DNA from: a virus
Strand: one strand, 5' to 3'
Length of the DNA stretch: 64,000 nt
Virus record (IMG/VR): IMGVR_UViG_3300025174_000005
Shown here: positions 1 through 64,000 of the stretch, piece by piece
Layout of the letters: every line of letters begins with the position of its first letter
Numbering within the stretch: the stretch's first letter is position 1
The notes under the pieces: model-generated
Seen by the model: the letters and a program-made list of their open reading frames with translations, nothing else
Told to the model about the DNA's origin: nothing
Database searches by the model: none
Program-made: the position numbers and the translations under genes

Positions 1-127
1 ACTTTACTGAGCAAATAAAGTATAAAGATTTTCAAATTGAGGTAGAAGCTCTCCGTGGCAAAACATTAGTTTGTTTTTGTAAACCCCATGCTTGCCATGG
101 AGATGTAATTGCCTCATACTTAAACAA
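1..127 (+). repeat. 127-bp exact direct repeat, copy 1 (copy 2 at 7519-7645); 3' end of a DUF4326-like gene
   Basis: Bases 1-127 match 7519-7645. The copies then differ (ctctc vs gact) and share atggagaataag again. The partial frame here ends SYLNNSHGE* at 143. Confidence 0.93.
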
Positions 128-154
128 CTCTCATGGAGAATAAGATAGGTTTTA

Positions 155-841
155 ATGTTTAATATTATATCAAATGGCTTGATGCTTTGGGAACCTAAAG
201 ATTTAATAGTTCGAAAGATGATTAGTCAGTATCTGATTACAAATTTAGAACTAGAGTCTCAGTTGATTAATAAGGCATTCTCATTTTATCATATAGATGC
301 GCCAACACTAATGCTACGCGAAAACATTAACTCTAGTTATACGCTTGATGATATTATGCCAGTTGAAAATCAAGAGTTGTCTTTGCGTCCTGAGACTACA
401 TTGGGTAGTTATTTATATGCTAAGTTTTTAATCGAAAAACTAGGTACAAGACATAGTATGCCAATGTGTGTGTTCCAGCAAGGTAAAAGCTATCGCAACG
501 AACAAGATAAGACAATTAAGCATATGAGGTTGAAAGAATTCTATCAATTAGAATTCCAATTTATTTATGATAAGACAACCAAAGCGGATTATCCAACATT
601 ATTAAGAGATGCTGCAATAAGATTAACGAAAGATCTCTTTTGTGGTTGCTATGATGTAATATTGGAAATATCAGATAGATTGCCTTCTTATTCAGAAGGC
701 ACCATAGATATTACAGTGGACAATTTAGAGGTTTGCTCTATGAGCAAACGAACTGATTTCTTATTGCCAAACATAAATGTATTTGAGATTGCGTTTGGAT
801 TAGATCGTCTAGTGTACTTGTATAGTAATAGGAGGTTATAA
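155..841 (+). CDS. Stand-alone class II aminoacyl-tRNA synthetase catalytic core (GlyRS/ProRS-like), no anticodon-binding domain
   Basis: LRPET, FQQGKSYRNE and RLKEFYQLEFQF (motif 2), EIAFGLDRL (motif 3); only 228 aa. Confidence 0.75.
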   Translation: MFNIISNGLMLWEPKDLIVRKMISQYLITNLELESQLINKAFSFYHIDAPTLMLRENINSSYTLDDIMPVENQELSLRPETTLGSYLYAKFLIEKLGTRHSMPMCVFQQGKSYRNEQDKTIKHMRLKEFYQLEFQFIYDKTTKADYPTLLRDAAIRLTKDLFCGCYDVILEISDRLPSYSEGTIDITVDNLEVCSMSKRTDFLLPNINVFEIAFGLDRLVYLYSNRRL

Positions 842-1837
842 GGAAAAATGTTTGGTAAGTTAATCACTAATATTACAAACAACATTAAATTAAAATTACA
901 CATGTATTTTAATAACTGGTTTAATAACTATGTAGCCAGCGATGAACAATTTAATTGTTCATCGCGTCAATTCTTAATTATGGCACAGCAGCGTATTAAA
1001 ACAGATTGGGGTAAGAGATGTTCTGAATATTGCTATGGATGTGGTACGTGTGGGGCATATCATGCTCTAGATATTCTAGAATTATTGTATGACACCAACA
1101 GAGAGGTGGGACCATATAACACACACCTGCATGATAGGTTATTGCCATTCAAAGATGAATTATTCTATCTACTGTCACCTCTTATAAATGATGTCAGTAA
1201 GGAATTAGAGATTAGAGTTAATCAACAAAAAGAGGATGTGGATACTTTAGATGCTGAGAACTAAAGTAAGAAGAAAGTGTGCTAAGTGTTCCTGGCGGAT
1301 GAAACCTAGCAAGGGATACATTGGTCATTATAATCATCCAAAAGAGACAGTATGTTCTTGCATTGTATATTTATGTCCTCAACATGCTAAGAATAAAGCA
1401 TATGTTGTTAGACCTATACTGAAAGATGAGTGTTATATGCCTATATCTGAGTGGATCACTAAACATAGTGTAAACAAATTGCAATGATAGTGAGGATTTA
1501 ATTATATGGATTCGGAATTTAATTTTGTGCGCCATGGCACATGGTGGACACTGCCATGGTATAAAAAACTTATGCGTTGGTTAAGGTATGTACCAATAGG
1601 ATATGTAATAGCTTATTCATATAATATACCTCATACCATAGCTTACATACTACATAGTTGTGGACTACCACTCAAACAAGCTATTGGATTGGGTCTTAAA
1701 AGTGAGACAGATAATACTGGTAATTTTAAATCAAGTGGTGTTTTTAGACCACAATTTCTTATTTCACTTGCCATAAGTCATATAGATACACAATTAGACA
1801 GAATGTATGTGTTAGATATTAAAGACTAAGGAGATTT

Positions 1838-3136
1838 ATGACTAACCTTCGTATATCTAGTAATGCATTAGTTATACTTGTGGGATGTAGCGGTTCAGGA
1901 AAATCTACCCTTGCTAAAAGACATTTTCCTCGTGAGTCGATAGTATCTTCAGACCAATGTAGAAGACTTATAAAACATGGCAAGTTAGATATGGTTTGTT
2001 CAGAGGCAGACCTTCAAGAGTATAATGATGGTGCTTTTCTTATATTTCATAATTGGATACGAGCCAAGTTAAAATATAATATGTTAACAGTAGTAGACGC
2101 TACTAATACTACCGATAAAGCTAGGACTAACATAGAAAATATAGCTAAAGAACAACACAAGCCCATAGTGTATATAATACTAACTACGCCACCAGTCTCA
2201 TGTATTAGTAATGATAAGCTACGACCGTTCCCTGTTGGGGAGAAGGTTATAGAGAAGCAATATCTACAGCTTATACACAGTCTAGACACATTTAAGAACA
2301 AAAAAGATATGAGTGTGTATTATTTAGATAATATAGATGATATATACATAGAAAATACTACTGTATCTTATGCTTTAGAATTAACCATACCCATACATCA
2401 TAAGAAAATAGATATTATAGGTGATGTACATGGCTGTTTAGATATATTAAAAGAATTACTCATTAAGTTAGGGTATACCACTAACAATGATGATTTCTAC
2501 GCTCATCCTGAGCGTATTTTTGTATTAACAGGGGACGTAATAGATAGAGGTCCCGATCCATATCTCACATTTGAGTTTGTTAGGACGCACGTAGAGTTTG
2601 GATATGCCCTCACAGTAATGGGTAACCACGAAAATAAATTCGCCAGATATTTAGCTGGCAGAGATGTAAAGATAAAACACGGACTACAAAAAACAATAGA
2701 TCAGCTAAATTATTTTAATGAAGATGGTTCATTTAATTTAGAAGATATGAAAGCCTTCTTATTTAAACTACCCCCATATTTAATATATGAAGGCTTATCT
2801 AAGCCTATTGTTATTACTCATGCTGCATTTAAAAAGGAATATTTAGGGCGGAGGGACAAAGAAGTAAAAGATTATTGTATGTATGGTCCGACCTGTGGTC
2901 GGGATCCAAACGATTTCCCTATACGTATACCGTGGGAAGATACATATGACGGACCAACTGTAGTATATGGTCATGTCGTATCTGAAGATCAGCAAATTAA
3001 AATCACTAATAATACATATGGAATAGATACAGGTGCTGTTTTTGGTGGTTCACTTTCAGCACTTCGTCTACCTGAATTTGATATTGTATCTATTCCTGCT
3101 AAACAAACTTACTTTGGGAGGTATGCCGATGGCTAA
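1838..3136 (+). CDS. Polynucleotide kinase-phosphatase (Pnkp-like: P-loop kinase plus metallophosphoesterase)
   Basis: GCSGSGKST Walker A, VVDATN, then GDVHG / GDVIDRG / GNHE / GHV / IDTGAVFGG phosphoesterase motifs; no C-terminal ligase domain. Confidence 0.88.
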   Translation: MTNLRISSNALVILVGCSGSGKSTLAKRHFPRESIVSSDQCRRLIKHGKLDMVCSEADLQEYNDGAFLIFHNWIRAKLKYNMLTVVDATNTTDKARTNIENIAKEQHKPIVYIILTTPPVSCISNDKLRPFPVGEKVIEKQYLQLIHSLDTFKNKKDMSVYYLDNIDDIYIENTTVSYALELTIPIHHKKIDIIGDVHGCLDILKELLIKLGYTTNNDDFYAHPERIFVLTGDVIDRGPDPYLTFEFVRTHVEFGYALTVMGNHENKFARYLAGRDVKIKHGLQKTIDQLNYFNEDGSFNLEDMKAFLFKLPPYLIYEGLSKPIVITHAAFKKEYLGRRDKEVKDYCMYGPTCGRDPNDFPIRIPWEDTYDGPTVVYGHVVSEDQQIKITNNTYGIDTGAVFGGSLSALRLPEFDIVSIPAKQTYFGRYADG

Positions 3137-3330
3137 GCAATTAGATTTATATGAATATGGTATGTTAGAAGGATTTCATGCCGCTAAGGTAAGAGATCCA
3201 TCCAGTGGTAAGATGCTAACGATTCTAGGTACAACCTTAACAGAAGTAATAGATAAGGTAGAAAACATTCTTAGAAGTAGTGGTATTAAATACACCTTAG
3301 ATTAAAAACATTTAAAGGAGATGAATAATT

Positions 3331-3633
3331 ATGACTAGGCAAGAGGAAGCATTACGTACTAAGTTAAAAAGCATGGATGCTAAATTAAAATTTAGTTATA
3401 CTACAGATAATGAATTTAGAAGAGTTACAAATGCTGTTATCTTCCATATAGATCGTTACTTTATGGGATTTGCTACGTGTAGTAAAGAAGATGGTTTTAA
3501 TAGAAAAATAGGTAGATCAATTGCCCTTGGCAGAGCCTATAGAATGTTAGGATCTAACCTATCTACTTCTATAAGAGAAGTACCTCTACATCTTAGGTTT
3601 GATAGTAAGGAAATCGTAAGCGATGCCTCGTAA
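3331..3633 (+). CDS. Conserved phage hypothetical protein
   Basis: GFATCSKEDGFNRKIGRSIALGRA resembles a recurrent small phage family; RBS aaggag upstream. Confidence 0.45.
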   Translation: MTRQEEALRTKLKSMDAKLKFSYTTDNEFRRVTNAVIFHIDRYFMGFATCSKEDGFNRKIGRSIALGRAYRMLGSNLSTSIREVPLHLRFDSKEIVSDAS

Positions 3634-4954
3634 GCGTAAGGAGAAGACCATAGAAGAACAATCTCTCCTTGAGTTTTCTGCTGACACAGGAGAAATAACC
3701 ATAGAACAACAGCGAAAGGCATTTGTACAGAATAATACAAGAGAATTTGTAGATAGTAACTTAACTAAAGAAGAAGCCAGTGAGATGATAGGTGCTAAAT
3801 CTAAGAACCTACAACCTTTTGATATTACTACGCCGCAAGGACATAACGTGGTTGGTTTTATATGTATGCAATTAGACAATAGGTTGGGTTGCTTAGTAAT
3901 AGATAAAGTAAATGGGGAACATACCAAGCAAGTAGTTTTCGGTATGCCTAAGACCCGTTATCCATACGGAGCTAATGGTGTTATAAATATACCTACAGGA
4001 CCCATACAAATTACTGCTAAGCTCGATGGGACAAATATAACTTTTTACCCTTTGAAAAATGCAAAGGGAGACATAATAGAAATAGTACCTAAGGTACGTA
4101 GAAATGCCATGTGTGGACCCTCACCAGTAGACCCCACTATCAACTACCTAGATCTATCTTTGGATATGTTACAGAGACATCCAGCTATCTCTAAGTGTAT
4201 ATTAGAAACAGGATACAGTATCTCAACTGAACTATATGGTTATAAAAATCCGCATATGGTAGCGTATTCTAATCCATTAGATATACGTATACTAATATTC
4301 CTAGACCAAAGTAGGGTAGTAAGTATAAAGGAAGAGCAAGGGCTCTTATCTAAATATGATCTAGCTGGACCTATGATACATTTTCATCAGAATGCACAAG
4401 CACCCAAATATTATCACTCATCCAATGCATTCTTTAATACCTATGGTATAAGATCAACACAAGACTTTAGCAATATAGAACAAACTTATCGTAATATTCA
4501 GCAATTATACGAGGGTATCAATAGAAATGCAGGTAAGTTTATATTAGAAGGTAGTATGTGGGCAGTAGATGTAAATGGTTGTAAGGTTATCCTTAAGTGT
4601 AAGCCTCCAACAGTAGAAGAGAAACACTTCTTAGAAGCAGGTGGCATACATGACCAGATAATAGAGCAAACCATTAGGAAGGCGATGGAAATACCTAGTA
4701 GTGATATGTTAGAAATATGTAAACAACTACTTATTGAAGATGGTTACTCGGTTAGAGCAATACAGCAACACGAACTTAGGATAACTAATGCCATTAAACA
4801 AATCATTCACGTTAATAAACTACGATTATTTGTGGAAGAGGTATGTATGAATATGAATAGTAGAGAACCACGTGTAGTTATGCCTATACTCCATAAGGAA
4901 TGTGGTAAGGATAACAATGGATTATTATTCCAATTATTGACAAAACAAATATGA
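3623..4954 (+). CDS. ATP-dependent RNA ligase-like nucleotidyltransferase
   Basis: KLDGTN (motif I KxDG), ELYG (motif III), EGSM / LKCK (motif IV/V-like); lies downstream of Pnkp. Confidence 0.65.
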   Translation: MPRKRKEKTIEEQSLLEFSADTGEITIEQQRKAFVQNNTREFVDSNLTKEEASEMIGAKSKNLQPFDITTPQGHNVVGFICMQLDNRLGCLVIDKVNGEHTKQVVFGMPKTRYPYGANGVINIPTGPIQITAKLDGTNITFYPLKNAKGDIIEIVPKVRRNAMCGPSPVDPTINYLDLSLDMLQRHPAISKCILETGYSISTELYGYKNPHMVAYSNPLDIRILIFLDQSRVVSIKEEQGLLSKYDLAGPMIHFHQNAQAPKYYHSSNAFFNTYGIRSTQDFSNIEQTYRNIQQLYEGINRNAGKFILEGSMWAVDVNGCKVILKCKPPTVEEKHFLEAGGIHDQIIEQTIRKAMEIPSSDMLEICKQLLIEDGYSVRAIQQHELRITNAIKQIIHVNKLRLFVEEVCMNMNSREPRVVMPILHKECGKDNNGLLFQLLTKQI

Positions 4955-5187
4955 ATATAGAAGAAATAGAAGCCAATCAAATTCTTACATATCCATGTTT
5001 GTTTGACATTGGAATTTCATATATTTCTCAGGCTAATAAAGAAGCAACAAAAGAACTATGGTGTTGTGGCATTAGCCCTTCTAGTATTTTAAATATGCGA
5101 GTGGATTACTATACCCATCTAAAAAATAGATATCATATTAATAAAACCTCATTAAATAGTCTTGCAAGGTTATTGCTAGGTATATGA
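4951..5187 (+). CDS. Small ORF with the conserved C-terminal LLGI tag
   Basis: Ends TSLNSLARLLLGI*. Confidence 0.6.
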   Translation: MNIEEIEANQILTYPCLFDIGISYISQANKEATKELWCCGISPSSILNMRVDYYTHLKNRYHINKTSLNSLARLLLGI

Positions 5188-5426
5188 TTAAACCTGGAGA
5201 TATAATCTTAGGCACAAATGAAAGTAAAACTTGTTGGTTTGTATCACAGTTAAATAAAGATATGGTTGAAAATTGGGCTATAAGCGGTACCCCAACAGGA
5301 TTATGCTCACTAAGTATGTTACGTTCAGTAAGTGACTTGGTCAATAACTATAATTTTACTGTTGTAAAAGCAACACCGTATAATATAGTAAATTCTCTGT
5401 TAAACTTAGGAGAGGAGGTTATATGA
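5184..5426 (+). CDS. Small ORF with the conserved C-terminal tag
   Basis: Ends ATPYNIVNSLLNLGEEVI*. Confidence 0.6.
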   Translation: MIKPGDIILGTNESKTCWFVSQLNKDMVENWAISGTPTGLCSLSMLRSVSDLVNNYNFTVVKATPYNIVNSLLNLGEEVI

Positions 5427-6379
5427 GACTTGAAGATATTGGATTCTATACACTCTCAGATGAGAGAGCTCAAACATCTAGTATTTATACACCATTGTGG
5501 CGCTGCGAGTTAATACTTGGTGCTAGATGTAACTTCAGGTGCCCTTATTGTAGACATATTGGTGGTAGGGATCTAGCACAAAGTAAGGCAGAGGATATTG
5601 TTAGGTTGTGGGCTAACCAAGGACTGAAAAATATTAGGTTTTCAGGAGGAGAACCCACCCTTCAGCCAGGACTCACTAATCTTGTTAAACTATCTAAAGA
5701 ATTAGATATTGAACGCATCGCAATCTCCACTAATGGTTCTGCAGACTATGAATTATATCAGTCTCTTATAGATGAAGGTGCTAATGACCTTTCTATATCA
5801 TTAGATGCGTGTTGTGCAGAAGATGGTGATAAGATGGCAGGTAATAAGAAGGGTTCATGGAATAAAGTAGTTGATAATATTAGACAACTATCTAAACTCA
5901 CATATGTTACTGTAGGAGTTGTGTTGACCGATCAGAATATATCAATTGTTAATGAGACAATTGAATTTGCGCATAACTTAGGAGTGTCTGATATTAGAAT
6001 TATACCAGCTGCACAAAATGGAGATAAGCTTAAGAATATTTATGTCAACAAAGAATTACTAGATGTTCATCCTATCTTAAGATATAGAGTGCAGAATATA
6101 CAAAACGGGCTTACAGTAAGAGGATTATCTTCAAATGATCCCAATAGATGTTCGCTTGTGCTCGATGATATGGCTGTTATGGGAGAAGAACACTATCCAT
6201 GTATTATTTACATGAGAGAGCAAGGCAAACCAATTGGGAAGGTTGGACTAAACATGAGATTGGAAAGAGAGGAGTGGTCGAAGAATCACGACACCCATAA
6301 AGATCCTATATGTAAAAAGAATTGTTTAGATGTATGTATAAACTTTAATAGGAAGAGGTGGAGGACAATATGGAAGTAA
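5423..6379 (+). CDS. Radical SAM protein
   Basis: CNFRCPYC (CxxxCxxC), FSGGEP, ISTNG, C-terminal Cys cluster. Confidence 0.9.
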   Translation: MRLEDIGFYTLSDERAQTSSIYTPLWRCELILGARCNFRCPYCRHIGGRDLAQSKAEDIVRLWANQGLKNIRFSGGEPTLQPGLTNLVKLSKELDIERIAISTNGSADYELYQSLIDEGANDLSISLDACCAEDGDKMAGNKKGSWNKVVDNIRQLSKLTYVTVGVVLTDQNISIVNETIEFAHNLGVSDIRIIPAAQNGDKLKNIYVNKELLDVHPILRYRVQNIQNGLTVRGLSSNDPNRCSLVLDDMAVMGEEHYPCIIYMREQGKPIGKVGLNMRLEREEWSKNHDTHKDPICKKNCLDVCINFNRKRWRTIWK

Positions 6380-7352
6380 AAATTAAGTCAGAAATAGGTA
6401 GTATACGATGGGAATTACCCTCATGGTTTACTAAACAACTTAAAGGTAAAAAAGATGCTAACACTGCTCTTAAAGTAGTTAGTAAAGAGATAATAGGAAG
6501 CGTATGTGGTACTGTCTTGGCCCTGCTTGTTGTTGGCAATATCATTGGAGAAGAGAAAGCCAAGAAATACTTTAGTAAATTACAGAAAGCACTATATGAC
6601 ATCTCAGACAGTTCATGTAAAAACATTACGAAGTATTTAAACAAAAAGAAATGATGATAATAGAAGTGGTGATTTAATCTTAGCTATCTTGCTCCGCTTC
6701 TTTACTGCCAACCCACCAGGACCATTATGGAGATATGCCGCATGGGTAGACATGATGTTGTTTCTTATAACTGTGTTTTTATTCATACGATTCATTTATG
6801 ATGTTTATAAATATACTACTCAAACCGAGTATATATTGGAGAAGTTTTTTGAGAATCTGGAAGATGTGCTACGATAAACTCACGTCAGTGAGTGAAAAGG
6901 ACCAGCAGAAGTTCGTCTCTTCTTTAGAAGGGATAGGCGATATACTTGTTTTTGAAGTAGAACGAGGTAATAGGAACAAGCTTGTTGTAGATGCTCTCAA
7001 GAGACTTAAGAGCAAGATAGCTCGATTGTTCTTGCTCAAGCAAACTAATCCCAACAAGTTCGAACAGCTTTTATTTAGTAAGGAATTTTTTAAGTTGTAT
7101 CGCGAAAACAAACAAAAAGCTCAATTGAGATTAGAGTGGGCGCCAGATAAATATTTGATATCATTTTCTACTGGAATTAACCAATTAGTTAGAATTCATA
7201 GAACAGCATTGGCCAATAAGAATGATGAGATAAGTAGAAATGCAACGTACCAACTGACTTCCTTACTAGCCGATCTTGTTAAACTTCCAGGGCTAGGTTT
7301 GTTTGTAGAAGAGTTGCAGAACCATCTTAGAGATGTTAAGGAGAGTATATAA

Positions 7353-7667
7353 ATGGATAATACACTTAAAACCAAGGTAATACATATAAAAGAAGCGCCT
7401 TCTGATTTTAAGGGAAATCCTTTATATGTATATATTGGACGACCAAGTATGTTTGGTAATCCATTTGCAATTACGGCAACAACCTCACGGAGTGAGGTTG
7501 TTGCCTTGTTTAGAGAATACTTTACTGAGCAAATAAAGTATAAAGATTTTCAAATTGAGGTAGAAGCTCTCCGTGGCAAAACATTAGTTTGTTTTTGTAA
7601 ACCCCATGCTTGCCATGGAGATGTAATTGCCTCATACTTAAACAAGACTATGGAGAATAAGAAATGA
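7353..7667 (+). CDS. DUF4326-family protein
   Basis: YVYIGRPSMFGNPF and LRGKTLVCFCKPHACHGDVIA. Confidence 0.85.
   Translation: MDNTLKTKVIHIKEAPSDFKGNPLYVYIGRPSMFGNPFAITATTSRSEVVALFREYFTEQIKYKDFQIEVEALRGKTLVCFCKPHACHGDVIASYLNKTMENKK
7519..7645 (+). repeat. 127-bp exact direct repeat, copy 2
   Basis: Identical to bases 1-127. Confidence 0.93.
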
Positions 7668-8423
7668 TAATAACAGAAGTAGAGTTTATTAAACAATTTT
7701 TAGAAAAATACAACCTTCCTATGTTCTGTACTATAGATAATGTAGAAGGTAAGACTATTAAGAGATGTGAGTATAGCGATAGCTATTTATTTATAATATT
7801 TGATGACAATACATATACAGTAGTTGAACCTGAACACAAATATAATTATGATGATGACTGTACAAGCATACTAAAATTTCAAAATCATTATTGTACTATG
7901 ATAAGCTATTGTTATCCCGAACTATTAAAAATACATGAAAAAGAATGGCGAGAAGTTCAAAAACAAAATAGAGAAGAAATATTTGGATCAATTAATGAAG
8001 AAAAAGCCAAACGAACTATAAAAACTCAAGCAACTGAATACGAAAGGTATCTTAAGTTAAAAAAGAAGTTTGAACCCCTAACTTAGTAATGCAAAGATCT
8101 ATAGGAGGTATATAGATGGAAGTAAGATTTGAAAGTAGTGCTGGTAATTTAATATGGCATTTACCTAAAGACTTCAGCAATACATTTAATAATGCACCAC
8201 CAGAAATAAAACATGCTTTATTAAAGGTTAACCAGGAAATAGTTGAAAAGTTATGTTCTTTTTTACTTGGTGTACAAAGAAGCGTTCCTTTTTTAGGACC
8301 TAAGGTGTCCTTAGAATTAATAGACGATCTTTTGGGGACCATGGATAGACTAGCTAGAAAGGCATTAAGTGAGCTAGAGAAACACAAAGACAATCCTATG
8401 ATATAAAATATAAGAGGTGACAT

Positions 8424-9221
8424 ATGATATTCTTAAATAATGTGCCTATTGTTCCAACTATATTTCCTGACGGAACATCTCAAGTATGGAAGCTTGATCC
8501 GAATTTATTAGAACCATCACCATCTAATAAGATTAGATGGGACTTTTCTCATGAAGGAGAGTTTATACAACTAGCTCAACTTGTTATGTTACTTAAACAT
8601 TATGGATGTAATTCAACACTAGAAATTAAATACCTGCCCTATGGCAGACAAGACAAAGAGATATCCAACAAAACTACATTTGCTCTACATGTTTTTGCTA
8701 AGTTACTTAACACATTAGATCTAAAAGAAGTTATAATACATGACCCGCACAGTGAAGCTGCATTACAACTTATTAACAACTCACAGGCTATATATCCCTA
8801 TGCGGAACTTGATGTTATTATTGCTGAAATAGGAACCAATATGATTTGTTTTCCAGATGCAGGAGCACGCAGTAAATATGCTAAGGAATATATAGTGGAT
8901 TGTCCATTTATATATGGAGAGAAAAAGAGAAATCAATTAACAGGCAATATATTTAATTATATTTTAATAGGTGATCCATCTAATAAAAATGTATTAATTG
9001 TGGATGACATATGTGATGGGGGTATGACATTTAAGTTGTTAGCTAAAGAATTATTAGAGAAGGGAGCCAATGAAGTTAACTTATTTGTTACTCATGGTAT
9101 ATTTTCGAAAGGTTTAAAAACCCTCTACGAATCGGGTATTAACTACATCTTTACTCAAAATGGGGAGGTGAGTGAATTGAAGGGAGAAATAACATACAGG
9201 AGGTTGGCTTATCATGCATAG
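8424..9221 (+). CDS. Ribose-phosphate pyrophosphokinase homolog (PRS / Adps-like)
   Basis: FPDG, YLPYGRQDK, DPHS, FPDAGA, LIVDDICDGGMTF (PRPP loop), VTHGIFS. Confidence 0.9.
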   Translation: MIFLNNVPIVPTIFPDGTSQVWKLDPNLLEPSPSNKIRWDFSHEGEFIQLAQLVMLLKHYGCNSTLEIKYLPYGRQDKEISNKTTFALHVFAKLLNTLDLKEVIIHDPHSEAALQLINNSQAIYPYAELDVIIAEIGTNMICFPDAGARSKYAKEYIVDCPFIYGEKKRNQLTGNIFNYILIGDPSNKNVLIVDDICDGGMTFKLLAKELLEKGANEVNLFVTHGIFSKGLKTLYESGINYIFTQNGEVSELKGEITYRRLAYHA

Positions 9222-10683
9222 CCTATCGGCTATGTTACTATGTGATTTCTATAAGCTATCACACAGAGCAATGTACCCTGTAGGTACGGAGATGGTATAC
9301 TCTACGTGGACTCCGCGAGTTAGTAGAATACAAGGTATTGATAGTGTGGTTGTCTTTGGACTACAGGCTTTTATTAAGAAGTATCTAATTACCTTTTTTA
9401 AAGAACATTTTTTTGATAGGCCCAAAGAAGAAGTTGTAAAAGAATATGTTCGTATAGTTAGATCTACTCTAGGAGTTACTAACCCAGAAACACAGCACAT
9501 AGAGGACCTACATGATCTGGGTTATTTACCACTGTCAATTAAGGCTCTACCTGAGGGTACGTTAGTACCCATTCATGTACCTATGCTTACAATACAAAAC
9601 ACACATCCTAAATTCTTTTGGTTAACAAATTATATAGAAACATTGGCTTCATGTGAGCTATGGCAGGCGTCTACTTCAGCCACCATAGCACATGAATACA
9701 GACGCATACTTGATAAAGCAGCAATGGATACCGTAGGTAACATAGACTTCGTTCAATTTCAAGGACATGATTTCTCTATGCGTGGCATGTCATCATTAGA
9801 TTCAGCTATATCTAGTGGTATGGGGCACCTGCTATCATTTGTAGGGACAGATACAATACCAGCTATACAGGGCGCAGAAATATACTATAGTGCTAACGTA
9901 GAGACAGAATTAGTAGGCACTTCTATACCAGCTACAGAACATAGTATACAATGTGCATATGGCAATGATGAAGAATATCTACGCAATATAATAAATCGAG
10001 TACACCCATCAGGATTTGTATCTATAGTATCAGACGGATATGATTTTTGGGATGTAGTGGGTAGAGTAGTTCCTATACTTAAGGATGATATCCTGACACG
10101 AAATGGAAGGGTGGTGATACGTCCCGACAGTGGCGATCCAGTATTGATAGTGTGCGGCGATCCTAATGGAGAAACGGAACTAATCAAGAAAGGTGCTATA
10201 GAGGCTTTATGGGATATATTTGGTGGGACTATTACAGAGAAGGGATATAAATTACTTGATTCTCATATAGGATTAATATATGGTGATGCTATCACTATGC
10301 ATCGTGCTGAAGAAATAGTTACTCGTCTAGCAGCTAAAGGGTTTGCTTCTATTAATGCTGTCTTTGGTATCGGGTCGTATACCTATCAATATAATACTCG
10401 TGATACTTTTGGTTTTGCTTTGAAGTCAACTCTATGTGTTATTGATGGTGAAGAAAAACAAATCTTTAAAGATCCTAAGACAGATAGTGGTATGAAGAAA
10501 TCTCAAAGAGGTAGAGTAGCAGTAGTATCTATTGGTGAAGACAATCAGCTTATATACATTGATAAACTACCAGAAAATCACATATTCAACGATCAACTAA
10601 TAGAAGTTCACCGCGATGGTAAATTACTAGTCGAGCATACTTTTGCTGATATCAGAGCAAGGCTTAATAGCTATGCAATATAA
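9214..10683 (+). CDS. Nicotinamide phosphoribosyltransferase homolog (NAMPT / Namat-like)
   Basis: DFYKLSH, HDFSMRG, GTDTIPA, IPATEHS, VSDGYD, IRPDSGDP, YGDAIT, GIGSYTY, KDPKTD; overlaps the PRS stop. Confidence 0.92.
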   Translation: MHSLSAMLLCDFYKLSHRAMYPVGTEMVYSTWTPRVSRIQGIDSVVVFGLQAFIKKYLITFFKEHFFDRPKEEVVKEYVRIVRSTLGVTNPETQHIEDLHDLGYLPLSIKALPEGTLVPIHVPMLTIQNTHPKFFWLTNYIETLASCELWQASTSATIAHEYRRILDKAAMDTVGNIDFVQFQGHDFSMRGMSSLDSAISSGMGHLLSFVGTDTIPAIQGAEIYYSANVETELVGTSIPATEHSIQCAYGNDEEYLRNIINRVHPSGFVSIVSDGYDFWDVVGRVVPILKDDILTRNGRVVIRPDSGDPVLIVCGDPNGETELIKKGAIEALWDIFGGTITEKGYKLLDSHIGLIYGDAITMHRAEEIVTRLAAKGFASINAVFGIGSYTYQYNTRDTFGFALKSTLCVIDGEEKQIFKDPKTDSGMKKSQRGRVAVVSIGEDNQLIYIDKLPENHIFNDQLIEVHRDGKLLVEHTFADIRARLNSYAI

Positions 10684-11832
10684 AAAATTAAAAGAAAGCG
10701 GTGTAAACAATGAATAAAGTTATTAAACAAGAGATAGATATGTTATTATCTTTAGATCTTGCACATATAGAAGATGCCCTTCGCGACTCGTATAAGAGAG
10801 ATAAAATTATATTTAATCAGATAGTATATAACAGAACTATACAGCGGCAAATCTTAAAAGCAAGGCAATTGCGTAACGCCTATAGTGATTTAACCGAGGA
10901 GGAATTCATGCATTTCCTTGGTATAACAGAGAAGCAGGGACTAGAAGGTAAGGATGACATAAATAAACAAATTTTAGAAGCAATTATAAATTACGCTCCA
11001 TCAGTTAGTTAACTAATCAATAAGATCTACCAATAAAGACATTAACTTAGAAAGGTAGGAGATTTTAATGGCAACACTAACCAAGACAAAACTTGAGCAG
11101 TTAGTTAAAGAAATAGTTAATGTAGTAATAAACTTGGATGATTGTTATAGTAAATACTCTGGATTAATTATCAATATTCTTAATAACAAGCCAAAGGCAT
11201 ATCGCATACCTTTTCAGGATGAAGGAACTGAGTTAGCAAAAACTAAGACTACTGTATTATATAATAAGTTAGAAAACTTGCGTCGTGTTATTAATAATGA
11301 AAAACTTACATTAGATGACATAGACTTACTTAAGATTTTAATTGGTGAAATACTTCCTATAAAAGAAGCAATTCAGTTAATGGTTTTTATCGGCGAGAAT
11401 AATTATCCATTATTTATAGTTCTATGCACCAATAGGAGCATTTATGCTAGAATAGTACTATGGAGAGATCCAGATAATAAGTCTGGTTTGTTAAATTGTC
11501 TTGAGCAACAAATTAATAGCATTGGAGAAAGTAAAGTAAATAAAATTTTAAGCAAACTTATAGGTGACATCAAGGAGGAATGATATGTTTACAATGTTAC
11601 TAATATTAATTATATTAGGAGTAGTAGCAGCAGCTCTTTATCACACACAAGCCGCTCAAGTAGTAGGCTACGGTATACTATTTCTTGCTATAGCTACCTT
11701 ATGTTTTATATCTCTCCCTCTAGTCATGATAGTAGTTGCTTGTTGTATAATAGGTGTGATTATTACTGCTGTAGCTAAATCTTTTATCAAACAAGTGGAT
11801 TCTAATGGACCAAAATAAACCAACAGCTCTCT

Positions 11833-12093
11833 TTGAATTGGTATACTATGAATCATAAAAAAACTGTTTACTGCTGGAGTAATAGTGAACTTGAAGTGTC
11901 CGTATTGTTCATGCAAGATTTTAATCGTTTTAAAAAAATTAAAATAAATAATATAAGTATTATTAACACAGAAAACCATATTCCAACAAATTCTATTTGT
12001 ACGCCTTACCATGTGGTATTTGCATTACTTGGACTATATAAGCAAGCCGAAGACGCATATCGAAGTAATGGTCCATACTTTAATAATGTTTAG
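11833..12093 (+). CDS. Small ORF with the conserved tag
   Basis: CTPYHVVFALLGLY near the C-terminus. Confidence 0.55.
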   Translation: MNWYTMNHKKTVYCWSNSELEVSVLFMQDFNRFKKIKINNISIINTENHIPTNSICTPYHVVFALLGLYKQAEDAYRSNGPYFNNV

Positions 12094-12333
12094 TATTGTA
12101 TTGTGTATTATTATTACAGGGATATCACTTCTTCTTTATATAGCACTAAGTACGCGTGATATATCTGAATATATTGCTTTGTCTTTTATCTTTATTGTAC
12201 ACTCTTTTACATGTTGGATGTGTGGAGTTAGTAGTAGGAAAGATACTAGAATCTGAAATGGAGTAGGGGTTTATGAATCCAGAACAACAAAAGTTTTTTG
12301 ATTTTTTATAGATCATTATAGAGAAGTGATAAA

Positions 12334-12495
12334 TTGGATAATAATATTTATCAAGATTATTTAATACTAACTAATAAGAAAACAAATTGTATGCAATGTG
12401 GCAGTATAACTCAATGGTATGATGAAGATATGAGAGCATTTATATGCAGTGAAGACTGTGCTAATCTCTTATATGAAACATTAAATTCTAAATAG
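12334..12495 (+). CDS. Small putative Zn-binding protein, not in the ORF track
   Basis: TTG start; CMQCG...FICSEDC; a similar Cys spacing occurs in 13222-13431. Confidence 0.35.
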   Translation: MDNNIYQDYLILTNKKTNCMQCGSITQWYDEDMRAFICSEDCANLLYETLNSK

Positions 12496-12505
12496 TACTT
12501 TATCT

Positions 12506-12596
12506 ACCACCTGCCGCTTGAAGTCAAGGGACAAAACATCCCTTGACTTCTTCACGTTACAGGTGGTGCGGGGTTTATAAGCTTGCTTCGCAAGCT
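12506..12596 (+). ncRNA. Structured cis element or candidate ncRNA, copy 1
   Basis: ACCACCTG/CAGGTGGT outer stem, GAAGTCAAGGGA/TCCCTTGACTTC inner stem, AGCTTGC-TTC-GCAAGCT hairpin; second copy at 17762-17857. Confidence 0.6.
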
Positions 12597-12624
12597 CATC
12601 TTAATTTAAAAGGAGCATAAGGAT

Positions 12625-13092
12625 ATGATAATAAAAGAAATAATTACAGAAGAAGTAGCAAGTCAGGTTCAAGGTGCTGTTGATTCTCCGCGCAAATTAG
12701 AACTGCGTGTATTTGATACCATACCTCTTAAGGTGGCATTAGCTGGGGTTATAGCCAAGTTCACCACAGGTGAACGCAATAAGAGCTTTAAGAGCAAAAA
12801 GACAGATGTTATAATTAATATACTAAATCAAAAAGTAAGTATACCCAAAACAGGTAAGAATGGTAATACCTACGAGATAGATTATATGATAAGTATTAGT
12901 GAACCATTTAATGAGCGCATGCGTCCTCAAGTACAGATACGTAAGCTTGGATTCTTTAGTCAACTTAAACAAGCATATACAACTCCCAGTGAAGTAATAG
13001 AGCGTGGTATGATAACGGATACAAGAGAGTATATTCAGATAGTAGATCCTATTGATCAGTTAACTAAAGCTGAAGAACGTAATCATAAGTAA
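12625..13092 (+). CDS. Hypothetical protein downstream of structured element 1
   Basis: 155 aa ORF with RBS aaggag. Confidence 0.7.
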   Translation: MIIKEIITEEVASQVQGAVDSPRKLELRVFDTIPLKVALAGVIAKFTTGERNKSFKSKKTDVIINILNQKVSIPKTGKNGNTYEIDYMISISEPFNERMRPQVQIRKLGFFSQLKQAYTTPSEVIERGMITDTREYIQIVDPIDQLTKAEERNHK

Positions 13093-13116
13093 AACTACAT
13101 TGTTTTCCCTCCTATA

Positions 13117-13148
13117 GCAGGAGCGCCTAATAGAGGGGGCGCTCCTGC
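13117..13148 (+). terminator. GC-rich hairpin, probable terminator
   Basis: GCAGGAGCGCC/GGCGCTCCTGC 11-bp stem; weak U-tract. Confidence 0.55.
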
Positions 13149-13417
13149 GCCTCCTCTTTATAAAGATCGAGTAGCTAGTTCAAGTACACTAGTACGTCAA
13201 TTATTAGGGGTGTAACATATTATGAAGTATATGATCTTTCATAATTTAGTAGAAACTATAGTTCCCAACAAAGAGATATGTGGGTATTGTAAGGAACTCG
13301 CTCTCTTTAAATTAAAGTCGGATAACATATACACGTGTAGTTCTACGTGTCTAGTTAAGATATTAGAGAATAGAATATGCAATTCTGGCATAGATCCTGT
13401 ATTCTATAGTTGGATGT

Positions 13418-13648
13418 ATGAAAATGACTAATCAAAACATTGAAATATTTGATGATAGAAAACGTACATTACGTGCAAAACATGCGGCAACTTTGATATT
13501 AAAATTACAAGCCAATATATCTTCTGATATATTGGTTTTTTCTACGTATATTGATTCATCAAAACAACGAGTCAGAAAAATGCGTCCAAGAGATAATTAT
13601 GAAAAGTCTACACCGTCTGTTATTGCACGAATACTACTGGGGATATAA
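13418..13648 (+). CDS. Small ORF with the conserved tag
   Basis: Ends STPSVIARILLGI*. Confidence 0.65.
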   Translation: MKMTNQNIEIFDDRKRTLRAKHAATLILKLQANISSDILVFSTYIDSSKQRVRKMRPRDNYEKSTPSVIARILLGI

Positions 13649-13853
13649 GCGTAGTCAATAAAAGTGGAGGTAATTATGAAGTTAAATATAATATTAAAAG
13701 TATTAATTAATATACTAATAATAACAGTGTTCCAATACGGCGCAGCTAGTACTTTGTATTATATAGATCATAATATTGATATGTTATTGGGAATCATTCT
13801 AAGTTGTGCTATAGCATTTCCTATGTCATTTTTAACAGGAATGGGGTTATTCA

Positions 13854-14237
13854 ATGAGAACAGCAAATAAAACAGTGTGTATATTGTTATTAGCCATATG
13901 TTTAATACCAGTTAGGGTATCTTATGCAGATCAGATTAATCCAATTAACCTAGCTATTGGTATTCTAACTTTAACTCAGGCTATACAAGGACAGCATAGA
14001 TGCCAACCTTATCCAATCTATCAACAACAGTATTATGAGCCATACCCTAGACCATATAACCTGCAAACAATACCTATTCAACCAGGCTATGTACCTAATC
14101 GTACATATTACGAAGCTAACTCATCATATACACAACCACCCATGAATGACTATGAGTTCTCTATGAAATTACAGATGTGTAGAGATGGTAATCTTGCCTT
14201 CTGTGAGTCACTTATGAGAAGACTGATGGGTTATTAA
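13854..14237 (+). CDS. Putative exported protein with Gln/Pro/Tyr-rich low-complexity region
   Basis: Hydrophobic N-terminus (TVCILLLAICLIPVRVSYA), then QPYP-rich repeats. Confidence 0.5.
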   Translation: MRTANKTVCILLLAICLIPVRVSYADQINPINLAIGILTLTQAIQGQHRCQPYPIYQQQYYEPYPRPYNLQTIPIQPGYVPNRTYYEANSSYTQPPMNDYEFSMKLQMCRDGNLAFCESLMRRLMGY

Positions 14238-14255
14238 ATGTAACTAATAACCGAA

Positions 14256-14453
14256 ATGGAGAAGTGGATATTTGGTTATGCTAATGTTCACATTGATAAA
14301 ACTGGAAATGATACGGGTGAAGTTTTATTCCTCGTTGGTATATTTAGAAATGCTATCATATCACGATCACAAAAATATGATCAAAGTAAGATATGTTCTA
14401 GTGAAGATATTGCAACACCTCATATGGTATGTAAATTATTACTAGGAATATGA
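14256..14453 (+). CDS. Small ORF with the conserved tag
   Basis: Ends ATPHMVCKLLLGI*. Confidence 0.65.
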   Translation: MEKWIFGYANVHIDKTGNDTGEVLFLVGIFRNAIISRSQKYDQSKICSSEDIATPHMVCKLLLGI

Positions 14454-14512
14454 CTACTAGTATAAATATAAGTAAGATTAAAGAAGCAATCTAGAGAAAG
14501 AAGGATCTTCCT

Positions 14513-15427
14513 ATGAGTAATCCATCTATTACTCGCAAGAAAGCAGTAGACCGCATGCAGGCTACTATTGACTATTTGGAACAACACAAACAAGTAGACT
14601 CTATTGCGGACCTCTATAGATCTGTACCAGAGTTACGTAGATATAAGAGTTACGTTGAAGCGCGTGGATTCATTCAACGTATGCATAAGCTTGGGTTAAT
14701 TCAATTTAATAAAGGTTATCGTACTGCTAATGTTATTACTCTAAATAAATCTAGTGATTTAATAGATAGGATTAAGCAACAACTACCTTTTGATGGTATT
14801 AATAAAGCTATCAATAGACAGCTTGTGTATAGATATGCCAAGCGAAGTCTATATAGTAAGAAACAGCCTAAAATACTTATTCTAGGTGGACCATACCTAC
14901 ATGATATACCAGAGATATTAAAGTATAATCCTGGTACACAAATAGACTCAATAGAACACAACATACACAGCTATGTTTGTGCTGCTGTTAAAGCACGAGC
15001 AGCCTATAAGAACAATGTTCACGTACATCATGAGAATATCTATGAGTTCTTATGGGATACAAAAAACAAATACGATCTGATTTATTTGGATTATTGTGGC
15101 AAGGTCAAGGCGGAAGAAGGTAAAACAATTGAGCTAGCATTAAGTAAGCTTCATCATGGCGGACAATTAGCTATTACGATGATGCGAGCTAGGGGAACAA
15201 CTAAATATATTAAAGATAAAAAAGATAAAGCAGAAGATCAAATCGATGCGGTATGGCGGGTTATTAAAGATATGGCTAAGGAATTAAATATTAATTATTA
15301 TCCTGTAGCTACCATTAAATATTGTGATGTAGTATCTATGGCTACACTAGTATTACATAAGGGATTACAAACTAAAACATATGACGAATTAGTAGTTAAG
15401 GACGGACAAGTAAATGTTCACATATAA
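14513..15427 (+). CDS. Class I SAM-dependent methyltransferase-like protein with N-terminal extension
   Basis: KILILGGP (motif I-like), IDSIEHN, KYDLIYLDYCG (motif IV-like). Confidence 0.6.
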   Translation: MSNPSITRKKAVDRMQATIDYLEQHKQVDSIADLYRSVPELRRYKSYVEARGFIQRMHKLGLIQFNKGYRTANVITLNKSSDLIDRIKQQLPFDGINKAINRQLVYRYAKRSLYSKKQPKILILGGPYLHDIPEILKYNPGTQIDSIEHNIHSYVCAAVKARAAYKNNVHVHHENIYEFLWDTKNKYDLIYLDYCGKVKAEEGKTIELALSKLHHGGQLAITMMRARGTTKYIKDKKDKAEDQIDAVWRVIKDMAKELNINYYPVATIKYCDVVSMATLVLHKGLQTKTYDELVVKDGQVNVHI

Positions 15428-15622
15428 AGCGTATTTGTATTTGAACCCCACAATGCTAATAAATTTTTGGATAAGGAATTTTATACCACGCGCCTTAATA
15501 GTTCTTTATGAAGCAACACATACATATGCTAAAGAGGAGATGTACTTTCGTAACTATCCAAAGGGATACAACTATGATTACTATTTTAGACATTATAAGA
15601 AACCACCACACTATGGCAAACC

Positions 15623-15883
15623 ATGCTGTGGCTATCTTCTATGGAAAGAATAAATAAGATCCTTAACTTACCCGATCCTACTACTAAGCCTTTTAATTCT
15701 GAAGGCATAATGGTTATATATGAGGGCTCAATGTCTAGCGTCGGTTGGTGTAGAAACTATAAATCATATTATGTTTATCCTAATATTATAACATCTGCAT
15801 CAGGTACTGCGCTTATCAATTTATTATATGAAGATGATATCGCTTGTTTAAGTTCGTTTTGTAAAACACTATTAAATATTTAG
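15623..15883 (+). CDS. Small ORF with the conserved tag
   Basis: Ends CLSSFCKTLLNI*. Confidence 0.55.
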   Translation: MLWLSSMERINKILNLPDPTTKPFNSEGIMVIYEGSMSSVGWCRNYKSYYVYPNIITSASGTALINLLYEDDIACLSSFCKTLLNI

Positions 15884-16481
15884 CTATTCCCCTCCACGAT
15901 AGGACCGTGGATAAAGCGCCATAGATGGCTCTATTTACGACGAAGAAGAGGAGAACCATATTTTACATGCAGAAGAATAAACTAAGTCTTAGACGTAAAC
16001 CTAAAAATATAATTCAAAAAGGTAGGTATAGATTAAGCACATCTATAATAGCTACATGGTTACAAGATAGGCAGATATTTATACCTGTTAAGATGAAACA
16101 TAGGAGGGATACTCAATTGGTATTGGTTCCTCCTGCGGGACCATGCCTTACTATCTATAAAGCCTATGACTAAGAGAGTATAGAGAGAGGAATTGAAGCA
16201 TTTGGCATCGCTATATATACTGGTTAAACAATTACTAAACATATACTAAATTTAATATAAGAAGGAGAAGTTTATGCCAGCTAGATTACAATTAGGTTAT
16301 AGTGTTATGACTAATAAATGGATCGTTCGAGTAGAAGATGGTGATACAAATAAGATATTTCAAGTTATATTTGATACCCACGAAGAAGCACAAGAGGTAG
16401 TAGATAATATTGTGGAGAGATACAAAGAAGAAACAGGACATAAACCAGAACATATGCCGAATGCACATATGAATTAAAGCA

Positions 16482-16703
16482 ATGAATAATATGAACCCTG
16501 TAGCCGTATATCATTCAATGAAGTGTACAATAAACTACCTACATATATGTTATGAGAATAATTTTTGTAGATTTATCACGATAAATCCTCATGGAATTCA
16601 GGAGGATACACCAATAAAACATGCAGACCCTCTTAATAGGGACGAGGAGTGTTTTTGTACTCTATCACACATGGTTATTATGTTACTTAACTTAAGGAGG
16701 TAG
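16482..16703 (+). CDS. Small ORF with the conserved tag
   Basis: Ends TLSHMVIMLLNLRR*. Confidence 0.5.
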   Translation: MNNMNPVAVYHSMKCTINYLHICYENNFCRFITINPHGIQEDTPIKHADPLNRDEECFCTLSHMVIMLLNLRR

Positions 16704-17478
16704 CTGACATGGGATTACTCACTGGTTTACGCCATGATATTAAATTGAACAATAGGCATGAGGGTTCATATGATGCATCAGATAGACTACAAATAAGAGC
16801 CCTTAGAAGGGCTGTATGTAGATTATTTGGTATTCAATTAGCCGTGGCTTTCCATGAAGCGGCCATTAACGCACTACACACTCCATCTCATATGTTTGAT
16901 TTAGTTGTGGATAAGGCCGATGGCGTAAGGATAATATCTCAGGGTCTACCAATCGATAGCCTATGTTCTATTGATGGAGAACTTCCAGAAAATGGTAGGG
17001 GGTTTCTCATTATATGTTCGTGTTCTAACTGTGATATTAATACGTACGAAGATAAAATAGAATTACATCTGAGACCACTATGAGTATTTCTATATATATT
17101 AGTTTCAGCATTACTAGGAATACCCATAAGAAGGAGATAGTATGCCTCAATTTTTAGTACACATAAGCCACCGTAGAGGTGGCTACGATGATTTTATAAT
17201 AGATGCATTAAGCTTAATTGATGCTAGGGCTCAAGCACAAACTCTCTTTGCTAGTGAGATAATAACCGTGCAAGAATTTAGTACGTCTATGTTCCCTAAG
17301 ATATTTGGTAGCAATAGACCTCACTTCCATAGTAGAATTAATTCATTGGTAGGTGCTGATGGACCTACAAGAGGTACTAATTATCCTGCAGCCCCAAAAG
17401 CATATCCAGACATTGGCAGGAGCTAAGAGAGAAATGTGTCTATGTTATTACTAGGTATTTCATAAGAAGAAGAAACAC

Positions 17479-17739
17479 ATGTCTAATCAATTACTTCCGT
17501 ATGAAATATATTTAACTATCAATATTATGGGTATATCATACTTACTAAGAAGTAAAGTTTACGAGATATATGATAGTAGATTTGATAATAATCAGTTCTT
17601 AAAAGCAAATTCAATTACTTATATTACACCATCTGTTATAAAGAAAGTCCATCAACCAGGGATATATTCTGATTTCAATAATGTTTCACCTACACCTGCA
17701 ACGCCTAGTAATCTAGCAAGAATATTATTAAATATATAA
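17479..17739 (+). CDS. Small ORF with the conserved tag
   Basis: Ends ATPSNLARILLNI*. Confidence 0.65.
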   Translation: MSNQLLPYEIYLTINIMGISYLLRSKVYEIYDSRFDNNQFLKANSITYITPSVIKKVHQPGIYSDFNNVSPTPATPSNLARILLNI

Positions 17740-17761
17740 AGAAAAATTAAAATAAACTGCA

Positions 17762-17857
17762 ACCACCTGCAGCTTCAACGTCAAGGCACGCTTCGCTTAA
17801 AGCCTTGACGTCTTGCTTTTCAGGTGGTCTAAGTAAACGAAGCTTGCTTCGCAAGCT
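17762..17857 (+). ncRNA. Structured cis element or candidate ncRNA, copy 2
   Basis: ACCACCTG/CAGGTGGT, ACGTCAAGGC/GCCTTGACGT, AGCTTGC-TTC-GCAAGCT; compensatory changes relative to copy 1. Confidence 0.6.
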
Positions 17858-17872
17858 ATCTTTTAACAAGAG

Positions 17873-18859
17873 GTGATGTTCATGTATGTAAGAGCACAGA
17901 AGTGTAGCGTCACAAACAAGAGTGGAAATGAACGTATTGCTCAGTTTGATTTCATAGTAGATGAAAGCAATAGTATATCTTATAGGGGGTGGATATATAA
18001 GATTAAGGATACTACCCAAACAATTGGTTATAGATTTTGGGCTAGTTGGGCATTAGGTAATACGCAAGAAACCAATCAACACATAACATCTACCCTTGCA
18101 AAGCAAGGGGTAGATGGTGATATTCTAAGTAAGATACAGCAAGCTCTGCGCACTTATCAGCCAGGTATTCCTCAGATAAATATCCTAGATGGTTATAATC
18201 TAGGAAGAAATATATCGCCCGTATTATTCTATGGAGTACCTAGACTGGTTGTTAAAGGATTGTATGGAGAAGAGTGGCCTGCTTACAGACGTAATAATAA
18301 CGTAAGTCAATATCGTAATTGTAGTAATTGCTCCTTCGCATGTAGAGATAAAGAAAACAGCTTTAGAAATCAACCCTACGAGAGAAGTGTTCAGGACATA
18401 AAAGATCAACCACATCTTCCTTTATGGCGGTGTGCTGTAACTGGTGCGTTTGTAGATAAAGAGATAACTAATAATATTAATGCAACATGGAACTCCGATC
18501 AAAGCCATGGATATTCCAGAGTACAGAAAGATAGGGGATATGTTAGAACACAAGGCGAGCCACAAACAATGTCACGTCCGAGAGGGGAAGACGAAAGTAG
18601 GTATTTAAGTATTGTCAAATTAAGGCAAATGTCTTTAGAGGAAAATACATGTCCAGCTCATATGTTTAAAGCAAGAGAGCAATATCAAGATGAAGCAAGT
18701 AGATTAAAAGATATTAATCCTAAGACCATACGTTGGTTTAAAGATAATACACATGTATGTGAGATTATGGGACATAAAATAAGGTTAATAGAACTAGATG
18801 TATTAGGAGAAGAGCTCGGTAAGGCTGATCTGGCTTATATGAGAAAACAATATGTGTAG
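17873..18859 (+). CDS. Hypothetical protein with Cys cluster
   Basis: 328 aa; CSNCSFAC...C...C-x2-H. Confidence 0.7.
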   Translation: MMFMYVRAQKCSVTNKSGNERIAQFDFIVDESNSISYRGWIYKIKDTTQTIGYRFWASWALGNTQETNQHITSTLAKQGVDGDILSKIQQALRTYQPGIPQINILDGYNLGRNISPVLFYGVPRLVVKGLYGEEWPAYRRNNNVSQYRNCSNCSFACRDKENSFRNQPYERSVQDIKDQPHLPLWRCAVTGAFVDKEITNNINATWNSDQSHGYSRVQKDRGYVRTQGEPQTMSRPRGEDESRYLSIVKLRQMSLEENTCPAHMFKAREQYQDEASRLKDINPKTIRWFKDNTHVCEIMGHKIRLIELDVLGEELGKADLAYMRKQYV

Positions 18860-18921
18860 ATATAGTAAGAGCATTACTGGGTATTGATATTAGAATATAA
18901 TAAAGAAAGAGGTATTGGTAG

Positions 18922-20088
18922 GTGAATACTTTACAGCTACAAGAGGTACTAAGAAAACTTATTCAGAACAGTGGTAACGGTAATCGAGTATCATTACTGA
19001 TAGAAGGGGTGCATGGAATAGGGAAGTCGGCTGTTGTTGCTGAAGTCGCAAGCGAATTAGGTTATCGTTTGGCAGATTTAAGATTAGGGCAGCAAGAAGT
19101 GGCTGATTTAATAGGTATGCCTATAGTTAAAGACGGTTATACCTATTGGGCTCCCCCAAGTTGGTGGCCTAAAGAGGGCGAGAAAGTTGTTATCTTTTTA
19201 GATGAATTAAATCGTGGTACCCAGGATGTAAAACAAGCTATCTTTCAATTAGTGAGAGATTTCAAATTACATACACATACATTGCCTCTAGATTGTATTG
19301 TTGTCTCAGCTATAAATCCTGAGATAGATGGATATGATGTATCTCCATTAGATATAGCGTTGCAAGATAGGTTCTGGAAAGTAATATATGAACCAACAGT
19401 TGAAGAGTGGTTGAGTTGGGCAGAGAAAAATAATATATGCAAATCTGTCTGCGAATTTATTAAGCAAGATAATATATATCTTGACCCAAGTAAGGGGCAA
19501 GCCTATCCAACTCGTAGAGGTTGGGAACGCTTAAGCAATGCACTTAAGTTAGTTGAGTTGGATAAATTCATTGAGAAGAAAGATTATGATTTATTTCTAG
19601 ATATTGCTATGGGCAATATCGGTGAGGCTGGTGGACTATCATATAAGAGATTTGTTATTGACAAATACCAACCATTAGATTCTAAACTTCTTGTAGAAAA
19701 CTATAAAAAAATTCGCACTAAAATTCAGAAGCTTATTCAAAACCAACAGATGGATGTATTGTCTCGTGGATTAGATGACACGGCTAGGTATCTTGACAAG
19801 TATATAGACTCTAACATTACTCAGTCTAGCTTTGTCGAGAGTATATGTTTATTAATAATAGATCTTCCTCTTGATTTAGTTGTAAGTTTTATGAGAGCAA
19901 TAGGTTGTAACCAAAGATTGTTTAATCTGTTTAAATTAATATGTAGAAATAAAGAAGTGTTTAGTCAAGTGGTTAGGACAAGAGATGTTGCTAACGAACA
20001 TCATCTGATAGATATCTTTGATACACTACTTGAACAAGAGTTGGAGTTGGAAGAGAAAGAAAAGAAGAAGGCAACAGCAAGTGTCTAA
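18922..20088 (+). CDS. MoxR-like AAA+ ATPase
   Basis: GVHGIGKS Walker A, DLRLGQ...DLIGMP, IFLDELNR Walker B, SAINP, ALQDRF, TRRGWE. Confidence 0.88.
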   Translation: MNTLQLQEVLRKLIQNSGNGNRVSLLIEGVHGIGKSAVVAEVASELGYRLADLRLGQQEVADLIGMPIVKDGYTYWAPPSWWPKEGEKVVIFLDELNRGTQDVKQAIFQLVRDFKLHTHTLPLDCIVVSAINPEIDGYDVSPLDIALQDRFWKVIYEPTVEEWLSWAEKNNICKSVCEFIKQDNIYLDPSKGQAYPTRRGWERLSNALKLVELDKFIEKKDYDLFLDIAMGNIGEAGGLSYKRFVIDKYQPLDSKLLVENYKKIRTKIQKLIQNQQMDVLSRGLDDTARYLDKYIDSNITQSSFVESICLLIIDLPLDLVVSFMRAIGCNQRLFNLFKLICRNKEVFSQVVRTRDVANEHHLIDIFDTLLEQELELEEKEKKKATASV

Positions 20089-21358
20089 TGATATTGCTGA
20101 TAATGGTATTGCTAGTGTAGATAAAAAAGAACTACCCAAGTGGGCTAGTGGGGAAGATGCGAGTCCTGTAGAGTATAAAAAAGCAGAACAGGTATTTGCT
20201 AGCGCTCTTGCTTCCATGATAATTGCAGGAGATAAAGCATTATATGCTTATCTTCTTATGCGGTTTAAGCGTATCTTTAGCACCAAAAACGTCCCAACAA
20301 TGGGTGTAGGTATGAGTGCGACAAGTCTGATATTATGTATTAATCCACATTATGTCTTATCGCTTAATCAGAATCAGATACAGACAGTCTTAGAACATGA
20401 ATTTCTACACATAATAATGATGCATCCAATAAGAACACCCATTGTCTTAGAGCATACTTTATGGAATATTGCTTGTGATATTGTGGTTAATGAGTTTATG
20501 GAATCTAACTTTTTAGAAAAAGAAAATATAACTTATGATGGATTTCTTGAGCAGTATCATGACTTTCCTTCTAGGTTTAGTTCTGCAAATGTTTACTATC
20601 AATTCTTACGTCAGAAAATAGAGCAAGATGGAGAATTAAAAATGCCTGGTGGAGGGAAAGCTGAGGTAAAGATGATAGATGACCATAGCATGTGGGGTAC
20701 TCCAGATGAAGAAGACATGGCTGATTATAAAGATATAAGTAAAAAATACTATGAAGGTATAATAAAAGGTGAGCTCCAAGAAGCTTATATTAAAACACAA
20801 GGGAAACTGCCAGGACAAATTAAATCTCTTATTAGAAGAATATTAAATAGTGAAGTACCTTGGAATGTAGTTCTTCGTAGATTTGTAACTAGCACACGCA
20901 ATAATACCAGGCGTTATACGCTCAAACGTTATAATCGTAGGTTACAGCTACCGCCAGGATATTGCAGGGAGCGTAAGCTCAACCTGTGTGCTATTATAGA
21001 TACATCTGGATCGATAAACAATAAGCAATTATCAGCTTTCCTAAACGAGCTCAATACTATATCAAGATATAAAAGTACAGAACTAACCATTATAGAATCA
21101 GATGCAAGGGTTGGAGCTGTATATAAGTTCAAACGTAAAGAAGTTCATGAATTTACAGGTAGGGGAGGTACTGATTTTAGACCTGCATTTGATTACATAG
21201 CCGAAAAGAGATTATCTTTTGATGGTGTAGTTTATTTTACAGATGGTTGTGGTACTGCACCACAAGATAAACCCAAGTTCCCCGTACTATGGGTATATAC
21301 TAAAGATCATGATAGAGCTGCTCCTTGGGGTAGTAGTGTGATTATGCAGGGTACTTAA
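20018..21358 (+). CDS. HExxH metallopeptidase-VWA domain protein (DUF2201-like), MoxR partner; true start probably near 20081
   Basis: HEFLH, WNIACDIVVN, DDHSMW, IDTSGS (MIDAS), GRGGTDF, YFTDG. Confidence 0.88.
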   Translation: MIHYLNKSWSWKRKKRRRQQQVSNDIADNGIASVDKKELPKWASGEDASPVEYKKAEQVFASALASMIIAGDKALYAYLLMRFKRIFSTKNVPTMGVGMSATSLILCINPHYVLSLNQNQIQTVLEHEFLHIIMMHPIRTPIVLEHTLWNIACDIVVNEFMESNFLEKENITYDGFLEQYHDFPSRFSSANVYYQFLRQKIEQDGELKMPGGGKAEVKMIDDHSMWGTPDEEDMADYKDISKKYYEGIIKGELQEAYIKTQGKLPGQIKSLIRRILNSEVPWNVVLRRFVTSTRNNTRRYTLKRYNRRLQLPPGYCRERKLNLCAIIDTSGSINNKQLSAFLNELNTISRYKSTELTIIESDARVGAVYKFKRKEVHEFTGRGGTDFRPAFDYIAEKRLSFDGVVYFTDGCGTAPQDKPKFPVLWVYTKDHDRAAPWGSSVIMQGT

Positions 21359-21546
21359 TGGAATGATGAGGCAACCACTGAGAGAATATGTAGATTACTA
21401 CTTAATATTATAGGAGATAGATATGAATAAAAAAGATGACTTAATGTATGATAGTGGTGACTATGTGTGTGATAATTGTGGAGAAATATCAGTTAACTCT
21501 CCTATGACTTTATGTGAAGAGTGCTTGAAAGTGTGTATAGACGATA

Positions 21547-21738
21547 ATGATTTATGATATAATTACATATAGCAATAATGCCGTTCTTAATTGTTACTGT
21601 GGTAGTAATGCTTCAGTGCTTTATATAATTGCTAGTAGTTATATGTGTTGTTTTAATCGTGCTATACCACCAACAATGACTAGTGGTATAGCTACGCCAG
21701 ATTTTGTTATTGGGATGTTATTGGGTATAGCCAAATAA
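21547..21738 (+). CDS. Small ORF with the conserved tag
   Basis: Ends ATPDFVIGMLLGIAK*. Confidence 0.6.
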   Translation: MIYDIITYSNNAVLNCYCGSNASVLYIIASSYMCCFNRAIPPTMTSGIATPDFVIGMLLGIAK

Positions 21739-21743
21739 AAAAC

Positions 21744-21767
21744 AAAAGCGTATCCCAAAGGATACGC
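21744..21767 (-). terminator. Intrinsic terminator for the minus-strand gene
   Basis: GCGTATCC-CAAA-GGATACGC, with an A-tract on the + strand that is a U-tract on the minus strand. Confidence 0.65.
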
Positions 21768-21848
21768 ACAGATCGTATAACCACCAGAACTTTGGGTTGT
21801 ATTCGTCCATATCTTATCTAGTGATTGTCTTTTAAGACAAAGTTTTAA

Positions 21849-22079
21849 TTAGTAGTGGTAACTTGTAGTTACGTTGATATCAGCTAACGTACCTTGTTCT
21901 ATCTTAAGAAGGTCCATCTTAAGACCACGTAGGATAATGCTTAAATCAGCAAGTCCTGAGAGGTCGTCGGAAACGGGATTGTCTGAGGTTAAAACAATAC
22001 CGTTCTTATGGTCTATAAAAGACTCAGTGTTCCTAAGTCCACGTTTAATATAGCGAACTTTGAAAGCAGCCATGTACAT
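21849..22079 (-). CDS. Lone minus-strand small protein
   Basis: RBS aaggaga just upstream, its own promoter and terminator. Confidence 0.75.
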   Translation of the reverse strand: MYMAAFKVRYIKRGLRNTESFIDHKNGIVLTSDNPVSDDLSGLADLSIILRGLKMDLLKIEQGTLADINVTTSYHY

Positions 22080-22114
22080 ATCTCCTTTCTTATTTGAGGT
22101 AGCTTACAAAGACA

Positions 22115-22143
22115 ATAATAGCATAGTATAGGAGGATATACAA
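22115..22143 (-). promoter_or_regulatory. Sigma70/SigA-type promoter for the minus-strand gene
   Basis: TTGTAT-N17-TATTAT on the minus strand. Confidence 0.6.
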
Positions 22144-22175
22144 GTAATATGTATGTTAGCGAAGTTAGGTATAAT

Positions 22176-22197
22176 TTATTGTTTGATTAAACAATAA
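22176..22197. promoter_or_regulatory. Operator-like inverted repeat between divergent genes
   Basis: TTATTGTTT-gatt-AAACAATAA, directly after a + strand TATAAT (22170-22175). Confidence 0.4.
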
Positions 22198-22286
22198 TAT
22201 TTTTCAAGAACACTATAACAAATAAGTGGTCGAGTAGACTATCTATAACACCATCCCATTTAGCTCATTGTGCTCTACAGGATAAG

Positions 22287-22511
22287 TTGGAATGGTATGC
22301 GCCAACTCAAATGAAAACACCATTAGCTTCAACCAATGTAGTAGCAATAGATATTATGGATGACTATCTAGATTTACGGGTAAGAATTACCGTCCGTGAG
22401 ATGAATAAGATTAGGGCTATGTATCCTAAATGCAGAGGTCTTAATACAACAACACCAGCAATAGTATGTCAAGCACTCTTTGGTATAGAAGTACCATGTT
22501 TATATGATTAA
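22287..22511 (+). CDS. Small ORF with the conserved tag
   Basis: TTPAIVCQALFGIEV. Confidence 0.55.
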   Translation: MEWYAPTQMKTPLASTNVVAIDIMDDYLDLRVRITVREMNKIRAMYPKCRGLNTTTPAIVCQALFGIEVPCLYD

Positions 22512-22710
22512 ACAATGCTGTAATTCTCTATATCAATCTATATCAATATACCATGGTATTAATCATTGGGGTGTGCACGTAGCAAAGACCAAACTTGACA
22601 CTTCATATTGTTATGAGTTGGTATCTTGTTCGCCAAATGCTGAGATTTCAACGCCTAGTCTTGTAGTCAAATTTTTACTTGGTATTTACAATAAAGAATT
22701 TTTTGAATAA
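22504..22710 (+). CDS. Small ORF with the conserved tag
   Basis: STPSLVVKFLLGIY. Confidence 0.6.
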   Translation: MIKQCCNSLYQSISIYHGINHWGVHVAKTKLDTSYCYELVSCSPNAEISTPSLVVKFLLGIYNKEFFE

Positions 22711-22721
22711 GAAGGTGTAAT

Positions 22722-22943
22722 ATGGCTAAATCAATAACCAAGAGATTAGAAATATTTTATGCTGGTGTGGAAGATTGGTACTTGGGTATTAATGGCAAGT
22801 ATCCTTTGGAGCGTTTGGTACATCCATACAAAGAAGGTAACTGTATCGAAGAAGAAGTAGAGATGCAATGCCTGGGTAGGATATTAGTTATGCTGTTAGA
22901 TATCTTTCCAGAGCTAAACCAGAAGGAGAAAACTATTGAATAA
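22722..22943 (+). CDS. Small ORF with a degenerate tag
   Basis: CLGRILVMLLDIF. Confidence 0.5.
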   Translation: MAKSITKRLEIFYAGVEDWYLGINGKYPLERLVHPYKEGNCIEEEVEMQCLGRILVMLLDIFPELNQKEKTIE

Positions 22944-23200
22944 GATATTTAAGATAGTATTAGTTCTCTTATCGATTGCTGCTTCACCAGTACTAATTAC
23001 ATGGGGTAGAATAGAACAACTACCAGCTGTTATAGCTGGGATGATACTTGGATGCGGTTCTATATTGCTTCTTGTAAGCGTATTGTTTGATGGCATACAT
23101 ATCAAGTCTATTAAGGTTGGTGATTTATCAAAAGAAGACATAGATAGATTGCAAGAAAACCTTGATCGCAATGAGATTAAAAGAAAGGAGGATGTATAAG

Positions 23201-23348
23201 TGCCAGCACAAATATATGGTTGTAATTGCTCACACGAATTCCAAGATAAAAGATATGGCAAGGGCCAGAGAGTTCACAGTGAAGCTGGCAAGGGTACTAA
23301 ATTACGTTGTACGGTATGTAGTAAAGAGAAAACTATATTAGTAAAATA
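23201..23348 (+). CDS. Small Cys/His protein, not in the ORF track; end coordinate approximate
   Basis: GTG start after aggagg; CNCSHEFQDKRYGKGQRVH...RCTVC. Confidence 0.45.
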
Positions 23349-23369
23349 AAAGGAGGTAAGTAATACGTA

Positions 23370-24095
23370 ATGTTTTTGCCAAAAGAGATAGTTGAAAAAA
23401 TAAATAGGAAATTTGATCCTAGTTTAATTAAAAAACGTGAATTACATAAAGGGGGTAAGGTTCTTAGTTATATCCCCACTCATGCAGTATTAGAGCGGTT
23501 AAATGAAGTATTTGGACATGACGTGGATAGTCGTATACTTTATTTTACGCCAGAAAGTACAGCAACAGACGAAGGTAATATAGTTGTTGTTGTTGAATTA
23601 ACCGTTCGACATGAGGGTACCACAATAGTAAAGCAAGGCTTTGGTTCAGCTAAGGTTAAAAAGACCCAGGCTGGTATTATAGTAGACTTGGGTAATGATT
23701 ATAAAGCAGCATCATCAGATGCTATCAAGAAAGCTGCATCACAATTAGGTATTGGTCTACATCTATATGATGATAGTGATGAGATCGCAACAGAGATGTC
23801 CTCTGATACTACACTAACTACCCCAGTTCCAGTAACAACAATTAAAACACCTAATAAGTTTAATAGAAAACCAATAGTAACTACCGACTCTAGCAGTACA
23901 TCTAATAACACCAACCCCGCTCCAGCATCTGAAAAGTCACTGAACCTTATGTTTAAGTTGTTAGGAGAGCATAGCAAAACAGTTGCTGATTTTGGTTTAC
24001 AAGAAGGCAACTTAACACAATCTGAAGTAAGCAAAGTAATCAATCAATTGATTGGAGAATCAACGAGTAAGCCAAAAGAAAAAGTAAAAAGCTAA
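23370..24095 (+). CDS. Rad52/Sak-family single-strand annealing protein
   Basis: LSYIPTHAVLERLNEVFG, KAASSDAIKKAASQLGIGLHLY. Confidence 0.88.
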   Translation: MFLPKEIVEKINRKFDPSLIKKRELHKGGKVLSYIPTHAVLERLNEVFGHDVDSRILYFTPESTATDEGNIVVVVELTVRHEGTTIVKQGFGSAKVKKTQAGIIVDLGNDYKAASSDAIKKAASQLGIGLHLYDDSDEIATEMSSDTTLTTPVPVTTIKTPNKFNRKPIVTTDSSSTSNNTNPAPASEKSLNLMFKLLGEHSKTVADFGLQEGNLTQSEVSKVINQLIGESTSKPKEKVKS

Positions 24096-24295
24096 GGAAT
24101 CAAATAAAATGTTTAGATGGATAAAGCAGATGATAAATCTATTGTTTGTAAAACAAAAAGAATCTAACCCTGTAAATAAAGTTACATCTAGTTCTTTTCC
24201 GTCTGATGAAATAGCAAACTTCTTATGGCATACTGAACAGCGTGCCAGGAGTTTGCACTACAAAAACAAAAAATAGTATCGAAAGGAGGAGCATA

Positions 24296-24481
24296 ATGCT
24301 CACAAACAGACAAAGGAACAAAATCTTCAATGCTGTTATTAAGAATAGTGGCAAGAAGAAGCCTCTCCCTATTAGTAATCTTGCTGAGAAGCTTGGGTTC
24401 TCAACATCTCAAGTTGCAGCAGTAAAAGCATGGGGAACCATGAAGGGCCAATTCCCTTACAATGTAGGAGAACGGCGCTAA
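24296..24481 (+). CDS. Small basic, possibly HTH protein (real start 24296)
   Basis: RBS aaggagg; ISNLAEKLGFSTSQVAAV is HTH-like; followed by a hairpin. Confidence 0.55.
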   Translation: MLTNRQRNKIFNAVIKNSGKKKPLPISNLAEKLGFSTSQVAAVKAWGTMKGQFPYNVGERR

Positions 24482-24490
24482 AATAGAACA

Positions 24491-24513
24491 GGGCGGGGCT
24501 TATAGCCCCGCCC
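24491..24513 (+). terminator. Hairpin terminator
   Basis: GGGCGGGGCT-tat-AGCCCCGCCC. Confidence 0.65.
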
Positions 24514-24538
24514 CTCTATCTTCAAATAGGAGGATAAC

Positions 24539-24751
24539 GTGCCTATATACGAATATAAATGTGGTGATTGTAATAAAATAACCACACATATTAATACTAT
24601 AGATAATCGTCATAATACACCTCCATGTAGTATATGCGAAGGAATAACCAAATTAATAATCAGCTTGTCTGATTTTAATATGCCTGCGCCAAGAGTAATT
24701 AAGAAAACATTGGGTGAATATGACGACAATAATGAGTACATAACAGACTAA
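24539..24751 (+). CDS. FmdB-family zinc-ribbon protein
   Basis: MPIYEYKCGDC...PPCSIC...LIIS. Confidence 0.8.
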   Translation: MPIYEYKCGDCNKITTHINTIDNRHNTPPCSICEGITKLIISLSDFNMPAPRVIKKTLGEYDDNNEYITD

Positions 24752-24767
24752 GAAGGAGAAGTATATA

Positions 24768-25004
24768 ATGAATATCAATGACTTTAATGAAGTAGGAAAG
24801 ATTCTCATAAATGGAGAGGTAATTTCTTATGACGGGAGCATGTCCCTTTTAGAGGCTTTAAAACAAGCTCTAAAAACTAGGAATATTACTACCGTAGACG
24901 TAATCCTTAATGGTCGTGAAATAGTTAATAAGAATGAGCTGCCTCTTGACCTAGCACACGATGATGTCCTAGAATTGAGAACATATGCTAAACCTGGAAG
25001 ATAA
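24768..25004 (+). CDS. Ubiquitin-like beta-grasp protein (ThiS/MoaD-like), C-terminus KPG-R
   Basis: ILING / helix SLLEALKQAL / VILNGREIV / LAHDDVLEL pattern of ThiS-like Ubls; penultimate Gly. Confidence 0.72.
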   Translation: MNINDFNEVGKILINGEVISYDGSMSLLEALKQALKTRNITTVDVILNGREIVNKNELPLDLAHDDVLELRTYAKPGR

Positions 25005-25602
25005 TGAAGTAGAAACGCTCTATGCTATTGTACAAGAGCAGGAAAAACAAGACAGATATGATATAGAAAGCGGTCTTGCGACGCACAATACATGTTTGAG
25101 AGTCTTAAATAATCACATCACAAACACAATAACACTACCTCAACCTGGTATATACCAGGTTGAGGATAGCCAGATCTACTCAATAGCATTTGGAAACTTT
25201 TCTATTAAAAAAATATATCATAATAATGTAACCTGGAACATTCCAGTTCATATGCAAGAAACAGTACCACTCATGATAATATATGAGCCACCAGTAAGCA
25301 TACGGCTTTTGCCTATTCCAGGCATTACACCAGATAATTGGAAAGAGTATTTTCCGCCTTTTCATTATGATAAAGATACCAATCAGGTTTGCTTTGGAAG
25401 CACTGTCTTTACAACAAAGCCTGAAAACTTACAAAACAGAGTTTCTGACATAGAAAATATTTTAAGTATCTATAATACAGATAGCGCACATACTCTTAGG
25501 GATGATTGCGATTTATCATCTAGTTGGACACAAATATTAGATGATCTAAGAAATATATCTTTAGGAAGTATTCCTAAGTTTCTTACAGCAGTCTTAATTT
25601 AA
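24985..25602 (+). CDS. Putative prokaryotic E2-like conjugating enzyme
   Basis: PPFHYDKDTNQVCFG resembles the E2 HPN-x-G-x-[IV]C active-site loop; lies between Ubl and E1. Confidence 0.6.
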   Translation: MLNLEDNEVETLYAIVQEQEKQDRYDIESGLATHNTCLRVLNNHITNTITLPQPGIYQVEDSQIYSIAFGNFSIKKIYHNNVTWNIPVHMQETVPLMIIYEPPVSIRLLPIPGITPDNWKEYFPPFHYDKDTNQVCFGSTVFTTKPENLQNRVSDIENILSIYNTDSAHTLRDDCDLSSSWTQILDDLRNISLGSIPKFLTAVLI

Positions 25603-25614
25603 GGAGGCTAAACC

Positions 25615-26553
25615 ATGGTAAAAACAACAAACATAACAATAATAGGATGTGGAGGTGTTGGATCGTGGATTGCTTACTTTCTTGCATTAGCTTCGAAAGA
25701 TTCACATTTTTCTAGTATTAATAACCTAACTCTTATTGATTATGATACATTAGAAGACAATAATCTTACAAGATTACCTACAACACATACTGATAGAAAC
25801 ACAAAAAAAGTAACATATCTTAGCAAGACCATTTACGATACAAAACCTGCATTTACAATAAACGTTATGTCTAGTGCTTTATCTAGTGATAACATTAGTG
25901 TTTTATTAAATGATACTACACATGTATTTTGTGCTACTGATACTGTAGATATTCAGAGATTAGTTAGAACTTACTGTCAAGACAATCGAATAAAATATCA
26001 ACGCGCTGGATATGACGGTGATTGGATTACAATTACAAGAGGTATACCAATAACCTTTGATCCCCAGCAAGAACATCAAGAAGGAACTGACTACAGCGAT
26101 AAACCAAAGGTTTATCAAGCTGCTCTTGCTGGATTACTTGCTGTATACTCTATGTTTGAGAATGAGGTTTCTATATCTGCTCCAATGAGTACTTTAACTG
26201 CGTTTAATTCCTCCTTAATACCGAAAACAATATTAAATAAGATAAAAGATGATGTTAAGGATGAGATACTTGATGATGGTGATTACCATGGCAGTGATGA
26301 CTGTAACCATGAAGATTGTTGGGTATTTGATGACGCAATAGATAGCTACTTAGACAATATAGATATTGATAGTTTGCCAAGTAGAGTTCAAGATGTTGTT
26401 GATAAATATATAGAACGTATGGATAAACATGATGTTCCACAAAATCTCATAGACGATATTATTGAAGATTTTAAAGACGAGATGACTGAAGACGATATTC
26501 CTAATGAACTAATAAGAGAACTTAAAATTAATTTTACAACATCGGAGGATTAA
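25615..26553 (+). CDS. ThiF/E1-like adenylyltransferase with acidic repeat tail
   Basis: IIGCGGVGS, LIDYDTLEDNNLTRL, KKV, VFCATDT. Confidence 0.9.
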   Translation: MVKTTNITIIGCGGVGSWIAYFLALASKDSHFSSINNLTLIDYDTLEDNNLTRLPTTHTDRNTKKVTYLSKTIYDTKPAFTINVMSSALSSDNISVLLNDTTHVFCATDTVDIQRLVRTYCQDNRIKYQRAGYDGDWITITRGIPITFDPQQEHQEGTDYSDKPKVYQAALAGLLAVYSMFENEVSISAPMSTLTAFNSSLIPKTILNKIKDDVKDEILDDGDYHGSDDCNHEDCWVFDDAIDSYLDNIDIDSLPSRVQDVVDKYIERMDKHDVPQNLIDDIIEDFKDEMTEDDIPNELIRELKINFTTSED

Positions 26554-26556
26554 TTT

Positions 26557-27411
26557 ATGATGACATTAGCTACAAAACCATGTATAAGTTGTGACTGGGT
26601 ATCTGCTCAGAGTGATGTACTATATTTCTCAATGAAACTATGGGAGAAATGGGTATACGCCACTAAGGTTTATCCAGACTTAGAGCTACTTGCTTTATTT
26701 AAAGTAAATAAATCCCGTGAAATTACCGAACTAGTATTTCCAGAACAGGAAATTGCAGTTGCAGATTGCTTATTAAAAGAACAAAAAGGGCAGTGGGATG
26801 GAATGATACATTCTCATCATACTATGTCCGCTAAATTTTCCAGTATGGACTATGATACTGTTTTACCTAATTACAAATTTGCCATAGTAACTAATCATAT
26901 GGGGAATATAGAAGCAACTGAACAGGTAGACTTGCCTTGCGGAGGCAAGGGATATAAGAAAATAAATATAATTATTAGTCCAGCATTTGTTGATAGCGAA
27001 CAAATAAGGTCAGTTATACTAAGAACCGTTAGTGTAAAACCTCAAACTACGTTTGCCTATGAGCGTATAGAAGATTATAGTTTCCCGCAAAACCACGATG
27101 TCCCCTGGAAAAATGACTTATTTGATAGTTACACAGAAAAATCCAATATTCCAGATCAGGTTGTTAATTTAGCTGAACACCTTCTTTATGATAAGCAACA
27201 CAAGATAAATAAATATATTGCTGTACTAAGCAAGCTTAGCGATAATAGCTTAACTGGTATACAGTTGTCTCTAATGGCATCCACCACAGATAATCAACTT
27301 ATTCTAGATAAATTAGAAGACATTGATTGTATTAACAATATAAATGGATACACATATATTACCGAGTCGGGACTTGATCTCCTAGATTATCTAAGTAGTA
27401 CTACTATATAG
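26557..27411 (+). CDS. JAB/JAMM metallo-isopeptidase
   Basis: HSHHTMSAKFSSMD = H-x-H-x7-S-x2-D; upstream E (LELLALF). Confidence 0.88.
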   Translation: MMTLATKPCISCDWVSAQSDVLYFSMKLWEKWVYATKVYPDLELLALFKVNKSREITELVFPEQEIAVADCLLKEQKGQWDGMIHSHHTMSAKFSSMDYDTVLPNYKFAIVTNHMGNIEATEQVDLPCGGKGYKKINIIISPAFVDSEQIRSVILRTVSVKPQTTFAYERIEDYSFPQNHDVPWKNDLFDSYTEKSNIPDQVVNLAEHLLYDKQHKINKYIAVLSKLSDNSLTGIQLSLMASTTDNQLILDKLEDIDCINNINGYTYITESGLDLLDYLSSTTI

Positions 27412-27414
27412 AAT

Positions 27415-27443
27415 TTGACAAGTCACAATTATTATATTATATA
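27415..27443 (+). promoter_or_regulatory. Putative sigma70-type promoter
   Basis: TTGACA-N17-TATATA. Confidence 0.5.
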
Positions 27444-27470
27444 TATAATAGATTAAGAAAGGTAGGTATT

Positions 27471-27692
27471 ATGAAAGTAATTACACAAGGTAAGAGTAGG
27501 TTTTGGGAAGGTAGACAATTTACTTGTCCTGATTGTAATGTGTCTTTTGTTTTAGAACTTAAAGATTGGGGTTATTTCATGTATCGTCATAAACTAAACA
27601 AAGAATGTTGTATAAGTATACATTGTACAAGCTGCTATAGTATTATTCCATTAAACTTAAAACAAGGAGTATGCGATGAAACAAATACCTAA
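27471..27692 (+). CDS. Small Zn-ribbon protein
   Basis: CPDC...CTSC. Confidence 0.55.
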   Translation: MKVITQGKSRFWEGRQFTCPDCNVSFVLELKDWGYFMYRHKLNKECCISIHCTSCYSIIPLNLKQGVCDETNT

Positions 27693-27855
27693 TGGTGTTT
27701 CGTTATTTGAGTTTGCAGAAATAGGAAATAAACTAACCTGCACTAATTGTGAGGCAGTATTAGAATTGGAACGTCTTGATGTTGTTGACATAAAACTAAA
27801 GAGATTTACTATGTGTTCAGAGTGTAATCATAGAATAGAAGACGTACGTATTTAG
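27676..27855 (+). CDS. Small Zn-ribbon protein, likely paralog of 27471; not in the ORF track
   Basis: LTCTNCEAVLELERLD vs FTCPDCNVSFVLELKD; CSEC; RBS aaggag. Confidence 0.5.
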   Translation: MKQIPNGVSLFEFAEIGNKLTCTNCEAVLELERLDVVDIKLKRFTMCSECNHRIEDVRI

Positions 27856-27856
27856 T

Positions 27857-27885
27857 TTGACAAATCTCACTATTTATGTTATAAA
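27857..27885 (+). promoter_or_regulatory. Strong sigma70-type promoter with extended -10
   Basis: TTGACA-N17-TATAAA with TGn. Confidence 0.7.
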
Positions 27886-27937
27886 TAAAAAGAAGAGTAA
27901 TTTATTCTTCCTACCTCTTTTGTAAAGGAGATTGAAA

Positions 27938-28033
27938 GTGGCAACTAAAAAAAGTAAGAAAACAACTACAAAAAAGAAGGCACCAGCATTTGCGGCCAAC
28001 AAAACGAACAAACCCGCCAAAAAGAAAAAGTAA
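27938..28033 (+). CDS. 31-aa Lys-rich peptide, not in the ORF track
   Basis: aaggag RBS, GTG start, MATKKSKKTTTKKKAPAFAANKTNKPAKKKK*. Confidence 0.55.
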   Translation: MATKKSKKTTTKKKAPAFAANKTNKPAKKKK

Positions 28034-28540
28034 AAAGCCCTCATCTTCACAAGCCCGTCAAATAGAGCATCCAAAGCTCCAGGAGATCCTCCGACAAGTT
28101 CTAAAGGTAGAACAATTAAAGGAGGATCTTCTTCTTGAGGCAGCAGAATACTGTGAGGATAATAATTTAAGCTTAGAAGATGCATTGAAAGTATTAAACA
28201 CAAGCATTAACAAACACTATGATCAGGAAACAAAGAAAGGCAATAAGAAAAATTAGATGTCAGTATTAAACTTCAAACCAGTTATACGCAGACCACATCC
28301 ATTATTATGTGGGCATATGCAAACAATATATAAGTTTAATAATAAGCGCGGTGCCTCTGTCCTTGAAGGTAGTAGGAAGATATCTATATGTCCTATCATA
28401 TATCTTTCTGATGACCCAGAAGATTTTACACTAGAATCTAAAGAACATACAGTAGATAGAAATGGAGTAGCCAATGTACTAGAGAGTATTTGCAGACTAC
28501 CAGAGATAGTCTGGCCAGTAATGCACAAGGAGCGTAGAGC

Positions 28541-29020
28541 ATGATATCTGTCCAAGAGATGCAAGAATCCGATAGTAATGCAATTATATCTCAGATAATA
28601 TGTGCTTATCCCACGTGGTTACATGATAGTTTTGATGTAGTTATGGACTTAGGATTGCTGGAATCTCTTACCAAACGATGCCGACATGTATTGTCTGATC
28701 AATTTAATAATACAAATACATGTTTTGGAGGATATATTCTTAAGAATGATACTGATATAATTGGACATATTTGGTTATATCAACAAGAGAACGATACCAC
28801 AGGTAAGATGCAGGCACAGATATTATCTATTTATATTCGCCCTGACTATAGAGGTAAGTGGTTTCATAAGAGGTTAATTGAAACTGCTGAATTGTGGGCT
28901 AAGGATAGAGGTTGTTGTGCCCTATCTGGTATGGTGGTTAACAATAACCTTCGCGCTCTCAAATCAGCTGCACGAGAAGGCTTTACAGCTACTAGGTATG
29001 AGATATATAAACCACTATGA
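28541..29020 (+). CDS. GNAT acetyltransferase
   Basis: ILSIYIRPDYRGK, LIETAELWAKDRG, NLRALK...GF. Confidence 0.82.
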   Translation: MISVQEMQESDSNAIISQIICAYPTWLHDSFDVVMDLGLLESLTKRCRHVLSDQFNNTNTCFGGYILKNDTDIIGHIWLYQQENDTTGKMQAQILSIYIRPDYRGKWFHKRLIETAELWAKDRGCCALSGMVVNNNLRALKSAAREGFTATRYEIYKPL

Positions 29021-29536
29021 CGACTTGGTAATTAGTAGGATATATAAAATAGGAGTTGAACCCATGATAGATATTATTAACGTACTAGAACAATACAATA
29101 TAGTAAACATATCTTTTGATGGCAATACATATTACTGCAAGCTCATAGATAAAACAGAGGGTAGTGGACAATCTAGAACACGAGCTTTCCTTGAATGTAT
29201 GTTAAAACATCATGAAGATCTAAAGATAAATATTAAGTTTAAAAGTATTCATTAACATATAATAAGGAGGAAAAATGAATATATTTGCTGATAGTGATAT
29301 TAATAACAAAACATTTGTCATAGCAGATAATATACTACAAGATCCTGGAGCAACATATGCTGTGCAGGTAATTGGATTAAAGGGCATTATTCAAGTTAGC
29401 GACAAACAAGTTAAGAGATTTATTACACAGGATAGTATTGCACTCAAAGCACCAATACTTAAAGTAACAGCTCAAGATGTTATAGATGAGTTGATGTGTA
29501 ACTTAACTGATAAATATTAAGTAAGAAACCTATTGT

Positions 29537-30052
29537 ATGAATTATTATAAAGCCCCATTCTGGCGTAGATTTGAAATAATGGGTGATTGGTCTGAAGCGG
29601 CTATAGTTGAGTATTGTAATCAACACAACTATAAATATACCCCTTTTGGATTCAACCGTCCTAATATTACATTCCGAAAACTTCCTGGTTTTCTTCAACA
29701 TATGCCAGATTTTATAGTTGAGGGATTTAACAAGGAATTGGTGTTTGTAGAGGGCAAGGGCGTAGGGAGAGATGGAATTGTTAAGATTAAACAACAAGAT
29801 ATAGACATATTATCTGAATGGCAACAAAGAATGCCCGTATACTTTAGTATATATCACTCTAATAAAAGTAAGATATGTTTTGGCATACCATTGAATGAGG
29901 TAGTTGGTTTATGTAATAAATCCGAATCTGCTTGCTTTCCAGATAACAATAAGTTATATTATAAATTACCTATCAAACAGTTTGCTTGGGAATGTATTAC
30001 AAATGTACATTCACTAACCTTACCGCAACAGGAGGACCCAAATGGGTATTGA
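29537..30052 (+). CDS. PD-(D/E)xK nuclease-like protein
   Basis: MPDFIV...VFVEGKG. Confidence 0.6.
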   Translation: MNYYKAPFWRRFEIMGDWSEAAIVEYCNQHNYKYTPFGFNRPNITFRKLPGFLQHMPDFIVEGFNKELVFVEGKGVGRDGIVKIKQQDIDILSEWQQRMPVYFSIYHSNKSKICFGIPLNEVVGLCNKSESACFPDNNKLYYKLPIKQFAWECITNVHSLTLPQQEDPNGY

Positions 30053-31217
30053 TTATACAATAGATATTTCTCAAATGTATGAGAGGAGATATATTAGTGC
30101 TCTCTTTTGGCAAAGAGTAATGAGTGAGCAATTAACCATAGTTAAATCGATCCATCGAGTATCTAGTCAACCTTTAAAATCCTTCCTAGAAGGAGTTGGT
30201 GGAAAGATACTCGCGTGTTTTCAAGGGAAAAGAACTTGTAGGTCGCTGGTCTCTATTAATAACGCTCTTCTAGAACTAGACTTAGACATAGAGGAGGGTG
30301 GTAATACCTATTCTATAACATTAGCTGGACCAGACAATGCAATAGTTGAAGCAACAGAAAAGACAATAATAAACATATTACCAATACTGGAAAACGATGA
30401 TCCATCTAAGATATCTATGTCATTTTGTTATTTTAGCGAATCAGGTGGTACCAACAATAGATTACGCAAGATAGAAGCTCCAACATGGGAACAAATTCAG
30501 GGTAACTATCCCCATACGGTAAGAGAGAAGTTGGATTTGCTTATTGCAACAGCACAACCAACCACCAGTGGCAAAATGATCTTATTGCATGGGGTGCCTG
30601 GTACAGGCAAAACACATGCAATAAGATCGTTAGTGCGGCAGTGGGCACCATGGTGTAAGTCATCATATATTGTTGATCCAGAATCATTTTTTGGCAGTCC
30701 ATCGTATATGTTTGAGATGGTATTAGACAGCGAGCATTCTGATGGAAATATATTTGAAGATATAGAACTTGAAGATATAGAACTTGAAGATATGGGTGCT
30801 CATCTAAAAGAGCGCCTATCAGATAAGACAGAAAAGAAATGGACATTATTTATAGTAGAAGATGTGGATGAATTAATCTCATCTGATGCCAAGAAGCGTA
30901 CAGGCCAAAATCTATCTAGACTTCTTAATCTAGTGGACGGATTAGTTGGTCAAGGACTACATATTATATTTTTGATGACAACAAATGAACCTATGAGCAA
31001 AATACATCCAGCCCTATCACGTCCAGGAAGGTGTCTAGCAAACATAGAATTTACACCCCTAACCGTAGATGAATCCATAGAGTGGTGCAGGCAACGAGAA
31101 CTTAATTACAATGATATAAAGAAGCCGCAAACCATAGCTGAATTATATAGTAAGCTTAATAATAAACCAGTAATAGAAGTAGAACAACAAAAGAAACGTA
31201 TGGGCTTTAGGGATTAG
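30042..31217 (+). CDS. AAA+ ATPase
   Basis: HGVPGTGKT, FIVEDVD, LLNLVDG, MTTN, ALSRPGRC, C-terminal MGF. Confidence 0.88.
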   Translation: MGIDYTIDISQMYERRYISALFWQRVMSEQLTIVKSIHRVSSQPLKSFLEGVGGKILACFQGKRTCRSLVSINNALLELDLDIEEGGNTYSITLAGPDNAIVEATEKTIINILPILENDDPSKISMSFCYFSESGGTNNRLRKIEAPTWEQIQGNYPHTVREKLDLLIATAQPTTSGKMILLHGVPGTGKTHAIRSLVRQWAPWCKSSYIVDPESFFGSPSYMFEMVLDSEHSDGNIFEDIELEDIELEDMGAHLKERLSDKTEKKWTLFIVEDVDELISSDAKKRTGQNLSRLLNLVDGLVGQGLHIIFLMTTNEPMSKIHPALSRPGRCLANIEFTPLTVDESIEWCRQRELNYNDIKKPQTIAELYSKLNNKPVIEVEQQKKRMGFRD

Positions 31218-31220
31218 ACT

Positions 31221-31436
31221 ATGATTACTCAACAACTAGAAACTTATTATGAAATACTTACTACAAAAGAAAAAGTAGAAGTCGGTGCTGGTGTATTCTG
31301 TACTCGTGCATATGGAGAGCTGATAAGTATATGTTCAACTAGTATTGAAAGAAACAGACCAGACAACTGGATGGTATATAAAAATAATACAATATCCACA
31401 CCAAGTAGTATATGTAAAATATTACTTAATTTATAA
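31221..31436 (+). CDS. Small ORF with the conserved tag
   Basis: Ends STPSSICKILLNL*. Confidence 0.65.
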   Translation: MITQQLETYYEILTTKEKVEVGAGVFCTRAYGELISICSTSIERNRPDNWMVYKNNTISTPSSICKILLNL

Positions 31437-31484
31437 TATATAGAGGTCCATCATACACAATTCGAATACTTTTAGGAGTAAGTC

Positions 31485-31718
31485 TTGACTAATATAGAAA
31501 TAAAATATAAACACTTTAAAACTCTCGTTCGTTCATGGACACCACATATTGATGCTAAGACCTATACCAGTTTCTTATTAACTGACTACAATCTACAGAT
31601 CACTCACCAATATCACATCTTTAAAGACAAAATAACCACAAATAAATCTAGGAGTAAATTTATAGATGCAGATAAAGCTACTCCTTCAATAATGGCAAGA
31701 GCACTTTTGGGGATATAA
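31485..31718 (+). CDS. Small ORF with the conserved tag
   Basis: Ends ATPSIMARALLGI*. Confidence 0.65.
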   Translation: MTNIEIKYKHFKTLVRSWTPHIDAKTYTSFLLTDYNLQITHQYHIFKDKITTNKSRSKFIDADKATPSIMARALLGI

Positions 31719-31719
31719 A

Positions 31720-34700
31720 ATGAACAAACAATTACCTTATATACATTTACATACACATACCGAGCTATCTCTATTAGACGGCATGTCTCGCACAGAAGAG
31801 CTAATAGATCAAGCTAAAGTATTTAATATGAATGCACTAGCTGTTACCAATCATGGTAATCTATTTAATATTACCAAGTTCTATAAGCAATGCATAGACG
31901 AGGGTATTAAGCCTATCTTGGGGATGGAAGCATATACCCGTAAAGATTTAGGAATTAAAGATAAAGATGAGAAACCAGGTCACCTAATTTTATTGGCTCA
32001 AAATAATGAGGGCTGGCGTAATCTTAAAATACTATCAACTCGTAGCTATACAGAGGGCTTCTATAAGAAGCCCTGTATAGATAGAAATTTATTGGCTCAA
32101 AATAATGAGGGATTAATAATACTATCTGGATGTTTAAATAGTGACATAAACAAAGCAGTGCTGGCAGGACAATTCTTACAAGCAGATCGATTAATTGAAT
32201 GGTATGCCACTAAGTTCCCAGGCAGATTCTATCTAGAGCTACAACCTCACCTTCATATGTCTGATCAAGTACTAGTAAATGAATATCTCTTAGATGCATC
32301 TAAGCAAAAAGGCATACCAGCTGTATTAACATGTGATAGCCACTATGTTAAGGAACAGGATCATGAGCTCCACAAGATATGGCTGATGCTTGCTCAGGAT
32401 GCAGATGAAAGTAGCCAGTATGTTAACTGGTCAGAGGGATGCTGGTTCCGTCCTGGCGGCTCCATAGATACAATACCTGATTCGGCAATTAGTATTACAC
32501 AACTAATAGCAGATCAATGTAATGTTGAGATACCACTAGGTAAAACACTATGGCCTAAGTTCCCTGTTCCGTCAGGATACAAGGGGTATGATGATTATCT
32601 ATCTGACTTATGTATTAATAAGTGCATGGAGTATACCAGTGCTTACAATAAAGATACCAATTTATATTTAACTAGACTTCGTAAGGAATTGGATACGATT
32701 AAGCAGCTGGGTTTTAGTGTTTATTTTCTCTTAGTTCAAGATTACACTTCTTACGCGCGTTGCGCGTGTGTTCCAGTTGGGAGTGGGCGAGGATCGGGAG
32801 TTGGTAGTCTAGTAGCATTCCTTACTGGTATAACTAGCATAGATCCTATCGAACATAATATAATGTTTGAGAGATTCTTAACTCCAGGTCGAAAGTCCTT
32901 GCCTGATATTGATGTTGATTTCTCAACCAGTGGTGTAGAGAAAGTATATAAGTATTTAATACAAAAGTACGGCGAAGATAATATTGCACGTATAGGTACA
33001 TTTGCGACAGTAGGAGCGCGTCAAGCGCTACGTGATACAGCAAGAATACTTAATTCTAAAGAGACAGTAATATCCAAAGAAGATGTTAATTCTATTAAAG
33101 ATTTAATACCTGATGATCCAGATCTAGACAACAAAGCCCTTATATCTCTAGAAGCTGCTTGTGAAATAAGCAATGACCTGCGTGACTTACGTGAAAAGAG
33201 TGATAGTCACAGACAGTGGTTTAAGATAGCAGAGTCATTTATAGGACTACATAGACAGGGTAGCGTACATGCGTCTGGCGTAGTTATATCACCCGATCCC
33301 ATACACGAGCATGTTCCCTTATATGTCCGCAATGAGACAAAGATATCTCAGTATGATATGAATGTAATTGAGCTATCTGGACTACTTAAATTTGATTTAT
33401 TACGCATCGATCAACTGGATGTTGTGCAAAAAACCATAGAGTTTATAGATAGAGAAGACATAACTGTTAATACTCAGTTTCCCCTAGATGATGAGCGCAC
33501 ATATGCGCTACTTAGATCAGGTAAGACAAAGGGAGTATTCCAACTTGGTACACGATTGATGCGTAATCTCTTACGCGATGTTAAACCTACATGCTTCTTT
33601 GATGTTGTAGCTACTGTATCACTTGGTAGAACAGCTATACTCCAAGCAAAAGCACATGAGCGCTTCATAGCTCGTAAAAACGGTAAGGAGGAAGTAGATT
33701 ATCCAGATCCTAGATTACAACCAATACTGGAAGAAACTTATGGAATTATATTATTTCAAGACCAGGCACTGCAAATTGCAGTAGAAGCTGCAGGGTATGA
33801 TTGGCTTGAGGCAGATAAGCTAAGGAAAATCTTAGGTAAGAAAATCAAGTCTCAAGTTCAAGAAGAAAAAGAAAAATTTGTAAACGGTTGCATAGCTAAT
33901 AACTATAGTAAGGAAGTAGCTAACGATCTGTTTGAAAAGGTAGCCTACTTCGCAGGTTATGGTTTTGGTAAGGGTCATGCTGTTGGATATGGACACCTAT
34001 CATACACTACCGCATATTTAAAAGCTAATTTTCCAGCAGAATATATGTCAGCACTTATATCAGTAGAAGCAGAGGGCGGTACAGATAGAGAAAAACTCAA
34101 AGAACTTCTTGATGACTGTAGAGATAGTGGGTTAGTTATACTATCTCCTGATATCAATGATTCTCTCAGTGGATTTGATCCAGTTCAAGGCACTAAATAT
34201 ATACAATACGGCTTACGGGCCCTACCTAACGTAGGTGTAGCAGCTGTGCGTGAGATAGAAAAACATAGACCCTACGGTTCCTTCGATGAGTTTCTAGAGA
34301 AAACACGAGCACTTACAGCATCTACACCAAGAGGTAAGGGAAAGGGTAGGTTTGGTTCGGGCATAACAAAGCAAACAATACATAACCTAATATATGCTGG
34401 TGCATTTGATAAATTTGGTCAAAGAGATTTATTAATGCACCAATTCCTTATACTTAATGAAACAGTTAAATATAAGCGTCAAGCCCTAATAGATGTTGGA
34501 CCAACAATACAGCCTATTAAACAACTTATTGTACAGCAATATGAATTATGTATGATACCATACTTGGGGATAGTGCCGAAGCCCGCTAGACCAGCTATAG
34601 CAACAGGCATAGTAACTAAGAAATTACTAAATCAAACAAGTAAAACAAATAAACCATATCATAAAGTGGTTATAGAAACATCTACTTCACCAGTACAGGT

Positions 34701-34860
34701 CTATGCATTTGGTTATGCCATGAAATCTAAGGTTTGGAATGAAGTTGAGGTAAATGATATTATATATACATATGGAAATGAAAAAGACAGTAGTGATCAA
34801 AGGGTTGTATTCGCTAATGATATAGTGCGAGTACCTACATTAACTATGATATTAACCTAG
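31720..34860 (+). CDS. dnaE: DNA polymerase III alpha subunit
   Basis: PHP HLHTHTELSLLDG, GSGRGSGVGS, LPDIDVDF, KFDLL, YGIILFQDQ, YGFGKGHA, C-terminal OB fold. Confidence 0.96.
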   Translation: MNKQLPYIHLHTHTELSLLDGMSRTEELIDQAKVFNMNALAVTNHGNLFNITKFYKQCIDEGIKPILGMEAYTRKDLGIKDKDEKPGHLILLAQNNEGWRNLKILSTRSYTEGFYKKPCIDRNLLAQNNEGLIILSGCLNSDINKAVLAGQFLQADRLIEWYATKFPGRFYLELQPHLHMSDQVLVNEYLLDASKQKGIPAVLTCDSHYVKEQDHELHKIWLMLAQDADESSQYVNWSEGCWFRPGGSIDTIPDSAISITQLIADQCNVEIPLGKTLWPKFPVPSGYKGYDDYLSDLCINKCMEYTSAYNKDTNLYLTRLRKELDTIKQLGFSVYFLLVQDYTSYARCACVPVGSGRGSGVGSLVAFLTGITSIDPIEHNIMFERFLTPGRKSLPDIDVDFSTSGVEKVYKYLIQKYGEDNIARIGTFATVGARQALRDTARILNSKETVISKEDVNSIKDLIPDDPDLDNKALISLEAACEISNDLRDLREKSDSHRQWFKIAESFIGLHRQGSVHASGVVISPDPIHEHVPLYVRNETKISQYDMNVIELSGLLKFDLLRIDQLDVVQKTIEFIDREDITVNTQFPLDDERTYALLRSGKTKGVFQLGTRLMRNLLRDVKPTCFFDVVATVSLGRTAILQAKAHERFIARKNGKEEVDYPDPRLQPILEETYGIILFQDQALQIAVEAAGYDWLEADKLRKILGKKIKSQVQEEKEKFVNGCIANNYSKEVANDLFEKVAYFAGYGFGKGHAVGYGHLSYTTAYLKANFPAEYMSALISVEAEGGTDREKLKELLDDCRDSGLVILSPDINDSLSGFDPVQGTKYIQYGLRALPNVGVAAVREIEKHRPYGSFDEFLEKTRALTASTPRGKGKGRFGSGITKQTIHNLIYAGAFDKFGQRDLLMHQFLILNETVKYKRQALIDVGPTIQPIKQLIVQQYELCMIPYLGIVPKPARPAIATGIVTKKLLNQTSKTNKPYHKVVIETSTSPVQVYAFGYAMKSKVWNEVEVNDIIYTYGNEKDSSDQRVVFANDIVRVPTLTMILT

Positions 34861-34863
34861 CTT

Positions 34864-35208
34864 ATGTCACTAAGGCGATACAAGAAGAGAATGGTAAAGA
34901 AGTATGGGAACCTCTGTTGGTATTGCCTTAACGAATTTAATGTGGATGAACTAACTATAGACCATATAGTTCCAGAAGCAATAGGTGGAGAAAGCACCAT
35001 AAGCAATTACGCTTTAGCATGTATGGATTGTAATGAATCTAAGGATATTATGAGTCTGAATGATTTTATTGAAGTCTCAAAATTTGAGAATAGAATAAAA
35101 GAATTACAAGAGGAGGATATGGATTATGGTAAAATCGAGCAAGCCATCTCGACCTACATCAAAGAATTCCAAGGGAAAGGCAAAAAGAAAAAGCCCAAAA
35201 GGAAATAG
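34864..35208 (+). CDS. HNH endonuclease
   Basis: CWYC...TIDHIVPEAIGG...NYALACMDCNESK. Confidence 0.88.
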   Translation: MSLRRYKKRMVKKYGNLCWYCLNEFNVDELTIDHIVPEAIGGESTISNYALACMDCNESKDIMSLNDFIEVSKFENRIKELQEEDMDYGKIEQAISTYIKEFQGKGKKKKPKRK

Positions 35209-35299
35209 TCAGTGTGGTAGCCCCTTTCCTGGACAAGGACCAACTTATCCATCCGAGTTCCCAGGTATGACATCCAAACGACCAAGAGGTTTTGAATAA
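35126..35299 (+). CDS. 57-aa basic Ser/Pro/Gly-rich peptide overlapping the HNH 3' end in the +1 frame; not in the ORF track
   Basis: aggagg 9 nt upstream of the ATG; MVKSSKPSRPTSKNSKGKAKRKSPKG...RPRGFE*. Confidence 0.45.
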   Translation: MVKSSKPSRPTSKNSKGKAKRKSPKGNSQCGSPFPGQGPTYPSEFPGMTSKRPRGFE

Positions 35300-35313
35300 T
35301 TGACACAAATTCA

Positions 35314-35350
35314 ACGAACCTGTCAATTAAAGACAGGTTCGTCTTTGTTT
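35314..35350 (+). terminator. Intrinsic terminator
   Basis: ACGAACCTGTC-aattaaa-GACAGGTTCGT followed by ctttgttt. Confidence 0.7.
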
Positions 35351-35641
35351 AGTGTATATAAGTATACATAATAGGAGGTTAAAATGATTAACGATTTCGC
35401 ATTTCCATTAAGTAAAACAGAAGCGGAATTAGTTGCTGATATAATATCTCTCTACTTAGCTGTTATGCCTGATAAGATGCATAAGCGTGTAGAGGAAACA
35501 GTCCTAGAGAAAGCGGAAGAGATAGCTTTGCTAGCTCTGCGATTACGCAACTATGTAAATAACACAACCACACATGAGATTCCTGAACGTGAAGAATTCA
35601 TTGATTAAACTACTAAAAATTAACAATGGCGCGGAGGTAAG

Positions 35642-36373
35642 ATGATTAGAGGTATATCTATTTCAGGTAAGATGTGCACAGGTAAAGACTTATTAGCTGC
35701 ATATTATTGTAGTATTATACCACTCTTAACTAATGGTGAATATGTTGGTGAGCAAATTGCGTTTGCAGATAAACTAAAGACACTTACAGATCACACCAAC
35801 ATACTTATCTTTATGCGTGATTGTTATGAGCTGGGGTACTCAGAAGCAGATGTTAAAATCATGGAAGCAGCAATACATAGGTGTCACGATAAACATCCTC
35901 TTATTCCTGGCAGAAAACCAAGAGAATTTCTCCAAGATCTAGGCGTACAACTAAGAAGTATTAATTCTAATATCTGGATAGAACATTTGAAACTACAACT
36001 TAGTAGATCAATCAACAATAATATAATGTATGTAATATCTGACTGTAGGTTTAAGAATGAGATAGAGTTTGCCAATAATCACAACCTAACAAGGGTCATA
36101 CTCCATACAGAGGAAGAGATTAGACGAGATAGGGTGCGTATATTTAGAGGAGCAGATCAAGCTACAGAAGAAATCTTCAATCATATAAGTGAAAGAGATT
36201 TAGATAATTTACCATCAAGTAATTTTGATATTAATATAAATAATAGTTCATCACTAATTCATCTGTTTAATAATAGTAAAAATCAATTGTATGGTAAGTT
36301 AACTTACCAACGTATGAATAAGGTTGTGGTAGAGGCTGTTAAGTCTTGGCGAAGTGGATTCTTAGGATGCTAG
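35642..36373 (+). CDS. Deoxynucleoside monophosphate kinase
   Basis: SGKMCTGKD, AFADKLK, PREFLQDLG, VISDCRFKNE, HISE. Confidence 0.85.
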   Translation: MIRGISISGKMCTGKDLLAAYYCSIIPLLTNGEYVGEQIAFADKLKTLTDHTNILIFMRDCYELGYSEADVKIMEAAIHRCHDKHPLIPGRKPREFLQDLGVQLRSINSNIWIEHLKLQLSRSINNNIMYVISDCRFKNEIEFANNHNLTRVILHTEEEIRRDRVRIFRGADQATEEIFNHISERDLDNLPSSNFDININNSSSLIHLFNNSKNQLYGKLTYQRMNKVVVEAVKSWRSGFLGC

Positions 36374-36837
36374 GAGGACAATTAAGATTTAAGGGTAATT
36401 CTATTCTAGATAGAATATCTAAGAAAGTAGTTAATCCTGCCGATACCAATATACACGCTCTACTACAATATATGATAAAGATATGTGATGAAAATGGTGG
36501 TATAGGCCTAGCTGCTTCACAAGTGGGAGTATTATTACAAGTTATTATCTTTAAACACAAAGATAAGTATTATGAATTAATTAATCCTAAGATATATAGT
36601 ATGCAAGATGAGTTTGAATCCACAGAGGGATGTCTATCATTCCCAGGAGAACAATATCAAGTAAAAAGGTTTAAGCAAATAGAAGTTGGGTACTATAACA
36701 AACAAAGTAAGCATACCAGACAGTTTTTTGATGGCATGTCAGCTGTTATAATACAGCATGAAATAGATCATCTAAAGGGTATAACATTAGCTATAAGTGG
36801 TAAATTAATTATCCGAGAGGAAGATAATCATGCCTAA
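36346..36837 (+). CDS. def: Peptide deformylase
   Basis: GIGLAASQVG, EGCLS, QHEIDHLKG. Confidence 0.93.
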   Translation: MAKWILRMLGGQLRFKGNSILDRISKKVVNPADTNIHALLQYMIKICDENGGIGLAASQVGVLLQVIIFKHKDKYYELINPKIYSMQDEFESTEGCLSFPGEQYQVKRFKQIEVGYYNKQSKHTRQFFDGMSAVIIQHEIDHLKGITLAISGKLIIREEDNHA

Positions 36838-37293
36838 AGCAAAGTCACCACCAACAACTAAACTTACTAAAAAGAACCCATTCATATCTATACCAACACC
36901 TTCAGCTGAGTTAACGCTAATGGCTGAGGAATATGTGGAATTGGGTGGTCAGAAGAAATTACTTGAAGCTAGAATAGATGAACTTAAGAAGTCATTGCTT
37001 ATAGCAGCAGAACAATTTGGTAGAGAAGATACTAAGAAGAATAAGTATTTTGAAATAAGATCTGATTTAGTTCTCAAGAAAGAAGCTCGCCACCTAATTA
37101 CATTTAATGTAGAGGTAGCTAAAGAAATATTAATGAAAAAAGGTCAAGTCATATTTGATGCCTGTACCACTACTACAGTCAATATAGACGAGAGCAAGGT
37201 ACGTAATGCTGTAGAGATAGGATTAATCAGTCGAAATGAACTTTCAGATATGCTGCAAGAAAAGATATCATATTCATTCTATATTAATAAGCC

Positions 37294-37797
37294 ATGAAGA
37301 AATTTTGGTTAGTTATCTTATTTATGGTTATGCTTAATTTATATACATACGCAACTTCTAATCTAGAGATTGTTTCTCAAGATAACGATGCTACATTTGC
37401 AATTAATAGAGCCTACAACACATTAATATCACAGGGGTATACCGATACCCTTATCTACTTAAGAAAAGTTATTTATAGCGCAAACATCAAGCGCTCAGAG
37501 GTAAGGGGAGATAAGGCAATATTCTATTTAAAAGAACACCCTATTAAAGATATGTCTAGTTCGTGGTTAGCTTCAGTATTACTCCATGAAGCATGGCATC
37601 TTCGCCTTAGGGATAAGGGGAAGCCATGGTATGGTTTAGCTGGTGAGAAAGTATGTCTCACACATCAGCTAGAGTATCTTAAGAAGTATGGAGCCAAACA
37701 CGATATTAGGTGGGCAGAATATGTTCTTAGGAATATAGAAGATCCAGCCTATCAATGGTGGAGAGATGGTATTGTTATACCACCTATAATTAAATGA
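37294..37797 (+). CDS. Putative secreted HExxH metallopeptidase
   Basis: Signal-like N-terminus MKKFWLVILF; LLHEAWH...E. Confidence 0.55.
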   Translation: MKKFWLVILFMVMLNLYTYATSNLEIVSQDNDATFAINRAYNTLISQGYTDTLIYLRKVIYSANIKRSEVRGDKAIFYLKEHPIKDMSSSWLASVLLHEAWHLRLRDKGKPWYGLAGEKVCLTHQLEYLKKYGAKHDIRWAEYVLRNIEDPAYQWWRDGIVIPPIIK

Positions 37798-38063
37798 ATA
37801 ATATGGATGGTGTTTCAGAGGTAATATATGAGTGGGGAAATACTTATTGTAGCTATCTAGTGTTAAACTATGAAAATACACTATGTAGTAAAATTAAACC
37901 AGACATGGTATATCATAGTCATTACAGTAAGATCGTAATTAAAAAAACAAAAATAATGAGCACAGATCAATGTGGTTGTGGAAGTTTGCATATTGTATCA
38001 TTGCCAGATACTGCCAAACATATAGGACCATCGGATATGGCAAGAATACTTTTAGGGATATAG
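37794..38063 (+). CDS. Small ORF with the conserved tag
   Basis: Ends IGPSDMARILLGI*. Confidence 0.65.
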   Translation: MNNMDGVSEVIYEWGNTYCSYLVLNYENTLCSKIKPDMVYHSHYSKIVIKKTKIMSTDQCGCGSLHIVSLPDTAKHIGPSDMARILLGI

Positions 38064-38064
38064 T

Positions 38065-38319
38065 ATGCATAAAGCTACAAGAGTAACCATTACTACCCCA
38101 ATTATAATACCGCATAGCTTGAGAATAAATGCGGCAACAGTTATACAACATAATCTAAAAAATGAACTTCGTGATATATATATCTATCCAGATCATATCA
38201 AAAATCACACAGCAACAGAAAAAGATATAATAGGAGCAGATAATATGTTTCAGTTTTGTATACCAGAAGACATATGTAGAGCATTACTTGATATATATAA
38301 TACTGAATCACATGGATAA
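38065..38319 (+). CDS. Small ORF with the conserved tag
   Basis: CIPEDICRALLDIY. Confidence 0.6.
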   Translation: MHKATRVTITTPIIIPHSLRINAATVIQHNLKNELRDIYIYPDHIKNHTATEKDIIGADNMFQFCIPEDICRALLDIYNTESHG

Positions 38320-38516
38320 ATATGTAATTACTTGGGAAATAGACACAACAGAAGAGTGGTATATTATAAGTGAGACACTTGAATTTCCATGTCTTAATGA
38401 TGCGTATGACTACGGCAATACTAGAGCAACCAGATTAACCGCAGACGAAGTTGTTTGCACTCTAGCATCAGTCGCTACAGTACCCGTAGATAATCATCAA
38501 TTATTAGACAGTCTAG

Positions 38517-38771
38517 ATGAATTTATTTTTGAGGAGTATATGTAATCCTATGAAAATAACTATTATGCAAATACAAAATACAATCTATAGATTTATAGAA
38601 AAACAATTACTCAAAGAAAATACAGTTATAGCCGCCTATGAAGTCACACCACACCGCATAATAGCCTCAGAATGGAGCACAGACAATGCATGCGGTATGC
38701 TCTCTCCTACACCATATAAATCAACATCAACACCTGCGTCTGTTAGTAGAATCTTACTAGGATTACCATGA
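38517..38771 (+). CDS. Small ORF with the conserved tag
   Basis: Ends STPASVSRILLGLP*. Confidence 0.65.
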   Translation: MNLFLRSICNPMKITIMQIQNTIYRFIEKQLLKENTVIAAYEVTPHRIIASEWSTDNACGMLSPTPYKSTSTPASVSRILLGLP

Positions 38772-39682
38772 CAAGAAATATATACAAAACCATAATACTT
38801 ATTTTACTATTATTGCCAACTTGTTCCTTTGCGGAACAAGTTGTTATAAGTAATGCTCCAGAAACAATTACATCTGGTGGTATATTATATCAACTCAACA
38901 ACTTCTCAGGTAAAGCAAGGTTGATTATACATCATAAGAATATGCAGTTTACAGATATTACTGAGGAAGGTAATCAGTTTAGTTTGATTATTACCCCTGT
39001 TAATAAACAGGCCAATGTAATCTTAGTTGGTGGTAAGGACACAAGTAGAAGTGGATACGTAGCAGGAGTTAATTCAACCAATAAATACTTAGAGTTAACC
39101 CAGGCAATGCCTCCTAGCCACCTAACCACAGGCGAATCTATAAATAATAAGTTGTTAATTACTAAACCTGTTAAAATATTATTAGGAACAGCTCATAGAT
39201 ATGAAGTATTCTCTATAACAGGAGATATAGAAACAGATGAGCCTATTAATATACAGGTGATATTTGGTAGAGCTAGTTACTTGGCCCAAGGACGTAGTCA
39301 TCACATAGCTGGTATTTATAGATATAATATAACTGCTTATGATATTAAGAAGGACACTACGGTGTCCTTGGGCATGTCACCATATTTAACAGACCCTATC
39401 ACTGGTCATACCAATAAGGGCAACTATGGTATTACTACAAAATTAAAGCTATCTATGTCCTTTAAAGAACGTAAATTAACTATAAGTGCAAGAGGTGGAA
39501 GGGCTTATGTGGTATTACACATTCGTTCATGTTTGGATACACCTGAAGGGTCATGGGTAATAGTTGATTTACAAGCGTATGAATCAGCTACGTATGTATT
39601 GTCTAAGGGTGAAATGACTATTACAACTTATCCTATACCTGGTAGTGCTTATCCAGTTAGGTTGCAATTTAAAGAAAACTAA
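38768..39682 (+). CDS. Secreted protein, DUF3370-like
   Basis: Signal peptide; SNAPE...GILY...HHKN...GNYG pattern recalled from DUF3370. Confidence 0.45.
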   Translation: MTRNIYKTIILILLLLPTCSFAEQVVISNAPETITSGGILYQLNNFSGKARLIIHHKNMQFTDITEEGNQFSLIITPVNKQANVILVGGKDTSRSGYVAGVNSTNKYLELTQAMPPSHLTTGESINNKLLITKPVKILLGTAHRYEVFSITGDIETDEPINIQVIFGRASYLAQGRSHHIAGIYRYNITAYDIKKDTTVSLGMSPYLTDPITGHTNKGNYGITTKLKLSMSFKERKLTISARGGRAYVVLHIRSCLDTPEGSWVIVDLQAYESATYVLSKGEMTITTYPIPGSAYPVRLQFKEN

Positions 39683-39725
39683 GTATAATATACTTGCAAT
39701 TGACAATTATTAGGAGGTTATTGAT

Positions 39726-40277
39726 ATGGAACCAACACCCGCTCCGCCACCGAATATTGGCGCAAGAAACTTACGTGACTATAATATTATACGCTTGTTT
39801 AAATCACCAGAAGATTGCGTAGATCAGATAGTAGAGGACTTATTACTTATAGATCTAAATAGTAATAGTGATCCAATTCAAATACTCGTTAATTGTCCAG
39901 GTGGTAGTACATCAGCAGCATTTACTATTATAGATGTAATTAATTATATACGTCCTCGTAATCAAATTATAACAGTTGGTGTAGGAGATGTGTGTTCTGC
40001 AGGATTAGACATATTCTTAGCAGGAGATGTGCGTAAGATAACCAAAAGAGCATCCATACTATCTCATCACTTTATATGGGGTAACCACGGATCTCAGCCA
40101 GCTTTGTTAGCAAGGAGAAGGGAAGAAGATTTATTAGTAGAAAGATGTATAGATTGGTACATAGAACGCACAGGACTATCGAGAGAAGACGTGCTTAAAT
40201 ATTTATTAAGAGATCATGATGCATGGCTTAGTGCTGACGAAGCACTTCTATATAATATAGCCACAGAAATAATTTAA
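39726..40277 (+). CDS. clpP: ClpP-like protease
   Basis: VNCPGGS, VCSAG (Ser), ILSHH (His), HDAWLSADEAL (Asp). Confidence 0.88.
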   Translation: MEPTPAPPPNIGARNLRDYNIIRLFKSPEDCVDQIVEDLLLIDLNSNSDPIQILVNCPGGSTSAAFTIIDVINYIRPRNQIITVGVGDVCSAGLDIFLAGDVRKITKRASILSHHFIWGNHGSQPALLARRREEDLLVERCIDWYIERTGLSREDVLKYLLRDHDAWLSADEALLYNIATEII

Positions 40278-40539
40278 AAAGGAGATAAAATGAATTATAT
40301 TTTAGATTTATTAATTAAACTAGGATCAACAACTAAAGCAATGTTAGCCCTACTAATGTCTATAGCAGCCACTACAATCAAGAGATTATACCATACCATA
40401 CATGCAGCACTAATGTTTTGTATTATATTCTTACCCATCATATTATTGGCAACAAGTAATACATTTGGTTTATCACCCATATTACTTGTTTTAATTACTA
40501 TATTTAATACTTATGTTATGTATGAGGATTTAAAATAAG

Positions 40540-42393
40540 TTGAATACTAGCATAAATAAAATCAATCAACTTATTGAACCACTAAACCTAGCTCAGACAG
40601 ATGCTGTTAAGCATCGCAACAAACATCTGCTTGTTATTAGTTGTCCTGGTAGTGGCAAGACGCGGTGTCTTACGCACCGCCTAGCATCTCTTATTGTAGA
40701 GGGTATTAATCCTTCTAATATATTGTGTGTTACCTTTACACGCAAAGCTTCTCGTGAGATGATAGACAGAACAAATAGGTTGCTTGAGTCTATAGACGAA
40801 AATATCTATCTTGGGAGTATGATGATAGGTACATTCCATAGTATATGTCTTAAAATACTACGTGCTGAGGGAATTAATCATGGGGTTGCCGATGCTGATA
40901 AGCAGCGTGATATTATTAAAAAAATATTAATGCGTTCAAATATAGACCAAGACTTTGTGTATGATGCATTACATAGAATAAACTATGAGAAAGCATTTGG
41001 CAGAGGACCATCAGCAGTTGAAAGCAAACTAGTAAGAGATGTATTCCAAGAGTATGAGAATGCTTTAAATAAAGAAAAGCTATTAGATTACGATGACATT
41101 CTCTTAAGAACCAAACAACTCTTTGATGCTCATCCAGAAACTAGGTACAAGTGGCAAAACCAATTTCAACATATATTAGTAGATGAATTACAAGATACTA
41201 ATATGGTCCAATTCTCTATATTAGAAAGTTTAATATCTAATAACTCCACCTTTTTTGGTGTAGGTGATTTTGCTCAAAGTATCTATGGTTGGAGAGGTAG
41301 TCTGCCTGATTATATTAATAAGTTCTCAGAGAACTGGAAAACTGATATTATTAAATTAGAAACCAATTATAGATCTGGGCAGAAGATATTAAATTTAGCT
41401 CAGTCATTAATTAAAGCATCATCTCTGCCACTACAAGCATCTCTAAATGGAGTAAATGGAGAAGGTATTCAGCCTGTAATAACACAACACATGGATGAGT
41501 ATGCTGAAGCTACGTGGATAGCTCGTACTATTAAGGGATTACGATCCAGAAATACACCACTGCATGAGATTGGCATACTATATCGTACACATGCCCTTAG
41601 TAGAGTACTAGAACAAGTACTTTCTAAGGAGAAAGTACCATATAAATTAGATCATGCATTGTCTTTTACTAGACGTAAGGAAATCAGAGATATACTGTCT
41701 TACTTATCAGTAATACACAATAAAGATACTGAAGCGATTAAACGTATAATCAACATGCCTTCGCGCAAAATAGGACCAGTAACCTTGAATCCAATAATGG
41801 CGGAAGCTTTATCGCTAGACAAATCATTGTGGGATATGTTACAATTAACCAAGGCTAAACCTATAAAAAGTTTTATCAAACTAATAAATAAAATATCAGA
41901 TCTGCCTACGTTAACTGAACAGTTTGGAGCCATAGTTGAGCTAACTAGATATAAACAATATCTTCTCTCCTTTGACAAAGAGACAGGTGAAGAGAGAGTA
42001 CAAAACATAGAACAATTAGGTGTGATGATTAATCAGTGTGTTACATATGATAAATTATTAGAAGAGATTGCCACTATAGAAGATGGAGTTAAACAGGTAG
42101 GATCTGCCATACACCTACTAACAATGCATGCTGCTAAGGGGTTAGAATTCGATGCGGTATTTATATTGGGAGTAGAAGATGGTATTATACCACACAGTAA
42201 ATCCATATCAGAGGGACTTGACAGGATAGAGGAAGAGCGTAGGTTATTATATGTAGCAACTACTCGAGCTAGGAAAAACTTATTTCTATCTCATACTAAT
42301 TCAAGATTGGGCTTTAATAGGAAATCAGGAACTAAATGCAGTCGCTTTATAACACCAGATGTTTTAAAACATTTATATAAGGAGGTAATATAA
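40540..42393 (+). CDS. UvrD/PcrA-like SF1 helicase
   Basis: PGSGKT, VDELQDTN, VGDFAQSIYGWRG, LETNYRS, LYRT, TMHAAKGLEF, EERRLLYVATTRA. Confidence 0.95.
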   Translation: MNTSINKINQLIEPLNLAQTDAVKHRNKHLLVISCPGSGKTRCLTHRLASLIVEGINPSNILCVTFTRKASREMIDRTNRLLESIDENIYLGSMMIGTFHSICLKILRAEGINHGVADADKQRDIIKKILMRSNIDQDFVYDALHRINYEKAFGRGPSAVESKLVRDVFQEYENALNKEKLLDYDDILLRTKQLFDAHPETRYKWQNQFQHILVDELQDTNMVQFSILESLISNNSTFFGVGDFAQSIYGWRGSLPDYINKFSENWKTDIIKLETNYRSGQKILNLAQSLIKASSLPLQASLNGVNGEGIQPVITQHMDEYAEATWIARTIKGLRSRNTPLHEIGILYRTHALSRVLEQVLSKEKVPYKLDHALSFTRRKEIRDILSYLSVIHNKDTEAIKRIINMPSRKIGPVTLNPIMAEALSLDKSLWDMLQLTKAKPIKSFIKLINKISDLPTLTEQFGAIVELTRYKQYLLSFDKETGEERVQNIEQLGVMINQCVTYDKLLEEIATIEDGVKQVGSAIHLLTMHAAKGLEFDAVFILGVEDGIIPHSKSISEGLDRIEEERRLLYVATTRARKNLFLSHTNSRLGFNRKSGTKCSRFITPDVLKHLYKEVI

Positions 42394-42849
42394 TGAACGA
42401 ACAAGAAATTAATCAAACACCTACGGCTACAGTGGATATAGATCTAAATACCATTAGGGTTATCAAAAAAATAGAGGAAGCTTTTGAGGATCCCTCATTT
42501 GATAAAACAGGATTAACATATCTAGATGTAGTAGAGGGATTTGCTACTATGTTAGTAGGTACTACTACTATGTTTTTAACTAATAATAATTACCAAGTAT
42601 CAGAAGAAGATAAGCAAATGATAGAAACAAGATCTTTAGAAATTATGGATACGCTTAAACAACATGGTCTCAATACCAACATAGCCTACACTACATTCAT
42701 ACTTGCAGGTGTACTTGCAGCCATGAGTCTGGGAATTAAAAGACATGTCTCTTTTATACAACAACAGGCAAGTAGCCAAATGCAAACAATTACAGAAGCA
42801 ACTTCAGATAATGCAGGCGTAACACCTACAGAAGATTAGGAGGATTAAA

Positions 42850-43104
42850 TTGTTCCCAGTATTATCCCCCATAGAATGTGTGGTATCACATTGTGCCTTC
42901 AAAAGTATTGGAGGTACCACTATAGCCACCTACGGGTACATAGATAATATCCTACATTTGTGTGCTGTAAATATTTACCCATCTCGATTATGGGGAACTG
43001 TCACTACCAATTTCAAATTATGTAATTTTTTCGAATATAGCTGTAGACCTGTTGATGTATGTAGGGCATTACTAGGAATACCTGGAGATGCTAATGAATC
43101 CTGA
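42850..43104 (+). CDS. Small ORF with the conserved tag
   Basis: CRPVDVCRALLGIP. Confidence 0.6.
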   Translation: MFPVLSPIECVVSHCAFKSIGGTTIATYGYIDNILHLCAVNIYPSRLWGTVTTNFKLCNFFEYSCRPVDVCRALLGIPGDANES

Positions 43105-43525
43105 GAAAATACAATACAGATACCTAACACCAAGTACTGATCCGTGGGTACATCAACCCATAGTAGGTGGTGTAGGTAAACACATACATGAAGTAGTAGC
43201 TATAATAAACAACAAATATGATGGATATCTCCATGATGCAGCAGCAGGTTTAGATGTATCTTTTGAGGCTATCGAAGAAGCACTTACCTATTATGGTGTA
43301 AATTATCTAGAGATAGAAAAAGACAGACATAGGTTACGTATTAGAAATAATGTTATGATGAAATTACCTATGAAAGAGATAGAGATATGGTTACATGCCA
43401 CTTTAGATGATGGGATGTCCCCTATATCCCGCCTATATGGTAATAAATTAGACCTAAAGATACTAGAGCAATATGTAGAGTCTATATCTCTTCCTTCTAA
43501 AAAGAAGAAGAACCGTGCAACATAG
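43088..43525 (+). CDS. DUF433-like protein
   Basis: PIVGGVGKHIHEVV...AAAGLDVSFEAIEEALTYY. Confidence 0.5.
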   Translation: MLMNPEKIQYRYLTPSTDPWVHQPIVGGVGKHIHEVVAIINNKYDGYLHDAAAGLDVSFEAIEEALTYYGVNYLEIEKDRHRLRIRNNVMMKLPMKEIEIWLHATLDDGMSPISRLYGNKLDLKILEQYVESISLPSKKKKNRAT

Positions 43526-43610
43526 AAAAATTGCTTTTATTATAGATGGATCCAACACCTTATATTTATTAAGACGGTTAATAGTATAATTAACCTAATT
43601 TAAGGAGGCT

Positions 43611-43841
43611 GTGTACATGGCAAACCTTTCAGAGTTCGCGAATCTGATTGGCAAAACAATTGATTCGATAACAGATAAACCAGTAGCTGCTGAACAAGCA
43701 TTACCTACAGGTTCGATGCAAATGGTAATTCAATTTACAGATATGTCATTTCTAACCCTTACAGCGAGAGCTCAAGATGGGTTCCCTGCAAGAATTGTTT
43801 ACAACAACGATGGCGTAAGAGACGAACTTATCAATTTGTAA
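43611..43841 (+). CDS. Small protein in a self-contained cassette
   Basis: TATAAT at 43585, RBS aggagg, downstream structure and terminator. Confidence 0.7.
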   Translation: MYMANLSEFANLIGKTIDSITDKPVAAEQALPTGSMQMVIQFTDMSFLTLTARAQDGFPARIVYNNDGVRDELINL

Positions 43842-43897
43842 TAAGTTTACCTACGTAATCCGTTTTTTAGCGGGTCCACCTTGTGTGGGTAGGTACG

Positions 43898-43930
43898 AGA
43901 AGGGGCGACGGAAGAGCCCCTTCTTCTTTT
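43898..43930 (+). terminator. Intrinsic terminator
   Basis: AGAAGGGGC-N9-GCCCCTTCT followed by tctttt. Confidence 0.7.
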
Positions 43931-44957
43931 ATATAAGGAGGGGTATGGTACACACAACTAAAATAGTAAGACTTTATCCTGTCATAGACGAAACACTTGC
44001 CGTGGTTGATCGATCTTATTATAGCTACAGCAATTCCTTAACTTGGGATATTAACCCAAGTATATATCCTCCTAATTTTAATACATATCAAGGAGCTGTG
44101 GATTATTTAATAAAAATTGGATACATATATGATAAGATCAATGATTACTATAGCCGAGAAAACTATTTATATTAGATCTCCACATCTTGATCTTATACAG
44201 GAAGTAAGGATATACCCTAGTTTTATAAGGTATCATACTCTAGATGAGAAAATGATGTTTAATTATGGTATAAATGGCTGTTTATACAACAAAAAACAAG
44301 CTGTTCCTTATCAAGTATGTGAGCTTTACTAAATATTACAAAGACATAGGAGATAATATGAAGCATCAAGCTATGTTAGACCTATACATGCCCTCCATAG
44401 AAGTAGAGATCCTACGTCTTCTGAAGGAACACAGCTATAAAATAGATGAAGCATCGATGAAATCTAAAGGGAAACACCTTATCCTTAGAGATGGCTCTAA
44501 TGTTTTTAAAATCAACATACAAGGATTATATCGTAATATTTTCTATAATGAGAAGGGAGATATTGATATTTCCATGAATGATATTGAGTATGGATTGCTT
44601 AAGGTAGCTCAGATAATATATCAATATATAGATGTTATGGATGTAGCCAGCGAATCCATAGATAAGATGAAAATACTATCTTCTTTATATGAAATAAAAA
44701 CAATTAAGCAAGTAGATAATTCATATGAAATATATTAAGCACGTAGAGATTCCAGCGCTTCTAAACAAACGCAGGTTGAGAGCAAGGAGAACCAGGGTCT
44801 CGGCTATTAAAAATAGAAGGAGGAACTGGCTAACTACTATAGCCAAAGGTGTAGTAACTATTCTGCCGTTTGCCCTAAGTTTTACCCCGTTGTCATCATT
44901 AAAATGGTTGCGATATGGACCATTAAGATTAATACATAAATTAATAAGGTATGTAAA

Positions 44958-45365
44958 TTGGTAAAAGATATAATGCAGAGACGGAGCTTTAAACCTATGT
45001 TCCATGAAGAGCTCAAAGGTAAAATAGTTTACAGCGTGCAACTACCACAGTATAGTCAGCATGACGTAGTTAAAGTTGGTGGGGATATAGTATTTATAGG
45101 TAAACTACCTGAACTTAAAGACTTCATAGGTTCAGAACCACACGATAACTATCATGATGTATATCATATAGTTATAGATGATGGATTAGATACCCTAACT
45201 ATATCAGCCATACCAGAAACATTACTTATAGAAAATGAATTAAAAGTTGGAGATTTAATTATAGTTGAAGGGGCCATAATGTATTACCACGATAATCATT
45301 TTCCATATATAGTAGCTTTTAATACCAAGAAACTAAAGGCTAAGAGAACACCTAAGCATATTTAA
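44958..45365 (+). CDS. Stand-alone OB-fold-like protein
   Basis: VKVGGDIV...IVIDDG...LKVGDLIIVEG resembles DnaE-type OB folds. Confidence 0.45.
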   Translation: MVKDIMQRRSFKPMFHEELKGKIVYSVQLPQYSQHDVVKVGGDIVFIGKLPELKDFIGSEPHDNYHDVYHIVIDDGLDTLTISAIPETLLIENELKVGDLIIVEGAIMYYHDNHFPYIVAFNTKKLKAKRTPKHI

Positions 45366-45403
45366 GCTAGTAAATAAGCCTAAATACCTATCATTTTAAG
45401 ATC

Positions 45404-45431
45404 TTGACAGCTTCTCCTAAAGCAGTATAAT
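45404..45431 (+). promoter_or_regulatory. Sigma70-type promoter upstream of the RNR gene
   Basis: TTGACA-N16-TATAAT. Confidence 0.7.
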
Positions 45432-45452
45432 AACAATAGAGGGCGGTTATCC

Positions 45453-47747
45453 ATGCCCTTGTTCTATCTAAAAGGAGATGCTGGCATGCATACAACAACA
45501 GGGACTATGTCCCCATCTTTAATATCTTTAACCCCCATCGCTCAACAAATACTTACTAAACGTTATTTTAAAACCAAAGAAGATGGTACTCAGGAAACCT
45601 GGGAAGATCTTTGTCATCGCGTAGCCAATCATATAGCAAGAGCAGAAATTACTCTTGAACTCCAAACATATTGGGCTCAACAATTCTACGATCTTATTCA
45701 CGATCTATGGTTTCTACCCAACAGTCCATGCTTAGTTAATGCTGGTACTAATATAGGTGGACTGCTTGCGTGCTTTGTAGTACCTCTAGAAGACAGTATA
45801 GACGGTATAGCTGAGACTAAAAAGTCCTTCATGAAGATAGCCCAAAAAGGAGGTGGTTGTGGGACAACCCTATCAAACCTCCGTCCAAAAGGCAACTATG
45901 TAGCGGGGTCAACGCACGCTCAGGCAGGTGGACCCATTGCATTCTTGAGAACAATATCATCTGATATGATAGCTATGACACAGTCAGGCTTCAGAGATAT
46001 GGCATGTATGGCTACGATGAGAGTAGATCATCCAGATATACTAGAGTGCATACGTTGTAAAACACCATTAGCTGCTCTTCAGTATACCTTTAATATTACC
46101 GATGATGAAGCTAAGAATATGTTAGATGAAGGCATTCCTTCTCAGGTTCAGAAATTAATAGAAGATTTTTTGCATAACTTTAATATCTCCATTATGGTAA
46201 CAGATGAATTCATGGAAGCCGTACATGATAATAAGGACTATAATCTAACTTTTGATGGTAAAATTTACAAAACACTATCTGCTAAAGAAGTATTTAAAGA
46301 GATAGCTAAGAACGCATGGACATGGGGAGACCCAGGTTTAATGTTTTATAACAAGGTCAATAGCGAAGACAAGTCTTATACAGAAGAAATACAATCAAGT
46401 AATCCATGCGGTGAGCAGCAACTTCCACCTTATGGCTCATGTAATTTAGGAAGTTTAAACTTAACTAAATTTGTTACTAGTAATGGTAAGGTAAACTGGG
46501 ATCTACTAGCAGATAGGATCAACATAGCAACTAGGTTTCTGGATAATGTAATAGATATGAACCAGTTTCCTACGCCTAAGATAGAAGACTGGGCTTCTCG
46601 AAACCGTCCTATCGGCCTTGGTGTTATGGGATGGGCTGATATGCTTATTAATATGAAGATGGCTTATGGCTCTCAAAATAGTTATAGGTTAGCTAAACAA
46701 GTAATGTCATTTATCCATGATAAAACTAATGAAGTTTCTGTAAGCTTAGCTAATGAAAAGGGAATGCTTAATCTAACTGGCAAAGGTGCCCTAGAAAATA
46801 TACGACGCAATACTTGTATAACCAGTATAGCACCAACAGGAAGCATAAGTCTCCTGGCTAATTGTTCTAGCGGTGTAGAGCCATGCTACAGTGATTCTAT
46901 AACACGTACCGATAAAACAGGCACCTATCACACCACACATCCTAGTGCTGATGAGAAGTGCTTTAGGTGTGCTGTGTCAGAGAAGTATCCTGATAAGATA
47001 CTATCTGCTGAAGCACACATACGTATGCAGGCAGCGTTTCAGAATAACGGTGTAACATCTAGCATATCTAAAACAATTAATCTTGCAGAGACAGCCACTA
47101 TAGAAGATGTGCTAAAGGCATATCAGCTAGCGTGGGAGCTCGACTGTAAAGGAATTACGATCTACAGAGATAAAAGCAGGACTTCTGCGGTACTATCAAC
47201 AGGCATAGTAACGAAACCAACCACAGTTAAGAGAAGTAAGCTTATATCTCCCGATATACTTACTGGAGGTTACCGTGCTAAGATCCAGATGTTTGGCAAA
47301 GAGGGAGAGAAAATTACTTATTACCTTCAGATGTTTCCCAACGAATCTGGACAAACAGATGAGCTCTTCTTGAGCTCAAGCCATCCAACAGAAGCAGACT
47401 TCTGTGCAATAATAGGGCGCTTAGGTACAATGGCCCTACGTAGACTAGATCCTGATGAGATGGAAGCCTTTGCTAAACAATTAGAACAAGGTCAATCAAC
47501 ACGAGGTATTACTACATTCTTACGACATCGCTATGCCTCACTAGGTGAAGCGTTAGCAGCAGCCTTCAGAGAGGGCTTAAGACACTTTAGTGGTACTATA
47601 ATTAATTTAATACCTACAGCTACAGTAGATACTAAAGAAGTTGTTCTAGGCCAGAAATGTCCAAAGTGTAAGCAGATGACCTTTGTAGTCGAAGCTGGCT
47701 GTAAGGTATGTAAGAATGATGAATGTATGTATAGTAAGTGCGGCTAA
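45453..47747 (+). CDS. nrdJ: Class II (B12-dependent) ribonucleotide reductase; start may be slightly downstream
   Basis: FLPNSPCL, LACFV, SNPCGEQ, CNLGSLN, IAPTGSIS, ISKTINL, KGITIYRD, C-terminal Zn ribbon; no beta subunit nearby. Confidence 0.9.
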   Translation: MPLFYLKGDAGMHTTTGTMSPSLISLTPIAQQILTKRYFKTKEDGTQETWEDLCHRVANHIARAEITLELQTYWAQQFYDLIHDLWFLPNSPCLVNAGTNIGGLLACFVVPLEDSIDGIAETKKSFMKIAQKGGGCGTTLSNLRPKGNYVAGSTHAQAGGPIAFLRTISSDMIAMTQSGFRDMACMATMRVDHPDILECIRCKTPLAALQYTFNITDDEAKNMLDEGIPSQVQKLIEDFLHNFNISIMVTDEFMEAVHDNKDYNLTFDGKIYKTLSAKEVFKEIAKNAWTWGDPGLMFYNKVNSEDKSYTEEIQSSNPCGEQQLPPYGSCNLGSLNLTKFVTSNGKVNWDLLADRINIATRFLDNVIDMNQFPTPKIEDWASRNRPIGLGVMGWADMLINMKMAYGSQNSYRLAKQVMSFIHDKTNEVSVSLANEKGMLNLTGKGALENIRRNTCITSIAPTGSISLLANCSSGVEPCYSDSITRTDKTGTYHTTHPSADEKCFRCAVSEKYPDKILSAEAHIRMQAAFQNNGVTSSISKTINLAETATIEDVLKAYQLAWELDCKGITIYRDKSRTSAVLSTGIVTKPTTVKRSKLISPDILTGGYRAKIQMFGKEGEKITYYLQMFPNESGQTDELFLSSSHPTEADFCAIIGRLGTMALRRLDPDEMEAFAKQLEQGQSTRGITTFLRHRYASLGEALAAAFREGLRHFSGTIINLIPTATVDTKEVVLGQKCPKCKQMTFVVEAGCKVCKNDECMYSKCG

Positions 47748-47766
47748 GCCACATTGTGGCTTAGCC
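47742..47766 (+). terminator. Hairpin at the nrdJ stop
   Basis: GGCTAAGCCAC-att-GTGGCTTAGCC. Confidence 0.6.
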
Positions 47767-48878
47767 TTATGGAGTGGTTAGGTAGTTGGAGGGAGATATA
47801 TGCACACGATAAGTTTAGGACCTAGGAATAATCTTATATTACAAATGATCTTAGCAATGAATGTTATGTATTTGTCTACTAGAGATCATCTACATCACCG
47901 CCCCCTTAAAACACTTGATCCACACATATGGACTATAAGGGCTTCAAATATCGTTTTACAGTATACTATACCCATCATTAACGGCCGTCGCATTTGCAGG
48001 GATTGTCATTATGGGGATGAGTATTTGAGAATGAAGCTTAGGATAAGCCCAGCGTGCTGCCTCAAGTACTACTGTTTGAAGAATTTGTATCCAGACTTAA
48101 ATCATTGGTAACCCGTTCGAATGGGAGATATTTACTGATACTAAACATAGAGACCTGTTTTCGAAGGAGGTATAAGTAATGTATATTTCAGAGACAAACC
48201 TACCCTATATATTACCCATTTTAATGGGTATAGAATGTCTAATCTATTATAATAATTGGAGTAATAATAAAAACTTTCCCTTCTCTTATCCCTATGTGGC
48301 TGCCAATTTGATATTACAAAGAATGGGATGTGGGTAGATGATATTACTACACTTAATATTTTTGGGGTTATTTTTTGGTTCACTTGTTTTATTTGGTATA
48401 GGGGTGTTTATTACCACACAAACAATAATAGATGGTGTTACTATGAAGACATTGCTATGGTTGACAATTACACATCTTGGTATAACATGTATAGTGTTGT
48501 TTAGTGATATTCTTTGTACATTGAGGTGTAAATATCGCAAGATAAAATAAAAATACTAAATTATACTCGTGAAGATTGTTTTATGTATCTTCAAGCTAAA
48601 GGGAGGTAAATAAAATGATATGGGAAGCGCTTGCTCTTTTTGTTTTTATAGGTTGGTTGCTACTGAAGATAGCAGGTGAAGATAAGTCTCTTAAGAAGGG
48701 GCTAAGGACATTTATGTTAGGAGCAGGAGGTATTATACTCGGATTGATCATTTGCCCGCACCTAGTACTGTGGTCACTAATCATAATAATGATAATAAGT
48801 GTATGCAAACTGAAACAATACATAGAGAAGCATTATAGTTAATAGTACATGAAGAGGGGATAAAAGGAGGGTGTAAAA

Positions 48879-49481
48879 ATGAAGATAACTAGAGAATTTT
48901 TAGTAAAAAACAATGCCTGCGAAGGTGACGTAGCCACGTGCGACGGATTAAGAAAGATAGAATTGAAGACTTTGATTCAATTCTACATACATAATAATAA
49001 ATTCGATTTGGGTAATTTGCTCCTGACAAAAATTTTAAAAGAGAAGGAATTAGTGGAATATGCAATGTATGCTGCAAAATTAGTATTACCGATTTTTGAA
49101 AAGTGTACAGATAGTGATAAGCCACACCTAGCGATAGAAGCTGCTAAGTCTGTTATTGCTGCAGCTAATACTGCTTATATTGCTTATATTGCTGATGCTA
49201 CTAAAGTTGTCTTCACCACTAATGCTGCTAATGCTGTTAATGCTGCTTATATTGAAGCTAATGATGCTTATGCTGCTTATATTGAAGCTAATAATAATAA
49301 TACTGTTACTGATGCTAATGCTGTTGCTACTGCTGCTGCTAACGCTGCTAACGTTGCTTATACTGCTTACTATACTGCTACTAAGTCTGGTTTTGCTATT
49401 AATGCTTCTAATGTTGCAAAGGCAACAGGTAAAAAAATATTAGATTTTGGTTTAAATTTAATAGAGAGGAGGTATTCTTAA
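48879..49481 (+). CDS. Phage protein with Ala/Asn/Tyr low-complexity tract
   Basis: DKPHLAIEAAK followed by about 70 aa of (A/N/Y/T) repeats. Confidence 0.6.
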   Translation: MKITREFLVKNNACEGDVATCDGLRKIELKTLIQFYIHNNKFDLGNLLLTKILKEKELVEYAMYAAKLVLPIFEKCTDSDKPHLAIEAAKSVIAAANTAYIAYIADATKVVFTTNAANAVNAAYIEANDAYAAYIEANNNNTVTDANAVATAAANAANVAYTAYYTATKSGFAINASNVAKATGKKILDFGLNLIERRYS

Positions 49482-49513
49482 AATGACAATACAAATAATC
49501 CCTAATTTAGAAA

Positions 49514-50470
49514 ATGAATAAGTCCACTCATAAGGTTGAAGTAGTGTCTATTACATTGGAGCCACATCCAAACGCTGATAGTCTATCTATAGTACGTATT
49601 TTTGGCTATACAATTGTAGTTAAGACTGAGCAATGGGAAGGAATCAATATTGGAGCGTATATAGTGCCTGACAGTGTTGTTGATATTACACGTCCCGAGT
49701 TTTCTTTCTTAACTAATCCTCGTATTAAAGTTAAGAAACTGCGTGGTGTGGTATCTATGGGTCTTCTTATGCCTGCTCCTCTTGGAGCTCAGGTAGGTGA
49801 TGATGTAGCAGAATATTATGGAGTGACTAGGTACGAACCACCACTTGAAAACTTAAGCACAGGCGGAGAAATTGGACCCACACCAGACGGCATATATTAC
49901 AAATACGATATAGATACATACTATCGTTATCCTACTATCTTCCAAAAAGAAGATGAAGTATGGATAACAGAGAAACTACATGGATCTTCGGCAAGGTATG
50001 TGTTCCAAGATAATGATATGTATATTGGATCGCGCAATGAATGGAAAAAGGGCGATGGTAATATTTGGGCAGGAGCCCTTAAGCAAAATACATGGATAGA
50101 AGAATGGTGTAGAGCACATGAAGGGTATGCCTTATATGGTGAAGTATTTGGCTATGTGCAGGATTTAAAATACGGTCACGGTAAAGGACAGTATAGTTTT
50201 AGAGTATTTGATGTGCTCCATAGAGGTAGGTGGTTAGATTTCGATGAACTATTTCGGATTGGATTGGATTTCAATAAACTAGTACCAACACTATATGTTG
50301 GGCATTATCACCCCACATTAATACAATATGCAGATGGAGATAGTTGTATACCTAAAGCCAATCACATACGAGAAGGTATTGTAATTAAACCTGTCGTCAA
50401 TCGACAGGATGATGCTATAGGTAGAGTTATATTAAAAGTAGTTAGTAATAAATATCTAGAGAGGGCTTAA
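49514..50470 (+). CDS. RNA ligase, DRB0094/Rnl5-like with N-terminal OB domain
   Basis: HPNADSL, KLRGVVSMGL, ITEKLHGSS, GEVFG, FDV, REGIVIKP, ILKVVSNKYL. Confidence 0.88.
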   Translation: MNKSTHKVEVVSITLEPHPNADSLSIVRIFGYTIVVKTEQWEGINIGAYIVPDSVVDITRPEFSFLTNPRIKVKKLRGVVSMGLLMPAPLGAQVGDDVAEYYGVTRYEPPLENLSTGGEIGPTPDGIYYKYDIDTYYRYPTIFQKEDEVWITEKLHGSSARYVFQDNDMYIGSRNEWKKGDGNIWAGALKQNTWIEEWCRAHEGYALYGEVFGYVQDLKYGHGKGQYSFRVFDVLHRGRWLDFDELFRIGLDFNKLVPTLYVGHYHPTLIQYADGDSCIPKANHIREGIVIKPVVNRQDDAIGRVILKVVSNKYLERA

Positions 50471-50924
50471 TATGAAATCTCAACTACCAGAAGAAGAATT
50501 AAATAGAATTAAAGAACAGTGTAGGGTATTGAGTAAGTACCTGAAACATAGTGGTTTAGCAGAAGACGAGGATACAATACCACATGAGCGATTCTTATAT
50601 GTCCAAGACGTAGGAATACTACTAAAAGAAATAGATAGATTAAGGGATGCTTCTCCATTAGATATGAATATATTTCCTTGGTTGACATAGGTAGCATGTA
50701 GTTTAGTTGAATGGAGGCAATTATGAAAGAAATCGATTACTATATAAGAAAACGGATTTTGCAGTATACTTTAAATTTTATTGATGTAAACCGTAGTGCA
50801 CTCTCAGATGATGGCGATACAACATATAATCCAGAATATAAAGAATGGAATCAATTAAAAGATTGTATTGAACGGAAACTAAAAGCTGCTAGAATTAATA
50901 TAGAAAATTTAAGTAAGAAAGCCC

Positions 50925-51344
50925 TTGAGAATGAATAAGTTTAAAGTTGGTGAAGAAGGACAAAAGAATATAAATAAACAATTACTGTTTTCAATTACAA
51001 TAGATGATTTTGAAATACAAACTTTTAAAGCAGGCGGCAAGGGGGGACAACACCAAAACAAAACAGAGAGTGCTGTTAGATTAATCCACCACCCCTCAGG
51101 AGCTGTAGCTGAAAGCAGAGAACATAAAAATCAGTTACAGAATAAAAAAGAAGCGTTTAAAAGGGTAGTTGAAACAGTAAAATTTAAAATATGGCATAAA
51201 ATTGAAATATCTAAAAGACTAGGTAAATACGTAGATATAGAAAAGATAGTTGAAGATCAAATACAACCAGATTCTCTGGTTATTGAATCTAGAATGAACG
51301 GCAAGTGGATTCCTTATAAGGAATCATTACAAGAAGAGAGATAA
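50925..51344 (+). CDS. Stand-alone class I release-factor (GGQ) domain, peptidyl-tRNA hydrolase-like
   Basis: AGGKGGQHQNKTESAVRLIHHPSG...Q.QNKKEA. Confidence 0.9.
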   Translation: MRMNKFKVGEEGQKNINKQLLFSITIDDFEIQTFKAGGKGGQHQNKTESAVRLIHHPSGAVAESREHKNQLQNKKEAFKRVVETVKFKIWHKIEISKRLGKYVDIEKIVEDQIQPDSLVIESRMNGKWIPYKESLQEER

Positions 51345-52864
51345 ATGAATAATTATATCCATAATAACTACATGAGACTAACAGAGGGCATCAACAAAGA
51401 AACCCTAGAGAACTGGAAGCAAGATGTTACACAAGCCGAAATATTGTCCTTCGAGATATCACGACCTGGTATAGGTATGTATGGAACATTAGACCCTGGT
51501 GAGATTGCAGAATTGAAAATCTACCGATCTCTATGGGATTTTTATTTATGGTACTCATGTCCAGAAAGCTATGTGTTATGTGGACAAAGACGTAGTAGTT
51601 ATGGAACTTATTTTCCTATTGAATTTTTGGATAGATTACTATACATCCACGGTCTTGCATATTATACTTGGGACACCCTCTGTGAGAGCCTGGGTCAATT
51701 AACCAGTGGAATACCGTGTTATATTTATACTTACAAAGCCATATTGGGTAATTATATAAGAGCGGCAAGATATAGCGCTTCCCTACGTAAATGGCTGGCG
51801 AATTTGTAATTTACAAGATAAAGATATTAGTTTCGATTAAAAATTATAAAAACTAATGGAGGTGGGTAAATGACTGATATATCAAATTGGAGAGCATTAA
51901 TTCATAAACAAACTACATCAGAAAAAGATTTTAGTGGATCATCTGAATTTATAATGATTCCTGTTAATGAATATCAGATAGGCAATCTATTAGGATTATT
52001 AAAAAGAAGTAAAGAACATTATAATGGAGATTGGTTTTTTGAAATAATAAGCGTTTTGGTAACCGCATTGCATGATATGGGGATAAATTATCCACCTTAT
52101 ATTTATAATAATTTTGGGGATATATGGACAATAGAAGATTTATGTAATGATAACTTTTGGGAAGATAAGAAAAAAGAATTTGAAGCAGACATTGATACTC
52201 CTAAAACCATAGAAGAACTTGCGAATGATAGAAGGGAATTTCTAGATAAACATTTAAAGGAACAAAGCAATGAGAAATCTAAATATATAATAAGATCAAA
52301 AGAAGTTGATGTGTTCCATTGGACAAGCAGGGAAGAAGAATACCCTGAGTGGATTTGCGAAGCAATCAAATTTGGTGATATTCTAATAGAACAAAAAGGG
52401 CATTTGGGTATGAGATTGTCTTTGGGTGCAGGAGAGTGCGTCTTCCTAGGAGATTACATTATTTTGGATCGTGATACTGGTAAAATAACTAAATGTAGAG
52501 AAGATTTCTTTAAACTTTGTTATGAGCCTTTTAAGTCGAATGGGGTTTTAAATGAATAAATTATACAAAATACCAGTAAGCGATATACACTATGATTGTA
52601 ATATGATCGTATTGGCAGGATCTAAAGAAGAAGCTCTACAGAAAGCGTATGAGTATCAATTAAAACAAAGTAGGGCTTGTGTAGAAATTCTTTCCTCCAT
52701 TGCTGTTTATGAAACAGAAACAGAAAAAGACGTATGGATACAAGAACACATACAAGAGCATTTAGATAATCTAGAAGTAAATAAGATACAAGAATTGACA
52801 GAAGATATTTATCTCAGTAAAGAAGAGAGAGCGTTAAAATAAGTATATTACCAAAGGAGATGTA

Positions 52865-53743
52865 ATGACGATAAATTTAATCAACCCTAAGGAATACAAT
52901 TATGTTGTAACTAAACTACGGCAATTCTTTCAGGCTAAAGGTTTTATAGAAACACCAGTACAACACAGACTAAGCATCCTAGCAGCATGTGAAGATCCAT
53001 CTACGATAGCTACATTTAACTACGCAGGAGAACTATGGCCTCTTCCACAAACAGGTCAGATGTGGCTAGAATATGAGTTACTCAAGAACCCAAGTGAAAC
53101 GGGATTCTATTGCATAAGTACAAGCTATCGCAATGAAGCTAATCCCATACCAGGTAGACATGATTTGGTTTTCCCCATGTTTGAATTCGAAACACATGGT
53201 GATATAAATAATCTGGTAAATCTGGAATTAGAGTTATTGGAACATTTAGGTTTCGGAGATCAACAAGAGTATTGCTCGGCCATATATGACTACTCGCAAC
53301 TTGCAGAAACATTTAAGACTAAAATATTAACAGCAGAACATGAGGAATTGTTATATAAAGAACGTCATATACCAATTGCTTTCTTAACATTGTTTCCACA
53401 GTATACTTCACCATTTTGGAATATGTGTGTAGTAGATAAAATTAGAAGAGATAAAGCAGCTAAGGTTGATGTTATTTTATATGGTATGGAAACGATAGGT
53501 TCTGCCGAGAGATCTTCTGATCCAGAAGAAATGAATTATCTTTTTCATACGATAAGCGACGGTATGTATGCTAAGATATTGTATTCTCAATTTGGTAAGG
53601 AGCGGGTAGAAAAAGAATTAAAAGAATTTTTGTCATCATCTTTCTTTACTAGATGTGGTGGTGGTATAGGACTAACCAGACTAATAAGAGCCATGAGGAT
53701 GGCTGGATTATTAGAAGAAACTTCGTGCATCATTAAGAGTTGA
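52865..53743 (+). CDS. AsnRS/AspRS-like catalytic core without anticodon domain (AsnA/EpmA-like paralog)
   Basis: GFIETP, LPQTGQMWLE, STSYRNE, RHDLVFPMFEFE, ETIGSAER, GGGIGLTRL. Confidence 0.85.
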   Translation: MTINLINPKEYNYVVTKLRQFFQAKGFIETPVQHRLSILAACEDPSTIATFNYAGELWPLPQTGQMWLEYELLKNPSETGFYCISTSYRNEANPIPGRHDLVFPMFEFETHGDINNLVNLELELLEHLGFGDQQEYCSAIYDYSQLAETFKTKILTAEHEELLYKERHIPIAFLTLFPQYTSPFWNMCVVDKIRRDKAAKVDVILYGMETIGSAERSSDPEEMNYLFHTISDGMYAKILYSQFGKERVEKELKEFLSSSFFTRCGGGIGLTRLIRAMRMAGLLEETSCIIKS

Positions 53744-53905
53744 TCTAGAAAGGATCCATATATAAAAATATGGGGTATAAATCATGCAAGATAAAGATGC
53801 AACCACGAAAGACAATAATAGGCAAAAGAAGTATAATGCTTGTACTGAACCTTGTGATGTAGAAATAGGGCCATGTTGTTGTGGAGCATGGCATATCTTA
53901 GATAC

Positions 53906-53969
53906 AGGAGACAATAATGAGTAAGACAAGACCTAGACAAGAACCAATTGCAGAGCTTAAAGAATTATT
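53906..53969 (+). repeat. 64-bp exact direct repeat, copy 1 (RBS plus first codons of 53917-54366)
   Basis: aggagacaataatgagtaagac...gaattatt repeated at 54609-54672. Confidence 0.92.
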
Positions 53970-54608
53970 GCAATCAAAAGAATACAAAGCCAGTAAGAAC
54001 TGGCACGCAGAAAAAGAAAATTATATCAATAATGTTAACGAGTTATTGGCTAAAATTAAACAATGGCTCAAGGAAGAAGTAAGTAAGGGATTAATAATTA
54101 TAGAAAACAAGACAATATTAGTAAATGAGTTAGGTGAGTATGCAATACAATGCCTATGTTTAAGAACAAGCAATACCTTTATTACTATTCGACCTATAGG
54201 TTGCGTGGTATCAGGTGTAGATGGAGCAATCAACATAGAAATTCCTTGGATGACCAGAACAGTTTGTTGCATGAACAATCGGTGGAATTACATGACCGAA
54301 GGAGGATTTGTTAATTTAACAAAAAATACCTTTAAAGAAATGCTTCAAGAATCCTTAACAGACTAACAATATAACGGGGGAAATTAGATGGAAATAGAAC
54401 AAGCATGGACTGTATATTACCCATTTAGAGAACGCTTAATAGAAGTTAAGTATAACAATGAAAAACAATTTAATAAAGATATGGATGACTGGCTTAGTAA
54501 CATGGTCACAGACACACGTAAGCTATCTATAGATGAATTAAATAATAAGGATAAGTTAAAGATAGAATGGTTTAATGAAAGGGATATCAATTATATCAAG
54601 AGAATATA

Positions 54609-54691
54609 AGGAGACAATAATGAGTAAGACAAGACCTAGACAAGAACCAATTGCAGAGCTTAAAGAATTATTAACAGACTTATGCATTTGA
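54609..54691 (+). pseudogene. Internally deleted duplicate of gene 53917-54366 (23-aa mini-ORF 54620-54691)
   Basis: The 64-bp repeat is joined to ttaacagact, which matches the end of the parent gene. Confidence 0.7.
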
Positions 54692-54984
54692 ATAAAGCAA
54701 CCAAAAAAATAACCAAGATATTACCAGCTCACTATCCCTATCTTTTACATAAGATACAACTAGATACCTCAAGCACCACTAGGTTAGTAGATGAGATACT
54801 CTTTGGCTTACATCTAGATGGTAAGGACCTCATACTTAACACAGGACATACTATAAGTAATTCTACTATTACCATATTAAATCTTAAGGCAGTAATAGCT
54901 TCAGGTAAATTTGATTTAAAACAAGAGGCTGCGATACCCCTAGATATAGTAAGGGCATTACTAGGTATGGAAGGAGGTGAGTAA
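54682..54984 (+). CDS. Small ORF with the conserved tag
   Basis: AIPLDIVRALLGME. Confidence 0.6.
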   Translation: MHLNKATKKITKILPAHYPYLLHKIQLDTSSTTRLVDEILFGLHLDGKDLILNTGHTISNSTITILNLKAVIASGKFDLKQEAAIPLDIVRALLGMEGGE

Positions 54985-55495
54985 TATGTATGAGAATTTG
55001 ATATGCAATAAATGTGGTCAAGAAATAGATGAGGACGCGTGTGTGATCTGCTTAAAGCAACTAGCCCTAGAAGTGAGTGAATATTTTGAATTAAAACAAA
55101 GACATAACACAGATAAGTATATAGTATGTTGTAAAGATGGTACGCCATCGTGGGTTAGAGAAATGGTACACGAAGCGCATAGCGATATGTTCCCTGATGA
55201 TTACAAATATAAATTTATACATAATGCTATCAATGACATAGCTGAAAACGGGCTAGATGAACCCCATATAGAAGCAGATCCATATACCCATAACTTAATG
55301 AAATGGGCTAGTTCACATGGTAGTAGAATAGATTACTGTAATGAAGCTATCCAAGATGGCTCTGCAGATAGAATAGAACATGCTTGCATGTGTGGACAAG
55401 AACAAGAAAAGAGAGAAGTATATGATTTGGTTTTGGATTATCTTAAGAATAAGCTACGTCAACTTGACGTAATTGATATTTCAAGTAATATATAA
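54977..55495 (+). CDS. Acidic phage protein, possibly Ocr-like DNA mimic
   Basis: EADPYTHNLMKW...YCNEAIQDG...GQEQE; D/E-rich and helical; recalled similarity only. Confidence 0.35.
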   Translation: MSNMYENLICNKCGQEIDEDACVICLKQLALEVSEYFELKQRHNTDKYIVCCKDGTPSWVREMVHEAHSDMFPDDYKYKFIHNAINDIAENGLDEPHIEADPYTHNLMKWASSHGSRIDYCNEAIQDGSADRIEHACMCGQEQEKREVYDLVLDYLKNKLRQLDVIDISSNI

Positions 55496-55513
55496 TTAGG
55501 AGGATGATAAAAT

Positions 55514-55978
55514 ATGTCACATGTTAAAAATTCAGAGATTTTCATAGAAGGATTTGTTGGTAGAAGCTATGAAGTAAGTCCCAATAATAGTGAGGTTGGT
55601 ACATTTTCGGTAGCCGTATCAAATGGCAAAGACCAAGAACCAGATTGGTATGCTGTACAAGTATGGTCAGAATACTTACGCGATCTTGCACAAAGTATAA
55701 CAAAGGGAGATCGTGTATTGGTCAGAGGCACACCTTCAATACGTAAGTACACAAATAGATCTGGAGCACAGAGTACTGTTGTTCTTATCAATGCTGCGTC
55801 TATAGGAGTAGTACCCAAACAGAACAATCAAGCAGTTCCTCGCAAAAATACCAATAATATATCTAACGCTATTAAGTCTGCACCTAAGAAAGCGCCAATA
55901 ATAGAAGTTGAAACAGGAGAAGAAACAACAGAGATAGATTTATCTATCTATGATGACATGCCGTTAATAGCAGACTAA
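55514..55978 (+). CDS. ssb: Single-stranded DNA-binding protein
   Basis: FSVAV, DWYAVQVW, KGDRVLVRG, acidic tail YDDMP. Confidence 0.88.
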   Translation: MSHVKNSEIFIEGFVGRSYEVSPNNSEVGTFSVAVSNGKDQEPDWYAVQVWSEYLRDLAQSITKGDRVLVRGTPSIRKYTNRSGAQSTVVLINAASIGVVPKQNNQAVPRKNTNNISNAIKSAPKKAPIIEVETGEETTEIDLSIYDDMPLIAD

Positions 55979-56000
55979 ACAGAACCACAGAGGTGATAGC

Positions 56001-57092
56001 ATGAAAGAAGAAACAGAACTTAGTCTAGAAGAGCGATTAAAATTAGCCAGTAAAGTAACAGATCACATTAATAAACAGCATGGCGAATATACAGCTATAA
56101 TTCCATCATCAGCACCAAAGGAGTTATTCGCTCCAAACTCCTTTTCAACAGGAATAATATCGATGGATATGGCTACGTTAGTAGGGGGTATACCTCGTGG
56201 TACTATAGCCGAGTTCTTTGGCCCACCAAGTGGATGTAAATCGTTAGTACTTTATAAGACTATAGCTGAAGCACAAAAGAGGGGAGGTATAGTGATCCTA
56301 GAGGATGCTGAGCGATCATATACTCCTGAATGGGGAGTTATACATGGTATCAACAATGATCAATTAATCCTATTGCGCTCTCGTACAGCTCAGGAATCAG
56401 CAGATAATGTATGTGCTTATCTGCGTAGTGCACGTATTGATTTAGTTGGGTATGATTCGGTTAGTGCATTATTACCTAAGAAAATAGATGAGAATAGTGC
56501 TGATACTAATATAACAGGAGCACTAGCCCTGGCCATGAGTATACTTTTAAATAAACTATCCATTGATATGTACAACAATAAGATGAATCCCACGTCAATT
56601 ATATTTATTAATCAGATACGAGAGCAGATGGGTGGTATGATGGGTAGGTTTGGGGCTGTCCAATATAAAACTACGGGCGGTAGAGCATTACCTCACTACG
56701 CTAAGCTACGTGTAGAGTTTCGTCCTGGCGAACCTATTAAAAAGGGCAATCAACAAATAGGATATATTGTAAAGGGATTAATTAAGAAGTCTAAAGTAAG
56801 CCCTGCTCGTGGCAATAAGTTTGAATTTAGATTCTTAAATGGTACGGGTATAGACCTAATCAATGAATTAATAGAAACAGCTAAGATATATAACATCCTT
56901 ACAATGAAGGGTGGAGGTATGTTTTATTTACCTAATAACACTAAACCTATAGCTCGCGGTAGAGATGCTTTATATGAATTACTAGAAACAAATTTAGATA
57001 TGCGCAATAAGATAGATGATTTAATACGTCAACTAACAGGAACAGTAGGCGAAGAAATCAATAAGGACGAAAAAGAGGAAAACGAATACTGA
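56001..57092 (+). CDS. recA: RecA/UvsX-like recombinase
   Basis: GGIPRGTIAEFFGPPSGCKS, EDAERS, YDSVSAL, FINQIRE, TTGGRALPHYA. Confidence 0.92.
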   Translation: MKEETELSLEERLKLASKVTDHINKQHGEYTAIIPSSAPKELFAPNSFSTGIISMDMATLVGGIPRGTIAEFFGPPSGCKSLVLYKTIAEAQKRGGIVILEDAERSYTPEWGVIHGINNDQLILLRSRTAQESADNVCAYLRSARIDLVGYDSVSALLPKKIDENSADTNITGALALAMSILLNKLSIDMYNNKMNPTSIIFINQIREQMGGMMGRFGAVQYKTTGGRALPHYAKLRVEFRPGEPIKKGNQQIGYIVKGLIKKSKVSPARGNKFEFRFLNGTGIDLINELIETAKIYNILTMKGGGMFYLPNNTKPIARGRDALYELLETNLDMRNKIDDLIRQLTGTVGEEINKDEKEENEY

Positions 57093-57115
57093 TATAAAGG
57101 GGTTGAAATAATTAG

Positions 57116-58096
57116 ATGGCTGTACCAAATTTTAAGGCCCTTAGGAGGTTCTTTCATAAAATACTCCCTAATTATGTAGGTAGCGACAGAGCAACACAGG
57201 ATGTATGCGATCATATATCTTATGAAGTATTTAAGTTCCTACGCGGAGAAAACAAACAAGAACCCAAGGAAGAGGTTGTGCAGGTTCCTGCACAACCTCT
57301 GGTTATTGAGAACAACAACGAACAGGAAGAATTTAATGAACGCGCTCTAGCATGTAAGCGCTGTACTTTTGAATGCATTAATAGAGGACCAGTTCCTCCT
57401 CATGGTAAATGGGTAAGTCCACTTATGATAATAGGTGAGGCTCCTGCGATGGCAGAAGACTTCAAGGGTATACCACTAGTTGGCAAACGCGAGTTTAAAG
57501 CTAAATCACCAAGACAAGAAGATTGCATGTCTTGTGTTAATGTTAAGGGATGTTATGGTTGGTTCTTAGGCGAAGCAGATAGTCATATAACCAAGTCGTG
57601 TATGGGTTATGGACATGATTCTTCCCAAAATATTCGTGGTCAGACAATAGACCTATTTAAAACCTCAGGCAATCTCTTAGATGAGTGCTTAAAGAAAGCT
57701 AATATAGATCGCACCAAGATACTAGTAACCAATACGGTGATGTGTAGACCATCGGAGAACAACGACCCACCTACTAATATGCAAATAGTTAACTGTGCTC
57801 CATTTCTTATGGAGCTTATTAAACTGAACAAACCTGAGGTAATCATAGCTATGGGTAATACAATATTAAGATTGTTAAAACCCAAGAATACTGGTATATT
57901 AACTGAGGCAGGTAAACCATTTAGATGGCAAGAAATAGTAGTGGTTCCTACTTATCATCCATCATATGTTATGAGACAAAAACAACAAAGTACGCTCGGT
58001 GAGTTCATTAATCATCTAGTATTAGCTAAAGAAAATCTATCACTTGCTGCTCAGGAAACTATAGTTCTAAATCAAAACGCTCAGAAAACAAAGTAA
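57116..58096 (+). CDS. Family-4 uracil-DNA glycosylase-like protein with an insertion
   Basis: CKRC, IIGEAP, TNTVMCRP, IIAMGN, PTYHPSY. Confidence 0.85.
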   Translation: MAVPNFKALRRFFHKILPNYVGSDRATQDVCDHISYEVFKFLRGENKQEPKEEVVQVPAQPLVIENNNEQEEFNERALACKRCTFECINRGPVPPHGKWVSPLMIIGEAPAMAEDFKGIPLVGKREFKAKSPRQEDCMSCVNVKGCYGWFLGEADSHITKSCMGYGHDSSQNIRGQTIDLFKTSGNLLDECLKKANIDRTKILVTNTVMCRPSENNDPPTNMQIVNCAPFLMELIKLNKPEVIIAMGNTILRLLKPKNTGILTEAGKPFRWQEIVVVPTYHPSYVMRQKQQSTLGEFINHLVLAKENLSLAAQETIVLNQNAQKTK

Positions 58097-58098
58097 CC

Positions 58099-58341
58099 AT
58101 GGCTAAGAAGAAGGAAATAGGGTTGGCTGACGTTGTATACTATCTTCGTGTAAGTAATGTTACTATACGCCGTTTAGAGCGTTCTGGTGCTATCCCTAAA
58201 GCTAGACGTAAGGGTAAAAACCGAGTATATAACGAGGAAGAATTCTTTCAGCTATACTATTACTTTTATAAGAGGCTTATAGATGAATGTAAGGATGGAT
58301 GTAAAAAGGATAATGAGCTGCCATCTAATGGCGTCACATAA
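58099..58341 (+). CDS. MerR-like HTH protein
   Basis: VSNVTIRRLERSGAIPKARR...NRVYNEEE. Confidence 0.75.
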   Translation: MAKKKEIGLADVVYYLRVSNVTIRRLERSGAIPKARRKGKNRVYNEEEFFQLYYYFYKRLIDECKDGCKKDNELPSNGVT

Positions 58342-58468
58342 CTCTATTATATATATAGGGGTGATATGATATGTCAGTTTGTAGAAAGTGTGGTAATGTA
58401 CACCATCCACTTAAAAAATGTAGTGGCTAGTCAACAAAACAATTAGATACAACATATTTACATAGGAG

Positions 58469-58495
58469 GAACTACCTTTTGGTAGTTCTTTTTTT
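58469..58495 (+). terminator. Intrinsic terminator
   Basis: GAACTACC-tttt-GGTAGTTC followed by T7. Confidence 0.75.
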
Positions 58496-58508
58496 ATTAG
58501 GAGGCTAA

Positions 58509-58985
58509 ATGAAGATAAACTATCATATAGTAAAAATTAATTTTAGGTTAATAGACAAAGGTTTGCCTATACCAACTCAAACTGAAGATAATACGGGTAT
58601 AGATTTATATAGTCGTTTAGATATTACTATTCAACCACACACCATGCAATTAGTACCACTTAATGTTATAGTATTCCTGGGTGAAAGATACAACAATAAA
58701 GAATTGATAGATCCGATGGGTTCATTTTTATTTCCAAGAAGTAGTCTGTTTTCTAAATACAACCTTATTATGACAAACTCAGTAGGTGTCATAGATGCTA
58801 GCTATCGTGGACCCAATGACGAAGTTAAAGCTGCCCTATATAATATGGGTAACGAACCAGTTATAATACCCAGAGGAGAGCGCATATGCCAGCTAGTATG
58901 CTTGACATATATCACTCCCATGATTATTATAGTAGATGAGACATCATCAATAGAATCTAGAGGGGGTTTTGGTTCTACAGGATAA
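58509..58985 (+). CDS. dut: Trimeric dUTPase
   Basis: GIDL, PRSS, NSVGVIDASYRG, GERICQLV, RGGFGSTG. Confidence 0.93.
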   Translation: MKINYHIVKINFRLIDKGLPIPTQTEDNTGIDLYSRLDITIQPHTMQLVPLNVIVFLGERYNNKELIDPMGSFLFPRSSLFSKYNLIMTNSVGVIDASYRGPNDEVKAALYNMGNEPVIIPRGERICQLVCLTYITPMIIIVDETSSIESRGGFGSTG

Positions 58986-59776
58986 ATATAACAAATTAAA
59001 AGAAGGCGATACTTTGAATATCTTTACTAATTATGAACAATTCTCTCACCAACAATGGATGAATATATGTGGAGAATTTGCAGATGAAGCAAGCACACTT
59101 AAGTCTACCCATGATATGACACCAGGAGACTTAGCTGCACTATATGAGAAACTACAGTGCTTACAAGAACGCGTGATGTACGCAGTAGCTGTTGCAGATC
59201 AACTACTGTGGGATACCAGGAGGCTAGTGGAAATAATTAAAGCCAAGACAATAGAAAAGCGTGGAGAAAATGCAGATATTCGTAAAGCACAAGCTATCCA
59301 AGCTTGTCAAGGTTATGATTTTAAGGGTAAAACAGTTAATCTTCTTGACTTGGAATCCAAACAACAGAAAGTTGTTAGGTATTTAGAACCCATAGCTAAG
59401 TTTATTAATAAACTAGAACAGAAATACGAGAAGCAACTAGGAATAATTAAGATGGGAGGTTATTAAAATGAACAGTACCCAAGTAATAGACTTATTAAAG
59501 CAATTACCACCTCAAGTACATATTAATATTATGTCTAAAATTAAAGAAGATATACATTTATTCTATGCTTGTGAGTGTTTAGATTGTAAACTACCATTTC
59601 TGTACACACAATCAGACGACACAGGAATAGTACAAAAATCTGGTACAGGGAAACGCCCGCCAGCTATACCTATGATACAATTAGATTGTCAGAAATGTAA
59701 GTCACCCAAGCGTATGTCGATAGTACCTATAACCCAAGAGCATTTTGACCTACTAAAAAAAACTAAGTAGGTCATC

Positions 59777-60127
59777 ATGAAAAGTTATGAGGTTAGTGAC
59801 CACGCAATAAAACGCCTACGCCAACGAGTTGACGGATACAAGCACGCAACCCCACGCAAGGCTAAAGCATCTATTAGAAGGATGTTGAATCCTGATATTT
59901 TAATTAAAAAAATTAAACGTGGACCTGCTACAATATTAATAGGTGAAAAGCTATGTGGTATATGTATAGACAACATACTGGTGACAGTATTTAAGCCTGA
60001 TACTGCCGAGTTAGCTAAAAGAGGCATAAACTTAACTAAGAAAGAGGGTGAAGAAGATAAAGAACCATTACCTGGACAAACAATTATGCAAACTACAAGA
60101 CCATGTGTGGACCAAAACATATGTTGA
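59777..60127 (+). CDS. Small protein with an HAxxRxxxR motif
   Basis: YEVSDHAIKRLRQRV...LVTV. Confidence 0.4.
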   Translation: MKSYEVSDHAIKRLRQRVDGYKHATPRKAKASIRRMLNPDILIKKIKRGPATILIGEKLCGICIDNILVTVFKPDTAELAKRGINLTKKEGEEDKEPLPGQTIMQTTRPCVDQNIC

Positions 60128-60529
60128 CAGTGGTAGCACACTATCTTTTAAATACGTATGTCAAAAATGTGATACAACTTTAAAGCAAATACCATGTCCA
60201 TCATTAATGCATGATTTTGATCTAGAAGGACCCAATATATCTAAACCAAATGGACTTGGTTGTGGGTGTTACTCACCACTTAATGATAATGATGGAGTAT
60301 ATTATATAGGTGTATGTAAAAAATGCAATCTAAATACTCCACCTATTATTGTACAAGATTATTATAGCTATCAATTACATACAGATAAAAATGGAGAACC
60401 ATCTAAGTTTTCAAAACTTATGCATACAATGTTTAAGGATAAACACCCAGATCGGGATCTGCCTACAATGGACTTATATGGTATTGCACAAAATAAACTC
60501 AAAGAAATAATACTAGGTTCTGACTAGGT

Positions 60530-60985
60530 ATGAGTAATTGGAAGAGTTGCGATAAGTATAATACATGCGCCAACAGAGATAAGTGTGGACAATGTGTAGC
60601 TTATCGCCTTTTCCGTGATACCAAAAATATATCTAAAGTTAGTGGTACTATATTTGAAAACCATGTAGTAAATCAGTATAATAAACTTAAGAAACAACTT
60701 GCAAGTGGTGGTGCTTTCCACAAGGGTGACTTAATAGACCAGCATTTTCTTATGGAATGCAAGTTAAGAACTATAAAATCGAATGGTAAACAACAAATTA
60801 CTATCAAGAAAGAATGGTTGAATAAAATAAGCAATGAAGCTAGGGGAGAAGGAGGTAGAGTATCTGCTCTTCCATTTGGATTTAAAGAAGACGAAGAAGT
60901 ATATATAGTTATAACGCTTAGCGATCTAGTTAAGATATCACTAAGCTTAGATCAAGGAGGTAGTTATGAAGAATTTAAAAGTTAA
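60530..60985 (+). CDS. Hjc-like Holliday junction resolvase / PD-(D/E)xK nuclease
   Basis: FENHV, SGGAFHKGDL, FLMECK. Confidence 0.7.
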   Translation: MSNWKSCDKYNTCANRDKCGQCVAYRLFRDTKNISKVSGTIFENHVVNQYNKLKKQLASGGAFHKGDLIDQHFLMECKLRTIKSNGKQQITIKKEWLNKISNEARGEGGRVSALPFGFKEDEEVYIVITLSDLVKISLSLDQGGSYEEFKS

Positions 60986-61190
60986 CCTATTAATATTAGG
61001 AAAAATTATTGCTTTAATATTAATAGGTTCAGGAATATTTCAATTAGCCTTTATGGTATTACCCGCTAAATTATTACATAGCCTTATAGTTGGTGGAGCA
61101 AGTTACTTACTTGGCAAGTCTGCATTAACCCATATAAACATACCTAATACTTTATATAATAAAATAAAAGGATTCTTATTGGGATAACAT

Positions 61191-61613
61191 ATGTCACGTA
61201 AAGTATATTTATCAGGTAGTATTGATAACTTAAGCTACGAAGATGCTATGGACTGGCGTGAGAAAGCCTCTCACGCCTTGGCCAAGTATGGCATATCTAC
61301 ATTCAATCCTCTTCGCGGAATGGATGCAGACAAACCTCGTTCTCTCGAGCCATCTGAGGCAGTAACACGAGATAAACGTGATATGAGAAATTCAGATGCT
61401 ATAATAGTTAATCTCACACACCACACATGCTATAAAGGAACTATGATGGAGATATTATATGCCTGGGAGCATGAGATACCAGTGGTAGTCTTCTATGGTG
61501 ATGCAAAAGAAAACTTAGGATACTGGGTAGAGTATCACTCGACTAAGATAGTAAAAACCATGGAGCAAGCTATGGAGTATATAGCAGAGTACATATTAAG
61601 GATAGATACATGA
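61191..61613 (+). CDS. Nucleoside 2-deoxyribosyltransferase / nucleotide N-hydrolase family
   Basis: VYLSGSI, FNP, RDKRDMRNSDAIIVN, GTMMEILYA. Confidence 0.82.
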   Translation: MSRKVYLSGSIDNLSYEDAMDWREKASHALAKYGISTFNPLRGMDADKPRSLEPSEAVTRDKRDMRNSDAIIVNLTHHTCYKGTMMEILYAWEHEIPVVVFYGDAKENLGYWVEYHSTKIVKTMEQAMEYIAEYILRIDT

Positions 61614-62155
61614 TAAATCAAGCATTGTTTAGTTCCAATAAACTAGATTGGGAAACACCAGATAGTTTATATAGTAAATTAGATTATGAATTTAATTTTT
61701 CTCTTGATGCGGCTGCGGATGAGTCTAACTACAAACACAATAATTACCTAGATGAATCCCTTAATGCGCTTGCAATATCATGGGTAGGATTAATCCCTGG
61801 AAGCTATGGGAATACATTTAATAAATCCGTATATCTTAATCCACCATATGGCAGAAATACGGGAAAATGGGTAGCTAAAGCATATCAAGAATCGCAGACA
61901 GGCAATTTAACAGTGGTATGTCTATTACCTGCGCGGACAGATGTTAAGTGGTTTCAAGAATATATACCCCTAGCAAGTGAGGTTAGATTTATTAAAGGTC
62001 GTGTTAGATTTAAGGGTGCTAAATCAGCAGCACCCTTCCCTAGTATGATAGTAGTATTTAGACCAGCATATAACTTGTTGTGGCGACAAGGACCCGTGTT
62101 TTCTTGTGTAGATTATAAAACAAAGGAGCGAAAGATTGATGGCAATACACAATAA
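61610..62155 (+). CDS. Phage N6-adenine DNA methyltransferase (Dam-type)
   Basis: DWETP, FSLDAAA, YLNPPYG, LLPARTD, IKGRVRF. Confidence 0.9.
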   Translation: MINQALFSSNKLDWETPDSLYSKLDYEFNFSLDAAADESNYKHNNYLDESLNALAISWVGLIPGSYGNTFNKSVYLNPPYGRNTGKWVAKAYQESQTGNLTVVCLLPARTDVKWFQEYIPLASEVRFIKGRVRFKGAKSAAPFPSMIVVFRPAYNLLWRQGPVFSCVDYKTKERKIDGNTQ

Positions 62156-63056
62156 CATATGTGATAAGTGTAATAAAAAAAATCTAGTATCCATACCTAA
62201 AGATATTGATGAGACTAGCACTCAAAACACTATAGATGTAGCTGCTAGAATGAACCAAATAGTTAGGATGTATACTAATAATGGTAATCCTAATATGCGT
62301 AGGGATTATCATACATTATGTACCCCATGCTGGGGTACGGTACAGAAATGGATGGTGTACGGTAAAACATCCTCATTCCCTAGAAACACACCATTTAATG
62401 TATTAAATCAGAAGTGTGGTAGGTGTGGAGCAACTAAACATGCCTATTTTATGCATACTATAGCTAATCTATACAACTATGAAAAAGATCAGTATGTTTT
62501 ATGTAGTAAGTGTATGAAGGGATTCTTATTGTTATTTGGAGATAATGAACAAACAGTAGAGGAGTATCCAGCTTATGCTGAGCTTCCCTATGTTAAACAC
62601 CAGTTTATGACATTATTTCCTGATCAATATCAAGTATTATATGGAGGACAACATGTCTAATGATTTAGATAGTGGATCTCTTAGAGCTATATTAAAAGAG
62701 ATAACAGAGGTGTTTGCCAAGTATGATATAGATTACCTATCGGGTATAGGTATATCAATGACAGTAGCTAGAGCTGGTATGTTGGGTATGGGCATGACAC
62801 CTGATGAGGCAGAGAGCCTCTTAAAAGCCGTAGCTGAAATATATAGAACCACACATACATCCCCTAAGGACATATTGGGCGAACTTGATTGTAATCACGA
62901 CTGTGATAATTGCAGTTCTCATCACGAAGATACAGGCAAAGATGATAACCTATGGTATAAGATAGATGTTAATCTAAACTAAACAACAAATATGCCGCTA
63001 TTACCTAGGTAATCCGCTATTATATTATTTACCAACTAATAAAAGAGGTATTCTTT

Positions 63057-63353
63057 ATGGACGAAATACTAAATAAACGAGATCTAATTAGTGAGATAGC
63101 ATCTAGAGCCCATATACCTAAGGTAGTAACTTCAATAATAATTAATACAATGATAGATTTAATAGTAGAGTCTCTAAGTGATGGCAAGAAGGTAAGATTG
63201 ACAAGTCTAGGGTCATTTTCTACTAAGATCAAACCAGAGCATGCAGCTCTGCATCCTGCAACACAGGAACCAATAGTAGTGCCTGAGCGTAAAACAGTTA
63301 AGTTTACACCCTCTGAGGTATTACGTAATAAACTAAGAGATGAGGACAAGTAA
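63057..63353 (+). CDS. HU/IHF-family DNA-binding protein
   Basis: KRDLISEIA, VRLTSLGSF, HPATQEPIVVPERKTVKFTPS. Confidence 0.9.
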   Translation: MDEILNKRDLISEIASRAHIPKVVTSIIINTMIDLIVESLSDGKKVRLTSLGSFSTKIKPEHAALHPATQEPIVVPERKTVKFTPSEVLRNKLRDEDK

Positions 63354-63423
63354 TTACTTGACTTATCTTACTTAATATGATAATATAATCTTGGTAGCAG
63401 CCAGCGCCATATCATCACCCCTA

Positions 63424-63453
63424 CAAACAAGCCCTGTCAAATGGGCTTGTTTG
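63424..63453 (+). terminator. Hairpin, probable terminator
   Basis: CAAACAAGCCC-N8-GGGCTTGTTTG. Confidence 0.6.
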
Positions 63454-64000
63454 CTTATATAAGAAAGAAAAGGAGCAGGAATACTTAGTAAGTTATGAGC
63501 TATGAAGATAATAAGCCTATTCTAAATAGTAAAATTAAAAGTAAATCAGTAGAAGATAAGGTTCGTCAGCTTATACGTAAGAATGCAAGCATTCTACCTA
63601 AGATACCCTTAAACTCTCTTAAGATAGAGACAGCTTCCTTACGTAAGCATGTAATAGATGATATACTACGTCTATCAAGTAATCCTATGTCTCCGTTTAT
63701 AATAGGAGATTATATAGGGCTACTAACTAGCTTATCTTTCTTAGATATGATAATTAATACCGATATAAGTAAACACACATCCCGAGTACAGGATTATCTT
63801 AAGCTACTTAAAAATAGTGTAATAGAAAAACTAAAAGAAGGGAGTTCTTAATAAATGCCAAGTTTAGATTCAAAGTACTACGCATGTAATCACGACTGGC
63901 AACCCCATGAATACTACCATGAACAAGTTAACTCAAAGTACGAAGGGGCTGGAATGTGCCTAAGACTTAAATCTTTTATATGCCCAGATTGTTTTTCTAC

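Follow-up and report, generated by a model that had tools for sequence, protein, structure and literature searches.

The internal proteins of phage T4 carry an N-terminal capsid-targeting sequence which is cleaved by the prohead protease, while NRLLLTG represents a model substrate peptide of Hsp70/DnaK, a chaperone that binds extended peptides of unfolded proteins. Lineage-specific expansion of small accessory proteins has been described for Bacillus phage G, which encodes ~35 zinc-ribbon copies (Iyer et al. 2021, PMC7824862), and the hyperplastic regions of T4-type phages harbor PeSL cassettes, non-coding elements composed of a sigma-70-like promoter and a terminator hairpin (Arbiol et al. 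2010, PMC2839356; Comeau et al. 2014, PMC4122927). The C-terminal QLVLGL of Escherichia coli Pol IV is an example of a beta-clamp-binding motif (PMC3716654).

The large uncultured phage studied here (~180 kb; IMG/VR record IMGVR_UViG_3300025174_000005), of which a stretch of 64,000 nucleotides, hereafter the window, was analyzed, encodes ~20 small early genes with one common 12-residue C-terminal tail. As in phage G, dozens of small paralogues occur in a single lineage, scattered through its early or accessory genes; however, the whole small domain is conserved in phage G, as opposed to only a C-terminal capped helix (with an upstream strand in some members) in the tail family, which displays no metal-ligand pattern and whose genes are mostly without Shine-Dalgarno sites. 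The short repeated motif bordering small ORFans in regions of fast turnover, where close relatives differ by entire small genes gained or lost, recalls the PeSL cassettes, although these are conserved as nucleotides and act by recombination, whereas the tail motif is coding, almost unconstrained at wobble positions and associated with neither hairpin nor promoter. With the clamp-binding motif it shares h-L-L-G-(I/L) at or near the C terminus, including a Gly between hydrophobic residues, and the polymerase of this phage is DnaE-type, but the defining Gln is replaced by Arg, Lys or others, and the tail is longer, capped, predicted to be helical and often not terminal; no clamp gene was found in the window. 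The Leu-rich core, with a basic residue before it, is reminiscent of NRLLLTG, yet a capped helix with conserved flanks is unlike a DnaK substrate. As in the T4 internal proteins, one short peptide might serve as an address on otherwise different small phage proteins, but the T4 signal is N-terminal, while the tail motif is C-terminal and its genes lie in the early/replication region.

The 19 ORFs of 63 to 100 aa which the first-pass annotation had reported to share this tail were all located, each with its tail in place; the Pro is retained in 15 of the 19, and a stop codon directly follows the final I/L in 8, as had been described. Every copy lies on the coding strand only, in the ORF's own frame and no more than 18 residues from the ORF end. 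The pattern reads acidic, hydrophobic, small, T, P, x, (D/S), h, (C/V/A), (R/K), h, L, L, (G/N/D), (I/L). A position-specific scoring matrix (PSSM) built from the 19 tails yielded, at a threshold of >=12 bits, 23 plus-strand and 0 minus-strand matches in the window, against a mean of 0.6 over six frames in shuffled sequence. The circularity of this matrix was avoided with a second one trained only on the tails of the relative, phage L005, which at >=10 bits returned 24 plus-strand matches and 1 minus-strand match, versus 2.1 in shuffles, thereby upholding the claim of a shared motif; it recovered 18 of the 19 copies, the single miss being the tail at 5149.

All of these ORFs are on the plus strand. 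The latter tail (5149-5184) lacks Pro, scores 18.5 bits and ends directly at the stop of ORF 4951-5187 (78 aa), which overlaps ORF 5184-5426 (80 aa; tail 5373-5408), whose five post-tail residues encode the Shine-Dalgarno site of a radical-SAM gene. The tail also abuts the stop codon in 13418-13648 (76 aa; tail 13610-13645), 14256-14453 (65 aa; 14415-14450), 15623-15883 (86 aa; 15845-15880, without Pro), 17479-17739 (86 aa; 17701-17736), 31221-31436 (71 aa; 31398-31433) and 37794-38063 (89 aa; 38025-38060), while in 11833-12093 (86 aa; 12001-12036) it is followed by 18 residues. Further members are 16482-16703 (73 aa; 16659-16694, without Pro), 21547-21738 (63 aa; 21694-21729), 22287-22511 (74 aa; 22452-22487), 22504-22710 (68 aa; 22651-22686), 38065-38319 (84 aa; 38260-38295), 38517-38771 (84 aa; 38730-38765) and 54682-54984 (100 aa; 54934-54969). 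Two ORFs begin with TTG, namely, 42850-43104 (84 aa; 43045-43080), which has a good Shine-Dalgarno site, and 31485-31718 (77 aa; 31680-31715), which bears the top-scoring tail (34.8 bits) and whose protein is identical on at least 24 metagenome contigs. ORF 22722-22943 (73 aa) is a marginal member, its tail-like stretch (22869-22904; 15.6 bits) lacking T-P and lying inside a long predicted helix of a protein predicted to be all-helical.

Phage L005, the sole known relative, likewise possesses ~20 tail genes; the PSSM trained solely on the window detected ~19 further copies there, each C-terminal in ORFs of 67 to 92 aa. The MoxR proteins of the two phages are 72% identical. In none of the 38 intact copies of both phages is the tail more than 18 residues away from the ORF end; 11 have no extension, and 27 are followed by 1 to 18 further, polar residues (median extension over all copies, 3). 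Tail copies are absent from the 3 kb upstream and 10 kb downstream of the window, and no match to the family was found among 1.84 billion representative proteins, Pfam, PHROGs or the PDB, consistent with the initial statement that no such family had been described. Non-tail neighboring genes are 40 to 90% identical between the two phages, and the tail ORFs are mostly unrecognizable. These ORFs thus constitute a real family, which is lineage-restricted and subject to fast turnover.

Judging from the distribution of variation within it, the tail is evidently conserved for its amino acid sequence and not as a DNA signal, as initially proposed. Over 13 tail codons, the first, second and third codon positions carry 8.5, 13.2 and 3.0 bits of information, respectively, the wobble positions thus holding 3.0 of 24.6 bits, and nucleotide identity between tails of positional orthologues is 0.53, 0.66 and 0.39 at these three positions. 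Synonymous codon choice within the tails tracks genome usage, and the motif persists in the relative even though synonymous sites of neighboring genes are saturated between the two phages (pS ~0.7). The tail Ala codon is GCA in 11 of 11 cases against a genome usage of 35%, a hint of some constraint on the nucleotides or of a founder effect. The ORF bodies exhibit gene-like codon use (0.255 per codon versus 0.086 in random ORFs; p = 1.6e-11), and purifying selection is apparent between ORF 22722 and its orthologue L005 14697-14912 (72% amino acid identity; pN 0.15, pS 0.86) and between ORF 22504 and L005 14454-14681 (pN 0.36, pS 0.78). On these sequence-derived measures, the tail ORFs are real protein-coding genes.

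Six extra, degenerate copies, all on the plus strand, have no ORF body attached and occupy short stop-to-stop frames. The copy at 13177-13215 (9.1 bits) has no start codon and lies in frame, 27 codons after the stop of ORF 12625-13092; that at 17087-17140 (10.7 bits) is in frame directly after the TGA of ORF 16709-17083; and that at 18850-18900 (21.7 bits), upstream of the MoxR gene, overlaps ORF 17873-18859 at its end, in a different frame. The copy at 16208-16249 (15.0 bits), at most a mini-ORF of 18 codons, occupies a slot which in the relative holds two intact tail ORFs, and three intact tail ORFs are found there in the slot of the copy at 21374-21430 (21.6 bits), located in frame four codons after the TAA of a VWA gene. 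The sixth (31445-31492; 10.0 bits) is flanked by tail ORFs 31221 and 31485, and its Leu-Gly codons form the Shine-Dalgarno core for the TTG start at 31485. We read these copies as relics of lost genes: they score 9 to 22 bits, below the 18 to 35 bits of intact copies (marginal member 22722 aside), as expected once selection on the peptide ends, and their degeneracy, together with the intact genes of the relative in the corresponding slots, points to loss rather than birth. Relics of the two phages could not be aligned with each other.

The view that the ORFs are otherwise unrelated is not supported in the form in which it was put. Their N termini cannot be aligned to each other at the BLASTP level, as had been observed, and the reported excess of Cys, His, Tyr and Ile is real but modest (2.9 versus 1.7, 3.1 versus 2.3, 5.9 versus 4.4 and 11.0 versus 8.5%, respectively). 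However, about half of the ORFs share a second conserved block, h-x-h-x-P/K-x-x-I, which an alignment of 20 members placed 20 to 28 residues ahead of the tail, several ORF pairs align across 40 to 55 residues, and the bodies of ORFs 14256 and 42850 resemble those of 22504 and 38065, respectively. Body-only HMMs from either phage score the bodies of the other above shuffles (p ~6e-4 and 8e-4), and bodies are detectably homologous in three of nine positional orthologue pairs, among them ORF 22504 (z 9.65) and ORF 16482 with L005 7308-7523 (z 5.05). The second block and these homologous pairs fit a lineage-specific, rapidly diverging family. For the remaining half, body homology is neither demonstrable nor excluded (p = 0.06); no similarity was detected for 6 of the 9 positional pairs and 18 of the 38 bodies.

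The tail is the one element of these proteins under strong constraint. From its residue pattern, it reads as a complete capped alpha-helix of ~12 to 15 residues, in which Thr-Pro would act as the N-cap, with a Schellman-type C-cap made up of G/N/D and the subsequent I/L. Positions 5, 6, 8, 9, 10 and 12 form a hydrophobic arc of ~200 degrees with one basic residue alongside. This agrees with the N-capped amphipathic helix put forward in the first-pass annotation, and AlphaFold2 predicts a helix over the tail of ORF 38065, where three strands and a short helix precede the tail helix (residues 67 to 74; block pLDDT 73 to 79). As the two structure models obtained are low in confidence (pLDDT 64 and 69), they do not settle the exposure of the helix. 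With regard to expression, Shine-Dalgarno cores precede 13 of the 38 tail ORFs versus 99 of 137 other genes (p = 3.7e-5), and, in the window, the start of 15 of the 19 ORFs overlaps the stop of the upstream ORF or follows it by at most 18 nt. The tail ORFs are probably produced at a low level via translational coupling, although the scarcity of Shine-Dalgarno sites could alternatively reflect poor or no translation of some of them.

Docking onto a common partner is the reading of the tail that we favor, and we lean, by a little over even chances, towards a fast-evolving, lineage-specific family of early proteins whose common helix plugs all members into one partner. A purely structural explanation, whereby the members have all diverged from one small alpha/beta fold and retain the helix and upstream strand as their most constrained core with no docking involved, appears rather unlikely, even though helix capping or hydrophobic packing accounts for each conserved position, the second block resembles a core strand in about half of the members, cross-phage body similarity is weak yet significant and three strands precede the helix in the model. 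The ~200 degree arc, the two invariant adjacent Leu residues and the conserved Arg/Lys would seem to exceed the needs of one packing face; moreover, the helix stays recognizable where the bodies do not, and one tail protein, the marginal 22722, is predicted to be all-helical rather than beta-rich. The earlier notion of a peptide library with one address, which might act in docking, packaging, degradation or conjugation, would imply a tail-coding 3' segment that was captured by, or extended upstream into, unrelated sequence, and is in our estimation unlikely. It would accommodate the pairs and bodies without detectable similarity, the shift of body composition towards AT-rich random sequence, the existence of tails without bodies and the differing secondary-structure classes predicted by the two models, but detectable similarity reaches well past the tail, the body-less copies point to loss, and the tails share too little nucleotide identity to have been captured by recombination.

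The hydrophobic L-G-I/L of the tail is similar to the IGF/IGL loops with which ClpX and ClpA bind ClpP, and the window encodes both ClpP (39726-40277) and an AAA+ protein (30042-31217), the gene for the latter being directly upstream of two tail ORFs. A Leu-Leu-Gly-Ile end that targets or docks proteins on such a Clp-type machine is nonetheless quite improbable: a degron requiring a free C terminus fits poorly because 27 of the 38 copies have 1 to 18 extra residues, 12 of the 38 have N, D, Y or R instead of the Gly, and the prediction for the tail is a helix rather than an extended loop. Least credible, and already largely refuted, is a DNA or RNA element (promoter, terminator, operator, RNase site or PeSL-like cassette) which overlaps gene ends by chance. 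Six copies do lie outside ORFs, the Ala codon is always GCA and the Leu-Gly codons at times provide the next start with an AGG(A/G) core; however, the wobble positions are nearly free, the motif within ORFs is invariably in the coding frame and at the 3' end, and the distance from tail to next start codon varies from -2 to >100 nt. Furthermore, 23 tail copies revealed no consensus RNA fold and no Rfam match, no promoter or terminator signal was found, sigma-70-like sites are no commoner than in shuffles and fall on none of the tails, and the relics, which are not alignable across phages, have degenerated further than the coding copies.

Under the favored reading, that of a rapidly evolving family which docks onto one partner, members would be born by duplication and then diverge until only the tail helix is recognizable, with the upstream strand-Pro-x-x-Ile block persisting in about half of them and frequent loss leaving 3' relics. 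The helix would provide a common working surface through which every member engages the same host or phage hub protein, while the variable, beta-rich body would be the source of differing specificities, and these proteins may thus serve in host takeover or counter-defense as part of an arms race.

All 19 copies of the 12-residue C-terminal tail (T-P, Arg or Lys, L-L, then G, N or D and a final I or L) reported by the first-pass annotation were confirmed at their positions. A PSSM built from the window copies returned, at a threshold of at least 12 bits, 23 matches on the plus strand and none on the minus strand, against 0.6 in shuffled sequence. To avoid circularity, a second PSSM was trained solely on tails from a related phage (contig L005); applied to the window, it yielded 24 plus-strand matches and 1 minus-strand match, against 2.1 in shuffles, and recovered 18 of the 19 copies. 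All intact copies in the two phages lie within 18 residues of the end of the ORF, the ORF ending exactly with the motif in 11 of 38 copies and carrying 1 to 18 extra residues in the remainder, where the polar residues past the motif are shaped by the ribosome-binding site of the next gene. Six additional window copies (positions 13177, 16208, 17087, 18850, 21374, and 31445) occur in short frames which lack an ORF body, i.e., the part of the protein preceding the tail. Beyond the window, the scan covered 3 kb of upstream and 10 kb of downstream flank, neither of which contained a copy.

That selection acts on the peptide rather than on the DNA, as first proposed from the synonymous variation of the tail codons, was borne out by the distribution of information across the 13 tail codons of the 38 copies, which amounted to 8.5 bits at the first codon position, 13.2 at the second, and 3.0 at the third. 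The motif is always in the frame of its own ORF, and the Thr, Pro, Leu, Gly, and Ile codons of the tails track genome usage; the sole exception in codon usage is Ala (tail positions 6 and 8), for which GCA is used at all 11 occurrences, against a genome usage of 35%. No consensus RNA structure was obtained when RNAalifold was applied to 23 copies (0 pairs), and no Rfam family was matched by the tail copies. Sigma-70-like promoter sites were as frequent in the window as in shuffles (92 versus 92.6), with none coinciding with a tail, and the distance from tail to next start codon varied widely. A regulatory or recombination cassette of the PeSL type was rejected on the grounds that the copies display neither an excess of promoters, nor a stem-loop terminator, nor nucleotide conservation independent of frame.

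The bodies of the tail ORFs exhibit gene-like codon use (0.255 per codon, compared to 0.086 in ORFs of random Markov sequence; p = 1.6e-11), and pN was well below pS in two clear orthologue pairs (0.15 versus 0.86 and 0.36 versus 0.78); judged from sequence, the tail ORFs are genes. Their mode of expression appears to be unusual, as a Shine-Dalgarno core precedes 13 of 38 tail ORFs, close to the 26% background rate of random ATGs, compared to 99 of 137 other genes (p = 3.7e-5). Furthermore, the start of 15 of the 19 window tail ORFs overlaps the stop codon of the preceding ORF or is located no more than 18 nt past it. Based on the scarcity of Shine-Dalgarno cores and the placement of starts at upstream stops, we infer that the tail ORFs are produced by translational coupling and at low output.

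The contigs of the second phage were reached via its MoxR homologue (72% identity), and its syntenic 17 kb harbors about 19 tails, all of which are on the coding strand and at the ends of ORFs of 67 to 92 aa. Tails were absent from phages whose MoxR shares 34 to 35% identity. When 1.84 billion representative proteins were searched exhaustively with a profile, the training and query sequences alone were recovered; a word-based search for homologues, started from the family alignment, yielded the window's own proteins alone, and sequence searches of Pfam, PHROGs, and PDB returned nothing. Since tails are missing from the more distant phages and the database searches were empty, the family is confined to a small clade, in which its many copies per genome (19 and about 19) and its absence outside the lineage conform to a lineage-specific expansion.

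The bodies had been described as unrelated to one another, a description which may apply to part of the family at most. It does not hold for several pairs, which were matched by BLASTP over 40 to 55 residues, nor for a 20-member alignment sharing a second block, h-x-h-x-(P/K)-x-x-I, located 20 to 28 residues upstream of the tail; relatedness was also detected by cross-phage, body-only HMMs, whose scores exceeded those of shuffles (p = 6e-4 and 8e-4). Among the remaining 18 members, no significant similarity was observed (20-member body HMM, p = 0.06). When all 38 bodies were Gibbs-sampled for a single ungapped second motif, the score was 347.6, barely above the shuffles' maximum of 339.4. Common descent was established for about half of the members by body comparison, and we conclude that the tail ORFs probably represent a diverged paralogous family, largely and perhaps wholly; for some members, the tail may have been captured by unrelated sequence.

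Ordinary genes of the two phages share 40 to 90% protein identity and about 71 to 78% DNA identity, with synonymous sites saturated. The tail ORFs hold the same slots between these ordinary genes in both phages; of nine pairs matched by position, three have bodies with detectable homology (z = 5, 9.7, and 43). Across the syntenic stretch, the window possesses 10 intact copies and five relics, i.e., body-less tail-like copies, compared to about 19 intact copies in the related phage, and at least two relics occupy slots which contain whole tail genes in the latter. The body-less copies are degenerate (9 to 22 bits, versus 18 to 35 bits for coding copies) and not alignable between the two phages, which fits decay after the end of peptide selection; the relics are best read as the remains of lost family members. 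General stop-codon reassignment or read-through was rejected because TAA, TAG, and TGA all terminate tail ORFs and are followed by more stops, and because the window contains no tRNA gene. The three of six relics which lie in frame behind an upstream stop are within chance (1/3 each; the probability of at least 3/6 being about 0.32).

The window corresponds to an early, replication and nucleotide-metabolism region with 34% G+C and nearly all genes on the plus strand, its identifiable genes encoding a DnaE-type polymerase, UvrD helicase, ribonucleotide reductase, RecA, SSB, NAMPT, a MoxR-VWA pair, a Ubl-E2-E1-JAB operon, ClpP, and an AAA+ protein. Proteins identical to those of the window are encoded by metagenome contigs of up to about 178 to 181 kb, and, for each of the two phages, contigs recovered from separate samples are 99.98 to 100% identical; no close relative was found among isolated phages and IMG/VR contigs. 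A radical-SAM enzyme (5423-6379) is encoded amid the tail ORFs, as is an NAD salvage pair (8424-10683) consisting of a phosphoribosyl-pyrophosphate-synthetase-like gene and NAMPT, which are about 60% identical to genes of Bacillus-group phages. The MoxR AAA+ ATPase gene is followed by that of a DUF2201/VWA protein (18922-21358), and the presence of the same pair in distant phages of other metagenomes (contigs L011 and L013) marks it as a conserved phage module. The ubiquitin-like conjugation operon (24768-27411), which is 75 to 92% conserved in the related phage, comprises genes for a ThiS/MoaD-like 78-aa protein with a C-terminal K-P-G-R (24768-25004), a 205-aa protein that matches no Pfam family, a ThiF/E1 enzyme, and a protein with a weak Prok-JAB match. 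Also encoded are an HNH endonuclease directly behind the DnaE polymerase gene (34864-35208; a Pfam hit for the identical metagenome contig L001), a peptide deformylase (36346-36837), the ClpP protease (39726-40277), an RNA ligase (49514-50470), and a 292-aa class II aminoacyl-tRNA-synthetase-like protein consisting of the catalytic core only (52865-53743). One 324-nt stretch (21766-22089) shares 88% DNA identity with positions 13805 to 14128 of L005, every other alignable block being 71 to 78% identical. Within it lies the region's sole minus-strand gene (21849-22079), which specifies 76 aa, has a strong Shine-Dalgarno site, and is adjoined by a terminator-like hairpin (21748-21767); RNA fold z values are -2.1 for the minus strand and -0.6 for the plus strand.

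Helix-capping rules permit the tail motif to be read position by position, and every conserved position can be read as having a capping or packing role. The N-cap would be a small residue, followed by Thr-Pro, with N3 often being Asp, Glu, or Ser, while positions 5, 8, 9, and 12 would form a classic hydrophobic stripe, predicted to be widened to about 200 degrees by position 10, a near-invariant Leu, and by position 6, which is frequently hydrophobic (C, V, I, or A). Position 7 is Arg or Lys. The G, N, or D which precedes the final I or L, these three being residues that accept the left-handed conformation, would constitute a Schellman-type C-cap. In the low-confidence AlphaFold2 model of the tail ORF 38065, a helix covers exactly the tail stretch; this protein was modelled as three strands plus helices and the marginal member 22722 as all-helical, with low confidence for both. 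Searches with the two models by Foldseek against PDB and BFVD and by VIA-align wide remained at noise level (best Z, 2.9; best E, 0.02), while the ESM Atlas offered no usable hit, its own model being of low confidence (pLDDT 0.41).

It is considered somewhat probable that the family presents one docking helix, common to all members, which would be borne on a diversifying body; the docking step taken alone is proposed with less confidence than this picture as a whole. Docking is favored because the helix is kept constant while all else changes and because the hydrophobic surface exceeds what one packing face would account for, the latter point bearing directly on the main rival explanation, in which the tail is a plain fold-core helix whose conserved positions serve packing alone. 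Self-association driven by the helix was examined by a two-copy co-fold of ORF 38065, which scored 0.04 (mark, 0.42), values that weigh in neither direction. A bolder version, which we regard as unlikely, holds that the tail is a portable address, a self-contained capped helix. The small proteins bearing it would make up an ever-renewed library, in part derived by duplication and in part newborn from AT-rich sequence, and the helix would plug all of them into one and the same hub, for instance a phage machine or a host protein (chaperone, clamp, or protease).

The tail was also compared with several known systems. A C-terminal degron, whether ssrA-like or of the ClpX C-motif type, does not fit, as a free carboxylate end is available in just 11 of 38 copies. 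A role as ubiquitin-like modifier of the phage E1/E2/JAB operon is argued against by the operon's own ThiS-like gene and by the tail Gly, which is present in 26 of 38 copies and gives way to N, D, Y, or R elsewhere; a check for a beta-grasp fold in the tail proteins produced low-confidence models and no fold match. The tail resembles helix 2 and the turn of a helix-turn-helix DNA-binding domain, but where a recognition helix would be expected after G-(I/L), the ORF either stops or runs on for a few polar residues, and no Pfam HTH match was obtained. Resemblance to the Pol IV clamp motif is treated as a lead only. The defining Gln, which comes first in beta-clamp motifs (QL[SD]LF or QLxLxL), is absent from the tail, where R occurs in 14 copies, K in 11, S in 4, and other residues in the rest; one window copy has Q at this position, and no clamp gene is present within the window. 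Similarity to ClpP-docking loops and to the model peptide of DnaK likewise provides leads only.

The genes of large phages are mostly small ORFans without a functional handle. Here, about 40 ORFans of two related phages are found to have one short structural element in common, fixed by selection, the remainder of each changing faster than synonymous sites can track. The lack of ribosome-binding sites suggests that these genes have a separate expression mode, coupled and low level, and the family also displays gene loss with recognizable relics left behind. Should the helix serve for docking, the hub targeted by a fifth of the early genes would be named by a single pull-down with it, and every variable body would become a candidate for conferring specificity in host takeover or counter-defence; should it be a fold core only, the family would still provide a clean natural case of extreme divergence around a minimal conserved core.
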